This document shows positions 1-64,000 of a stretch of DNA of 64,000 nucleotides, one piece after another (within the stretch, counting starts at the first letter, position 1; each line of letters starts with the position of its first letter). The position numbers and the translations under genes are program-made. This DNA is from Antedon mediterranea (lineage: Eukaryota > Animalia > Echinodermata). The notes below the pieces were generated by a model. It made no database searches. It saw only the letters and a list, made by a program, of their open reading frames with translations, and was not told the origin of the DNA. Location of the stretch: positions 3,834,201 to 3,898,200 of the forward strand of contig NC_092670.1 of the NCBI RefSeq assembly GCF_964355755.1. The letters run 5' to 3'.

Positions 1-1832
1 TCAATTTTGCCTTCTGAACACTCGTCTTTTTGCATGTATTGATGACGAAAGAGCAATGCTTCGGGTAGTGTTGGAACCAATTTTGTGTAGATAACAAGGG
101 GTTTGGATAGTACATGGACGTTTCTTAACGGAAGAAAGTAATGCCTTCGAACATCCAATTCACTACCAATCAAATTGTAATCATGGCTATCACGACCCGA
201 CTGCCACGCCTCTCCTGCATCAACTATGGTGCGCCAAACTGCGGCATATGTGTTGTAATATTCTTTTATACTATTTATAATATACCAACAAAAGAAGAGG
301 ATTGTAATAGCTCGTAAAACAGCTTCTTCGTCTTCGCCGTAGTTCGTTATAATACCTATAGTTGTTAGAACAATCACTTGCATAAGGATATATACAATGA
401 TCATTACGTCAAGTGATAGAGAAACTACAAATGTGGTAAGCATAAATGCACGTATAACACTCCATATAAAATACAATGGAATACATATAATAGGACATTC
501 TCGACCTTGCGCAGTACCGGTAGGCCTGCTAAAGATAATTCCAAACACATATTTAAAGATAGATAGTATTGGTTCTACAGTGAAGTAAAGTAGTGGAAAC
601 ATATACCTTAGCAGACGAAATACAGAAACTAAAATGTCCATAATAAAAAAGGCGAAGCGATAAAATATATTTGAAATGTTAGAAGCAAATGGTCTGTCTT
701 TCCAAATCTGACGATTGATCACAAGTTGAAATCGATTCAATATCTGACGGTAAAGACATGTGTACCGGTTGCTGTCAAAGTCTAATCCACAGTCGGAGCC
801 ATCGTTGAAAACGGACAACGTTGCCGGACGAATAGTAATGATCAGCAATATCGAAGACTGACACCATAGAGCGTAATACGAGACGGCGTCAGCGTCAAAG
901 TCAAAGTCATTGGTATTTGCAATAATAACATTTAAAAGAATAACAAATTCACACAGCATAAACACCCGAATGCTTAGTATCCATGCATGTGTATTACCCC
1001 AGTGCAATATACCAAACTTTGCACCTAGAGGTAATGGAGAATGCAAAGTCAACCTTGGTTCGTGGGTATTTCTAGTAACTTCTTGCTGTGATTGGTTATA
1101 TGAAATGTTCGAATGTTTGCGATGGGAGTCCTTTAGAAACACACCAATTAGCAAGGGACAAAATAACATCACTACATAGCAGATCACAATAATAAGTACA
1201 TTCCAGGTGTAATGTATCTGTGCTTTACAACCTAGTCCATCTGCAAAGTTTAAACATAAATACGATGTAGCGAAAAGGTTGTATGCTCGGCTGAAAAGCA
1301 TATTGTCGGAGTTTTCGAAGCAAAACAGATCGGTTTCACTAACATTTAGTATCGCTTTCATTGCAAATATGATATTATTAATAGAAAGGGAACAATAAGG
1401 GTTTAAATTAAAATTCAAATTCACTGTTATCTCTTTAATTTTTATTGTTTTCATAGACAACGTTTTGAAGTTGACTGGATACGTCATCACACTTGCTCCT
1501 ATTGCATCGTTAACCCACTTAACATTATCAAATCCATACCAAGTATGAAATAACTCTTCATAATCATACTCTTCAGTGTTAAAGTTTACAATCGAAATAA
1601 CATCTTTCTTAACCATAGCAACCAGTTGTTCACCGGTGATGGGTTCGCTGTTATGTGTCATAGTTGGTACCTGCATAGCACAAAATGTTATAAGCCTATC
1701 GTCCTTATACCAGTACCTTGTCCAAGAACATGTCTCATTCTTACCAATAGACGAATCCAAATTATCTTCTCCATAAACATTTTCACCTACAATTAATAGG
1801 TGAATGAAAAGACAAATCCAATATGATACCAT
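1..1832 (-). CDS. Uncharacterised signal-peptide multi-pass membrane protein, paralog A (3' end runs off the window)
   Basis: Hand translation from ATG 1832 (MVSYWICLFIHLLIVGENVYG...) is open to position 1, so the ORF track missed it. Shares motifs with 42273-44369 and 49350-51558 (VPTMT..PITGEQL, EPRL.L.SPLP.G, LHWGN, ITIRPATLSVFNDGSDC.LDFD.NRYTCLY, YAAVWRTIV). A 2-nt deletion near 46 shifts the frame relative to paralog C. An alternative in-frame ATG at 1847 follows a tttttttcag acceptor. Confidence 0.85.
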   Translation of the reverse strand, partial: MVSYWICLFIHLLIVGENVYGEDNLDSSIGKNETCSWTRYWYKDDRLITFCAMQVPTMTHNSEPITGEQLVAMVKKDVISIVNFNTEEYDYEELFHTWYGFDNVKWVNDAIGASVMTYPVNFKTLSMKTIKIKEITVNLNFNLNPYCSLSINNIIFAMKAILNVSETDLFCFENSDNMLFSRAYNLFATSYLCLNFADGLGCKAQIHYTWNVLIIVICYVVMLFCPLLIGVFLKDSHRKHSNISYNQSQQEVTRNTHEPRLTLHSPLPLGAKFGILHWGNTHAWILSIRVFMLCEFVILLNVIIANTNDFDFDADAVSYYALWCQSSILLIITIRPATLSVFNDGSDCGLDFDSNRYTCLYRQILNRFQLVINRQIWKDRPFASNISNIFYRFAFFIMDILVSVFRLLRYMFPLLYFTVEPILSIFKYVFGIIFSRPTGTAQGRECPIICIPLYFIWSVIRAFMLTTFVVSLSLDVMIIVYILMQVIVLTTIGIITNYGEDEEAVLRAITILFFCWYIINSIKEYYNTYAAVWRTIVDAGEAWQSGRDSHDYNLIGSELDVRRHYFLPLRNVHVLSKPLVIYTKLVPTLPEALLFRHQYMQKDECSEGKI

Positions 1833-2209
1833 TTTTGTATTCTTCATCTGAAAAAAATTGTCAGTTCAATATACGTCTGAATCAGTGAAACGCCTATAAC
1901 ACAATGGATCATAAATTGCAATCATCTGAAACACTAAAACTACCAAATTTCATAATCTAAATCGCGTGACAGAATGGAAAATACAACATGACGGCATTTG
2001 TTATCTTTCACCTCTAAATATGTTGTTGCAGCAAAATGAAAAATGCAAAAAGGAAATTATAGGATGACTTTCGGAAAGATCGACAACTTTTCTTTTTACA
2101 AACACAAAGCCGGTGGAAAGTTTTGAAAGTCTATTTTCGGAACTAAACAATGGCCAATACAAAAGTAAATGCAATTTCATACAGCTATTGTTTAAAATGC
2201 CTAAATGTA

Positions 2210-2360
2210 GAATTGCATAATGGTCAGTTGTCAAATGACAGGACGTCCGAAAATCAAGCAAAGGGGTCTGGGTTCGAGTCTCGGTTATGACAGCTTTTTC
2301 TCAGTCTCACAGATTTCCTCATCTTAGACCATTTAAAATTAACCATGGCGGTTTAAAACT
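2210..2360 (+). mobile_element. Possible tRNA-derived SINE fragment
   Basis: B-box-like GGTTCGAGTC at ~2271-2280 with a weak upstream A-box-like sequence; no convincing cloverleaf. Confidence 0.25.
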
Positions 2361-3697
2361 TATATGCCTTTTATTTAGAGAACTGAATATTTTGCTGGGA
2401 AACAACCTAAAAATGTTTACAATAATACAAATAAAAAGAACTGATGCAGATATTTAGTAGATTTAGTAGTTATAAAACCGGCTGCATGCTTTCTATTATA
2501 TTAAGAACATACTAAAGTATATATATAAAATTTTAAAGAAAGTAAATTTGAAAAAGCATTTTAATTACATTGAGGAATACAATTCTAGCTATATAAGTAT
2601 GGTACGCCATTTATCGATATGCAGGACATTGTTAATTTTATCAACGATCCACGTCACATTAATATCAGTTTGCTCACGGCAAACCTAAAAACCAGTAGTC
2701 ACAGCAATATACACATTTAAAAGAAACGTTTACCTATAATAAGTCGACGTGCCACCGCTAGTACAATTCTAGACCAATAAATAAGTTCTTTTCCAGCCCG
2801 GAGGAATAATCCGCTTGCAAATTATGCCTACTGCCAGTCCTGTTAGGCATCACATGATACTTTAATAATTAGCAGTCTCTAAAGCATACAGGTGAATACT
2901 TAAATGAAAACATTACCTGCACACTTTTAGTCGCTATTTTAACTAATCGTACGCGTGACTTATCCACTCCACCTGTGTTTGATTTTACTTAAAAAACTAA
3001 GCATTTAAATGGAAGAATGAAACGACATACCTTCTTGTATCCTACAGAGTTACACGTATATAAAGTGTTTTATTTATTGAACAGTTTATGAATTTCAGTT
3101 TTTTTGTTATGTATATATTGAAATAGATCAAATAAATAACGAAATGAAATGAAAAGCAACACTTGATTACAAAATGTCAATACAAGTGATTTTCTGATTG
3201 ATCTCAGTATGAACAATTGAAAATATAAATATTCTTAAGCATTACTGGTAGCGAGTCACCTTGAACCGACGTGTTAGTAGTCAGCTCCGTCTACTCCGAT
3301 AGGCCTAAACAATTTTAGCTAGTTATTTACCTTTTACAATTGTAACGGAGTTTTTATAAATCGAATTCGAATGAGAGATAACATACACTAGTATGATAGA
3401 GTACACTTCACACCTATATATAAGACACCTCACACCTATATATAAGACGTCATCATGAGTAATTTCAATGTGATTTAAATTATTTCCATTTGCACTTCAT
3501 ACTTCTGAGACGCTTGTCTGACCTTAACCAATTAAATTCATTATACAGAGTATGATAATGGCATAACTGATGGTGTCGTGTTTGAATTGGTTTCTGGGTT
3601 GATTTAGGGCAGTGTGCCACAATCCTCCCCGATAAACTCCGTCATCAGAGCTGCTTCTGTCTGTTCCTGTGCTGATTTTTTTGTAACCATTGTAAAT

Positions 3698-3838
3698 GTT
3701 GTTGATTATATATAGATATCAAGTTTGCGGTACACCACGTATTAGTTCTGAAAAGAAATGTTGAGTTTCTCACTCCTGAGGACGATCAAAGCATCGAAAC
3801 GTCTGATTTGATTTCGCCATGGAAACCTTCAAACAATA
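3698..3838 (+). mobile_element. Short retro-insertion with 10-bp TSD carrying a minimal hammerhead-like core (Penelope-type repeat remnant)
   Basis: Flanked by cattgtaaat (3688-3697 and 3839-3848) and absent from the paralogous site at ~9862. Contains CTGAGGA-CGAT-caaagc-ATCG-AAAC-GTC at 3776-3803. Confidence 0.6.
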
Positions 3839-4081
3839 CATTGTAAATTACTTTGGAGTTTACATAAATTGTATTTCCTTAAACTAATGTACCATATACT
3901 AAAGAACAAAAAAAAAGTGCACTTTCTACAATTGAGTGATAGAATATGTGCATACAGTGTCCACGTGAAAACAGTTCAATCTCCTTTAATAATGAAGTCG
4001 AGTTTGCCCTTTCGAAATTAGTACTTTACAATGTTTTCCCCCGCTTAGAAACATAACTAACCGTTTTACTGTGTTTTTCTA

Positions 4082-7000
4082 TTAACACATGGGTTTCATT
4101 TTCTTACTTTCATCTTCATAGTCTAAACGCCACGTCTTTTGACTTTCATTCTGTGCTATAACAGATAAAAAAAAAGATTAATTGATGAAAATAGTTTAGC
4201 CAGAGGACCAAACCTACACAAGATAGTATTGAAAATAAGACGTTTACAATTAATGTACAGTAATACTGAATTATTTATAAATGAAATACTAAAGCTGTAA
4301 AACGAGCAACAACCTTTTAGAACATCCATAGGGCCTTTAAGTCCCAAGAGCTTCATTTTAGCAATGAATGGTTTCATATCTTTCTCACAGATTATGTCTC
4401 TTGCCTCAAGGTCCATAATCAAATTCCATGTATCCTTATAATCCTGGTCTACGTCATTAAAATGTGTATTTATTTTCGTCATATCTTCGTTGGTCAGCTT
4501 TTCTCCAAACTCTATCAACATCTTTCTGTGAGGCGTGAATTTTGAAATGGTAATATCCCTAACATTTGGGAATTCTCCAATTTCATTACGAATTTCTGTT
4601 TCTAATCCAAATTGCTTCGTTAAGTTTATGGTTTCATAAAGCAAAGTTAAATCATGTCTTGTTAGATGTTCTTTCTCCATTAAGAACTTTAGCAGGTGAG
4701 TTGTGCTAGATGCCTTATCTAACTCACCAGTTGTTAGTAGATCTGTATACAACAGTTTCAGTTTATTGAGTAAATTACGACCATCATACCACTTCGAAAA
4801 TGTTACCTCTATGATTTCAAAGTCACGTTGCGAAATTTCTATGAAAATAAAATGAAAATAGAAACAAGACAATCAGTTACAGAAAAAAAGTGGAAATAGT
4901 ATTTATAATCACATGGGAATAGACCACCCAACAATAAAGATGATGAGTAAAATAATAATGTTCATCATGGTTAATAATATTGGCAACTTTATAGAGCAAA
5001 CGAACAATGTACACTTGCAACAATCAAATAATTCGTTAAAATCCAATTCCCGTTATGGTCATGAATAAATTTAACTAGTGTAAATGGTACATACAATTAA
5101 TTTTTTTGGGGTTATATTGCTTCAGTCAAATGTGTTGTAAAAACATACTGAAAATATATTATGCCTTTGTATTAATATTACAATATAATGTCATTATTGT
5201 ATTTCAAGCTTTTTATTTGGGGGGGGGGGGGGGGGGTGCGTAGATGGTAATGACTGCCTCAAAAAGTGCAGAACACACAATGAATAATTGACACATTATC
5301 CTACAAATATTTTCACCTTCATTGAAAAAAAATTAACGTTTTGCGACAGCACAATTTATTTTAATACGGTCAAGATTAATACAAAATAATAGTGTGTATT
5401 TTTCAAAGCAAATGTAGAATCAACAATTGATGATATTGAATTAGATGAATAATATTTAGTTACCATTTCTAGTTGGCTTAGTTTCGAGGGTTTCGCTGTT
5501 TTTGTGCGTTTCGTTGTTTTCTTGAGTTTCGCTGTTTTCGTGGGTTTTGTTGTTTTCTTGAGTTTCGCTGTTTTCGTGGGTTTCGTTGGTTCTACGAGTT
5601 TGACCTGGTTCGGCGGTAGTCAATTCATGATAATCTTGACAATAAAGAAAATAAGTTGAATGCTCACATTAAATGTTTGCAAGATGTTAACTTACATACT
5701 TAGTCCTTTTCTTTTATATAGATTTTTAAAAAAAAGTCAAATAATGTCAATGCAATAAACTTATAAACTTGTTGAGTGGCTAACTAATTTTAGAATTGTT
5801 TCTGTTTCATATTTAGACTAGATTAAGTCTTATGCGATCAAACTTGCATTTGAATTTACTATTATAGTCATTCATATTTTCAGCATGATCAAAGCAATGC
5901 TGTTAGATTGCTTTAGTATGATGAGGTTGCATTGTTAATAATACTCTGTAGTTTGACATGAAATACGCAATTGAGAGGCCTAAATGTATAAACAAATAAT
6001 CAATTTCAAGAATAGTTAAGCAATGTCCCACAAAATAGTAATGTCCATGTCCACATTGTGTTTCTAATTTTAGTAAGAACTGTCTTTACCGTCATTATGA
6101 TTTCGTCGGCGTGATGTTACGCACCGGTACGATAACACACCAATGATGAAGAATAACAATGGTTCTACGCAACACAATATTATAGCTACAAGAAAACTCC
6201 GTTGATCAGCACAAAGTGTAGCAGAAGTAGGCCCAGGACCTGCAACAATTTTAGTGACAACAAAAATGATTTAAATCATCATATATTGAAAATTGTTTCA
6301 GAATTGTTTCACAATTAATCTTATTAAAAAGAAAAAAATTTTATTTACAAAAAAAGATGTGTATGAAAGCACATATTTGTTTAAATACTAACCTGGGTTA
6401 CATTGTCGATCTTTTGTGCGATTACATTTATCCTCTTCCTATATAATATAAATAGAAATAAAATGAAGGTTCTCACATGACTTCGCTATTTGCACTTGCA
6501 TGTCCGGACTCTTATTGTAAACGGGCATTCATCCAAAAGTATGTTTGATTTTCTATCTAGTGGGTATTTGGTACGGGCCATAAATGGATACCGTGCGATT
6601 TAGATTAATTAGCGGACATAATTATGTCTATACAACACTTATTTTGAAAATTACAATGTCTAACAAGATATTGGGAGGCTCTCTGTGACTGAAAGCTGCA
6701 AAATATCAGTTATCATAGGCACTTTTGAATGTTTGTTCAAACACACTAATGTGTAAATTCTTGAAAGCAATTTGCAGTGTTATGTTTCATTATGTTTAAT
6801 GGAATGAAATACGGGGTTATGTTTTTTTTTAACTATAGTTCCATTTTTGTATACCTACAAGTTCATTATCAGCACACGTACGACAAACAAGACAGTATGG
6901 ACACGCGTTTTGGTAAGGACTGTATGTTTTTTCGGGACATCGTTCACAGACAGACTTGGAATCTTTGAAATTAGCTAGATAATATCCTGGAAGGCATAAA

Positions 7001-7113
7001 TCATATTTGACTCCGTTGGGCGTCAATTTAAACTTCGTGTGGTCTGGAGAGCTTCCATATTCTTCTTGGTAGCATATACAAGTTGATTTGAAGTCTTGAA
7101 TGTTCTCGGAAAA
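4082..7113 (-). CDS. TNF-receptor-superfamily type-I receptor with cytoplasmic tandem DEDs (signal-peptide exon not identified)
   Basis: Phase-consistent GT-AG exons: 7113-6859 (CRD: CLPGYYL..CERCPEKTYS..NAC..CLVCRTC), 6438-6393 (EEDKCNRTKDRQCNP), 6239-6090 (TM: FLVAIILCCVEPLLFFIIGVLSY then RRR), 5634-5464 (repeat linker), 4838-4314 (two DED-like folds), 4155-4082 (AQNESQKTWRLDYEDESKKMKPMC*). Open frame throughout. Confidence 0.85.
4314..4838 (-). CDS. Tandem DED-DED exon of receptor 1 (525 nt, phase 1-1)
   Basis: LKLLYTDLLTTGELDKASSTTHLLKFLMEKEHLTRHDLTLLYETI and ISKFTPHRKMLIEFGEKLTNEDM...LIMDLEARDII align by eye to the two DEDs of caspase-8/cFLIP-type prodomains; the RxDL motif is degenerate. 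Confidence 0.8.
5480..5590 (-). repeat. Coding 18-bp tandem repeat in the receptor 1 linker exon (NETHEN/SETQEN)
   Basis: Repeated gtttcgctgttttcgtgg / gttttgttgttttcttga units, in frame. Confidence 0.85.
6859..7113 (-). CDS. TNFR cysteine-rich-domain exon
   Basis: CxPGY...CxxCPxxTYS...CxxCxxC pattern typical of TNFR CRDs; 255 nt, phase 0-0, canonical splice sites. Confidence 0.9.
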
Positions 7114-7194
7114 CTAAAAAATAAAAGGTTATCATTCAATAAAAACAAGTAGGCATTTTATTAGGGAGATGTGAGTGTGTTTTCTTTTTTATTT

Positions 7195-7242
7195 TTAAAT
7201 GCGCCTTGAGCACTCTGGAGTGGTATGTGCGCTATAAAAATC

Positions 7243-7283
<41 letters not shown>
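7195..7283 (+). mobile_element. L2/CR1-type LINE (or derived SINE) 3' tail with (TTA)n
   Basis: gcgccttgag...gcgctataaaaat stem followed by an (ATT)n microsatellite tail. Confidence 0.6.
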
Positions 7284-8864
7284 GTATGGTGAAAATATTT
7301 ATCCTGTTTTTTATGTAACTAACCATAAATACTTCAGTATGTCCAAACCATGTCCCAGGCTGCCCGTAAGTTACCAATGAACACATGATGACTGCACACG
7401 ATACACATAATGTGTATTTAAACAATATCATCTTCTACTGCAGGTAATCTGTTGTTCAATTCAATTTCTTTTTATTTCGGAAAAATCATCCATATTAATA
7501 AACGTATAAACAGAAAAAAAAAATAAAAAATCGTAAACTCTAAACTTAAGTATATAGAATGCTTCTCCATCTACAATACATTTTGGAGTTATGGAGCATA
7601 TTTTTGAAAACACAAACAACAAGGATGTTACCACTATTCAACATACGTTGCATAAAACCATAGGTAGATTTTCGCATGTACTCATTAAAGGAAGGGACAC
7701 CATGTTCAATAAACATTGCACTGGCACTACTACTTCTAGAGACAGTTGTGAGGAAACATATCCAAGTTAGAAAGAAGCATGTTCTACAGTTCTAGTACTA
7801 GTTACAGCACAGGTACAGATATTAAAAACATGTAGAATATTAAAGGCAGATCAATACAATGGTAAAATGCTGGAAACTAGATATTGTGTCTTGAAAAGTT
7901 GATAGCTGCCAATGCTATAACTGAGTGTAATGTTAAAATCAAAATGGTGGAGACTAAAGGAATGGTAAAAAATGGCACCTAAAGTTTAATACATTCTGTA
8001 ACTAAACAATAACAAACAAAATAAGCTAAAAAAAAATAATCTTAATATTATCTTAATATTATATTGGAGCTAAAACCAACTGACAAACAAAACCACTACT
8101 ATTGGTTTGAAATACTAATTTGTCATAAACAAGTTGCTGCCACGAATATTAATATTTTTACTGTAAGTCAAAAAGATTGCTCATGTGTGGTACTAGTCTA
8201 CCTATATTATGTTGTATTGTTGTATTAAATCTTACCAGAATATCAAATAGTTATTACGTATTCCACGAAGTACCGGTACACGCAACGTAGAACCTATATC
8301 TTAGATTTAAAACAACTCGGTCATCTAACTATTACACAAGCCTACTTTTTTTCTCCAACCGTTTGTAACCGATAGGTTCATGTAGCATAGAGACAGATTA
8401 GGGGTACAACAGTCGTTGTATTGAACAAACAAGAAACGCTATAAAACAAACACAATGATGTTCTATTGTTGAGAAATGTCAAATAGAAGCATACCATTAT
8501 CAGGATATATTGTTTTAGTATAGCGCCCCTATACTAAAAATCGGGGTTGTCTGCAAACAGTAGCGTTTTAAAACGTTGTTAAAAGAAGGAAGAAGGAAGG
8601 AAGAAAGAAAAAAGAAAGAAGAAATGTAGAAACGACTGAAAAACAAAACCTATTCAGCCGTCGAAGCTATATAGCAGCAAGTTTGTAAAACATTGCAACT
8701 AGCGTTGGAAGCGAAAAGAAGTTAGTAAACAAAACATGGGAGGAGAACTAAGTTGTGAAACTATTTGAGACTTAAGCAGACTAGTGAGATAATTATGTAA
8801 GTGGGCTTTTATTATGGATGATGATACACCAAAATGTTCTTTACATATTCATAGTATAGATTTG

Positions 8865-11085
8865 ATTTTAAGAACATACTAAAGTATCATTTGTCTCATA
8901 AATAAAATATTAAAGAAAGTAAGTTTGAAAAAGCATTTGAATTACTGATTAAATTGACAAATATAATTCTACCTACTTTCATTGTTAATTTTATTCACAG
9001 CGATACACGTCACATTAATATCAGGCTGCTCACGGCAAACCAGTCACAGCAATATAAACTTTTAAAAGCAATGTCTAGACAAATAAATCAGTTCTGTTCC
9101 AGCCCGGCGGAATCATCCCCCTGTTAAAAGTCCTACCAGTGTTATGCGGCTTACAAAATACAACAAGTAGCAGTCTCTAAAGCATACAGGTGAATACTTA
9201 AATTAAAACATTACCTCCCTACTTTTAGTCGCTATTGAACTGTATAATGTATACTTTTATCCCATATAGTTTTAGACGTAATAAAGCGTTTTGTTATTGG
9301 ACAGTTTAAGAAAAGCAACATTTGATTACAAAATGTCACTAAAAGTGTTTGAAAAATGTATTTGATTTGCTGATGGATCTCAGTATAAACAATTAAAATA
9401 ATAAACATTCTTGAAAATTACTGGTAAAGCGATGCACATGAAGGTAACAGACGTGTTATTAGTAGTAATTAAAGAGCTATTCAAGCTAATAATATAATAT
9501 ATACTTTTAATAATACAAATTGTGTTTCATATCAATACTATAGAATTCCTGTTCCAAGCCATAATTTCCAATACAGGTCAGCGGCCCAAGGTATAAATGC
9601 AACATTAATTCATATATCTATTTCTGTTGTTGTACAGACACAAAATTATACACATTTTCAATAGAATAATATTTCCGAAAGTCACACTTCTAAAACGCTT
9701 TCCTGACAATAACCAATTAAATTAATTATAAAGGGTGTTGTCATGTTTAAGCATAATTGATGGTGACGTGCTTGAATGGGTTTATCGGTTGATTTGGGGC
9801 AGTGTGCCGTGCACCTTCTTCATTAGAGCTGCTTCTGTCTGTTCATGTGCTGATGTGTAACCATTGTAAATTACTTTGCGCTTACATAAATTTGATTTCC
9901 TTAAACTACTGTACCATAGGCTTACTAAAGAACAAAAACAAAAATGCACTTTCGACAACTGAGTGATAAAATAAATTCATAATAATAGTGTCCACGTAAA
10001 AAACGGTTCAATCTTTATAAATGGAGTCGAGTTTGCCTTTTCGAAATTAGTAATTTACACTGCTTTCGCCGAAACATAACTAACCCCTGCACTGTGTCTT
10101 TCTATTAACACATGGGTTTTCATGTTCTCATTTTCATTGCAATTATAAATACGTTCATCTTCATAGTCGAAACACCACGTCTTTTGAGATTGATTGTGTG
10201 CTATAACAGATAAAAAAAGGGATTAATTGATTGAATATAGAGGACAGAACCCACAATATGGTATCGAAATTAATATTTTTACGATTAATAATCAGTAATA
10301 TTGAATTATTTAAAAATATAATAGCAAAGTTACCTTTTAGAACATCCACAGGGCCTGTAAGACCTAAGAGCTCCATTTTAACAATGAATGGTTTCATATT
10401 TCCTTCACGGATTTCTTTTCTTTTCTCAAGGTCCATTATCAAATGCCATGTATCCTTATAATCCTGGTCTGCGTCATTAAAATTTGTATACATTTCCTGC
10501 ATATCTTCCTCGGTCAGACTATCACCAAACTCTATCAACATCAGTCTGTGTAAAGTAAACTTTGAAATGGCAATATCGCTAACATTTGGGAATGCTCCGA
10601 TTTTATGTTTAATTTTAAATGCCAATCCAAGTTGTTCCGTTACTTTTATGGTTTCAAAAAGCAAAGTTAAATCATGTATTGATAGATGTCCTCTGTTCAT
10701 CAAGAAATTTAGTAGCTGAGTTGTGTTATTTGCTTTATCTAACTTACCAGTTGGCAGGAGGTCTGTATACAACAGTTTCAGCTTATTGAGGAAATGACGT
10801 TCATCATACCACTGTGAAAAGGTTACTTTGATACATTCAAAGTTAAGCTGATAAATTTCTATGAAAATTAAATAAAGATAGAAACACTACAAACAAGGAA
10901 AAAAAAGCAGAAATACTATTTATACTCACACTATTACTATTATGGAAATACACCACCCAACAATAAGAATATGATTACAATAATAAGTTCATCATATTTG
11001 ACTAGTTCTATTGGTAACTTTAGGCCTATAGAACAAATAATTTTATTATTCAATCAAATCCAATTGCCAACAAAAAATTATGGTC
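8865..11085. repeat. Segmental duplication copy 2; partner ~2490-5070
   Basis: Colinear with copy 1, including the DED exon and the downstream flank. Confidence 0.9.
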
Positions 11086-12496
11086 ATCGCGTGGACGCGA
11101 CGCTATAGTTCACTATGTCGGTCGGTCGGTCATCGCGTGGACGCGACTCTATAGTTCACTATGTCGGTCGGTCGGTCTGTCTGTCGGTCCGGTATCACTA
11201 TGCGTTTTATCGCTTTCTGACCTTATCTTGATATCAGTTTAATCTAGCTAAGTCAATTTTTCACAGTATATTCCTTATGGCCAGGAATCGATGTGGTTAT
11301 GTTTTCACGGTGCGCAATAAAAAATTACGTGGTCTACGCACGATTTAACGAAATCACGTTTGTAATCATATCTTCACAACCATGAATCACAATTAAATAA
11401 AATTTGGTACTCATAAATTTCAGGGCATAAATCATCATATGGCAATACAATTACGTGCGTAGCGCATGTAACGCATGCGTACGCATGCTTAAAATTTTCA
11501 AAAATTTATTTTCGATGAAATAAGAGTACGTTTCAGGCAATTTTAAGCGTTTACAAAATTGCCATGAGTGCGCAGATTTTTGCGCGCGCACTGCGCGTTA
11601 AAGTTGTTACGCACTCTTTTTGCCCGATTTCTGTTTTCTTGACTTACTTTTCAACTAGAAATTACGTTATTCGAGCACGTCAAAAGTGTGACAGGCTACG
11701 CACGTGTAAATTAAAAAAATATAACTGTTTTTAAACATTTCAACATTTTTAAACATGTTCAGTAATTTCGGTCAGTTGGTAGGTTGGTCGGTCGGTTGGT
11801 AAACACTAATGAGCACGCGCGACTGCAGCCATCTATATGGCCTTGTTTTAAATATTTCTGCAGTAAAATATGTTGTAAAACATAGGTCGATTACAAAGAG
11901 TTTATTCGTTTAGTCAAATTAGAATTACATGAGTAATATTTAGTTCTTCTTACCATTATTTGTTGGCTTATTGGTAGTTTTGTTCTCTTGGGTGTTCACC
12001 GAGTTGGTTGTAGTTTCATCAACAATACCGACCGGCATACTGCCAGGAACAATTGTTGGACTTTCTGGTGATCTGGAATCCTCAACAGTCATGTTTTCTA
12101 CTAGTTGTTGTGAGTTGCTTGTACTGCTGTTACCAGACTTCTTTTTGAAATAGTAACATCTAAAAGAAATACATTTTTTTGTGAAAGTCGAGCCTGTGAG
12201 ACTCAATGATTAACTAGTCTGACGATAAAGCAACACAAAAGTACTGACTGCGCTTGGCTATAAAATCTGATACAAATAGACCTTCGTCATTTTCACAACT
12301 GAAGTTGCTTTAAACATTGAATATAAAAGTATTCATTACGATAAAACATACGTAATAAATGCGATCGTAACTACCACCAGAAGAATGATGCATAGAATAA
12401 TTGAAAGAAAGGGCCAATTGAATGATGTATCATCATTTGCGCCAACATCATCATTGTCAATAACGTCACCAATACCATCTTTGACGTCGTCTTTAC
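10055..12496 (-). CDS. Receptor 2: TM - Ser/Thr-rich linker - tandem DED (ectodomain probably the HYR exons at 24690-25994 and 41272-41422)
   Basis: Exons 12496-12352 (stalk + TM NWPFLSIILCIILLVVVTIAFIT, phase 1-2), 12159-11954 (CYYFKKKSG...NKPTNN, phase 2-1), 10858-10334 (525-nt DED-DED, paralog of 4314-4838), 10200-10055 (terminal). Open frame with canonical splice sites. Confidence 0.85.
11084..11848 (+). mobile_element. Non-autonomous Helentron/DINE-1-like (HINE) element
   Basis: cgcgtggacgcgac subterminal inverted repeat, (GTCG/GTCT)n microsatellite, and 3' gcacgcgcgactgcagcc...ggccttgtt end. Near-identical inverted copy at 27329-28044. Confidence 0.75.
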
Positions 12497-13868
12497 CTAG
12501 GTAAACGAAGAGCAATAACAATATAATTTAATCAGCGAAAACGAAAACGTGAAGAAGAAGAAGAAACATCACCGAGCATCCCCAAGGAAATTTAACAATT
12601 TTGGTTGAATCATAGAAAAAATAGGAGAAGGATATGCTAATACATAGTGTAAGAGAAACACTGTTTTATCTGCACATTCTTTACAGGACTAATTAGGCTA
12701 GTCAATCTAGCAAAAAAAACAGCCCAAAGTGAAACAAATTGCAAACAGAGATTTTTCTTTTTTAAATGGTCATATATGATGAGGAGATCAAAATTTGAGC
12801 ATCACACCTCTGTCACTCATCCCGATGATATGCAAATTAGCTTAAATATGCAAATTAGGGTGAAATTACAAGGTTACCATATCTCAAAAACTACTAGTCC
12901 GAGAGAGTTGATTTTTTCACTGATCTATTCAAAATGTATATATTTATATTTACTCTAATGAAACATTTTACGAAAAAATGACCGGAAGTACAACATTTGA
13001 CCTTCGACCCCATTTCTCAATGTTTGCATATACAATGTGACTAAAATGTCTGTGGAGACTTTATTTTGCCCTCAAATGACCCAGACATAGGTTCCTAATA
13101 GCCAGTATAGGATCACTTTGTAATTCCCAAAATCACACCTTTGTCACACACCTCAAAAGTATGCAAATTAGTAGTACAATTTAAATAAAATATGCAAATA
13201 AGGGGAAAAATTACAGTTGTCCTATATCTCGAAAACCACTAATGCTAGAGAGCTGATTTTTTCACAGCCGTATTTAAAATGTACATATTTCTATTTGCTC
13301 CAATGAAACATTTTACAAAAAATTGACCGGAAGTATGATATTTGACCCTCGACCCCATTTCTCAATATTGCATATATAAATGAAACTAAAATGTCTGTAG
13401 AGACTTTGTTTTGCCCTCAAATGACTCCGATACAGGTTTCTAATAGCCAACATAGGACTGTTTAGTAGATCTCAAAATCCCACCTGTATCACTCACCTCC
13501 AAAGTATGCAAATTATTAGTACAAGTTACATGAAATATGCAAATTAGAGGGTGAAATTTAAGGTTCCTATATATCGAAAACCACTAAGGCTAGAGAGTTG
13601 ATTTTTTCAATAACTTGTTCAGAATGTACATATTTATATTTACTCTAATGAAACATTTTACGAAAAAATGACCGGAAATACAACAATTGACCCTCGACCC
13701 CATTTATTAATGTTTGCATACATAATGCGACTAAAATGTCTGTAGAGACTTTGTTTTGGACTCAAATAACTCGGATACATGTTTCCTATAGTCAGCATAG
13801 GACCGCTTTGTAATTCCCAAAATCACGCCTTCGTTTTGGCATGGTTGGAATTCCCTTTTTTCGTATTA

Positions 13869-16770
13869 TAGTCCAGTAAAATATCACCTTCACCATTGAA
13901 TAACGTTAGTAGTCAACGAGATTCTCACCGTAGGTTCTAAACATTATGTAAAGATCATTTATTGATGTTGCGTCGCGTAAAAGTTGGGATTTGTAGAGAA
14001 AATGAAGTTTTTATACGCAGTTTTTGCTTCCTTTCGTCGTGGTTTGTTTTCATCGAAAAATGACGTCATGGGGCATAAGTGAATGACACGCCATTGTCGA
14101 CATTTGCGTTCGTATTAAAAAGTGAATTTTAAATGTACGAATATGGTATTAATTATCTGTATTACATTGTATTATTATGTATCACATATATAACAAGTCA
14201 TTTTGATAAAAAATAAGTCAAATAAATATGAAAAACAAAGGAAAATTGTGATTTTTGCATGTCATCTGAAGTGACCTTCCATACAATGTGATAGCGCCCT
14301 CTATAAGTATTGATACACTCGCACTTCAAACTGCAAGCTTTTTGTTGTTATATTCATTCATTCAGAAATACAATTTAAGGAAGGAATCGAATCAAGGGCA
14401 TTATTACTTGGTTTATTATATATTTATGATGTTTTCCCCAAAAATAATTACTAGTATGTACATTTTGCGAATTGTAGATGTACCGGCGGTATGAAATTAA
14501 AAAAAGCTGTTTACGCAATCTGTAGCCTAACGATATAATAATAATTATATGTATAAAATAATTGTTACTTTTTTTCTGATAAATCAGTATGAATATGTTT
14601 ACTTAGCGCTGCTTTAAGCACCCTATTAAAAAAGAAAAGAAACAAATTGATTTAAGCCTATTTTTTGTCACGTTTTCGGTAATTAATTGTCTTCTTCGCT
14701 CTCACTATCTGATTCGTCACTGTTCTCATCATCCGAGTTAAAGGAGTCGTCGTTCTCAGCAATCGCTCGTTCAATTCTGTTGGAAGAATCTCGCTTTCAC
14801 ACCACAAAGGCCCCAGCAAATCGTTATCGCCAACGCACCATCCGTTATTGTCTTGGGGTTTCGGCAACTCGTAAAATCGGTGTTAGTGCGAGCCTCCACA
14901 GATCCTGACTTGATAGTTCGATCATCGTGCGTTGTATATGTTGATGCAAGCATCTACGCGACGGTGGAAAGTTAGCTAATTTTTAAATCAATGTTTTTTT
15001 AACACTGATTATTCCGGGTTTTTTTTCTTGCATTTCCTGCGAAAAAAGTCAAATCTAAGTTCATCGGTAGGCCTACGCCTTGCTTTCGAACGGAATCCAT
15101 ATAATAACAGGCACGTGAACTATTCCAGTTCCAACATTAACTCTTCTTCTCCTTTCCAACTTTCTCCTACTTTCTTGAAAACCTCTTCAAATTTTGGATA
15201 TTTTTCGACAAGTTTAATACGTGCGAAAAAAGTCAAATCTAAGTTCATCGGTAGGCCTACGCCTTGCTTTCGAACGGAATCCATATAATAAACAGGCACG
15301 TGAACTATTCCAGTTCCAACATTAACTCTTCTTCTCCTTTCCAACTTTCTCCTACTTTCTTGAAAACCTCTTCAAATTTTTGATATTTTTCGACAAGTTT
15401 AATGGCCTTTAATTTTCCTTTTCCTTTGAAAGCGCTGGTCGTGCTGCACTTTGTGAACGCATGCAGCCCTAGAATGGCATTACATCGACTTGGGGTGATT
15501 TCAGTGGCTAAACTGTGAGATTGGTTATTCGTCAATTCCTGCCACTGCCTGTATCGAATAGGACTTTTGCAATAATGGACGAAACAAAATGTAACAATAT
15601 AAAAAAAAAACATCGCTGGATCCCGATCGAAATCAAGGAGTACCGATGAACTTAGATTTTACTTTCTTCGCAGGAAATGCAAGGAAAAGGACGGATAATC
15701 AGTGTTAAAAAACATTGATTTAGCTAACTTTCCACCGTCGCGTAGATGCTTGCATCAACATATACGACGCACGATCGAACTATCAAGTCATGATCTGGAA
15801 GCTCGCACTAACGCCGATTTAAGAGTTGCCGAAACCTCAAGACAATAACGGATGGTGCGTTGGCGATAACGATTTGCTGGGGCCTCTTCCAACAGAATCG
15901 GATGATGAGAACAGTGACGAATCAGATAGTGAGAGCGAAGAAGACGATTAATTACCGAAATCGTGACAAAAAGTAAGCTTAAATCAATTTGTTTCTTTTT
16001 TTTAAATATGGTGCTTAAGCAGCGCTAAGTAAACATTATTATTCATACTGATTTATCAGAAAAAAGTAACAATTATTTTATACATATAATTATTATTATA
16101 TCGTTAGGCTACAGACCGCGTAAACAGCTTTTTTTAATTTCATACCGCCGGTACATCTATAATTCGCAAAATGTACATACTAGTAATTATTTTTGGGGAA
16201 AACATCATAAATATATAGTAAACCAAGTAATAATGCCCTTGATTCGATTCCTTCCTTAAATTGTATTTCTGAATGAATGAATTTATAACAACAAAAAGCT
16301 TGCAGTTTGAAGTGCGAGTGTATCAATACTTATAGAGGGCGCTATCACATTGTATGGAAGGTCACTTCAGATGACATGCAAAAATCACAATTTTCTTTTG
16401 TTTTTCATATTTATTTGACTTATTTTTTATCAAAATGACTTGTTATATATGCGATACATAATAATACAATGTAATACAGATAATTAATACCATATTCGTA
16501 CATTTAAAATTCACTTTTTAATACGAACGCAAATGTCGACAATGGCGTGTCATTCACTTATGCCCCATGACGTCATTTTTCGATGAAAACAAACCACGAC
16601 GAAAGGAAGCAAAAACTGCGTATAAAAACTTCATTTTCTCCACAAATCCCAACTTTTACGCAACGCAACATCAATAAATGATCTTTACATAATGTTTAGA
16701 ACCTACGGTGAGAATCTCGTTGACTACTAACGTTATGCAATGGTGAAGGTGATATTTTACTGGACGACTA
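13869..16770. mobile_element. Palindromic Academ(X)-derived element with ~1.2-kb inverted arms and transposase/XPG-like remnants
   Basis: TAGTCCAGTAAAATATCACC ... GGTGATATTTTACTGGAC(GAC)TA with TSD TTA. The centre encodes LGLHAFTKCSTTSAFKGKGK (XPG/FEN1 H3TH-like). Both arms carry PPSRRCLHQHI...PKPQDNNGW. Internal ~185-bp direct duplication (15040-15400). Confidence 0.8.
15305..15530 (-). pseudogene. XPG/FEN1-like H3TH fragment of an Academ transposase
   Basis: CNAILGLHAFTKCSTTSAFKGKGKLKAIKL matches the L.G.HA.TGCD..S.F.G.GK motif; fragmentary. Confidence 0.7.
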
Positions 16771-16842
16771 TTAGTTTATGTACAGCGCTTAGAGGTTACA
16801 CAACATTAGGCGCTATATAAATCCAGGATATTATTATTATTA
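16771..16842 (+). mobile_element. L2/CR1-type LINE 3' tail (upstream part probably 13831-13868, split by the inner Academ)
   Basis: gtacagcgcttagag...gcgctatataaat followed by (tta)n. Confidence 0.6.
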
Positions 16843-16974
16843 TTTCTCAATATTTGCATATAATGCAACTAAAATGTATGTACAGACTTTGTTTTGGCCT
16901 CAAATGACTCGGATACAGGTTTTATATAGCCAGTATAAGTCAAGCACCTCGAAAGTATGCAAATTAGTAGTACA

Positions 16975-17691
16975 TGTAACCTTAACGTCACGTGCGGTTC
17001 TGGGAGTCAAAACGAATTAAACGCGTTCACAAAGGTATAGATATAAATAATGTTTATTCAACACGGCAATGAAACGAACGATTTGACAAATTGGTAAAAC
17101 GATTGGTTGAATGGTCGAACAATTGGTTGAGCACACAATGGATAGATGTTGAACGAACACACAGCAGTGGAACGAACGATAGATCGAACGGTTTAAACTG
17201 TAAATTAATGGATAATTAAAGCCGTCATTGTAATTAAATAATCAATTGGTATAACAATTGGAACATCTAAGCTAAATAGCTCAACAATCATATTAAACTA
17301 GATTTATAGAAAATGATCGATTCATCATTACTGTATTACCATTACTTCAATTTAACAGTAGGCCTAGGCCTAGGCCTAGGCCTACTAGATTATACTATAT
17401 AGTATAATTGAGTCAGTAATTATCTAGTAGGCTACAGTTAAATGATACAAAAGATTATATTATCTAAATATAAAGCATCATAAACTTACATCTGTTTCTT
17501 CACCAGAACCTATAGATTACAGTACATATTTTTAACTATCAGTGTATTTATCTAGGCTATGAACTATCCCAAAGAACAACTCTGAGACAATCTGCCCGTT
17601 ACTATGGCAATCTGACCTTACTAGGAGAAAAGTCACCTCTTGCTCACCAAACATGAAATAGAGGGCGACATTATACAATTCAAAGTTAACA
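16975..17691 (-). repeat. 3' LTR of BEL element 1
   Basis: Direct repeat of 21853-22566. Confidence 0.95.
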
Positions 17692-17855
17692 TTCCGGCCC
17701 CTTAAAGGCACCGTATGGATAGCCTTTACATAAAAATAAACATGTCAACAAAAACCTAACATTGTTAAAATTTATAAGGAAAAGATAAATTCCAAAATTG
17801 GATCTTATAAAACGCAGAAGAACAATCTGTAATGTTCAAAAGTTCATATTTCCAA

Positions 17856-20800
17856 TTAGTTGGTCGCATTCTCAAGAAGGACCAGTTTGTCAATTGGTCT
17901 CACAAGCGTTGATGTGTTTGTCTTTACTTTCACTGACCGTACAAGTCCATCCTTTTGGTTGCTGTACACTTCAAGAACTCTTCCCAATGGCCATGAACTT
18001 TGTGGTGTGTTTTCGTCAAGAACAAGCACAACATCGTCTACAGCAAAGTTTCTCTTTTGCACATTCCATTTTTGTCTTTGTTGCAGTGACGGTAAATACT
18101 CCCGTACCCATCGTCGCCAGAACACATTTGATAAGTACTGTACTTGTTTCCATCGTCGACGATACATATCCTCCTTTGAAAAGTTACCAGGAGGTAAGCT
18201 GTTCCCTCCTCGCAACAGCAGTAAATGATTCGGAGTTAAAGGTGTCATGTCACGAGGGTCATCCGATATCTTAGTAATCGGCCGACCATTAACAATAGCC
18301 TCTGCTTCACACATTAAAGTGTTTAGGCCTTCATCATCAAGCACTTGTTGTTTCAGCACAGCCATCATGACTTTCCTCACTGTCCGAATACAGCGCTCCC
18401 ATACTCCTCCATGATGAGATCCCATTGGTGGATTGAATAACCATTTCACATTTCGTTGCAACAAGAATTCATGGAATTGTCCTTGATTCCACTCTTTAAT
18501 TGCTTTATTCAGTTCCTTCTCTCCCTTTTTGAAGTTTCCTCCATTATCTGATCGAATCTCTTCTGGCTGTCCTCTTCGTGCTATGAATCTTCTCATAGCA
18601 TTCATGAATGACTCCGTGTCAAGTGAGTTTGAAACTTCGATGTGGATTGCTCGTACAGTGAGACACGTGAAAAGGACACCATATCTCTTCACATTTGACC
18701 TCCCCCTTTTTACTTCGAACGGGCCGAAGCAGTCAACACCAACGTACGTGAACGGTGGCTTCGAAGGTGTTACTCGGTATTGCGGAAGTGAAGCCATTTT
18801 TTGTTTCCCAACTGATGATTGGCGTCTCTTACAGCTGAAACACTCGTTCAGAACTTTCTTCACTGCAGTACGTGCATCAATCGGCCAGAACTTCTGTCGA
18901 ACTAGGGACAGTGTGTATTCTAGTCCACTGTGTCCTGATAAATGGTGATAGTATGTAGTAATGAGCTTCACTATGTGGTGATTCTTTGGTAGGATTATCT
19001 GATGTTTCATGTCACCGTTGATAGGTGAATTTTGAAGACGGCCCCCTACTCTGATCACTCCCTCACTTAAGATGGGATCGAGTTTGTAGATCTTGCTGGA
19101 TTTTGGTAGTGCTCGTTGCTTTTTGGTATTGCAGGGTTGAGATAGGCTTACACGCTTCAGGCAAACTTGCTCGTCTTCAAAGCATTTCTGTACATGCTTC
19201 GTGATAGCAATTTCAGCACCTTTCATCTCCAAAACATTGATTGGATCAACTGTGTCATTTCTATTAAACGAAACATCGTCTCCAGCCTTACGCCTGCGAA
19301 CCACTTCTCGTAACTTTTCTTTGTACCTCAAAATCCATGCAAACGACTTCTTCAACTTCTCCCATGATGAGTAGTAGTTAATGACTGATGAAATCGAGTC
19401 AATTACATTTATACCAGTAGCACAGACTGTGGATTTTGCCTTTACCTCTGGGTCATCTTGTGGGATTTCACCCATGTTTGCTGGTCTTTGTGGCCATGTC
19501 CTCTCAGGTTGCTTTAGGAATTCTGGACCTTCCTTCCAACGTTGATTGATCAATAATTCATTTACTGTCATACCTCTTGATGCTTCATCTGCAGGGTTGT
19601 ACAGGCTGTCATTGAATTCTAGATTACAGTAGTCCTTGAACTGTGTTGACAACTCTTCATGTGAATCAATGTAGTTAGCGCAGTGTGTTGATCCAGAGTT
19701 CTTCCTTCCCAATGGGCCGTTGACAACCCAGCCAAATAGTGTTCTAGTGGCAAATGGACCACCATCGTGGCATTCGCGTACTTCCAGCGGTTGTAGCAAT
19801 TCTGGCACATCACTTCCAATGAGAATACCAATATCTGCATTTATTTTATCTACTTTAATCCCAGCTAGGTGAGGCCATTTGTTGATGTCATCTGGAGTAG
19901 CGATCGTATCGGTAGAAATTGGTAGGGTTTGCACTGAATAGACGTTTGGAAGTAAGACGGAATGTCCATGATTTAAATCCAAAATCTCCAACTTTGTAAG
20001 TTCACACTGGATTGGTCTATTTACTCCGTTCATGGTTGTCAATGATAAGTCTACAGTATTCGATGATATCCCTAATTGCTTTAGTATACCAGTGGTGCAG
20101 AAAGTTGTGTTGGATCCATTATCAAGAAATGCATAGGCTTCTACAAGCTTGGCACTTCCTGGAGCCTTGACTCTCACAGGTACGGCAGCAAGACCAGTAA
20201 CGGTTGATGTGCTTCTTGATGCCGACATGTTGACCTGTTCACCACTGAAAGTTGCTGGAGACGTCTGAACTGGTTGTACAGCAACAGTACCAGCATTACT
20301 TGTAGTCTCACCTTTGGGATGTAAATATGTTGAGTGTTTCTTCGTGCATCCGGATATTTTGCAGAAACTTTGCTTTTGACAATCTTTCACAAAATGTCCA
20401 ACTGTAAGACAGTTGATACAGATTTTCTTGTCATTTACACATTTCCATCGGTCGTTGAGTGACTTCCGTCGGAACTGCTCACATCTGGAGAGCCAATGGT
20501 CCTCACAGCATAGCGGACACGTTGGTTGTGATGTTACAGGTGTGTTTGACTGAGAATTGTGAACGGCATAACTGCTAGATTTGTGGTTGGTCGATAATTT
20601 ATCCAAATTTGGAGAATTGGTAGACTTCACTGGCTCTATTTTACCAAAAACTGGATGAGTTGCTACCCTAGCCTTATCGGTGACAAACTTGGTAATATCC
20701 TTAATATTCACATCTCTCTTTTCCTTTACGATGATAGTGTCAACCACTTCCCGCCATCTTAGCCTTAGTCGATACGGAAGACGTTCAATGATTTTCCGAA

Positions 20801-21809
20801 GATTGTCTGGATTATCTAGCTTGCTAAGGTATCCAATTTCCTGAAGTGTATTTGCACAGCTTGTTAGTTGAGTAGAGAAGCGTTGTAGAGCTATGCCATC
20901 CTCGACTTTGATAATCGGCCAATCCAGCAAGAGTTGAACGTGGGCAGCAGCTATCTTGTATGCTTGTCCATATCTTTCCTTTAGCAAGCGTCTCGCCTCA
21001 ACATATCCTTTATCATCACTCATCGATAGACAGCTTCTCATCAACTCTTGTACAGCCCCAGTCGTGTACTGTACCAAGTAGTGCAGTCTTGCACTCTGGC
21101 TCACAGTTTTGTTCTCAACAAGATGTTTGAATGAAGTGACAAACTCGCAGTATTCAGCAGGATTGCCACTGTATAACTTCATTGACGGGTTAGGCAAGGT
21201 AAGCGCAGTAACACTTTGTTGCTGTTGTTGGACGATCTGTCTCAATGCTTCATTTTGCTTATCTTGTGCTCTCATCATTGTGGATGCCAGTCTATCTATG
21301 GCATCGATCTGCTTGTGTTGGTGGAATACAGGAGCATCCAGATTAAATGGTTGGAACACTGCTGGTTGAGGTGTACGCTGCCACAGCATAGGATTCCCTA
21401 ACAGTTCTGTCTCCTCCTTTGGAACATATTCTGATCGATAATCAGGAGCAAATCGTTGGTCGGGCAGATTTCCTGATGGAAGTTTGGGAGTGGTTGTTTC
21501 AATTTGAAGCTTTGGTAGAGAAAGATCTTCGAGTTCACGATCTACTGCCTCATCCTCGTCCTGTTCAGCTTCGTTGTAAACTTTGTCGGCTGCTTCAATT
21601 GCCCCGATTTCAATTTGCAATTCCACATCAGCCTTCTTTTGTTTGAGCACCAATTCCTGCATTTCCAAGTCATGCATTTCTTTCTGTCTGGCAGCTCGTT
21701 CCCTTAATGCTGCAGCTTCAGCCTTAACCCGGATCCTAGATCTGCTGCTCGATGATGAGCGTTTGGAGCTTACGCAACTCACTGAATCACTTGGTTCAAC
21801 GTCAAACAT
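17856..21809 (-). CDS. BEL/Pao Gag-protease-integrase polyprotein (1317 aa) with in-frame RT/RNaseH deletion
   Basis: Gag, three Cys-His knuckles, protease AFLDNGS, then ...EFNDSLY|NPADEASRG..., integrase HHCC (HHLSGH, CFSC) and DDE core (GVDCFGP, SDNGGNF, GGVWER). No YxDD and no DAS motif. Confidence 0.92.
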   Translation of the reverse strand: MFDVEPSDSVSCVSSKRSSSSSRSRIRVKAEAAALRERAARQKEMHDLEMQELVLKQKKADVELQIEIGAIEAADKVYNEAEQDEDEAVDRELEDLSLPKLQIETTTPKLPSGNLPDQRFAPDYRSEYVPKEETELLGNPMLWQRTPQPAVFQPFNLDAPVFHQHKQIDAIDRLASTMMRAQDKQNEALRQIVQQQQQSVTALTLPNPSMKLYSGNPAEYCEFVTSFKHLVENKTVSQSARLHYLVQYTTGAVQELMRSCLSMSDDKGYVEARRLLKERYGQAYKIAAAHVQLLLDWPIIKVEDGIALQRFSTQLTSCANTLQEIGYLSKLDNPDNLRKIIERLPYRLRLRWREVVDTIIVKEKRDVNIKDITKFVTDKARVATHPVFGKIEPVKSTNSPNLDKLSTNHKSSSYAVHNSQSNTPVTSQPTCPLCCEDHWLSRCEQFRRKSLNDRWKCVNDKKICINCLTVGHFVKDCQKQSFCKISGCTKKHSTYLHPKGETTSNAGTVAVQPVQTSPATFSGEQVNMSASRSTSTVTGLAAVPVRVKAPGSAKLVEAYAFLDNGSNTTFCTTGILKQLGISSNTVDLSLTTMNGVNRPIQCELTKLEILDLNHGHSVLLPNVYSVQTLPISTDTIATPDDINKWPHLAGIKVDKINADIGILIGSDVPELLQPLEVRECHDGGPFATRTLFGWVVNGPLGRKNSGSTHCANYIDSHEELSTQFKDYCNLEFNDSLYNPADEASRGMTVNELLINQRWKEGPEFLKQPERTWPQRPANMGEIPQDDPEVKAKSTVCATGINVIDSISSVINYYSSWEKLKKSFAWILRYKEKLREVVRRRKAGDDVSFNRNDTVDPINVLEMKGAEIAITKHVQKCFEDEQVCLKRVSLSQPCNTKKQRALPKSSKIYKLDPILSEGVIRVGGRLQNSPINGDMKHQIILPKNHHIVKLITTYYHHLSGHSGLEYTLSLVRQKFWPIDARTAVKKVLNECFSCKRRQSSVGKQKMASLPQYRVTPSKPPFTYVGVDCFGPFEVKRGRSNVKRYGVLFTCLTVRAIHIEVSNSLDTESFMNAMRRFIARRGQPEEIRSDNGGNFKKGEKELNKAIKEWNQGQFHEFLLQRNVKWLFNPPMGSHHGGVWERCIRTVRKVMMAVLKQQVLDDEGLNTLMCEAEAIVNGRPITKISDDPRDMTPLTPNHLLLLRGGNSLPPGNFSKEDMYRRRWKQVQYLSNVFWRRWVREYLPSLQQRQKWNVQKRNFAVDDVVLVLDENTPQSSWPLGRVLEVYSNQKDGLVRSVKVKTNTSTLVRPIDKLVLLENATN

Positions 21810-21852
21810 CTTAGAGATAGATTATTGCAGTAGAAGAGAGATTTTAAACTTA

Positions 21853-22566
21853 TGTAACCTTGACGTCACGTGCGGTTCTGGGAGTCAAAACGAATTAAAC
21901 GCGTTCACAAAGGTATAGATATAAATAATGTTTATTCAACACGGCAATGAAACGAACGATTTGACAAATTGGTAAAACGATTGGTTGAATGGTCGAACAA
22001 TTGGTTGAGCACACAATGGATAGATGTTGAACGAACACACAGCAGTGGAACGAACGATAGATCGAACGGTTTAAACTGTAAATTAATGGATAATTAAAGC
22101 CGTCATTGTAATTAAATAATCAATTGGTATAACAATTGGAACATCTAAGCTAAATAGCTCAACAATCATATTAAACTAGATTTATAGAAAATGATCGATT
22201 CATCATTACTGTATTACCATTACTTCAATTTAACAGTAGGCCTAGGCCTAGGCCTAGGCCTAGATTATACTATATAGTATAATTGAGTCAGTAATTATCT
22301 AGTAGGCTACAGTTAAATGATACAAAAGATTATATTATCTAAATATAAAGCATCATAAACTTACATCTGTTTCTTCACCAGAACCTATAGATTACAGTAC
22401 ATATTTTTAACTATCAGTGTATTTATCTAGGCTATGAACTATCCCAAAGAACAACTCTGAGACAATCTGCCCGTTACTATGGCAATCTGACCTTACTAGG
22501 AGAAAAGTCACCTCTTGCTCACCAAACATGAAATAGAGGGCGACATTATACAATTCAAAGTTAACA
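21853..22566 (-). repeat. 5' LTR of BEL element 1
   Basis: Direct repeat of 16975-17691. Confidence 0.95.
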
Positions 22567-24689
22567 GTACAAGCTATATGAAATATGCAAGTTACAGTGA
22601 ATTGCCTTATGTATCTCGAAAACGCTAATGACCGAGAGAGAGAGATATGGCAACTTTCTTGTACTACTGATTTGCATACTTTCAAGCGAAGTAACAGAGG
22701 TGTGATTTTGAGAATTACTAAACAGTTCTATGCTGGCTATAGAAAACCTGTATCTGGGTCATTATTGAAAAAAAAAATTATCGAAAGTATGACATTTGAC
22801 CCTCGAACCTATTTCTCAATATTTGCATATAATGCAACTAAAATGTATGTACATACTTTGTTTTGGCCTCAAATGACTTGGATACAGGTTTTATATAGCC
22901 AGTATAGGATCGTTTAGTAATTCCAAAAGTCAAGCAACTCGAAAGTATGCAACTTATTAGTACAAGTTATATGAAATATGCAAATTACAGCCTTATGTAT
23001 CTCGAAAAACGCTAATGACCGATAGAGATATGGCAACTTTCACCTCTTGTACTATTAATTTGCATATTTTCTAGGGAAGTATTAACAAAGGTGTGATTTT
23101 GAGAATTACTACAGTTCTATGCTGGCTATAGAAAACCTGTATCTGAGTCATTTGAGGCCAAAACAGTCTGTACAGATATTTTAGTTGAATTATATGAAAA
23201 TATTGAGAAATAGGGTCAAGGGTCAAATGTCATAATTCAATCAAGACAATTTTTGCATAAAATGTTTCATTACAGCGAATATAAATATGTACATTCTGAA
23301 TCAACTCTGAATTCAAATCAACTCTCTAGCATTAATGGTTTTCGAGATATTGGAAGACTGTAATTTCACCCTAATTTGCATATTTCATGTAACTTGTACT
23401 AATAATTTGCATACTTTCAAGGTATGTGACAAAGATGTGATTTTGGGAATTACAAAGAGGTCCTATGCTGACAATAGGAAAACTGTATCTGAGTCATTTG
23501 AGTCAAAAAAAATTATCTACAGACATTTTAGTCGCATTATGTATGCAAACATTGATAAATAGGGTCAAGGGTCAATTGTTGTATTTCCGGTCATTTTTTC
23601 GTAAAATGTTTCATTAGAGCAAATATAAATATGTACATTCTTAACAAGTTTTTGAAAAAATCAACTCTCTACCTTAGCGGTTTTCGATACATATAGGAAC
23701 CTGTAATTTCACCCCCTAATTTGCATATTTCATGTAACTTGTACTAATAATTTGCATACTTTGAAGGTGAGTGATACAGGTGTGATTTTGAGATTTACTA
23801 AACATTCCTATGTTGGCTATTAGAAACCTGTATCCGAGTCATTTGAGGGCAAAACAAAGTCTCTACAGACATTTTAGTTTTCATTATATATGCAATATTG
23901 AGAAATGGGGTCGAGGGTCAAATGTCATAGTTCCGGAAATTTTTTTGTAAAATGTCTCATTACAGCAAATATAAATATATACATTTTAAATATTTTAGTG
24001 AAAAAATCAACACTCTAGCATTAGCGGTTTTCGAGATATGTCAACGCTGTAATTTCACTCCCTAATTTGCATATTTAATATTACTTGTACTACTAATCTG
24101 CATACTTTTGAGGTGCGTGACGAAGTTGTGATTTTAGGAATTATAATAAAGTTCTATGGTGGGTATTGAAAAACTATATCCAAGTCATTGAGTCCAAAAT
24201 AAAGTCTCTACAGACATTTTAATCACATATTTATGTAAATATTGAGAAATAGGGTCAAGGGTCAAAATTTGGTACTTTCGGACATTTTTATGTAAAATGT
24301 CTCATTAGAGCAAATATAAATATATATATTCTGAACCAGACTGTGCAAAAATGAACTCTTTACGATTAGTAGTTTTTAAGATATGGTAACCCTGTAATTT
24401 CACCCTAATTTGCATATTTAAGCTAATTTGCATACCTTTGGGATGAGTGTCAGAGGTGTGATGCTCAAAAAATAATCACCTTATCATATGTAACCATTTA
24501 AAAAAAAAATCTCTGTTTGCAATTTGTTTCACTCAAAATGCTAGATTGACTAGCCTAAATAAGAACTTTAGTATTTAAAATCGCATCAATCAAAAGTGTT
24601 GGAAACCACAATTTCAAAGACAACGATGAGGTGATTGTTCTGTTTTAAATGATAATAATTGTAAACACGAGTTTAAAAAAGAGTTTTAC

Positions 24690-24933
24690 CGCTGACGATA
24701 ACTTTAAATGTGCAGTTTCCTATGTTATTTGCATGGTCAGTAGGGCCTACTGTAGCAATAGACAGTGGTTTGTCCAGGATTAAACAAAGAACCAGATGAA
24801 CGCGTACAAGAAGCCGTCAGATCAATGTCAATGTTGTCAACGACACTTGGGTCATTCCAGGTTGCCATAGCTGGTTCTGATGATGACACATGAAAATCAT
24901 CTGGACAACTAAGTATAGGACTTGACGAATCTT
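24690..24933 (-). pseudogene. HYR (hyalin repeat) domain exon, frameshifted near its 3' end
   Basis: EDSSSPILSCPDDFHV...ATWNDPSVVDNID...CTRSSGSLFNPGQTTVYC / TDHANNIGNCTFKVIVS. Canonical splice sites, 244 nt. Frame broken at tacagtaggcccta (~24741-24754). Confidence 0.85.
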
Positions 24934-25221
24934 CTGTAAAGTGAAACAGAATTTACTGAAGAAGCATAAACAGTGATAGTAAAACATACCGATTGCGTTT
25001 TTATTATGAATGCGTTTAGGTTTAAAACATACAATATTCAAATGAAACATATTATGGCCTAGAATACACTTTCATTATTTCTTACCTACTTTCAACTCGA
25101 AGGAGGTAAATGCTGTCTTCTCCTCAACATAGTCTCCTTTGAAATTTAATGTTAGGCCTACTCGCGGAAGTTTACTTATATTCTGTTTGTATTTCAAGCA
25201 AAAATCATATATAAAGCTTAC

Positions 25222-25484
25222 CAACAACAAAGATGAAAGAAAGATTGCATCATTGCCAGCGTCATCAGAGACAATACATTCAATTGTGTACGAGCCACGT
25301 GATAATGTTACCGGTGATGTTGTTATTGTGACTTCTGGGGTATATCTTCGACAAACTGGTAACAATGTACTATCAACGTTGTCAGTAGCTGTTGGGTACA
25401 TCCATGACACTTGAGTGACAGAACTGATTGGTGACACGCCTACATAGAGGTCATCGCTACAGTCTATAGTCGGTGGCGTATTAT
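25222..25484 (-). pseudogene. HYR domain exon with 1-nt deletion near the 3' end
   Basis: DNTPPTIDCSDD...VSWMYPTATDNVD...GSYTIECIVSDDAGNDAI; 263 nt. The paralogous fragment at 46571-46616 shows the intact ICSFKISV ending. Confidence 0.85.
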
Positions 25485-25760
25485 CTTGAAGTCAAAACAA
25501 GAAATAAACAATAATCATGGCGTCAATTACTATAATAGGGTGTGGGTTCAGGATGTATAAATAATTAATTGTGAACGATCAAATTGCTAATCAACTTCTT
25601 ATATTAATTTGAACTTAACGCCATTTTTAAAAGGGGTTCACAAGTACACTTCAGCAAAATACATTAAGTCAACACGTCCAGAGGCACCGTTAGATCCATT
25701 TGCTATTAAACACAAGTACCAATAAATTAAATTAAAATGAATTATTTGATATTCACTCAC

Positions 25761-25994
25761 CAATTACATCTATAACAAATGTACAGCTACCAGAATTGCC
25801 AGCAACATCAATAGCGCGATAAGTAACATGATTCGAACCTATAGCAAAAGATGACCCAGACGATGGAGTACATATTGCGACCAGATTACTGTTCAGGTTA
25901 TCGGCAACTTGTGGTGGGTTCCAGTTAACCAAAGAGGAGCGTGTTCCAGCCGTGATGTCATTCGGACATCTCACGCTAGGATTCTCTCTATCGA
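25761..25994 (-). CDS. HYR domain exon (intact, 234 nt, phase 1-1)
   Basis: DRENPSVRCPNDI...VNWNPPQVADN...CTPSSGSSFAIGSNHVTYRAIDVAGNSGSCTFVIDV is a classic HYR consensus. Confidence 0.9.
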
Positions 25995-26145
25995 CTTAAT
26001 TTGAAAATAAATTACAAATCTTAGTGGTGAGGCAAGTATTTTGTGATCCTTCAATATATCTTATTGTTACCAGTTACTTCAAAGTGTTCTTTATATTAAC
26101 AACACTGCTCTATGATTACCTATAGTAATCACACTATACTTTGTA

Positions 26146-26240
26146 TCATGAGGTAATTTCCCGATTGATCGTAATCAAAACGGTACTGGGTATGGTCTAC
26201 TAGCGTTCCTGATCCCAACTCGTCATCCATTCATAGAATT
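26146..26240. repeat. Copy of a ~285-bp unclassified repeat (continues at 30404-30670 after a TIR insertion)
   Basis: gaggtaatttcccgattgatcgtaatcaaaacggtactgggtatggtctac also occurs at ~30597, 31734 and 32015. Confidence 0.8.
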
Positions 26241-27328
26241 GCATTAGGAGAACGAGCCCTATTTAGCGTGAGCTTTTGCCTCTGGCATCTTACTTGTTTA
26301 TTTTTGCCTAAAGCCAGTCATTAATGTCTTAGGCAATTAATAAATCACGTAACACCTTGTTCATCTTCCAGGCTCAGCCTTCCTTGCTTCTGATTGGCTG
26401 CAATGCACAGCCTATTTTGGAATTGGTCACTCATTGTATTTAGAAACCACCATTATACCATGGGTAAATTTTTTGCACACAAAATTAAAGAATGCAAGTG
26501 GCCTTGTGGTTAGCAAGGTCAGTTCTAATCTAACAGCAGGGAGCCAAAGAATGAACTGTAGAGATGAGTTTAAATTAAAAATTTGTGTTTTGTGCACCCA
26601 GACTAAAATCGCTGGAAAAGCAAAAACTTTTGTTTTGAAATTAAAACTATATTTATAAACTATTTCATGTTCTTCAGCTGAGATCTCAAAATTATCTCTA
26701 TGGATTTGCCACCCCTCTAATGTTAAATATATAGGCCTATAATAGGCCTATTATATTTAACATTAGAGGGAGTATAATAAATAGTACAGTAATACTATTT
26801 CAAATTATAAGCAAACAATTAAATACTGTATTTTATAATCATATTTTATATAATAGTTACTTTATGTCTCAATTATAAACCCCTTTTCTTGAGTATACCC
26901 CAATTGTATGCACATTTATGGAGGAAATATATATTTATGTTTTTCTCAATACATAATAGTTCAGTTTTTTTTTCAAATTAATGTGACATTTGTTTGTCTA
27001 AGTTGTGTGAAGTAATGATACCAAAAATGTTAACTCTTAATTTGTAACTCCTGAATTGTAATCAATAGATTAGGTCTAAGTAAATATTAAAAAATGGTTG
27101 TTAATGTTACAGATGGAACATTTTTGTTATAGGCCAGGATATCATTATTTTAACGATTAACTAAAAAATCAGATACTGTAATTAATACACTGAATAAAAT
27201 CTGTATGTGCATGTTATATATTTATTTTAATTTGAAAATTAACAATTGCCATGTAAACATATATTATGGGCCTAATTTGAATTAAATTTTATAGAGTATA
27301 TATTCTTAAAAAATTCCTGTCCGTTAAA

Positions 27329-28044
27329 AAACAAGGCCAACAGCCATTAAGTCGCGTGCTACAATGCATAGTGATACCGGACCGACCGACAGACCGACCG
27401 ACATAGTGAACTACTGAACATGTGTAAAAATGTTGAAATGTTTAAAAACATTTATATTTTTTTAATTTACACGTGCGTAGCCTGTCACTTTTGACGTGCT
27501 CATATAACGTAATTTCTAGTTGAAAAGTAAGTCATGAAAACAGAAATCGGGCAAAAAGAGTGCGCAACAACAACGCAGTGCGCGCGCAAAAATCTGCGCA
27601 CTCATGGCAATTTTGTAAACGCTTAAAATTGCCTGAAACGTACTCTTATTTCATCGAAAATAAATTTTGAAAAATTTAAGCGCGCGTACGCATGCGTTAC
27701 ATGCGCTACGCACGTAATTGTATTGCCATATAATGATTTATGCCCTGAAATTTATGAGTACCAAATTTTATTTAATTGTGATTCATGGTTGTGAAGATAT
27801 GATTACAAACGTGATTTCGTTAAATCGTGCGTAGACCGCGTAGTTTTTTAATGCGCACCGTGAAAACATAACCACATCGATTCCTGGCCATAAGGAATAT
27901 ACTGTGAAAATTGACTTAGCTAGATTAAACTGATATCAAGATAAGGTCAGAAAGCGATAACATGCATAGTGATACCGGACCGACAGACAGACAGACCGAC
28001 CGACCGACATAGTGAACTATAGAGTCGCGTCCACGCGACTAAAA
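27329..28044 (-). mobile_element. HINE copy (reverse complement of 11084-11848)
   Basis: High identity to 11084-11848 in inverted orientation. Confidence 0.8.
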
Positions 28045-28198
28045 ATGTGAACCTGCATAATGCGATAAAGTATTGTTGGCACATAATATTAAATCCCGTC
28101 ACAGTATTATCTTGTATCCTTTAACATTTGGAATGAGTTGGTGCATGGTAAGATATAGGAATATGGATTATGAAGGGGATGAAAAAACGTGAAAAAGA

Positions 28199-29050
28199 TA
28201 GCACAATTTCTCAAATAGGTATACCGTACGTACAATTTCTCAAAGAAGTAGCACAACTTTCGGAATGGATTGCACAATTTCTCAAAGAGGTAGCACAATT
28301 TCCCGAATGGTTAGCACAATTTCTCAAAGAGGGAGCACAATTTCCCAAATGGTTAGCACAATTTCTCAAAGAGGTAGCACAATTTCCCGAATGGTTAGCA
28401 CAATGTCTCAAAGAGGTAGCACAATTTCCCAAATGGTTAGCACAATTTCTCAAAGAGGTAGCACAATTTCCCGAATGGTTAGCACAATTTCTCAAAGAGG
28501 TAGCACAATTTCCCGAATGGTTAGCACAATTTCTCAAAGAGGTAGCACAATTTCCCAAATGGTTAGCACAATTTCTCAAAGAGGTAGCACAATTTCCCGA
28601 ATGGTTAGCACAATTTCTCAAAGAGGTAGCACAAAATCTCCCGAATGGATTGCATAATTTCTCAAAGAGGTAGCACAATTTCCGGAATGGTTAGCACAAT
28701 TTCTCAAAGAGGTAGCACAATTTCCCGAATGGGTAGCACAATTTCTCAAAGAGGTAGCACAATTTTCCGAATGGGTAGCACAATTTCTCGAATGGTTAGC
28801 ACAATTTCTCAAAGAGGTAGCACAATTTCCCGAATGGTTAGCACAATTTCTCAAAGAGGTAGCACAATTTCCCGAATGGGTAGCACAATTTCTCAAAGAG
28901 GTAGCACAAAATCTCCCGAATGGTTAGCACAATTATTTCTCAAAAAGGTAGCACAATTTCCTGAATGTTGCATATTGCACAATTTCTCAAAGAGGATCAC
29001 AATTTTTTTAATGGATTGCACACTTTCTCAAATGTAGGTAGCACAATATT
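28199..29050. repeat. 42-bp (2 x 21-bp) minisatellite, about 20 units
   Basis: Unit gcacaatttctcaaagaggta-gcacaatttcccgaatggtta. Confidence 0.95.
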
Positions 29051-30403
29051 TCGTGATTGTATGACCACAATTGTACTGGGAAGGTTTTAAACTATTTTTA
29101 AAAAAATCACAGTGTGCAGAGGTTAGAGGGGTTGGAGGCTTAGTGATTTGCTGGGGTTAGTATCAATGACCACATGAGTAATGTGAACTGGGGGTATGTT
29201 TTAACTGCATTTGAAAACCGTCATAGAGCCGGGGTTTGCAATAGAATTTGTACCAGGAAGTTTAACATTATAAGTTAAAAAATCCCCGAGTGCGGGTGTG
29301 TGTTGGGGAGGTGGGTGCATTTTAGGGCATCTGGATAATGAGTTATCAAATGATCGGGAATGTACTGTGAAGTTTTAAAACTACATAGGAAACCCGCCCG
29401 GGCGTGTATAATTGCTAGTCATCAATGTTTTAAAATACTAGAGTGCTAAAGTGAACATAATGTATGTAGGCCTATGTGCAGTTTTCTTAGAATAACATAA
29501 ACAACTAAAATGAGGCATAATCCCTCTATTATAATATCGTATAACATCAACTTGTTATTACACAATAAAAAAGATTGTTATTTATATGGGTTTCGTTTAT
29601 GTTTATTAACATTCATTCAATTACATTTTTTTAAATAAAAAGATTTATTTTTTAGATTTTTTAGTATTATTAATTAATTCATATATCTGGTCCTATATAC
29701 TAATATAGCGCAAACACTTCTTGGGAAGCGTATGGGTACCACCCCCTACGGCTACATTATTTTATTTGAATTTCCCGCTCATATTCTCAAAAATTGTAGG
29801 CCTACCAGGGAGTTGTTATTAATAACAACTCCCTGCCTATACCTCATCCCGAGTCTGATGTGATGGTGTACCTCTTGACATCCCTACCAAATTCCATCGC
29901 ACCATCCCAGTTTATTTCAGAATCCATTTGTAGTAGGCTATGTATTTCATTGGTAAATTAATAAAATTAAAATTATTCAATTGTAATTGGTTGATCGCTT
30001 GACTATTCAATCTAAGGTTGAACTTTGTAGCTCCCCATACAATGTTGTTAAAATGTACAAAATCGAAAAGGAAACATGGAAATAAAGGCTTACTTAAATA
30101 ATTATAAGGCGTGAAAAGGCTATTATATAAATATTCATTTATTTCATGAAATCAAACTATTACCTAATCATTAAAACATGCTGTAACTGAAACCTGATGC
30201 TGTCGGTGATTGGCTGTTGGCAAACAAAGTGGGCTTGGCCTCTTTTAGTACCCAGATACTTTCCTGCATGATTGATGGCCACTGTTCTGTTAATTACCCA
30301 TCAACAAGACTGATCAGGGTCAAAACAATTACAGGCAATTATAGTACCCCGGGTTAGCCGGGGTACTAAAAGCTCACGTTAAATAGGGCTCGTTTTCCTA
30401 ATG

Positions 30404-30670
30404 AAGCCTTGATGAAGAAAGCCTACCTGGTGGTAACCATAGAACGGCCCCGAGATAACGACTATACTTCGGCTTTAGTCGATAGAAGATTGAAAAAATT
30501 GTTAGAGATAGAGTATACAATGCTTGATTATGTGTATATGTGTGATTTGCTTTTTAATCAAATGAAGTTATCGTAGATTGTATCGTGAGGTGGTGCGGTA
30601 ATTTCCCGATTGATCGTAATCAAAACGGTACTGGGTATGGTCTACTAGTTTTTCTGCTCCCAACCAGTAC
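30404..30670. repeat. ~285-bp repeat unit copy
   Basis: Near-identical to 31822-32090. Confidence 0.85.
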
Positions 30671-30957
30671 AATAATTAATTTGATAAATTCGTTTTATTT
30701 TATATGCTAAAAAAATAATAATGTTTTTAATTAATATAATGTAATGTCTATATAGATTAATTAGTCTCACCTTGTTTAAAAGTTGCTAGATAATTATACC
30801 GTCTTTTCTTGTCTATGTGACCGTGATAAATGTTATGTTTGAAAGTTGCAAGTTCGAAAGTTTGGTGTGTGCGCGTGTTAGAATGCAGTATCTGAAGACG
30901 CGTTTATCTAAAAAACACGGTTTTTGGGGGACGTGTTGAAAGCTGTTTAAATATTAT

Positions 30958-31366
30958 CAAAGAACTTATAACACAAGAATCTCCTGTTCGTCCGAAGCGC
31001 GTAACAATTTCGAAAGGCATTGTGGGATAGAATAGAGCTATGGGTGGCGCCATTGTGAGCTATGGAGTAGGGCGCCCGCATCAAATTAGAAAGTCAAAAT
31101 CATAGAGGGGATCTGCTAATGCTCTAGGGGGGATAGAGTAATTGACTGAGGAGTAGGGCGCCCGCATCAAATCAGAAAGTCAAAATCATAGAGGGGATCT
31201 GCTAATACTCTAGAGGGGTAGAGTAATTGACTTCCTAGTTTGGAGGGGGCGCTTCTCCATGCTGTGAAATGGCGTCGCCCAGTTTGATCTTTTAACCCTG
31301 TACTTCCGATACTGTGTTTTGAATGCAAATTGAAGAACAGGAGATTCTTGTGTTATAAGTTCTTTG
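30958..31366. mobile_element. P-superfamily-like MITE
   Basis: 32-bp perfect TIR CAAAGAACTTATAACACAAGAATCTCCTGTTC, 7-bp TSD ATATTAT, internal ~85-bp tandem duplication. Confidence 0.75.
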
Positions 31367-31728
31367 ATATTATTTTATTTCCGATTATTTTGAGGTTAGG
31401 TTTAATAATAGTTTGTTTATAGGGGGGGGGGGGGGATGAAATATGTATATTAATTAAAATATATTTAAAAATACTTTTCGGAGTTGGATACAATATAAAA
31501 AATATATACATTTTTAGAATAAAGTAAATTTATTTTATTATCGGAAGTTCATCATATATAAACAAAATAACAGTATAAAATAAAAATAAGTTTGAATACT
31601 CGTATACTTCATTATTATATATACATATATTATACTTAAATGACGTTGGATAATTTGCTATGTAATTTTGTACTCGTGCAGCAAATTTGTTTTAATTTCT
31701 TGTCGTTATAGTTGATGAATTTTATGTT

Positions 31729-32176
31729 ATCGTGAGGTAACTTCCCGATTGATCGTAATCAAAACGGTACTGGGTATGGTCTACCTAGCGTTCCTGATCC
31801 CAACTCGTCATCCATTCATAGAAGCCTTGATGAAAAAAGCCTACCTGCTGGTAACCGTAGAACGGTCCCGAGATAACGGCTATACCTCGGCTTTAGTCGA
31901 TAGAAGATTGAAAAAATGGTTAGAGATAGAGTATACAATGCTTGATTATGTGTATATGTGTGATTTGCTTTTTAATCAAATGAAGTTATCGTAGATTGTG
32001 TCGTGAGGTGGTGCGGTAATTTCCCGATTGATCGTAATCAAAACGGTACTGGGTATGGTCTACTAGTTTTTCTGCTCCCAACCAGTACATCCATTCATAG
32101 AAGCTTTGATGAAGTAAGCCTACCTGGTGGTGGCCATAGAACGGTCCCGAGATAACGACTATACTTCGGCTTTAGC
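31729..32176. repeat. ~1.6 tandem units of the ~285-bp repeat
   Basis: cggctttag recurs at ~31888 and ~32167. Confidence 0.85.
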
Positions 32177-32420
32177 TACCTAAACCTGAACGATCTATAG
32201 ATGGCGCTATACCATATACGAGATCTAATGGTAACAAGTCCAAGTCACAGAGACTCACTCATGATTAAGCTGCGTCGTTGACCAGCGAAAGCTAGAGTAA
32301 AAAGCGTAAGTGTTTCGGATTTCGAACTTTGACGTTGGTGGCGTAAATATTTTATTTGATTGTACGCAGAATTGTCAGCAAGATATAACGCTTAATATTA
32401 TCTAATAGTAGATACTGTAA

Positions 32421-33514
32421 CAGTGGCGGATCTAGGGGGGGGGGGGGTGAATAGGGTGGCTAGCCACCCCCCTTAATTCTCAAAAAAAAAAAAAAAGATG
32501 CAACCTAATCGCGATTGACCGTCGCTAGACGTGGATTAATCTTTTAATTAAGAAGAGTAGGCCTAGCTAGGCCCTACTAGAGCTAGGGTTAGCATTAATA
32601 GTTGTGTGTAAATAGGCCTACACAGTGAAAGAGCTAAGAGTTTAATTACTATTATGAATTCAAGAGTTTAAAAAGAAAACACGATTTACAATCTTCGGAA
32701 AATACCCATTTTCAAAACACACGCACTCCTAAAACTACCAGCGTCACGTTGTCAAGCTCGCTCCTCGTGTGAATGCTGACGTCATCACTCTCCAAAATAC
32801 ACCATTTTCCATTGCAGTTAATTTCCGCCGCCCTGGTCCGTGTGTGTACAAAGCGTTAGCGTGGTATATTTACACCCCTGAGTGGAGTGTAATATCGGGA
32901 ACTTTTTTCTCGCGCATGAAAGTTTTTTGTATAATATTATGGTATGCAGTAGGCTATAAACGATAAAAATAAACGAGAAACATGGTGTTCTTTTATTATT
33001 TTATAGGCATAAAATAAACATGAAATGTCTTGTATGTACACGGGACGGCCGAAAAAAGTATGTGGCGTATTTGGCTTTTTTTTTATTTGTGTTATAGACA
33101 CGGCGATTACTGCGATCATTGTATACCAAATTACATTGAGTTATTCACCCGGCTGTAGGGTATATATCCCTGAGGTTAACAGACCACCAAAACACGGTAC
33201 ACAACACATGCACTCTAATGTTCATTTTGTTTGAAGGTTTTTCGATCAAAGTTTATTATTAGTTCGTCGAAAAAGATCCGTACAGTATTTGGAAGGATGT
33301 ATTTAACTTTACATTATGTAATATTTGTTATTAAGTGTGATGGAAACAGTTTCTCTAGCCTATTAAACAGTGTGTAAGCATCTATTTTTTCAAAAATTTT
33401 CGGAGCCTCGGGAGGGGGGACACCCCCTCCCAAACCCTCCCCCGCTCGGTGCTACGCCCCTCGTTTGCCACTTTCGTGGCCACCCACCTTCGTCAGATCC
33501 TAGATCCGCCACTG
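32421..33514. mobile_element. hAT-like MITE (1.1 kb) in the 5' LTR
   Basis: TIR CAGTGGCGGATCTAG. TSD TGTAA (5 bp), defined by comparison with the empty 3' LTR. Confidence 0.9.
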
Positions 33515-33895
33515 TGTAACTTTCTTATTTCTGACAGTGATACGTGGGAGTACTACGTACGTTATTATAACCTTTAAGTTGTGTTAATGTTCTTGACTTG
33601 GATATAAAAATTATTTGTTAGGCTATTTAGTTAAGTGTTTCGATCAGCTAATTGGCCATAAGCCTGCCTAGCCTAGCTAGCCCTCGTGTAGTGCTACTAG
33701 TAGTAGTTTGACTGTATGTATGTATCTGCTATGCTGTTTTGCGGGGTTGTTTGCACACGCAGCTGTGCTGCCTTGTGCGTGTTTTCATTGAGTTTATTTG
33801 TGTTTCAGACTTTACCGAAGAATAAAGAACGGTTAAAGCAACTACCACGAGTTTGTGTATCATTGTCCGAATTAGTAAAGTGTAATCCCTTAATT

Positions 33896-36800
33896 ATGGA
33901 GGAAAATACGTTCATCGACCTCAGCTTCGAAGAGCTCGAGGTCAAACACCGTTCGTTTAAAGGTCATCTAACGAGGGCAAGGGACCGCTTTACCCGTGTT
34001 CTCGACCGAGACGAACCGGAACTGGTTAAAGTGGCATTCGACCATATACAAAAGAAAATTCGAAAGATAACCGACTTACTTGATGCTATGGATGTTGTCA
34101 AACCACCTGATGAGACTAACACTACTACACGTCTACATGCAGAACTAATGTCAGCAGCTGATGACGTGGAGAAAAAATATCAAGAGTACAGAAGGTTTTC
34201 AAGGAATGAGCAAACCGCTCATTCTTCCCAAGGTGAGCCAACTGCAGCAGGAAAAGATGAAGAGATGATAAAATTAATTAAAGCTCAGTCTGACATGGTG
34301 GCACAGCTTACAATAAAATTGAACGGAAACGGCTCAGACAACAAACGGCCTTCAATTAAAACACCAGGACTCCCAGCCCCACGGTGGGATGGATCTCCAA
34401 GAAACTTCCATTCTTGGCATGTACGAATTGACCAATACTTCGAATCTGCTGGTATTAAAGGTGACCAAGAAAAATTGATGGTTTTGCTCAATGGTGATGC
34501 GTTACCCAAATCTATTCAAGATCATATTGCTGATTGTTGTTCTGTTGAAGGTGATAATGGAGCTTGGGCTCGTCTGAAGGAAAAGGTCCCGACTTCAGCT
34601 ATTGTTCGTGATGTTATTCTGACACTTCAGATGTTGAAGCCAATGAAGTCAGCAACAGCAAAGGAAATGCGGCCTGTTTTGAATGGACTCACAGACTTTG
34701 CAAGACGAATGCGTGAACTTGGAAAAGAATTAGAACTCTCATCGTCAGTAGTTGTTGAACTAGCGAGTCAGAAAATCGATGCTGAATTAAGTTTCGAATA
34801 CATGCGGCAGATAAAGCAAGATGAGCCGACAATACCAAGTTTGATCTCATTCTTACGAAGTGAAATGGAAGCAAGGGAACGTCGAGAGCAACCTCATATG
34901 TTTGGCGATCAAAATGCATCTACTCATCACATTACAAGACAAATTAGTACACTTGAAAATACTACCCAATTCCCACCGAAATCTAATTTTAAAGGTGCTG
35001 AAACTAGCACGGATGATTGTCCTTTCTGCACTGACCACTCACGTCACTTGATTATAAAGTGCCCTAATTTTAACTCAAAATCTAACGAAGAGAGACGGTT
35101 AATGATAATGGAAGCTAGAAGATGTTTCCTATGTTTTCGCACAAATCACAGTGCGTTCAGATGCCCCAGACATGACAAAAAACGCTGCTCTGTATGTCAA
35201 CTATTTCACCACCGACTGATTGCTTGCCCACCCAATCGCACTTTGAGAATTAACAACGCAGATGGTTTCTGTCAAAGCCAAATGTCACCAAAAACACAGG
35301 CGGGAGCGAACACAAATCTACGGCCAATTGTACGCCACGAAAACCAGGTAGGAACCAACTTAGGTCAGAATCCATTCATATATTTGCCAGCATCAACTAA
35401 CCAAACTGTTTCAAATATGAATTTAGATAAAACGTCAATAAATTCACCTCAGATAGTTCAGGCGGGAGCAAACCCAAGTCTACGTCAGACTGTAGCAGGG
35501 CCCAGTCAAAATCCATTCGTGTCTTTGCCTCCATCAACGAACCAGACAATTTCGAAAATGAATTCGACGAGGCATGCCGAACGTCGTCGCTATTCACCGA
35601 CTACATATGTCGAGATACAAGACAACGAGGGCAATTGGCAGAAAGCTGTCGCATTCTTTGATAGTGGTGCTGATACCACTCTGGTCAAGTGCTCCACCGC
35701 TAAAAGTCTAGGCTTAAACGGACTGCCCTTTGTATTTACTTATGGCGTGGCCGGAGGGGGCATCGTACAAGAAAACAGTGCAAGGTATCAACTTCGAGTC
35801 AGACCACTACAGGAATTGAAAGCATACGACTTGGTTGCAATTAGTGTACAAAAGCCTGCCCATGATAGCCCATCTGTTGGCGAAGATATCTTTGACGAAC
35901 ACCCTCATTTAACGGTAGTTAAAGAACATTTGCCTGCGGAGGAAGCCGAGATCGACTTACTCATTGGATACGACTATCAAAGTCTTACTACACCACTGAA
36001 AACAATACGTTCATTAACTGATCCTGATACATCGCCAACTGCGGCAAAAAGTGCTCTAGGTTGGACAATTATTGGACAAACCATTCCAAAGCCAACTTCC
36101 AATGTCATCAGCCACATCACAAACATAACTTTCATGGACGACTCCCAGCTTTTATATACATCCGATGTCATTGGAGTTAAACCAACAACCTTGTGTACAT
36201 GTACAGATAAGGAGATCGCTGAATCTCAGTTTATCAAACATTGTAGAAAAAATCTCCAAATAAATGAGAAGGGCCGCATTACCGTGGAAATGCCATGGAA
36301 GGATGGATTTCCTGAGTCTCTAGACTGTAATAGAGTACAAGCCGTGACGAGGATGATTTCACATGAGGCTAGGTTGCTAAAAAACAAGCAAATCAATGAC
36401 TACAATTATGAAATTCAAGCTCTCCTTGACAATGGATTTACGCGTGAGCTTACGCCAAGTGAAGACAGAAATGAAGGATGGTACCTTCAACACCATGCTG
36501 TCCATCAGCAACACAAGACAACGAAGATTCGAATTGTATGGAATTCCGCTGCTAAGTTTAACGGGTTGTGTCTCAACGACGGATTCCACAAAGGGCCAGA
36601 TTTCCTAAACTCACTTGTGACATGCTTTCTATACTGGCGGAAGTACGGAATTGCCGTAGCTGGAGACGTTCGGAAGATGTTTAACCAGATTGCATTATCA
36701 GTGCGTGATCAAAAGTTTCATCGTTTTGTCTGGCGATTTGGTGATACCTCAAAGGATATTAGGTATTTTCAATGGTTGCGTTTGCCGTTTGGGGACAAAC

Positions 36801-37316
36801 CAGCACCGGACATTTCTATGATGGCCGTTCGTTTACTAGCTGAGGCTAACGCCGATTCAGATCCTATAGGGGCTCTTAGGATCAAAGATCGTATGTACAT
36901 GGATGATATAACCGACTCATTTACAAAACCGAACGATGCAGTTGAGGCAGTTGAGCAGGTTACTCGTATTCTAAGAAAGGGATCTTTCGAAATCAAAGTG
37001 TGGCATTCTAACCATCCGATGGTAGACCAGTGCCCTGAAGAGAAGCACACACGTGTTTTAGGCCACTTGTGGAATAAGCTAGATGACACTGTAACAATTC
37101 AACTTGATAAATTCGATGAAGAACAGACTCCACTTACCAAAAGAAAAGTTTCCAGTCTTGTTGCCAGGTTGTGGGATCCATTAGGAATGTTGAGCCCTGT
37201 GAGTATTCGTTATAAAATTGGACTCCAGGAGATTTGGGCAGCTAGGCTTGATTGGGACGACGTGTTTGATGATGAGCAAACAACTATGTGGAAAGGTTTT
37301 ATAAAGGAGATGAATC
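33896..37316 (+). pseudogene. BEL element 2 gag-protease-RT (interrupted by MITE at 37317)
   Basis: Real start is MEENTFIDL at 33896 (upstream ORF-track residues are LTR). Cys-His knuckles, DSG protease, RT with GDVRKMF, LPFG and YMDD. Confidence 0.9.
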
Positions 37317-38408
37317 CAGTGGCGGATCTAGGATCTGACGAGGGGGGGTGGCCACGAAAGTGGCAAACGAGGTGCGTAGCACCGAGCGGGGGAGGGTTTG
37401 GGAGGGGGTGTCCCCCTCCCGAGTTTCCGAAAATTTTTGAAAAAATAGATGCTTACACACTGTTTAATAGGCTAGAGAAACTGTTTCCATCACACTTAAT
37501 AACAAATATTACATAATGTAAATTTAAATACATCCTTCATAAATACTGTACGGATCTTTTTCGACGAACTAATAATAAACTTTGATCGAAAAACCTTCAA
37601 ACAAAATGAACATTTTGTTGCGGTACTCCGAAAATGCCTCGATAGAGTGCATGTGTTGTGTACCGTGTTTTGGTGGTCTGTTAACCTCAGAGATATATAC
37701 CCTACAGCCGGGTGAATAACTCAATGTAATTTGGTATACAATGATCGCAGTAATCGCCGTGTCTTTAACACAAATCAAAAAACGCCAAATACGCCACATA
37801 CTTTTTTCGGCCGTCCCGTGTACATACAAGACATTTCATGTTTATTTTATGCCTATAAAATAATAAAAGAACACCATGTTTCTCGTTTATTTTTATCGTT
37901 TATACTGCATACCATAATATTATACAAAAAACTTTCATGCGCGAGAAAAAAGTTCCCGATATTACACTCCACTCAGGGGTGTAAATATACCACGCTAACG
38001 CTTGTGCACACACGGACCAGGCAATGGAAAATGGTGTATTTTGGAGAGTGATGACGTCAGCATTCACACGAGGAGCGAGCTTGACAACGTGACGCTGGTA
38101 GTTTTAGGAGTGCGTGTGTTTTGAAAATGGGTATTTTCCGAAGATTGTAAATCGTGTTTTCTTTTTAAACTCTTGAATTCATAATAGTAATTGAGCTCTT
38201 AGCTCTTTCACTGTGTAGGCCTATTTACACAGAACTATTAATGCTAACCCTAGCTCTAGTAGGGCCTAGCTAGTTAGGCCTACTCTTCTTAATTAAAAGA
38301 TTAATCCACGTCTAGTGACGGTCAATCGCGATTAGGTTGCATCTTTTTTTTTTTTTTTTGAGAATTAAGGGGGGTGGCTAGCCACCCTATTCACCCCCCC
38401 TAGATCCG
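37317..38408. mobile_element. Second, inverted copy of the hAT-like MITE, right TIR damaged
   Basis: Reverse complement of 32421-33514; ends ctagatccg and lacks the terminal ccactg. Confidence 0.9.
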
Positions 38409-38415
38409 ATGATTC

Positions 38416-40559
38416 AATCATCTTGTGGGATTCGAAATTCCACGTCAGCTAACGCCTGAGGATTCTATTGCTTACCCTCAGTTACACTGTTTCAGTGATG
38501 CTAGTGAAGCTGCATTTGGTTCTGTCATCTGGCTGCGTTGGGATACCCCAGCAGGAGTTAAATTGACATACGTTATAGCAAAGGCTCTAGTTGCACCGTT
38601 AAAGAAAAGATCAATTCCAAGATTAGAGTTAACTGCAGTTGTTGTCATGGCTCGACTCGCTAAACTTGTCTTAGAAGTGGTAGGAGATGTTAGTCTATGC
38701 AAGTTCTGGACCGACTCGAAAGTTGTCCTGTCTTGGGTTAGGTCGCCCGCCAGGACCTTCAAACCGTTTGTGTCTGCTCGTGTTCAAGAGATTCAGGATA
38801 CACTTCCAACATTTATTGATGACTTATGTTACATCCCTTCTAACATCAATCCAGCGGATCAGTTAACCAAGCCAATATACCCAAGTGACCTTCAGAAATG
38901 GATTCAAGGCCCAGATTTTCTTTTTCAAAGTTCTAACCAATGGCCAAACTATGAACCCGACTATGACACAGAGTTAAAACAAATGGTTGTAAAGGAGTAC
39001 ACAACGGAGTCTCTACGCAAAACGAATTATGTTACAGCTGTCAGAGGTAGGCCTACATTTGAAGACCTGTTGGTCAACACCGTGTCAAATTGGACTCGGC
39101 TGGTTCACCGAATAGCATACTGTCGTCGATTCATTTTAAAAAGGCGACCAGAAACCCTCTTTTTGACTGCCGACGAACTGCAAAGGGCTGAATTTTCACT
39201 CTTCTACGTTTCTCAGCGCACTGCGAACGATCGTTTGGATGCTTGGAGTACTAGAAAGCTAAACCCTAAAGTGGACGAGAGTGGTATGATAAGGGTCGAG
39301 GGAAGACTTAACAAGCTTCATATCCCTGAACAACAAAAACGGCCGATTCTTCTTCGTAGAGAGGATCATTTCTGGTAGAGTTGTTTGCCAAATATATTCA
39401 TAAGACGATTGGTCATCAGGGATACCGAGTGGCTGTTGCAAGCACATTTAAACGTGGAATTTACATACTCGGAGGACCCAAATTGTTTAAAGATATTGCT
39501 GCCAAATGTATGTTCTGTCGAACTCGACGTAGGAGTTTACTTAGCCAACAAATGGGAGAACTTCCCAGTTTTAGAGGCGATCCGCATACACCACCCTTTT
39601 GTAACGTAGCTCTTGATTTCTTTGGACCGATTTCTATCAAGCTCACTCGTAATACCAATACAGAAGGTAACATTCTGATAGTGACCTGCATGACCACACG
39701 AGTTATCTCATTAGAATTAGTGGATTCTCTATCATCAGAATCATTTATTAATGCTTGGAGACGATTTGTCTGCTCGCGGGGGATCCACCCAGTAACCGCT
39801 TTTAGTGACCATGGCCGCAATTTCGTCGGCGCTCAGCAGAAGTTGAGAGATTGGATCAAATCATGGGACGAACTAAAATTAAAGATGGAATTCAGGAAAA
39901 CCAATACATCTTTCGACTGGCAGTTCAATACTCCTTACGCTTCTCACATGAATGGAGTTGTCGAATCGCTTATAAGGAGTTGCCGTAAAGGTCTAGATGC
40001 CGTAGTCGATTACCATCATCGCCGTTTTAGTGCCCTTGAATGGCAGACTATTTTGAGTGAAGTGACTTATCTTATAAACTCACGACCATTGTTTCCGGAT
40101 GGGCCTGATCCACTTGAATCACCGCCAATTACTGGTAATGATATTCTATTTCCACATGGACAACCCGTACTCTTGCAACCGAACTTGGAAGTGGTAACGA
40201 ATCAGAAGAGTATTGTCGACATCGCACAACGACGTGTTCATGCATTCTGGGATTGTTGGATGTGTTATATGCCACCTCAATTAGTACAACGTTCAAAGTG
40301 GTTTCACCCAAGAGAAAATTTGCAGATTGGAGATTTAGTGCTAGTACTGGAACCTGGATTAAAGGGGGTTGCAGCACCACGTGGACATTGGCGACGGGGA
40401 ATAGTTGTGGATGTGAAGCCAGGGAAGGACAATCTCGTTCGGAAGGCCATGATTAAAACTGTTGAAAGATCGAATATAAGTATTAAGGAAAGGCCTGTAC
40501 ATAAGTTGTGTTTGATTGCAACTGTGGGAGAACTTAACCACGGGTTTTCTTCTAAATAA
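38416..40559 (+). pseudogene. BEL element 2 RNase H and integrase (1-nt frameshift at ~39370)
   Basis: FSDASE, IPRLEL, WTDS, NPAD; then GHQG..CMFC, LDFFGP, SDHGRNF, GVVESLI and a GPY/F-like C-terminus. Confidence 0.9.
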
Positions 40560-40694
40560 GGAATGCTTTATTATGTAACTACTTGAGACGTGAACATTTA
40601 ATTACTGCATCTTAATTAAGATTTACTTTGTTGTGGTTATTTTTCGAAATCCTTTATGTACTGTGACTCATGTCAATTTGTCACGAGGCGGGAG

Positions 40695-41161
40695 TGTTTC
40701 GGATTTCGAACTTTGACGTTGGTGGCGTAAATATTTTATTTGATTGTACGCAGAATTGTCAGCAAGATATAACGCTTATTATCTAATAGTAGATACTGTA
40801 ACTTTCTTATTTCTGACAGTGATACGTGGGAGTACTACGTACGTTATTATAACCTTTAAGTTGTGTTAATGTTCTTGACTTGGATATAAAAATTATTTGT
40901 TAGGCTATTTAGTTAAGTGTTTCGATCAGCTAATTGGCCATAAGCCTGCCTAGCCTAGCCTAGCTAGCCCTCGTGTAGTGCTACTAGTAGTAGTTTGACT
41001 GTATGTATGTATCTGCTATGCTGTTTTGCGGGGTTGTTTGCACACGCAGCTGTGCTGCCTTGTGCGTGTTTTCATTGAGTTTATTTGTGTTTCAGACTTT
41101 ACCGAAGAATAAAGAACGGTTAAAGCAACTACCACGAGTTTGTGTATCATTGTCCGAATTA
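40695..41161 (+). repeat. 3' LTR of BEL element 2
   Basis: Direct repeat of 32311-32420 plus 33520-33874. Confidence 0.93.
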
Positions 41162-41271
41162 GTAAGTTTACAAATTTTATTCGACTTTGGATCATCCAAA
41201 AGAAAATTTACTTAAAATACTATACAGTGATCCAGATGAACCTTTTTACTAACTATTTATTATGTACTTAC

Positions 41272-41422
41272 CAGTGGTATATACTTTAAATGTACAACTA
41301 CCCACATTACCAGAATGGTCAGTTGCCGATCAAGTTACAGCAGTTTCACCAACGCTAAATTGTGAGCCAGAAGGAGGAACACAAGTTGGTGTCAGACCAG
41401 TATCAACATTGTCTGTGACGGT
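41272..41422 (-). pseudogene. Partial HYR domain exon with premature stop
   Basis: TVTDNVDTGLTPTCVPPSGSQFSVGETAVT*SATDHSGNVGSCTFKVY; TGA at 41330-41332 replaces the expected Cys; phase-1 gtaagt donor. Confidence 0.85.
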
Positions 41423-42272
41423 CTGCAAGTATTTACTCATGTTTATATAGACGTTATATTTTATAACTTTAACTGTAGTCATATACAATTCCGTTCTGTT
41501 CAAAATCCTCTCAGTCATTAGTTGTTATGCCTCACTTTACCCAACAACAGTGTATCTAATAACTGCTTTGTCGAGCCCGCCTTGTTACAACCGGTAATGT
41601 AGAAAACGCCCGCTAATGTCGAAACAACCGCTAATTGAGTACGACAAATTAGCTGAACATTTTAGACATTGTTTTGAATTCTACGCATGACTTATTAACT
41701 CCACCTGTGTATTTTAGTTCATATCAAAATAGTAAGCAGCTAAAAGTATTGCATACAATCGCATACCTTCTTTACATTCCACACAGTTACATGAATAAAA
41801 CGTTGTATTTATTGAATAATTTGTTTACACTCGATTACACATTTTACTACCAGTAATGAGAAATTATTCTGATTTTCGGATTGAGCCTACAAAATGAAAA
41901 TAACACTAAGTTATTGAAATTATAATATATAAAAATATTATACTTAATTGCTGTGCATTTTTTACGTTTATAAAATTGTTATAAACGTAATTGTTCTTGA
42001 ATGAACGAACAAACACAATTTCGAAAATTAAAATATCCGGTTGCCACTGTCTGTTCAGCACAAAATTCTGAATTGACTGTGTTATTACTTGATTGTGTCA
42101 CCTTTTGTTTTATCAAAAGGTTGTTCATAGAACCATAGAGATATTATATCTACGATAAAACACTGCTTGAATTTTTTGAATAATGTAGAGAAACAGCCAG
42201 CATATTGCAGTACGTTCAAAACCAAATGATAGACTCCTAATTGTCAGTTATGTTTGAAGAAGACTAATACTT

Positions 42273-44369
42273 CTAATGCGGCTTCTGACTCTTACCGGGA
42301 TTCTTCGCATCCACCTGGTTATTCGCGTTCTCCGTTTTTGCATCATCCTCTTTATCTTGCATGAAACCATCTCTTGTGTATCCATTGGTTTCTGCGTAAT
42401 TGAACACCTCGTGCCGTATGCGGCGTTTCTCAGCTTCCTGTATCGAGGTATATCTACCAGCTGCAAATAATATCACGGAGAAGTGTGTCCCTGATAATAT
42501 GTAAATTAAATTAGGAATTACCAACGTTACTATATATTTAGAAAATTCAGTAAATTGATTAAAATCATCATTTGTTGAAACTATTGTAGAATAAGCAATC
42601 CCTAAAAAAATACAAACAATCGAGTTCCAAAACAAAAAAAATACTCTTTCCAAATTTATGTTTTTGTGTTTTTTGATAATATGAAAAAACAAATTTACAG
42701 GTAAACTTGGAACCGATTCTGTATGTACAACAAGCGGTTTCAAATTGTGTTTGTTTCCATCATGACCCTTTTGCCAGGCCTCTGCTTCACAAACTATGGT
42801 ACGCCAAACTGCGGCGTATGTGCTGTAATAATATATACAGTTACATAAAATGTACCACCAAAATAGGAGGATTGTAATATGCCTCATTACATCTTCTTTG
42901 TTCCCGGCGCCGTAGTTTATCACTATTCCTGTAGTTGTTAGCAAAATTATCTGTAAAAGTAAATAGGCAATGCACGCTACTTGAACCGATAGAGCTACCA
43001 CAAATCCGGTAAACAAAAATGCGCGTATAATAATCTCTAAGAGATACAATAAAATATATGTTTTAGGATATCGTCTGTATTGGGGAATACCGGTTTTGAT
43101 AATTTCATACACGGATGAAATCGGTTTTAAAATTAAATATATTACTGGAAGCATATACATAAGCAGACGAATCAAAACCTTGCATATATAAATGATAGTC
43201 CTAATAAAAAAAAAGAAGATGTTATTATTAGGTAACGGCCTGTCTCTCCAAGCTGCAAACAAAATATCATAATCGATCACAAGTTGAAATCGATTCCATA
43301 TCTGATGGTAAAGACATGTGTACCGGTTGCAGTCAAAGTCTAATCTACAGTCGGAGCCATCGTTGAAAACAGACAGTGTTGCCGGACGAATAGTAATGAT
43401 CAGCAATGTATATATTTGGATATGGATATACCTGTATAATTTAAAGTAATACACACTGGTACCAATGATGACAGCGGATACAGTACCGAATACAATAATT
43501 GATATGCAGAACATAAAAACCCGAATGCTTAGTATCCATGCATGCGTATTACCCCAATGCAAAATGGTGTACCATATGCCTACAGGTAACGGAGAATCCA
43601 ACGCCAATCTTGGTTCTTGCTGTGATTGGTTATAATAATCTCGTCGTTTGTAGTGGGGCTCATTTAAAAATACGCCAATCAGCAAGGGATAACATAACAT
43701 CACTATAAAGCAAATTACAATAATCTGTACTTGCCATGGAAAATATAATGATGATTTGACACCTTGTCCATCTACAAATTTTAAACACAAATATGACCAT
43801 CCAATATTTAAGAAACAAAAAAGGTCGTCTTTACTAAGATTTCCTAGTATCGCTTCCATTGCAAACATAGTATCATTAATGGATAGGCCTAGAAAACAAT
43901 ATTCAGAATAAAACCTCAACTTCACTGTGATTTCTTTTCTCTTAAGGTCTATTGTTCCCATAGATAACAATTTGTAGTGGTCTGGAAAGGACATTGCAGC
44001 TCTTCCTGTCGTACCGTTAATCCACTTAAATTTAGAAATGAAAAGCAAAGACCCAAATTGTACATCAAAAGATGGTCGATTAGTTTCAAAGTTTACAACA
44101 GAAATATTACTTTTCTTAACCAGGTCAATCAGTTGTTCACCTGTGATGGGTTTGCCTTCAAGTGTCATTGTTGGAACCTTCACTTTGCAAGGCTCGTGAA
44201 ATTTCAGAATAATAGATAATACAATATCAAAAACATTATCCTTCGTAATTCTTCTTTTGTTTGAAACGTAGGAAGACGCATTCATATAGTGCGGTATTGC
44301 TGTAGTATCTTCTTCATAAACACGTACAATAATTAGGTAAAAAAACAACACACTCCAATATAACGCCAT
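42273..44369 (-). CDS. Uncharacterised signal-peptide multi-pass membrane protein, paralog B (698 aa, intact, single coding exon)
   Basis: Long ORF; hydrophobic N-terminus, ~190-aa Cys-containing ectodomain, roughly 7-9 hydrophobic segments, charged tail; two paralogs in this window. Confidence 0.9.
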   Translation of the reverse strand: MALYWSVLFFYLIIVRVYEEDTTAIPHYMNASSYVSNKRRITKDNVFDIVLSIILKFHEPCKVKVPTMTLEGKPITGEQLIDLVKKSNISVVNFETNRPSFDVQFGSLLFISKFKWINGTTGRAAMSFPDHYKLLSMGTIDLKRKEITVKLRFYSEYCFLGLSINDTMFAMEAILGNLSKDDLFCFLNIGWSYLCLKFVDGQGVKSSLYFPWQVQIIVICFIVMLCYPLLIGVFLNEPHYKRRDYYNQSQQEPRLALDSPLPVGIWYTILHWGNTHAWILSIRVFMFCISIIVFGTVSAVIIGTSVYYFKLYRYIHIQIYTLLIITIRPATLSVFNDGSDCRLDFDCNRYTCLYHQIWNRFQLVIDYDILFAAWRDRPLPNNNIFFFFIRTIIYICKVLIRLLMYMLPVIYLILKPISSVYEIIKTGIPQYRRYPKTYILLYLLEIIIRAFLFTGFVVALSVQVACIAYLLLQIILLTTTGIVINYGAGNKEDVMRHITILLFWWYILCNCIYYYSTYAAVWRTIVCEAEAWQKGHDGNKHNLKPLVVHTESVPSLPVNLFFHIIKKHKNINLERVFFLFWNSIVCIFLGIAYSTIVSTNDDFNQFTEFSKYIVTLVIPNLIYILSGTHFSVILFAAGRYTSIQEAEKRRIRHEVFNYAETNGYTRDGFMQDKEDDAKTENANNQVDAKNPGKSQKPH

Positions 44370-45737
44370 TTTTTCTTTGTCTTAAATAAGATGATTGTAG
44401 TACAGTCCTCGGCTACAATTAATCAGATTTCATCAGGAATTAGCAACAAAAATGTCTGAAACTGTCAAACGACTGTAATCAACTGATTCATAATCACGTT
44501 GCAGTGATTATACAAAACAACTACAAAAGGAAAATCAATTAATTAGCATAATGGATCAATAACATTCTTTGATTTTTGTTTTGTGACAGGTTTACCGGTA
44601 GATTACGGTACGTATCCGAAACGTGTTTTCCTGCGCGACAGTCGGGTGATTATGCAACATATAATAGGAAATCGATTAGCTTTTGATGAACATTGATCGA
44701 TAAATTAACAGTTATTTTATGTTTTGAAAGTTTGCGTTATCAAGATAGAACAAAAAAAAGTCAAAATATCGATTATTGCCATTGTCAGATTTGTTTTAAT
44801 GAACTGCACTGTTTTTTACAGTACAAATAGTAAAGGCATACTCGACCTCTTTAATATTTTATACTTTCTTAATAAATTCTTTCCAAGAATGCGACTCCCT
44901 CTCAGAGCGATACATAGAGTTGGAAATTGTATAGTAGGCCTAAAAAGATACATTCACAAGACGATGCCATGCAATTCTCTGTATATATTTTCCCATTATT
45001 TAACAAAACGGGGAATGGGAATAGTAGGCCTATAATGAAATACACATTCCATTAAAATTAAAGTAATATATAAACTAGACACTCCCGAGTCATTTAATTA
45101 TTGTAAAACACTGTTATAGGACAAAGGAGGATTAACCTTTCCAAAACAAAATTGTAAGACAATATTATGATACAAGAATAATTTTTACAAGGGAAGAGTG
45201 ATGGTTTTAACACACTATGTTTAAAGCAAAAACAAATCCTTTCACAAATGGTGCAAACATCCTTTGATGAAAATAACAATAGTGGAAATTCCTTTTGGGA
45301 AAAATAACTATAGCGGAAAATCCATAGATGAAAATAACAATGGAAAAAATACCATGGCAGAAATAACACTGGAAAAAATACCATGGCGGAAATAACACTG
45401 GGGCAAAATAACATGGAATAAAACAGACATAGTGCACATGGGCTTGTTGACGAACTGTCCTCTTATTATTATTAATTACCTTTACTTCATATTTAGTTAA
45501 GGTTTCTTTTAATTAAACGAACAGTTCCTGAAGACGGATCAAGCGCATAAAAAATTGCTGTAAACATAGGTACCTTTTGATTGCGCAAATAAAACTAAAG
45601 AAAATTCAAACTTTAACATTCACACGCCAGCCAGGTTTGGATTGCTTGACGAACAAGCAAAAATGCAATGCCTACGTTATTTTTTGTCAATATCCAACGT
45701 ACGAATATTAGTCAGTTGATGTAATTATCAAGATAAT

Positions 45738-45850
45738 AACAAGGCCATATACATGCCTGCAGTCGCGTGCTCAAATTTGAGTATTTACCGACCGACCGAC
45801 CGACCAACCAACCATCCGACCGACATAGTGAGCTGTAGAGTCGCGTTGCA
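45738..45850 (-). mobile_element. Internally deleted HINE remnant
   Basis: aacaaggcc...gcagtcgcgtgc...(gacc)n gacatagtgagctgtagagtcgcg matches both ends of the 11084 element. Confidence 0.7.
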
Positions 45851-46570
45851 CTAATAATTGTTAATCAATGAAACAAAAACAGCTTACAAAATGTATTTTG
45901 GAATAGAACACTATTTATACACACGACGTAAGCCTGTTTGATTCATGTACTTTTTTCGGTTGTATTAATTTGAACCCGGTCCAACAATCGGTAGTGTAAT
46001 TGTTATGCCTCGTGACAGTTAGATGATTGACAAGGTATGGGATATGCCCAAAATATTCAATAGTTATGAATTCTACATCGCTTTAAATTTCTACCAGACG
46101 TACCTATATACACCAAGTAGACCGTAGAAAGGAATGGAATTAAACAATTAATGAATCGTCGTAAACGCAAAAGAATGTGTGTAAACACTGCGATACGACA
46201 ATAAAGAAGAAAAAATGCACAATGGTATGTTTATATTTAACTCTATACGTCATCTAGTGTTTGGAGGTTTGATAAGGAAAACAACAAATATCTAACATTT
46301 AATTAGTTTAGATCAAACTATATATTTTTTTAAATAACCATAATATAATAATTATACTAATAATTTTGGTAGGCCTACTATTTTTTTTTATTACGATTTA
46401 AATATTTATAATAAAATAATCATAACGTTCTTTGATATTTCAGATATACAAAATAATATAAAACAAAAATGAGTATTAATAAACTAAGGGAAAGCTTACA
46501 GAAAATAGATAGATAGAAAATTGCAAATAGCAAAATGTGTTATGGAAACAGCATCATATATAAAGCTTAC

Positions 46571-46616
46571 CAACAGAGATTTTGAAAGAACAGATTGCAT
46601 CATTGCCAGCGTCATC
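46571..46616 (-). pseudogene. Orphan 3' fragment of a HYR exon (paralog of 25222-25484)
   Basis: DDAGNDAICSFKISV plus the identical donor context catatataaagcttac. Confidence 0.7.
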
Positions 46617-47437
46617 ATTCAATTTTGTACTTCTGTTCAATAACTTGCATCCAAATGTTAAAGATAGTCTATTTTTTCCCCTGTCATCATTTATATATCC
46701 ACTTAAGAAAAACCTGCTTCAAGTACCTGTCTAAATTCAATGAAATGTTATTCTAAACTGTTGTATATATTTGTGTTACTTTTTCTGTATATAAGTTTAT
46801 TTCATTTTTACACTTTAGGTGGCGGAGAGTCATTCGATAGTGTTTTGTTTCACTTTTTGACAATCCCGTCTATAGCGCTCTGTAGGCCTACCTTGTGATT
46901 TTTTTTGTTATTTATAAAAGACGAAATAAATGAAATGAAATGAAAGGAAATGTCCCATAGGAATATATGAAGATATTATTTGTTTATGCTGTGTGAAAAC
47001 CTACAGTATAATAATATTGTAACAGTGTGTGTGTGCGTGTGTGCCGAAACAGATCAAATGTAGGCCTATACTTGTGTACATAAAATGTGCGCATTCATGT
47101 TCAGGCTACATTTTAGTGATGTCAACGCTCTACGGTCATTATCAAATAAACTAACATTGAAGATTTGGTACTTTTTCGCGGCAGATAAATATTTTCACTA
47201 AACCAAGTCTTAACATCTATTGTGTAAAATGTAAATTTATTATTTTTGTTTAAAATAGTAGGCCTAATAAAACAAAAAGACTATTTATTTCTACATATTT
47301 TTTTATTTCAAGCAGAAAACAAAAATCACAGTTAATACAATTCAATATAACTGATATAAATTATTTACACACGGAAAAATACAAACAAAACAATTAAGTT
47401 TTTTTTACGAAAAATCTATGTTTTGTTTATCTTCAAT

Positions 47438-47700
47438 TGTATTGGACATGTCAATAGGATGCCCTGCACAAGATATCCAAATCTACTCTTGGGCGCAATT
47501 GTCCAAGGAACTAGACTACGAGGGAGACCAGCCAAGAAATGGTTAAACTGTGTAAAGGCATACTGCACATCAAGAAACCAAGAATCCCTAACGAGTGCAA
47601 CTAGAATGTCACAAGATAGGAGGATCTAGCAAGAGGTCAAGAAACAGAAGCCATCACAAGTCTCCCAGACGGTGTGGACGGCTTAGGTCAAGGTTGGTCA
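47438..47700 (+). mobile_element. RTE-clade LINE 3' fragment
   Basis: IGHVNRMP..RYPNLLL...GTRLRGRPAKKWLNCV...QDR is the typical RTE C-terminal motif. Confidence 0.75.
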
Positions 47701-49349
47701 TGTTAATACAACACCACATACAGTAAATACTTTAATCGATTCCCATGTTTTGGGAAAGTAGATTAGCACATGCATAGGTCATGACCCTAAACAACCTTCA
47801 TTGATATTAATATGATACATACATTATTATATTAATTAAATTGATATTTGTAAGTGAAAGAATCAAGTGACTAAACAATGAATATTCATAGCTAACTATT
47901 AATATTCATCAACTTTTAAATCTAACTATTTTATTTCTACATAATTAAATGAATAATCAATGGATATTCATAACCATTATGCATATTCATTATGCTATTC
48001 CAAAATACCGAAAGCAAACAATGTTTTTGATATTTCTTTCCTTAAAAATATTTCCTTTTTACATCATTCATATTTATTAATTAACAAGTAAGTATGCACA
48101 ACAAAGTTTGTTTTCACCAAAAACAAAACTGTAAAAGGGTAAACATATACTGTATGTAGATTTTTCACAACACATAATTTACCATTAAACATTTTTCAGT
48201 TTGGCCTGAAAAATGTTTAAGTTGGAGAGGGCAAAGAAACTTTCTTATTTACTTAACTTTCTGAATAAAATGTATTAATAGGAAATCACAACAAAGTACT
48301 AATAACAGACTTACTAAAATGTAAACATAATATATATACATAATTATATATCATTTAAGCAATTAATAATGGAACGGGAGATAAGCTAGTACATTATACA
48401 GTATTTACAAATTTGCAGCCTTCACTATTTTATAGAATAAAAATGATATCAGCATTAAATAAGCCAGTGGGTAAATCTCTATGGAATTCATTTAAAAGCA
48501 ATATGCTATAGGCCTATAACATTGAATGTGAAACATATAACAATAAAGAAACAAGTATAGAAAAATGGATAGCTTTACGAAATACTATTATACTAATATA
48601 ATTTCTAATTTGATATGATTTATCAGAAAAGGAATTACTGTGATACGAGTTACAAGTGGTACTGATCTATTATGATTTTTATTTCGTTTTATCTTGTATA
48701 TATAAATACATTGTATAATCCGGGTTGTAAAATGAAAACCAACAAATGAAAATGAAAATCTCACAAATTCTTTATGTGTTAAATATTTTTTAAACGAGAT
48801 AGATGATAATGATGATCATTGTCAAGTGTATATAGACAAAATATAAGATAATTAATGAAAAAATGTAATACGGAATTCATAAATGTAAAAATGTTACTGA
48901 TGAATTGTAACGACATTTAGAATAAACAAAAATGTGTTAAATTATATGATTTTCTGTAATGACATGAGATAATATGAATTTGAATAAAAGTGGTGTTGCG
49001 CCACAAGAGAGAAAAAAAAATGTAAAACATTAAGACGGATTAAGCGAATAAAAATATTCGAAACAAAATAAATAAAGAGAATTCGAAATTTAAAATTCAC
49101 TGTACACTCTACGCGAGCCAAATTTGGATATGCTTGATGAACAGTGTAAACAAGCGAAACAGCAAAGTGGCCTACGTTACATTTTGTTAAATATCCAAAT
49201 TACGATTATCGGGATTGTATGTAATATCAAGGTAATGATTATTGTTAATCAATAAAATTAAAAACCTTATAAAGTCTTATATTTTACATTATCGAATTAC
49301 GGTACATTTGTAAGTAGGCCTACGGTAGTTTGGTTTATTAGTTTAATTT

Positions 49350-51558
49350 CTAATTAACTTCTAGTGTCACATTAGGAGGCCTATCACATTCTTCTCTATT
49401 TTCGTCTTCAATTTGTACGTGACCAGCTCTTCCATATCCATTGGTTTCCGCGTAATTAAAAACTTGGTGCCAAATGTGGCGTTTCTCGACTTCCTGTTTT
49501 GCGATATATTCTTGACTTGTAAAAAGCATTGACAGTAATTTAGGAAACGCTCCCATTGCCAATGTTAACATAGACTTACTAAGTTCAGTAAATGTCTCAA
49601 AATCATCATTAGTTGAAACAATTTTAGAATAAGCGATTACAAAGAAAGCTGCAACAATCACGTTCCATAAAATCAATTTTGCCTTCTCAACACTCGTCTT
49701 TTTGCATTTATTGATGACGTGAAAGAGCAATGCTTCTGGAACTGTTGGAACCAATTCCGTGTATATAACGAGTGGTTTGGATATTACATGAGTATTTCTT
49801 AACGGAAGAAAGTAATGCCTTTGAACGTCTAGTTCACTACCAATCAAATTGTAATCAAGGCTGTCACGACCCGACTGCCAGGCCTCTCCTGCATTAACTA
49901 TGGTACGCCAAACTGCGGCGTAAGAGTTGTAGTATTCTTTAAAGCTACTTATGATGTACCAACAAAAGAAGAGGATTGTAATAACTCGTAAAACGACTTC
50001 GTTTTCCTCTCCGTAGTTGGTTACTATGCCTATAGTTGTTAAAACAATAATTTGCACAATTAAGTAGGCAATGGCCATTACTTGTAGTGAGAGAATTGCT
50101 ACAAAAACGGTAAATAGTAATGCACGTACGACAGACCATATAATATACAATGTAGTACACACTATAGGAAATCGTCTAGTCCTATGCGGTTGACTGTAGA
50201 ATAATTTGAAGATTGATAGTATTGGTGCTGATATAAAGTAAAAAACAGGAAATAGGCACCTTAGTAGACGAATGCAGTGACGAAACTATTGACAATAACA
50301 TACAAAAATCGAATTCCTGAACTATTCGAGGTTGTCTCGACAAATGACCTGTCCCTCCAAATCTTCCAGTTGGTCACAATTTCAAAACGATTTATTATTT
50401 GGAAATAAAGACACGTGTATCGGTTGCTGTCAAATTCAAATCCACAATCAGATCCATCGTTGAAAACAGACAAAGATCCAGGATGAATAGTAATGATCAA
50501 CAATGCAAACAACTGAATGTACGATATTGGACCAGCATAATAAAAGTAACACCAGAAATTACATAGTATGTAATCAAAGTTATTTCCCTCATACATGGCT
50601 GCCTGATATACGACTTTTGATTGCACATATGGAATTAAAAACATAAAACTGTGCATATTATCCCCACTCGAAGGCTTAACATGTATTTACGTGAGTTACC
50701 CCAGTGTAAGATGGCGTACTTTGAACCTATAGGTAACGGATAATTCAAAGCTAATCTTGGTTCGTGAGTAGCTGTTATCAAATTTAGAGATTCTTCTTGA
50801 GTGTATGTACTTCGAATAACATTATACATTTTACGATGGCTATTTTGTATTAATACTCCAATTAACAAGGGACAAAATAACATCACCAACAAACCGATTG
50901 CATTAATAGGAACGCTCCAGTAAAACATGTTCTGCTGTGGTTTGCAACCTTGTCCATCTGTAATAGTTAAACACGAGTAGCGACTATGTCCTTGCAATGC
51001 AGTGTAAATGTATTTGTAAACTGGAATAGCCGTATCGTAATCATACATAGAATACCCCGTGTTACTAAAGCAAAAAATATCGCTTTCACTACGATTACTT
51101 ACTATATTTTCCATGGCAAAAACTAAATTCTTATTGGTGAGCCAACAGTCATTCTCAAATATCAGGCCAACTAAGATTCTTTTATGTGTTATTGTTCCAA
51201 AAGACAAATAATAATAGTTCACTGGATAGGACATTATATTTTCTCCAACTTTATTAACCCAAGTAAATGGGACATTCGCATCTTGACCTTGAAGGTCATC
51301 AACTGAAAACTCTACAACAGAAATATAATCTTTTTTAACACGAGAAATCAGTTGTTCCGGAGAAATCTTTCTCCAGGAATCGAAATCTATAATAGTTGGT
51401 ATAGTCATCTCACAAAATTTCCAATTAGGACCATAAGGTTTTTCGGCGGGTTCCTTTGCCCATGAACACCTATCAATGGGAGAAGTACTGTTGGTAACAC
51501 CATAAACATTCCTATTTACAATAAATAAAATTACAAAACACATACAATATAACGCCAT
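49350..51558 (-). pseudogene. Multi-pass membrane protein paralog C, split by two 1-nt frameshifts (pseudogene or assembly error)
   Basis: ORFs 50635-51558, 50261-50656 and 49350-50162 are colinear with paralog B. Both shifts (~50640, ~50271) are repaired by adding one T to a T-run. Confidence 0.85.
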
Positions 51559-53566
51559 TTTCTTCTCGAATACTTACACTTGCAGTGTTCAGTTTATAAA
51601 TTAAAGTACAGTACAACTATATGAAAGCGGTTTTCGTTGGAGAATTGTTTACGTGTGTTTGAATCCGTCAAACGATTATGACCAATAATTTATAGTCACA
51701 TGATAGCAGGATAGTTCAATTCAATAAATTGGTCTTTCGAAAATACTGAATGCTTGTCAAACAAAACCTATATTCAGACTATGAAGTTAAATCAGTGAGG
51801 TACGACCTATCAATTACAAATATCGCAATAACAATGACAACTATACATTTAAAGGGACAACAGAAACGCATAGAAATTGGGACCGATTTCGAACTTCCTC
51901 ATTCCTTATTAGTGTCATGGGGATATGTTTAATTGTCTTTGTATTTGACAAAGGCCTATTTTTATTATTCATTTAAACATCTTTAACGATGGTGGTCTGT
52001 CCAGTTAAAACATGTAAATTGTTATGCTTATGTATATGCTTATTCTTTTTGGTCGAAATAAAATAATGTTAATTGAATTGAAAACAATCACATGCTAATT
52101 ATATAAATACAAAATAAACACTACTGTGCAAATGCTACTATTTGTTTTAGATTTTTTAAGTAACGCCAAAATAATAGCCTTTACACTGGTAAATATACAT
52201 ATTATATCAATAGTTGAATTAAATAAACATTCATAAAAATTGACAATAAAGTCAGGGGTTCCACTCCAATTTGTGCAAATTGGACATTCCTGAACTTTTT
52301 CTAACATTGTAATATAAAGTAGGATGGATAGATTATTCATGCGCATAATCGACGATTCAAGATGAATATTTAAAGACAATATTGAAGAAAGAGTATATAA
52401 CGGACATAATGAATACAAAATTTAAACTCACATTCCTCTGTCACAGTGGCTGGTATATTTGGTAGATCTGTCTGCTTCCTATATTCCAGAGAAAAGATAA
52501 GGAAATTGAACGAATGAATTATACTCTGATGATACGACAGCATACAAACCAAGCCAGCATACCACTTAGGCTTTTTTTTAAAACTAATGCTATGCATTAC
52601 TATATCTTATTACAGTATTATTATTTTAAAAGATTAATCACCTAAACTAAAATTGAATGAAATGACATACCTTCTTAATATTCATTCTCAAGCGCGGAAC
52701 CAGTCTCTAGCCGACAACAAGACAACATCCCAGAAGGACGCATAAAATGAGAAATGTAACTCTTATAATCAAATCTTAAAATCAAAGAAGTTATTGTTCA
52801 GTTTATTTGGAAATAAGTTATACACAAAAAGTGGTACTGTTAGATCTTAAATATTAACTTTCCATATTAAATATGTATAATATGATAAGTGTTTTTAAAA
52901 ATAATGTTTTCTCTCCATATCATGCTGATCAAGTTTCTAGCCCATTTAAGAACAATAAATTATTTGAAAATCTACTAATCAGTTTAAGTAAGAAAGTATA
53001 TAAAGCAGTGAAATACATACCATCATGAATGCTTTGACACGTGTCATCATAAAATCCAAACCAATCATAGATACTTGTTATGATTTATGAAGACCTCACA
53101 ATTAAAGACAATTTCACTCAAATCAGGACCGTTTTAATATAATATGTAATTTATTTATTTTAAAAAGCAAAGTTCATTAATTACAAGTAAATATGAAATG
53201 ATAAAAATATACAAATAGGGATAAATCCATGTATTCAACCGTATCCAATCAAAGTAATATATTCCATATACCAACGTCTGTGTAAAATAACTACATACCT
53301 TTTCAATTCATTATGAAGTTTGGATTATGATAATTAGGTATAATTTTTGTTTTCACAGTTTGACAAAATAACTAAATAATACGCCTAATGGCAAAACATC
53401 ATTCCCTGTAGGATTCTAAATAATTCTAATTAACACAAGTGTAGAAATGTGGGCCCTATACAACACGTAAAAGTTCATACAAAGTTTACGATAATATGAT
53501 TTGGGCACGGAAACCTATAAACAAACCAATGATCTGTTTCCCTAATCTTGTTGTAATTATGAATAT

Positions 53567-56500
53567 TCAAACTAGTGTAGGCTCTGTTACAGTAGTTGAG
53601 TAGTATAGACAGTCAGCAAATATAGATTGTTCTTCTGGGTTCCAGTTCACGGAGACACTTGTAATTTGGGGTTCATCTTTACCAACGCTAGTAACAGCTG
53701 CTAGATTTTCTTGCAATCTAGAATTGATGGTCATGTAGAAATGGCTGTTTTCGCTATTTACTGTTGCATATCCAAATGTCACACAAGAAGTTAATGCAAT
53801 AATGTCATTTCTTACATTTTGCCTACTGTATAAGGATTAAGAATACAGTTTTCCTGCATAAAGCACACAGTACATTCACCAAAAGGAAACAAGAAAGCAA
53901 GATAAGAAATTTATGGTGCAGACTACTCCTATTTAAAAAGATAATTTTGAAAGAATACTAAACATTAAAAACTTTTCAGTAAATAATTATCTTACTATAA
54001 AATGTAGGAAAAAAATTTGAAACAATTTACCTTCAAATTATAGAAAAAACGCCTAGTATAAAATCTCCTACATAAAAAGTATTACAAATTATTGTTTGCT
54101 TGTGTTGGTATTTGAGCTCCACGTCAATCATCAAATTAAAGTTTTTAAACAGTAATAAATATACATAAAAGGTAATAATCATTAATAAATAAAACAAATA
54201 TAGCCTACACTCTTGAAAGCCAACCTAAAAACAAAACTCAACCAAAAAAACACAACCCATTTCAGAATATATAAAGGGTTAAATGGCTACAAATTATATG
54301 CAAAACGAAAACTATATCATAATAACACGAACCTTCGGGTAACTGGAACTAATAACAAAAGAAGGATGCACGGGATGATAGAAACAATAATGAGCGTCCA
54401 GTTGATCAAAAAATTGTCACTTTCTAAATCACTATTTATTTATTTATTTATTGCCACCATTACCTTAAAAAACATAATATACACATATACATATCTAGCA
54501 ATGTAAAAATAAATCCAATACAGTACAGTATTAAAATTCTTGCTAACTTGATTAAAAACAAATTTGGGAACCTAAATTTAAAACACTAGAAATAATCTGT
54601 AACAAATTATATGTTACAGTTACTAGAAAACATACACATACAATTAATGTTTAAAGTAATAGTTTAAATTTTTTTACCTTGGCTGCAAACAATGCCAGTG
54701 TAGCCTAATGGACAAATACATTCAAAGGTGTTGCGTCCATCATTGCAAACTCCTCCATTCAAACATGGTTGGCTAGTACATTCATTTACATCTGAAAAAA
54801 ATGAAAAACATTCAATTTGTTATGTTATTATCTCTAAATGAAAAATGTAATCCACTCCCCTTATAGTAGGAATTATAACATACACACAAAGTAAATTGAT
54901 GGAAACATCACATATGCCTTGGGAAGTTTACTAACTATAACTAACACAACAACTCTACTAAAACTTGGTAATCCTATATTTTAGACAGTACACCATACCA
55001 GTAAAATTATGTTGGCACTGAAGCCTGCTATCAGTTTTAATTCAATAATACAGTACCTCTATCACAGTTGTATCCTTCCCATCCTGGTAGACAGTCACAT
55101 GTGTAATTGTTGGCTAAATCATTACACTGACCACCATTTCTACAAGGGCTACTACTGCACTCGTTGATGTCCAGCCCACAGTTGTATCCTTCCCATCCTG
55201 GTAGACAGTCACATGTGTAATTGTTGGCTAAATCATTACACTGACCACCATTTCTACAAGGGCTACTACTGCACTCGTTGATGTCCAGCCCACAGTTGTA
55301 TCCTTCCCATCCTGGAGGGCAATTGCATGTGAAACGGTTAATTTGATTGAAACAGGTTGCTCCATTTTGGCAGGGGGCGCTTTCACACTCGTCAATATCA
55401 ATTCCGCATAAATTGCCTGTGAAACCTAACTCGCAGATGCATGTGAACTTTTGTCGTCCGTCTATGCATGTTGAACCATTTTGGCATGGGTTGCTATCAC
55501 ATTCATTCACGTCTACATTTAAAATTTAATATTTTCTTGTTGAACTTTGTATTAAAATGGTTAAAGCTACTTATTATTTATGGTCTTGAATATTAACATA
55601 CATAAAAAAAATTACAAAACAGATCCTGTTTCCCAGTTCAATAATGATGAAGCCTATTGCTGTTATATTTCACCACCAAACATCTTTCCACCCCACCAGA
55701 CAATGTTTTGCATAATCTTTCATTGGAATGTTTGTTCAAATTAACTATAAAAAAATAAAGAGGTGAAAGTTTATTTTATTATGTTTAAATTTACGTGTAA
55801 ATCAAAATGGTACAAAGGTAAAGGTTTCTTTACTCTTTTTCGGCCACAACAACTGTGTAAAAACAGCAACAGACAGAATAGACCAAAAAATGACAAAACC
55901 ATAGGCAACATGCACTGTTACTTATACAAAGAAAGGGTATCTTTAATGCTCTTTTTTTCTATTATGGTCTAGAAATCACGATCCATTAAACACAATAGCA
56001 GACTGAAACAGAAAAGAGTAGGCAAAACAAAAGGGAACATGCACTGTTTATCAAAAAGTTTCATATTTGCTATGAATTATGATTCCAAGCAGTTTTCTAA
56101 CTTACCAACTTGACAAAAAACACCACTCCAGCCTGCTGCACATGTGCAAAAATAGCTGTCTAGCAAGATCTTTACAGAAGGCGCCATTCTGACATGGACT
56201 GCTGGCACACTCATCCACATCTGCAAATTAAGTCACATTATCATTAGTTAATTTTATATTTACATTAAATAAAAAACAAATTCCAAATACTTAATCTTAA
56301 CTGACATACAAGTGATTAAAAACCCAGCTTCCAGAACACACAAAAACAAAAGGAGGACTAATCAGTACTTAACCATAACGATGAATGCTTTATCATAATT
56401 CTACTGAGTAAATAGTAGGCTATATTTCAGAAATCAAATAACTTTTTTTTAAATAAATTTTATTTCCATTCTAAAATGAGGATTGGATAGGATTTGAATA

Positions 56501-59500
56501 CACAGCGTCAGGATTGTGTCAGAATTTTCAATATACCAAAATGTACCCTTTAACCTTGTATGTGAACATAGGTCAGTATCAAATCAGCATACTTACTTAT
56601 TTCACAGATGGTTCCTATATATCCTGGTGCACACGTACATGTAATTCCACTGATCAGATTATTACACACACCACCATTTAAACAATGACATTCATTTAAA
56701 TCTAATAATAGAAAATAAAGTAAAATTGATTATAACACACCTAAATGTATTACAGTCAACTCTCCCAATACCGGACTCTCTGAAAACCAGAAACTCTCCC
56801 AATACCAGACTTTTTTTGAGGACCAAAAGGTCCCAAATTTATATTTACCATTAAAAACACATTCCGAATACCAGACTTTCCGGAAAACCAGACTTATTTG
56901 GCCGGCCCAAAGGTGTCCGGTATTGGGAGAGTTGACTGTATTTGTCATTTGTTTGGATAATTGTGGGCCATATGGCATTTTATTAACACACTTGAATTCC
57001 TAACAACTCTTTTTTAATGAAAAAATAAATTCATCTTTCACCTCATGAAATTATTCGTACCATCGCACTCATAAACATTCATTATTTACCTCCGCCAAGG
57101 ATGTATATGTAATCGATCGGGTGTGTTTGTTTGTTTGTTACTTGGCCAAATTGAAAATTGGCCAAGTATGTTGATCTGTTCGGTTTGTGTGTTTGTCTGT
57201 TTTTTTTTTGTTTGTCATCACTCTGGCGCTTACAATTTTGATTCCAATAACTCCAAATTACTACGATACATGTCGGCTGGTGCAAGGACGACACTGCCCA
57301 ATTTTGGTGAAAATCCTGACCATGGTCCCAATTCTGGACCACTTTTTAGAATTATTTTCAGACCTGCTAGTGTTAAGAGATAGGACAGAAATTTCACAAG
57401 CCGGTGAGCAGTCTTAAAGTAATAACAAGTAAACTAAAATTGCATTTTCTCGAGAACTATTTTTGTACAAGAGGCAAGAGTTATAATTTTTGATTTGTAA
57501 TTTTAAAACTTAATTAGATTTATTTTACAAAGTTTTTGATGCAAGTAGTTTAAAAAACCTATTTCTTTTCAAATTCACCCGTGTGTTTTTCGCGTTGTTG
57601 TTCTATTGTTCGGTTTGGGTGTTTGTTTGTCATCACTCTAGCGCTCACAATTTTGATTCGAATGACTCCAAATTACTACAATACAATAAGGTCAAAACAC
57701 ATAATTCGCAAAAAATGTTAGTCAGTTGTGTATGACTCGGTGGTCTGTGCTGGTGTCTACAGCATTGAAGTTACCGAGATCGAGTCCCGTCCTGCAGAAA
57801 ACGAAACGAAATCAGATTTTTTTTTATTATCCGTATTGTTTGTTCAAGTTTATTTCTTAGTATACAAATTATACGCCTGATTTATAATGAAATCTAGAAA
57901 AATTATGTCTCTAATTTTATGTAACAAGGGAGGTTTATGACATATACGGATCTTTGATCGGGTTAAAATCGGTCAAGATCAAGTGTGTTTAGGAGGCCAA
58001 TTTTGATTTGGCCAAGTATCGCGCTATGCGCTAAGGCTAGTTTGTTTGTTTTTTAGCAGGATTACTCAAAAATTTAATTACAAGATCTTTGTAAAATGAA
58101 TATACAGATAGATATGTGGTCAAGGACCATTCCATTAAATTTTGGGACCATTTGAGACCATGGTCCCAATTCTGGACCACTTTTTAGTATACTATTCAGA
58201 CCTGCTAGTGTTTCAAAAGCCTTACTCTTAAAGTAACAAGTAAACTGAAATTACATTTTCTCGAGAAATACTTGTCCAAAAAACTTCATTTTTGTACAAG
58301 AGGCAAGAGTTATAATTTGTGATTTGTAATTTTAAAACATAATTTGATTTAATATGCACCTTTTTTTCTTTTCAAATTCACTTGTTTGATTTTCGCGTTG
58401 CTGTTCTATTGTTAGTAAACTGAAGCTATTGTTAATTGAAAGGCTTGTTACATAACCATTACACCAAACTCGCATACACATGCTTGTATGTAGTGAAATT
58501 AAATCACAAACAGCATTAAGACACACACAAATATAATATATATATATTTTTTCCCGGAGAAATCTTATGTAGGAGAATTTTACAGTAGGCGGAGGTATGA
58601 ATTCTCGGACTGGCTTTCTAGTTTGTATACTGTACTAACACACACACAACTATTTAAAAATTGCATACATTGTATAAATGCTACCAACAAAAATGCATAT
58701 GGCTGTAAGCAACATGTTAAACTTTCCTAGTATTTTTACAAACTCTCACTCACCTGTTTCACAGTCATTGCCAGTGTATCCAGGTGCACAAACACAGGTG
58801 TATGAACGCAAACCGTCAATGCAAGTACCGCCATTAGCACAGGGCGAATTGAAGCAATCATTACCATCTGGATAAAAACAACAAAATTCAACCCTTGCTT
58901 ATAAATACAAATTTAGTGCAGAAAAAAAATGCAATATATATATAAAACAACTTTCAATTCAATTTCAAAAGGTACATACTGTAAGTCACAAAAACATAGT
59001 TAACCATAAAGAAAAGCCTTTGGAAAATAACTATACCTGCACTGTATGTAAAACTCCATCCAGAAAGAGCAATTGTTGGATCCGAACTGAATTGCAGCCA
59101 AAGTTGATCTGTATTATAAGTATATGTAAGCACAGAAGGAGACCCCATTAACTGCGTGACCGTTGATCCGTCCGATTGCGTCGGTCCAATACCAATCGAT
59201 AAAATATCTTTTAAATCTTCTGTCTGAAAGCTTATAAACTGTAACTCAATTGTTGTGGCACCATGTGCCCGTATAAGGTAGAAGCATGTTTCTCTCACAT
59301 TATAATTGCTTGGATAATTTGAGCTGGTAATGCTTCCTGTCAGAGAGTAGTGGTTTGTACCACAAATTACACCTGCTAAATTGAGAAGAAACAAATTCAC
59401 TTTAACCTTTAAAAAATTAAGAATAATATCAAATCTGCAAGTTACATTACTTTTTCGTGATATGCTCTACCATCCATACTAAAATTATACTTTCCATAAG

Positions 59501-60245
59501 TTGGCATAATTTATTTTATTCAGGTATAAAAATATATAAAAGGCAGGACAAATCTGAAAATATTGCATAACAAAAAATTCAAACAAGCAAGAAACATTCA
59601 GACATATAATATTACAACCCACAATTAGTGAATTTATTCACAAAACGACTAGGAGGAAATATGTGTATAGGACAAACATATACACAACAACACTGACGCA
59701 AATTAATAGTTAGTATACTTATAATATTAAATATATGCTATGCTATGCAATATATTAAAATAGCACTGACAGTATCATTGGTGTTATTGCAAATTACTAT
59801 TGAAATACTACCTTTTTGTATTTCACAATTTGTACCTTCCCAGTAAGTGGCACATTGGCAGGTGTACCATCCATAGTCCTCATCTACACAAGTTGCCCCA
59901 TTCATACAGGGATTGCTAAAACACTCTGAAACATAAACAATCAATAATTAAGTAATTTTAAGGATATGACTGTGTTAACAAACAAACCACCAATCATAAA
60001 TGGTGTTAATGTTCATGAATTTGGCAGCGGAGGGGAAATCCACCACAATTGTTTATACAGTACGGTATAGAGTTACTTGAAGTAACTTGATAGTATGAAG
60101 AAAAATATCAATAACTTGAACAAGAATTTGAAAAGTACCGGTATGTGTTATCTTTTATTAGTTTTTACTTACCATTTGTGCTCAAACAAGGACAAAACTT
60201 CCAAAGAAAAAGCAAAATAAATACAAAATCTTTTCCAAAAATCAT
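53567..60245 (-). CDS. Fibropellin-like EGF-CUB-EGFn type-I membrane protein
   Basis: Exons: 60245-60173 signal peptide ([22 protein letters not shown]), 59925-59812 EGF, 59372-59037 CUB, 58867-58754 EGF, 56701-56597 EGF, 56220-56106 EGF (115 nt, +1 shift), 55512-55057 four cbEGF, 54791-54678 EGF, 54423-54333 TM ([21 protein letters not shown]). Terminal exon ~53826-53567 is tentative. Confidence 0.82.
55057..55512 (-). CDS. Exon with four calcium-binding EGF repeats
   Basis: D[IV][ND]EC.S.PC.NG..C.D....Y.C.C.PG.EG..C x4; the last two are a near-exact 114-bp tandem duplication. Confidence 0.95.
56753..56938. mobile_element. pogo/Tigger-type MITE
   Basis: 24-bp TIR CAGTCAACTCTCCCAATACCGGAC with TA TSD. 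Confidence 0.88.
57084..58624 (+). mobile_element. HINE/Pearl-like non-autonomous element with internal repeats
   Basis: 5' ttACCTCCGCC, (GTTT)n, internal duplicated blocks (57315-57610 vs 58155-58410), 3' GGCGGAGGT...ctagtt. Confidence 0.7.
59037..59372 (-). CDS. CUB domain exon
   Basis: CG...[12 protein letters not shown]....C.YLI...[11 protein letters not shown]...D.L.I...LWLQFSSD....GWSFTYSA. Confidence 0.93.
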
Positions 60246-61386
60246 GACAACTACTTCCTTCTATGTCTTACATGAAAATAATGGTTTACTGAATTACTAT
60301 AAATAAATATAATCTCTGGTTCATTGAACCATACTGCTTTACACATTTAAACAATTATTCTTTATACAAATGTGAGAGTAATTGTAAGGGTAGTCAAAAT
60401 AATTGCCATCAATCATAAAATGACATCTAAACAAAAAATGCCAAAACTAAAAATAAAAAAGAAAGATTTTCTAAAGTGAGGAGAAAGGGCTGCAATAATT
60501 GGCTAAGGTCTCTTGAGCCTTAACTTATAATCATAATTATAAAAATATTATATATGCCAAAACAGATTTAATATTTTGTATATAAAAAAAACTGATATAG
60601 CCAGACACTACAGGATTATACCAAAGAATATATATCACAAGAATGAGTAATCCGCGATTTTCCCTGTAACAGTAATATTGTCCATGTGGTAGGGCGCCGC
60701 CATAAGTGTGGATGTATCTGGGATGTATACAACTTTTGGTGAAGGTTTCACTAATCAAAGGCTGGACCACCGGAGTATTTTCCGATGATAAAAATGTTAT
60801 CAACTACATGCCAACATCATGTTAAATACTATTTGAATATTTAATTGTTCATTTTATGCAATTTATTTAGTAAAAACTGCCGTATAAACAGTTTGATTTA
60901 TCAACCGGGCGCTACGATAGCGTGACCGGGCGTGTTGGTGTTTACGCGTTTTCACGAAGGATAGTTTAATAATATTCCTATATTTAACTTGTTTCTGGTA
61001 AAACAAATAAATGTTAATGACATTTAACATTTTCTCCTATTAATAACATGTGTTTTATACTAATTTATATCATAAAAACAATACTTAATTTACCGGGCGT
61101 ACAGTAGTACACGGCAATGGTAAAGAATAGGCCGTGCTGAGTAATATTCGTTGATTTTTGGTGTTGCTGTGTTAGGCCTTTTTTGTGAACTAACTTAGAA
61201 TGTTAGTAAATAATTGTCTGTAAAAGTGAATAAACACTAGTTTGTTAATAAATATGTATTATAAAATAGTTTACAATTGCAAAAACTATCATCATAATTC
61301 TATTTAATGTGACATGTATCATGTCTATTAAATCAAGTCTTATTTAGTATGTATACATCCGCCCTTATGAGGGCGGGCATCACTCA

Positions 61387-62238
61387 GGCCCCGTTTCTGC
61401 TGCCAAAAATATACCGTATATATACGGTATATTTTATATACGGTATATTTTTTGGCAGCAGAAACGGGTCTCATAAAATATATACCGTATATATATGCGG
61501 TATATATACCGCATAAATATCCCCATCGTTTGTGGATATTAATATTATACGGTATATTCCAAAATATACCGTATATTTCGTACCCCGTTTCTGCTGCACT
61601 CAAAATATACCGTATATGTGACCCGAGGTCAAAAATAACAGAGCGTGACGCGTTTGTTTGGTTTTTCTGCTGCATTGACACACACGTGTATCAGCAAGCA
61701 ACAGATCAAAATGTCACTGTGGACTGAAGAAATAACTATTTTTGCAATTCAATTGTGGGGAGAAGCGAAGGTTGGGGGAAGACTGCATGGCAACAAAAGA
61801 GATACCGAGATTGACAAAAGTATCTCACACAAAATAAAAGCAGAATTTGTGGTAGACTTAAAGCCAAAGTCATCGGCAAACGCCGTCGTCTTCTTTGCAT
61901 AAATCTAGTCAATGTCCATTCTACATTTCTAGATTGTGTGTGCGGTGTAAATTCATTGCCACTTCTGCTCATTAGATTTAAAATAGAAAGCAATGCTACA
62001 ACGACGTTTTGAGAAACAATCATTGTTTTGTTTTTGTCGGGTATAAACCTCACTACACGAGACTCTAGGTCAATCCATACTTCCGTCTCACGAAATGCAT
62101 TTTGGGTAATGAAAGCCAACTTTTTTACAGCCCACCCACAAAGTATGTGCAGCGGAAACGGTGCACGAATTTCATATACGGTATATTTATACGGTATATT
62201 TATACGGTATATTTGGGATTGGCAGCAGAAACAGGCCC
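61387..62238. mobile_element. PIF/Harbinger non-autonomous element with a Myb/SANT-like remnant
   Basis: TIR GG(C/G)CC(C/T)GTTTCTGCTGCCAA, 3-bp TSD TCA, subterminal ATATACCGTATAT repeats, and a + strand fragment MSLWTEEITIFAIQLWGE...ISHKI. Confidence 0.8.
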
Positions 62239-62494
62239 TCACTGGAGCTCTCTGTTACAAATTGGGTAGTAACATTACAAAGTGCGAGGCAGCGAGGCAC
62301 GCAAGGCAGGGAAGGCATGCGAGGCAAGTCAGAAATTTATGCGAGGCATCGTTTTACCATCATCAAAAAATGCGAGGCATCATTTTATCATTTCTCAAAA
62401 TTGCAAGGCAGGAAATCACCGAAATTGAAGTAGCCTAGGCCTAGGCCCGCTATGCTAGTTTCCTTTTGCACCTGCCTTGTAATTTAACCAAGGC

Positions 62495-63240
62495 TTTATC
62501 CTGAATACCACAGCTTAGAATTAGTAGGCCTACTTTAATGAAGAAAAATCACATAAAAGTAACAATAAATCCATTAAATTGGTGATTTTACAGACGTTGT
62601 TTTTCTCGCATTTCGCACACTCAATGTTCAATATTTTGGTTTCTATGGAACGCCAAAAGAGCAAAATTAATTAGAGGGCTAAAAACTCTGTGGAATCCAT
62701 TTATATTTAACGCATTATTTGGTGAAAATCTAGTACAATTTCAATAGATTTTGTCACTGTCAGTAAGGAAAAATGTTACTGTTGATAATGTACACGGTTT
62801 CGTTAACCTTTTAAAGAATAAAATAGAAAAAATCATCATAATATCCTTAGTAGGATGTCCTAGGTCTAGACTAGGTAGTGATGTTGATTTAGGATCGATT
62901 ATTATTCTTTGAAAACAGAACAGTATCAGCAGTAACATATTACAACATTTTTATTGACAAATTAACAAATATATTGAAATAAAACGTGTTTTTCACCAAT
63001 AAATGCATGAGAAATTGACGCATTCCACTGAGTTTTAGTCCTCTATTATCGTTGCTCTTTTGGCGCTCCATAGAAACAAAAATATTGAACATTGAATAAG
63101 TGAAATTCGCGAACAGTGTGCGAGAAACACGCCTGTAAAATCATTAATTTAAGGATTTATTTGTTACTTTTTATGTGATTCTTTCATTAAAGTACTCATG
63201 AGGTATACTTCTAAGGTGTGGTATTCACACGATAAAGTTA
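62495..63240. mobile_element. Diverged MITE with ~230-bp inverted arms
   Basis: 62495-62730 is an imperfect reverse complement of 62990-63240. Confidence 0.65.
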
Positions 63241-64000
63241 GTTATCAAATTTGGAGTAAAAATACAAGCGAAGGAAACTAGCGCCAGGTTTATTAGTACG
63301 TACATGGACAACAATAAATAAAAATCGTTCGTAATATACCTAGCTTACTAAAACAGGAATAGTGTATCATTATTAAATATTACATCAATTATTATTTTAT
63401 CAAAATTGATTAAATCATTTTCTACATAGGCCTCTTATCTAGGTTAGGGCTAAGCATATTAGCTAAAGTTTAATTTTAGGCCTAGTATTACAATTGTCGG
63501 ACGTAAGTCTTTTTTCACACGCGCTCCAGAATTCTGTCGCAATTTTTTTCTTTGCGGCATGTTATTGGATCGGCATATCAGTTACCTTTTATTCAACGCC
63601 AGTTATTGAACTTGTCCTGGCAATCGCTGTTCACCTTATTTGCGAGAGAGGTACACGTGTTGTTCCTAGAGAATGGAATGTCAAAAATGTCTTTGGCACG
63701 CCGCTCAGAGAGAAGTCTGTGCGTTGCTGCTGAAACCACGTGCTATAGGAGGGAAATGCACCACAATCCTCTGAGCTGAGGGCTGAATCATTCCGCTACC
63801 TGCTAAATAGTAAAGAGGGATTGTCCATCTCTCGGGTCTACCGGATCTAGGCGCAGGGGTGTGACAAAATATTATTTTCACTCTGCTATGTTCGAGAGAC
63901 ATGTGAGTGAACACGCTCGAAATGCCAACAAACATTGCAGTCATTTGATGAGTGTGTCGCTATAACAATTATTGTTTATCGAAAGTTGAAGACTGTCGTT

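Follow-up and report, generated by a model that had tools for sequence, protein, structure and literature searches.

A tandem death effector domain (tDED) exon was found in two paralogous copies on the minus strand of the window, i.e., the whole 64,000-nucleotide stretch of Antedon mediterranea DNA that was analyzed, and copy 1 belongs to a predicted gene, receptor 1, with the ectodomain of a TNF receptor. The exon structure of copy 1 can be traced in the DNA, its frame is open, its tail takes the tDED fold in the structural model, its front end is akin to that of a death-domain TNFR, and its tDED is under constraint. The explanation considered best, which we hold at slightly below an even chance, is that copy 1 is a young chimeric receptor predicted to bind DED-bearing partners directly, bypassing the death domain and FADD.

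Fold and constraint of the tandem-DED exons

The two tDED exons (4838–4314 and 10858–10334) were each 525 nt long, bounded by AG and GT, in phase 1-1, and open, with 81% nucleotide and 68% amino acid identity between them. The pair of paralogous DED-DED exons described in the first-pass annotation was thus recovered at the same positions. Pfam DED scored both with E values of 4.6e-7 and 2.5e-8 (30.4 and 34.5 bits, just under the gathering threshold of 35.9). The AlphaFold model (pLDDT 96.8) showed two packed DED helical bundles, the second with five helices, and matched the caspase-8 tDED with Z 18.5 and an rmsd of 2.2 Å over 164 residues (range, 2.1–2.4 Å and 163–164 residues), so the exons encode tandem DEDs, as had been proposed. 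The model also matched cFLIP and vFLIP (Z 13–16), while the best non-DED row and the best death-domain row reached only Z 6.2. No hit reached significance in a sequence-profile search of the PDB, where the best DED row had E 0.13. The ESM Atlas gave DED clusters at 0.92–0.94, with recognition slightly under its threshold, which is a lead only.

Between the two tDED exons, no indel was found in 522 nt, compared with 18 gaps across 519 aligned nucleotides of flanking sequence. The dN/dS ratio was 0.60, with an interval (0.37–1.02) that reaches 1, and the probability that neutral change would leave no stop was 0.02 when all 99 differences were counted and 0.13 when half were assigned to one lineage. 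On this comparison of the copies, the tDED exon is under constraint. The constraint could be older than the fusion.

The RxDL charge triad and the DED2 Phe-Leu patch are tandem-DED motifs known from mammalian work. Both were absent from the two copies and from most of the family, including the crinoid caspase-8-like proteins, as mapped by eye and not by residue-level structural alignment. The DED2 hydrophobic patch was polar in both copies, and Leu is kept at that column in 51% of the family. The receptor tDED shares the rigid two-DED fold with the prodomains of caspase-8/10, cFLIP, and vFLIP (Z 13–18.5), but differs from them in its low identity (~16%), its five-helix DED2, its lack of these motifs, and its predicted tethering to the membrane, the prodomains being cytosolic.

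Predicted gene model of receptor 1

The predicted model of receptor 1 comprised seven exons and 442 aa without a stop, encoding a signal peptide, TNFR cysteine-rich domains (CRDs), a TM segment, a linker, and the tDED. All exons lie on the minus strand. Exon 1 (7324..7431) carries the ATG and signal peptide, ends with a phase 0 donor, is homologous to the N-terminus of P0154, a death-domain TNFR of A. mediterranea, and was the sole candidate in a signal-exon scan of 7200–9000. It is followed by a cysteine-rich exon (6859..7113, 255 nt, phase 0-0; Pfam TNFR_c6 E 0.0026–0.006, sub-gathering) and a 46-nt exon (6393..6438, phase 0-1), which completes the CRD and aligns with P0154 over both junctions. 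The spliced CRD retains the cysteines of P0154 and has the six-cysteine pattern of the TNFR superfamily, and the continuation of receptor 1 into TNFR CRDs was confirmed and extended to a signal-peptide exon. Downstream are the TM exon (6090..6239, 150 nt, phase 1-1; hydropathy peak 2.77), a polar and repetitive linker exon (5464..5634, 171 nt, phase 1-1) with a 3' end similar to that of the copy 2 linker, the tDED exon (4314..4838), and a terminal coding exon (4082..4155). The last encodes a 24-aa tail, which is shorter than that of copy 2 because of a 22-nt frameshifting gap.

All six introns were GT-AG with compatible phases throughout, although the CRD-to-TM and TM-to-linker junctions were predicted from splice signals and phase only. 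One run presumed to be RNA covered nothing but repeats and showed no exon joints, which weighs neither for nor against the junctions. Hydropathy, in place of a dedicated predictor, gave just two hydrophobic segments, one N-terminal and one near residue 150, which fits a single-pass type I protein. Glu-Pro occurs inside the predicted TM helix. In the tail, Pfam scored DED and not Death.

Origin of the chimera

Over residues 8–145, a stretch that spans two junctions, receptor 1 shared 63% identity with P0154 (E 6e-59), and its CRD exon was 76% identical to A. mediterranea XP_071943975, being 24% diverged yet open. P0154 carries TNFR_c6 (E 6.4e-5) and a hydrophobic segment, and its C-terminus matches Death (E 1.3e-4; 22.4 bits, with a cutoff of 22.6); it also matched the structures of TNFRSF14 and TNFRSF11B. 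Given this 63% identity of the front end to that of a conventional death-domain TNFR, a death receptor appears, from sequence, to have exchanged its tail, yielding receptor 1. The TM of receptor 1 was not homologous to that of P0154, and neither its TM exon nor the 5' part of its linker had a homologue in P0154 or among 149 tDED relatives.

Between the two copies, linker-exon homology was confined to the 3' end (49 nt, 78%, E 1e-5), and the TM exons differed from each other in phase (1-1 in the 150-nt exon of copy 1, 1-2 in the 145-nt exon of copy 2) as well as in sequence. The first-pass annotation had read both features correctly; however, the G that it wrote at the linker ends stands for the base that opens a Glu codon and not for Gly. 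As the shared block starts within the linker exon, the join between the genes resembles a breakpoint of duplication, and not a shuffle with clean intron borders. The duplicated block would have extended from the linker 3' end through the tDED, the tail, and the 3' flank. One tDED copy would have been placed behind the duplicated 5' half of a TNFR gene, and the other behind the front of an EGF/HYR-type single-pass receptor that has probably decayed for the most part since.

Copy 2 and its neighborhood

Copy 2, also on the minus strand, consisted of a TM exon (12352..12496, 145 nt, phase 1-2; hydropathy 3.33), a linker exon (11954..12159, 206 nt, phase 2-1), the open tDED exon (10334..10858, phase 1-1), and a terminal coding exon with a 48-aa tail (10055..10200). 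Its TM exon weakly resembled that of an EGF/CUB gene near 54.3 kb, with a DNA score of 71 compared with a mean of 49, an SD of 7, and a maximum of 70.5 in 300 shuffles. Beyond it lies a transposon block (12690..24561) containing long inverted repeats and an LTR element (LTRs at 16974–17691 and 21852–22566), which we take to be of Pao/BEL type from its DUF1759/rve/DUF5641 layout.

These 12 kb of transposons separate the TM exon from three minus-strand HYR exons, two of which were frameshifted in the raw DNA. HYR exon 1 (25761..25994, 234 nt, phase 1-1) was open, with a Pfam HYR E value of 8.5e-18; HYR exon 2 (25222..25484, 263 nt) had a frameshift close to its 3' end, and HYR exon 3 (24690..24933, 244 nt) was frameshifted with an internal stop. 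Assembly error was rejected as the cause, as same-sample contigs showed no difference from the window across the HYR2 and HYR3 breaks in four of four runs. A scan that recovers receptor 1's own signal-peptide exon gave no candidate for copy 2 in 12500–24690 or 26000–42000. A signal exon at 60245 is unlikely to serve copy 2; 48 kb and several features separate them, since genes on the same strand lie between and the gene to which this signal exon belongs includes a TM exon of its own. HYR1 by itself could splice in phase to the copy 2 TM exon.

In copy 2, no intact signal peptide was thus found together with a HYR ectodomain that continues in frame into the TM; receptor 2 is doubtful as an intact HYR receptor, and the reading of two working receptors is not supported. 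An orthologue was not seen either, the HYR1 search returning just two distant ENA proteins. The exon-shuffling proposal was supported in that receptor 1 combines a death-receptor ectodomain with a mobile tDED exon, but its swappable sensors were not, given the decayed front of receptor 2, and the join looks like a breakpoint. Elsewhere in the window, a HYR remnant at 41.3 kb contained a stop, a multi-TM gene at 49.3–51.6 kb was broken across three frames, and an EGF exon at 56.1 kb was frameshifted.

The crinoid tDED module family

The receptor tDED was a clear member of a family of 149 representative relatives, with identities of up to 68%. In crinoids, this module was fused to NLRs, Roco proteins, RIG-I, Rel, and TIR, and it was present in caspase-8-like (P0033), cFLIP-like (P0102), and FADD-like (P0139, tDED + Death) proteins; an Anneissia caspase-8-like protein carried two tDEDs and a catalytic domain. 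The tDED is a symmetric, mobile exon and serves crinoids as a plug-in module. No description of the family was found in the literature searched. Because crinoids attach the module to many proteins, caspase-8 is one candidate partner among several, and not the obvious target it had been taken for. Moreover, the receptors' tDED sat in a group of eight rows, none of them a caspase or FADD protein (support 0.979; SH-aLRT 98 from a quick tree using 38 of 177 units) and was only 23–39% identical to the crinoid caspase and FADD copies.

Some of these proteins are membrane-anchored. A strong hydrophobic segment C-terminal to the tDED occurred in 8 of the 149 relatives, e.g., tDED-TM-fibrinogen C and tDED-TM-FN3-like proteins, so membrane tethering of the module recurs. 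These membrane forms place the tDED N-terminal to the TM, and the type I ectodomain-TM-tDED layout was found in none of the 149. Three had a hydrophobic stretch N-terminal to the tDED, but two were Roc/COR proteins and the third had neither a signal peptide nor a CRD match. As none of the 149 matched CRD, HYR, EGF, or CUB, the predicted receptor 1 layout was seen only in this genome. Among A. mediterranea tDED proteins, the two nearest to the receptors (P0001 and P0006) were annotated as soluble, without a TM and with low-complexity flanks. A word-indexed tDED search returned one protein among 258 candidates but overlooked a relative at 62%, and its negative outcomes therefore carry little weight.

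Comparison with known receptors

Receptor 1 resembles the death receptors Fas, DR4/5, and TNFR1 in its predicted single-pass type I layout and death-fold tail, and its signal peptide and CRDs are 63–76% identical to the crinoid death-domain receptor XP_071943975. It differs in that a tandem DED replaces the death domain, and its TM and linker are unrelated to those of XP_071943975. Oysters have a lineage-specific expansion of Cys-rich–TM–DED–TRADD-N receptors (Kaur et al. 2021, PMC8195603, section 10, Fig. 4 source data), including C. gigas XP_019918422 (TM+DED+DED+TRADD-N), in which two DEDs follow the TM. As in receptor 1, a Cys-rich ectodomain, a TM, and an intracellular DED occur on one chain. 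However, the oyster receptors also contain TRADD-N, with effector domains that vary, and their ectodomain is not termed a TNFR CRD in PMC8195603; in the crinoid copies, only 24 or 48 residues lie between the tDED and the stop, and TRADD-N is lacking. In amphioxus, cDNA-validated TNFR–caspase "direct connection" genes (Zhang et al. 2008, PMC2575513) likewise join a TNFR ectodomain to a downstream death component and bypass adaptors, but their fusion partner is the catalytic domain rather than a tDED.

The adaptor-bypassing idea has precedent in oysters and amphioxus, whereas the first-pass annotation knew of no description. No TNFR–TM–tDED protein was found described in the literature searched; the available part of PMC11463336 contained no relevant architecture, nor did the PMC4979521 supplement, with no match for DED, death effector, or caspase.

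Proposed mechanism and alternative explanations

Under the best explanation, a TNF-family ligand would cluster the CRDs, and the tDEDs would be brought together via a flexible linker of roughly 65 residues. The tDED cluster could then seed DED-DED assembly of cytosolic tDED proteins, nucleated DED filaments being an established mechanism (PMC8403095). The likeliest effector would be a caspase-8-like protein, in competition with many other crinoid tDED proteins. The frameshift of the copy 1 tail relative to copy 2 counts against this explanation.

It is also conceivable, though unlikely, that both copies are duplication debris, chance chimeras decaying in an unstable immune-gene cluster, with receptor 1 just still unbroken. 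The broken genes nearby (HYR2/HYR3, the 41.3 kb remnant, the 56.1 kb EGF exon, and the 49.3–51.6 kb multi-TM gene), the high dN/dS with an upper bound of 1.02, and the absence of an orthologous layout in the 149 relatives are consistent with decay. However, neither tDED exon has acquired an indel or stop despite 19% nucleotide divergence, the CRD exon has stayed open at 24% divergence from P0154, and all seven receptor 1 exons have kept compatible splice sites. Distinctly unlikely is an expressed but inhibitory receptor 1. As a FLIP-like cap or decoy tethered to the membrane, it would co-cluster with the conventional death receptor via near-identical CRDs and end or divert DED chains. Receptor 1 has a tDED and lacks a catalytic domain, as do vFLIP and short cFLIP, both matched by the model, and the closeness of the ectodomain to that of the death-domain receptor makes a shared ligand or mixed clusters plausible. 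CARD capping inhibitors with defective interfaces are known (PMC8403095), and the polar DED2 patch, at a column where half the family retains Leu, would suit such a role; however, since the crinoid caspase-8-like tDEDs lack the patch too, its absence is no mark of a cap.

The TNFR and tDED exons could instead belong to separate transcripts, one for a TNFR that is soluble or has a short tail and one for a cytosolic tDED protein, as suggested by the soluble P0001 and P0006 and by the lack of homologues for the TM exon and linker 5' part. We consider this very unlikely because the TM exon has a GT donor, an open frame, and the right phase about 450 nt before the linker acceptor, and the copy 1 linker exon contains no Met from which another protein could start.

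Significance

If receptor 1 is expressed and active as a chimeric receptor, it would be a natural test of whether ligand-gated caspase-8 activation can do without the death-domain/FADD layer of the DISC. The conventional sister receptor, 63–76% identical in its ectodomain, would be the matched control, and receptor rewiring would be seen at a young stage. A wider reading, which is speculative and somewhat improbable, is that crinoid innate-immune and death signaling was rebuilt on one mobile tDED exon, which on NLRs, RIG-I, Rel, TIR proteins, FADD, and caspase-8 takes the roles that CARD, DD, or PYD have in vertebrates, and that this exon is still entering surface receptors. Receptor 1 would then be a death receptor and adaptor in one chain, seeding caspase-8 filaments at the membrane without a death domain, and a type I member beside the type II tDED–TM–fibrinogen and tDED–TM–FN3 sensors. 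The spread of one tDED module over many crinoid sensor and effector types may outweigh this locus in importance, and two annotated genomes already allow the expansion to be studied.

Tandem DED exons and their crinoid relatives

The window was AT-rich animal DNA with introns. Its closest proteins belonged to two crinoids, Antedon mediterranea and Anneissia japonica, which makes a feather star the likely source. Both tandem death effector domain (tDED) exons proposed in the first-pass annotation, at 4314–4838 (copy 1) and 10334–10858 (copy 2), were confirmed. Each was 525 nt long, bounded by AG/GT, in phase 1-1 and open, with 81% identity between the two at the DNA level and 68% at the protein level. 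Pfam DED matched them slightly under the gathering score (E 4.6e-7 and 2.5e-8). When the structure of the 175-aa exon product was predicted as that annotation had proposed, the AlphaFold model, built on a 49-row alignment, folded as a tDED with a pLDDT of 96.8. Its best Foldseek rows were caspase-8/cFLIP tDED structures, and structural alignment gave a Z of 18.5 and an rmsd of 2.2 Å over 164 residues, versus a Z of 6.2 for the best non-DED row. The exon encodes a tandem DED.

An exhaustive search returned 149 representative relatives, and all 29 whose species was looked up were from A. mediterranea or A. japonica. Pfam scans covered all 149 relatives. Among the best five families per protein, the partners were NACHT (at least 23), Roc/COR (at least 19), TIR (at least 3), caspase and Death (at least 2 each), and RIG-I helicase, Rel, kinase, ubiquitin, ubiquitin hydrolase, ENTH, HEPN and fibrinogen C (at least 1 each). 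The Anneissia caspase-8-like protein (P0033) carried two tDEDs and kept the catalytic His and Cys motifs, and a FADD-like crinoid protein (P0139) combined tDED with Death. The tandem DED was N-terminal in P0139 and in the crinoid proteins P0053 (RIG-I-like helicase) and P0035 (Rel). The window tDEDs were mutually closest in the family comparison and in a 38-unit quick tree. They belonged to an eight-row group together with soluble, LRR, ubiquitin and Roco fusions, with a support of 0.979 on all 177 tDED units of at least 140 aa (14 shorter units left out) and an SH-aLRT of 98 in the quick tree. Their identity to caspase, FLIP and FADD tDEDs was 23–39%.

A strong hydrophobic segment was found in 8 of the 149 relatives, always past the first tDED, as in tDED–TM–fibrinogen C and tDED–TM–FN3-like proteins. 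The A. mediterranea models with the tDED ahead of the TM (P0055/P0151, P0114, P0123 and P0122), whose partners were fibrinogen-C, FN3-like, ZU5 and NACHT, are candidate type II membrane sensors. None of the 149 relatives matched the CRD, HYR, EGF or CUB queries.

Receptor 1

Receptor 1 was modelled on the minus strand from seven exons (7431–7324, 7113–6859, 6438–6393, 6239–6090, 5634–5464, 4838–4314 and 4155–4082) with GT-AG ends, matching phases and an open 442-aa frame. The predicted order was a signal peptide, TNFR cysteine-rich domains (CRDs), a single TM, a polar linker, the tDED and a 24-aa tail. A possible non-coding first exon, ending in a GTAAGA donor, was seen at about 8236–8400.

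The continuation of receptor 1 into TNFR CRDs held, as the open frame passed through the CRD exons. The CRD exon search gave a sole match among two candidates, A. mediterranea XP_071943975 (P0154; 76%). In that protein TNFR_c6 and a TM-like segment are accompanied by a Death match at the C-terminus, and its CRDs match TNFRSF14 and TNFRSF11B structures. Over residues 8–145 the model was 63% identical to P0154 (E 6e-59), in an alignment that crossed two exon junctions, and no alignment was obtained past residue 145. Thus, on the aligned sequences, a conventional death receptor supplied the front end but not the tail.

Copy 2 and the probable duplication

Copy 2, also on the minus strand, was open through its TM exon (phase 1-2; 12496–12352), its linker, its tDED and its 48-aa tail. 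The closest upstream ectodomain exons were indeed three HYR exons (24690–25994), past an almost entirely transposon block (12690–24561) whose removal leaves about 300 nt between HYR3 and the TM exon. HYR1 was open (Pfam E 8.5e-18). HYR2 (263 nt) and HYR3 (244 nt) were frameshifted, both frameshifts being spanned by a contig with 0 differences in 4/4 DNA runs of one sample, and scans of 12500–24690 and 26000–42000 found no signal exon. The TM exon weakly resembled that of a signal–EGF–CUB–EGF gene in the window (score 71; shuffles 49 ± 7, maximum 70.5 of 300). Accordingly, an EGF/HYR receptor family is the likely source of the copy 2 front end, most of which is by now defunct unless HYR1 is joined directly to the TM exon. 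The feature is real, comprising a single plausible chimeric receptor and a second, decayed copy rather than a demonstrated modular system of two receptors as first proposed.

The DNA common to both copies comprised the last ~40 nt of the linker exon, the tDED, the tail and the 3' flank. Since homology breaks within the linker exon, the pair points to a segmental duplication more than to a clean exon shuffle.

Interpretation of receptor 1

In mammals, FADD bridges the death domain of the receptor and caspase-8, and the tDED of caspase-8 then polymerises (PMC8403095). Predicted receptor 1 would, upon clustering, present its tDED directly, a reading that we hold tentatively, at slightly under even odds. 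That both copies are decaying debris is appreciably less probable. The HYR frameshifts are of that kind. The tDED exons themselves had 0 indels in 522 nt, against 18 gaps over the 519 nt of flank that could be aligned. Their dN/dS was 0.60 (bootstrap interval 0.37–1.02), and the probability of no stop under neutral change was 0.02–0.13. This pattern shows weak coding constraint for much of the post-duplication time, which could be older than the fusion. The copy 1 tail had a 22-nt frameshifting gap relative to copy 2.

Somewhat less probable still is a tethered FLIP-like cap. The RxDL and DED2 Phe-Leu motifs were absent from the window tDEDs and from the crinoid caspase too; thus their absence does not separate seeding from capping. 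That the TNFR and tDED exons belong to separate transcripts is improbable. The CRD-to-TM and TM-to-linker joins are predicted from splice signals and phase, and the frame stays open across them. Direct presentation of the tDED has relatives among known systems. Kaur et al. 2021 (PMC8195603) describe some 50 proteins of Crassostrea virginica that combine a Cys-rich ectodomain and a TM with DED and TRADD-N and, in a table, list a TM+DED+DED+TRADD-N protein of C. gigas. Zhang et al. 2008 (PMC2575513) report amphioxus TNFR–caspase fusions validated by cDNA, and the covered passages of a TNFR review (PMC4979521) give DD as the apoptotic tail and mention no DED form. A literature search of incomplete coverage, by which absence is not established, turned up neither a TNFR–TM–tDED protein nor any description of the crinoid tDED expansion. 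Receptor 1 belongs to an already known kind, the invertebrate shortcut receptors, as a variant new to it.

Other elements in the window

The signal–EGF–CUB–EGF-repeat–TM gene (60245–53570, minus), whose N-terminal layout we take to be fibropellin-like, was decayed: its EGF exon 56220–56106 was frameshifted and an AATA repeat disrupted the 5' end of its TM exon. No tDED followed it in the window. HYR remnants lay at 41282–41419 and 46553–46617, one interrupted by an internal stop and the other 89% like the HYR2 end, and the sample's DNA contained another HYR1-like copy (~93% identical) at a different place. Also present were three multi-TM genes of ~700 aa (minus; 67–77% DNA identity), paralogous to one another and apparently without introns. 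That at 42276–44381 was open, with no Pfam or usable Atlas match; 49353–51573 was split over three frames, and 3–1865 ran off the window. An LTR retrotransposon at 16974–22566, nested in inverted repeats, had 718-nt LTRs 99.4% identical and an open 1321-aa ORF, and thus inserted recently. Two inverted copies of a high-copy repeat (11133–11796 and 27381–28038) were 94% identical, one sitting inside the copy 2 linker-to-tDED intron. A tandem array of ~42-nt units (28192–29072) carried long open frames on both strands.

What the first reader, a model, noticed from the sequence alone, without database searches (positions are those of the whole stretch)
4082..7113. Intact TNFR-CRD / TM / DED-DED gene
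Six exons splice in phase with canonical sites and no stops, giving a TNFR-family receptor whose tail has two DEDs instead of a death domain. The DEDs lack the RxDL charge-triad motif (QFGL) and DED2 lacks the FL patch, so a decoy (FLIP-like) role is as plausible as activation (inference).
Basis: partly seen in the sequence, partly recalled or inferred. Interest (0 to 1): 0.8.

Follow-up and report, generated by a model that had tools for sequence, protein, structure and literature searches.

The report
Death receptor with built-in caspase adaptor
An intact gene, likely from a feather star, joins the outer part of a TNF-type death receptor to two death-effector domains instead of the usual death domain, so it would likely recruit cell-death enzymes directly, without the normal adaptor; no transcript of this gene has been seen yet.

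Summary
Confirmed and extended. The six minus-strand exons splice in frame. The tail folds like the caspase-8 tandem DED (pLDDT 96.7, Z 18.4). The only ectodomain relative found (Antedon mediterranea XP_071943975, 63% over 145 aa) ends in a death domain, so this is likely a tail swap. The tail belongs to a large crinoid tandem-DED family carried by NLRs, an RLR, Rel, Roc-COR proteins and caspases. None of its 150 representatives showed a TNFR domain. RxDL and the DED2 FL motif are missing family-wide (RxDL in 0 and 1 of 176 modules), caspases included, so their loss is not a decoy signature. A complex model docks the tail on a crinoid caspase-8-like tandem DED (0.66, controls 0.00) away from the FL patch. 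The pass may reflect likeness to solved DED filaments, and the pose could be a capping one. The DED exon is protected from frameshifts. No RNA of this gene was seen. Best reading: a FADD-bypassing death receptor (0.42); cap or decoy 0.26.

The parts
7324..7431 (-).
   Evidence: top-scoring donor with the most hydrophobic ATG-exon among the phase-0 candidates; tblastn of P0009, 52% over 33 aa
6859..7113 (-). Exon 2: TNFR cysteine-rich region (with exon 3, about 1.5 CRDs; Cys 48, 50, 76, 92, 95, 107, 110, 113, 116); alternative donor at 6855
   Evidence: Pfam TNFR_c6 E 0.0026; 76% identical to P0009, whose best PDB hits are HVEM and OPG ectodomains, E about 1e-4
6393..6438 (-). Exon 3: end of the CRD (Cys 126, 134); phase-1 donor; alternative acceptor at 6434
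   Evidence: a contig of run X5 from a paralog reads from exon 2 straight into an exon-3 homolog in the 6859/6438 register (loose end at 6862, read by hand)
6090..6239 (-). Exon 4: short stalk, predicted single TM helix (about residues 151-172, with an internal Glu-Pro), basic stop-transfer; phase 1-1
   Evidence: Kyte-Doolittle 19-mer mean 2.77; background control; no homolog found
5464..5634 (-). Exon 5: polar linker, predicted cytoplasmic, built on a 36-nt (12-codon) repeat; phase 1-1
   Evidence: its 3' end is homologous to the linker exon of the paralog
4314..4838 (-). Exon 6: tandem DED cassette (residues 244-418), one symmetric phase 1-1 exon
   Evidence: Pfam DED; AF2, Foldseek and VIA-align; 150 relatives
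4082..4155 (-). Exon 7: 24-residue tail and stop codon (4084-4082)
   Evidence: same frame kept in the paralog
10334..12496 (-). Tandem paralog: unrelated TM exon 12496-12352, linker 12159-11954, tandem-DED exon 10858-10334 (68% aa), last exon from 10200; open in frame, no CRD exons; closest relative of the cassette

Best explanation
This open seven-exon gene encodes a predicted single-pass TNF-family receptor whose death domain was likely swapped, by exon shuffling, for a tandem-DED cassette, so ligand-driven clustering would likely let it dock caspase-8-like tandem DEDs directly and activate them without FADD. Shown: the open exon chain, the TNFR-like ectodomain, the tandem-DED match, and a DD-tailed relative with the same ectodomain. 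Inferred origin: a local duplication of a linker-tDED-tail unit (about 6 kb spacing) put one copy behind TNFR signal, CRD and TM exons; all joins from exon 3 onward are phase 1. Inferred mechanism: a TNF-family ligand, probably shared with the DD sister receptors, clusters the receptor. The clustered tails then act as a membrane seed for crinoid tandem-DED proteins through FL-independent type II/III faces, bringing caspase domains together. Expression, ligand and sign of output are untested.
For: Open frame, canonical splice sites, signal exon. P0009 is 63% identical over 145 aa, then diverges into TM and a death domain (Pfam Death E 1.3e-4, 22.4 bits against a 22.6 cut-off; TNFR1 DD top Foldseek hit at E 0.069; DD clusters in the Atlas). 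No DD exon in the window, and the next downstream gene starts near 1835. Constraint on the tDED exon: no frameshift or stop; paralog differences at 3 of 42 family-core positions against 53 of 133 others, Fisher p 4e-5. CRD: 7 of the 8 displayed differences to a paralog are at third codon positions (only part of about 15 were shown). The same cassette heads two crinoid caspases with His/Cys motifs present (P0046 SHG/QACQR, P0115 SHG/QSCMG). Complex model with the second module of P0046: ipSAE 0.66, best of 3 controls 0.00; runs agree in >=95% of contacts; partner pLDDT 92. The mark was reached by 39 of 65 solved eukaryote pairs without a like older complex and by 2 of 126 unrelated pairs. The interface (DED1 74-81 including QFGL, DED2 110-117) avoids the FL patch. 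It resembles, by my mapping, the type III-II-III site that lets FL-mutant caspase-8 still assemble (PMC11074299). Precedent for TNFR shortcuts: amphioxus TNFR-caspase with cDNA support (PMC2575513).
Against: No transcript joining these exons was seen. dN/dS of the tDED exon is 0.63 (95% bootstrap 0.40-1.07), not clearly below 1, and the exon is no more conserved in nucleotides than the flanks (81% against 80-88%). The complex pass may come from likeness to solved caspase-8/cFLIP assemblies. It used a caspase from another crinoid genus, has a small interface (42-44 contacts), had no death-fold controls and cannot say which family member binds. In the model the tail uses its IIb/IIIb faces, whereas FADD needs IIa, IIIa and Ib for activation (PMC11074299). 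The tail's own 'a' faces look degraded (E11/T47, Gly57 to Glu). Its nearest relatives are solo, Roc-COR, LRR and ubiquitin-fused modules; caspase modules rank 89th and 93rd of 177 by tree distance. The TM has a central Glu-Pro that does not fit the Fas phi-P-x-phi motif (PMC7591462).
Confidence: 0.42

Rival explanations
1. Membrane-tethered cap or decoy: the receptor shares ligand with its DD sister receptors. Its tandem DED binds a growing DED assembly through intact 'b' faces but cannot extend it, so it dampens caspase activation as FLIP-S does.
For: No catalytic domain. Polar DED1 a1/a4 groove, seen in only 9 of 164 modules and shared with its close subfamily; Gly57 to Glu on the IIa face. 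The modelled pose uses the tail's IIb/IIIb faces, the side opposite to the one FADD needs. FLIP-S acts as a dominant negative with tandem DEDs alone (PMC4558505).
Against: The direction of a single pairwise model may be arbitrary, and my surface mapping rests on sequence offsets.
Confidence: 0.26
2. Young shuffling product without function: the exons are intact because they are recent or because each half was kept in another context, and the chimeric mRNA is not made or does nothing.
For: No ortholog with this architecture in the databases. dN/dS interval includes 1. The TM exon has no homolog. A high-copy repeat lies about 110-280 bp upstream of the ATG. The likely ectodomain exons of the neighbouring paralog are frameshifted.
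Against: The two copies differ at 19% of bases, yet both keep the 525-nt exon free of indels and stops, with the core spared. Seven exons, a signal peptide, a TM with basic stop-transfer and an in-frame 12-codon repeat all stay open. The CRD exons have no other partner in the window.
Confidence: 0.2
3. Non-caspase output: the tail recruits other carriers of the same cassette (the tDED-Rel protein, TIR or DD adaptors, NLRs or the RLR) and drives NF-kB or inflammatory signalling rather than death.
For: The cassette is on about 24 NACHT, 24 Roc/COR, 4 TIR, 2 DD, 1 RLR and 1 Rel protein, against 2 caspases (hand count). The Rel and RLR modules are closer in the tree (ranks 24 and 40) than the caspase modules.
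Against: Only the caspase pair was modelled, and it passed. Tree closeness does not give binding specificity.
Confidence: 0.12

Closest known systems
TNFR-superfamily death receptors (Fas, DR4/5, TNFR1); closest sequence Antedon mediterranea XP_071943975.1 (P0009)
   Same: Signal peptide, CRD ectodomain (63% over 145 aa to P0009), single predicted TM, death-fold tail
   Different: Tail is a tandem DED, not a DD; shorter stalk; TM and linker unrelated to those of P0009; FADD not needed in principle
Amphioxus TNFR-caspase hybrid (Brafl1_82667; PMC2575513, passages read)
   Same: TNFR ectodomain fused by shuffling to a downstream apoptotic module, a 'direct connection' shortcut
   Different: Carries the recruiting prodomain, not the protease, so it could activate or cap
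Caspase-8/10 prodomain, c-FLIP-S and viral FLIP MC159 (tandem DEDs)
   Same: Same tandem-DED fold (Z 18.4 to caspase-8/cFLIP assembly chains, 14.8 to MC159)
   Different: All are cytosolic; about 16% identity; no RxDL, no DED2 FL; here membrane-anchored behind a ligand-binding ectodomain
Crinoid tandem-DED connector family (Anneissia, Antedon; e.g. caspase-8-like XP_033126911, DDX58-like XP_033103796, Rel XP_071955940)
   Same: Same cassette, 22-64% identity, same motif losses
   Different: No member found with a TNFR domain or a convincing signal-plus-TM receptor layout before the cassette

Membership tests
TNFR superfamily | Extracellular cysteine-rich domain(s) | tested here: met
   Pfam TNFR_c6 E 0.0026, below the gathering score because the exon cuts the repeat; 76% identical to P0009, which hits HVEM/OPG structures at E about 1e-4; Cys spacing
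TNFR superfamily | Type I topology: signal peptide and single TM | tested here: met
   By hydropathy and homology only; the TM has an internal Glu-Pro
TNFR superfamily | Binds a TNF-family ligand | not testable with these tools
   No ligand known; no genome held
Death receptor (DD-containing TNFR) | Cytoplasmic death domain | tested here: not met
   Tail hits DED only; no DD exon in the window
TRAF-binding TNFR | TRAF motifs in the tail | tested here: inconclusive
   No match to two recalled consensus patterns; the patterns are loose
Tandem-DED proteins (caspase-8/FLIP type) | Two packed DED folds | tested here: met
   AF2 pLDDT 96.7, pTM 0.91; Z 18.4, rmsd 2.2 A over 164 residues
Tandem-DED proteins (caspase-8/FLIP type) | E/D-RxDL triad and DED2 FL patch | tested here: not met
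   QFGL and T-H; also unmet in nearly all 176 crinoid modules
FLIP (c-FLIP / v-FLIP) | Cytosolic tandem DED with RxDL/F114 that inhibits caspase-8 | tested here: not met
   Motifs absent and the protein is predicted membrane-anchored; inhibition itself untested
Expressed functional gene | Spliced transcript across all exons | tested here: inconclusive
   No RNA holder listed; only a paralog's exon 2-3 join seen

The most novel reading that the evidence does not exclude
Feather stars have rewired innate-immune and death signalling around one lineage-specific, RxDL/FL-independent tandem-DED plug shared by NLRs, an RLR, Rel, Roc-COR proteins and caspases. This gene is the first natural adaptor-free death receptor: a TNF receptor that plugs straight into that hub beside DD-tailed sisters with the same ectodomain. 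The neighbouring TM-tDED paralog shows the cassette being grafted onto more than one membrane anchor.
Probability: 0.35. Interest if true: 0.82.

Novelty: new variant of a known kind. Interest (0 to 1): 0.62.

Why it matters
In the textbook pathway a death receptor speaks DD to FADD, and FADD speaks DED to caspase-8. A natural receptor with a tandem-DED tail removes that relay. With a DD-tailed relative that shares its ectodomain, it gives a matched pair for asking what FADD adds and whether a membrane-held tandem DED seeds or caps a caspase filament. It also points to an expansion of a DED cassette in crinoids, not found in my literature searches, that lacks the motifs thought central in mammals. 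That tests the recent structural claim that type II/III faces suffice for assembly.

Tried and rejected
No whole genome is held, so ligands, the species' own caspases and synteny could not be searched.

RNA: no RNA holder listed. Run X5 (guessed RNA, another sample) covers paralogous CRD and DED copies but none of this gene's TM or linker exon. That is no evidence on expression or on presence/absence. DNA contigs X1-X4 match the exons with 0 differences but may be the source sample, and they break at 5543-5553 inside the linker repeat, so no single contig bridges the two halves.

Rejected: 8236 as a coding donor; the 6855/6438 splice (out of frame); a DD or CARD tail; a DD exon in the window.

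Homolog search with the TM exon: none of 30 candidates (weak evidence). Of 150 tDED relatives, 3 had a hydrophobic stretch before the cassette; two are Roc/COR proteins and one (P0062) looks like a mis-predicted N-terminus. Pfam tables showed only the best 5 families per protein.

My splice-site scorer gave low scores to the true sites and found no paralog exons, so I dropped it. The first TM-exon control missed the true exon and was loosened afterwards. The single-sequence fold of P0009 was poor outside the TM and DD (mean pLDDT 49). The ESM Atlas could not take the tDED exon. Three look-ups of earlier scan findings returned nothing.

Literature: 10 searches. The exact term 'TNFR-DED' gave 0 papers, and no listed title or abstract start described a DED-tailed receptor. 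The library lacks most subscription papers, and no supplements were read; the amphioxus domain tables could list such a combination.

Full report
OBSERVATION. The window is AT-rich animal DNA. A scan of all ATG-to-GT exons from 10100 to 7150 instead picked 7431-7324: a hydrophobic N-terminus with a phase-0 donor, 210 bp upstream of exon 2. The seven-exon model is 442 aa: signal peptide, 11 ectodomain cysteines (about 1.5 CRDs), one hydrophobic 19-mer (mean 2.77) followed by basic residues, a polar linker built on a 36-nt repeat, a 175-aa cassette and a 24-aa tail. Every join from exon 3 onward is phase 1.

ECTODOMAIN. The CRD exon found one relative among 2 candidates of 150-2000 aa: Antedon mediterranea XP_071943975 (P0009), 76% identical. 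P0009 also matches the new signal exon, and overall 63% of 145 aa. Its best PDB hits are the HVEM and osteoprotegerin ectodomains (E about 1e-4). After the CRDs it has a different stalk and TM and a death domain: Pfam Death E 1.3e-4, just under the cut-off; top Foldseek hit TNFR1 DD, E 0.069; DD clusters in the Atlas. No DD-like exon exists in the window, and the next gene downstream is an unrelated multi-TM ORF. Read sets show at least two more CRD paralogs at about 83-85%. One contig of run X5 continues from exon 2 directly into an exon-3 homolog (19 of 27 bases and 4 of 9 residues match; read by hand). This shows that a paralog is spliced at this junction and favours the 6859/6438 register. 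It is not evidence that this gene is expressed. The organism is inferred from best hits to be a feather star close to Antedon.

TAIL. Pfam gives DED only. A family profile hits cFLIP, caspase-8 and FADD in its top 17 of 20 PDB rows, weakly (best E 0.009). AlphaFold2 on a 47-row alignment gives pLDDT 96.7, and the model matches caspase-8/cFLIP tandem DEDs at Z 18.4, rmsd 2.2 A over 164 residues. Pfam scans of all 150 (best 5 families shown in the last three; hand count) put the cassette on about 24 NACHT proteins, 24 Roc/COR proteins, 4 TIR, 2 DD adaptors, 2 caspases, 1 RIG-I-like helicase and 1 Rel protein. None showed TNFR_c6. Three had a hydrophobic stretch upstream, none a convincing receptor. 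The nearest module is a tandem paralog 6 kb upstream (68% aa). It has its own unrelated TM exon, a partly homologous linker and the same tail frame. Duplication of a linker-tDED-tail unit, with TNFR 5' exons in front of one copy, is the simplest origin (inference).

IS IT UNDER SELECTION? Between the two copies the tDED exon has no indel in 525 nt, where the flanks (10 frameshifting indels in 554 nt) predict about 9.5 (P about 8e-5), and no stop (P 0.02 by simulation). Differences fall on 3 of 42 family-core positions against 53 of 133 others (p 4e-5). Against this: dN/dS is 0.63 with a bootstrap interval of 0.40-1.07, and exon identity (81%) equals flank identity. In the CRD exon 7 of the 8 displayed differences to a paralog are at third positions (about 15 exist, only 8 were shown). 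These tests cover both lineages, not this copy today. A TM-like phase 1-1 exon appeared in 1 of 65 background tiles, and that tile is a real multi-TM gene (filter set after one search missed the true exon).

MOTIFS AND MECHANISM. RxDL occurs in 0 of 176 DED1 and 1 of 176 DED2 modules. Phe at the DED2 FL site occurs in 7 of 176, including the FADD-like P0152 but neither caspase. Both caspases keep His and Cys motifs. Mammalian FLIP has both RxDL motifs and binds through F114 (PMC4558505, passages). Caspase-8 with the FL motif removed still assembles with FADD and cFLIP through a type III-II-III site (PMC11074299, passages and section 9). The complex model of the tail with the second module of Anneissia caspase-8-like P0046 scored 0.66 against 0.00 for the best of 3 unrelated controls; contacts agreed in at least 95%, partner pLDDT 92. 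The mark was reached by 39 of 65 solved eukaryote pairs with no like older complex and by 2 of 126 unrelated pairs. The alignments were not used, like complexes are solved, the partner is from another genus, and the pass does not pick a family member. The interface uses the QFGL loop and DED2 110-117 on the receptor, and positions 32-42, 54-62 and 146-148 on the caspase; it does not use the FL patch. By sequence offset to FADD (my mapping) these are IIb/IIIb on the receptor and IIIa/IIa on the caspase. FADD needs IIa, IIIa and Ib to activate caspase-8, and the tail's own 'a' faces are unusual: polar groove in 9 of 164 modules, Gly57 (75% conserved) replaced by Glu. I commit to direct, FADD-independent recruitment with activating output (0.42), because a ligand-clustered, membrane-held tandem DED presents a multivalent seed. 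Rivals: cap or decoy 0.26, non-functional shuffle 0.20, non-caspase output 0.12.

COMPARISON AND NOVELTY. It is a TNFR-superfamily member by CRD and predicted topology, not a death receptor in the strict DD sense, and not a FLIP. The closest precedent is the cDNA-validated amphioxus TNFR-caspase shortcut (PMC2575513, passages). A review of DED proteins lists only FADD, DEDD, DEDD2, PEA-15, FLIP and caspases-8/10, later adding TIPE2 (PMC4558505). A TNFR evolution preprint describes tails with or without a DD (10.1101/2021.12.26.474206, passages). Passages of PMC3196919, PMC2246300, PMC7591462 and 10.1101/2025.07.21.665930 were also read; none described a DED-tailed TNFR. Other papers were seen only as search listings. 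Ten searches found no such receptor, within a library that lacks most subscription journals and without reading supplements.

VERDICT. A real, intact and apparently undescribed receptor architecture: a new variant of a known kind, seen in one genome and without transcript evidence. Interest 0.62.

Noticed in passing
window 9862-12496 (-): Second TM-linker-tandem-DED gene, open in frame, with an unrelated TM exon and no CRD exons; its ectodomain is not identified.
   Followed up: partly
window 24690-26000 and 54600-59950 (-): Three HYR exons plus EGF and CUB exons on the same strand upstream of the paralog's phase-1 TM exon. Two HYR exons and one EGF exon look frameshifted. Possibly a broken EGF/CUB/HYR-TM-tDED receptor.
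   Followed up: partly
window 45-1835, 42273-44381, 49350-51573 (-): Three related intronless multi-TM ORFs (39-61% identity over the aligned pieces); the two that were scanned have no Pfam hit; the copy at 49-51 kb is split over three frames.
   Followed up: no
window 17856-21821 (-) and 33707-40559 (+): Two Pao/BEL-type retrotransposon remnants (DUF1759, integrase or RT domains).
   Followed up: no
proteins P0048, P0066, P0046, P0152 (public crinoid records): Unusual crinoid architectures with the same cassette: tDED-Rel, tDED-RIG-I-like helicase, four-DED caspase-8-like, and a DED-DED-DD FADD-like adaptor that keeps FL-like patches.
   Followed up: partly
window about 7540-7715 and 7180-7290: High-copy repeats just upstream of the start codon and in intron 1, including an (AAT)n tract.
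   Followed up: no
window 28152-29037: Long tandem repeat open in several frames on both strands.
   Followed up: no
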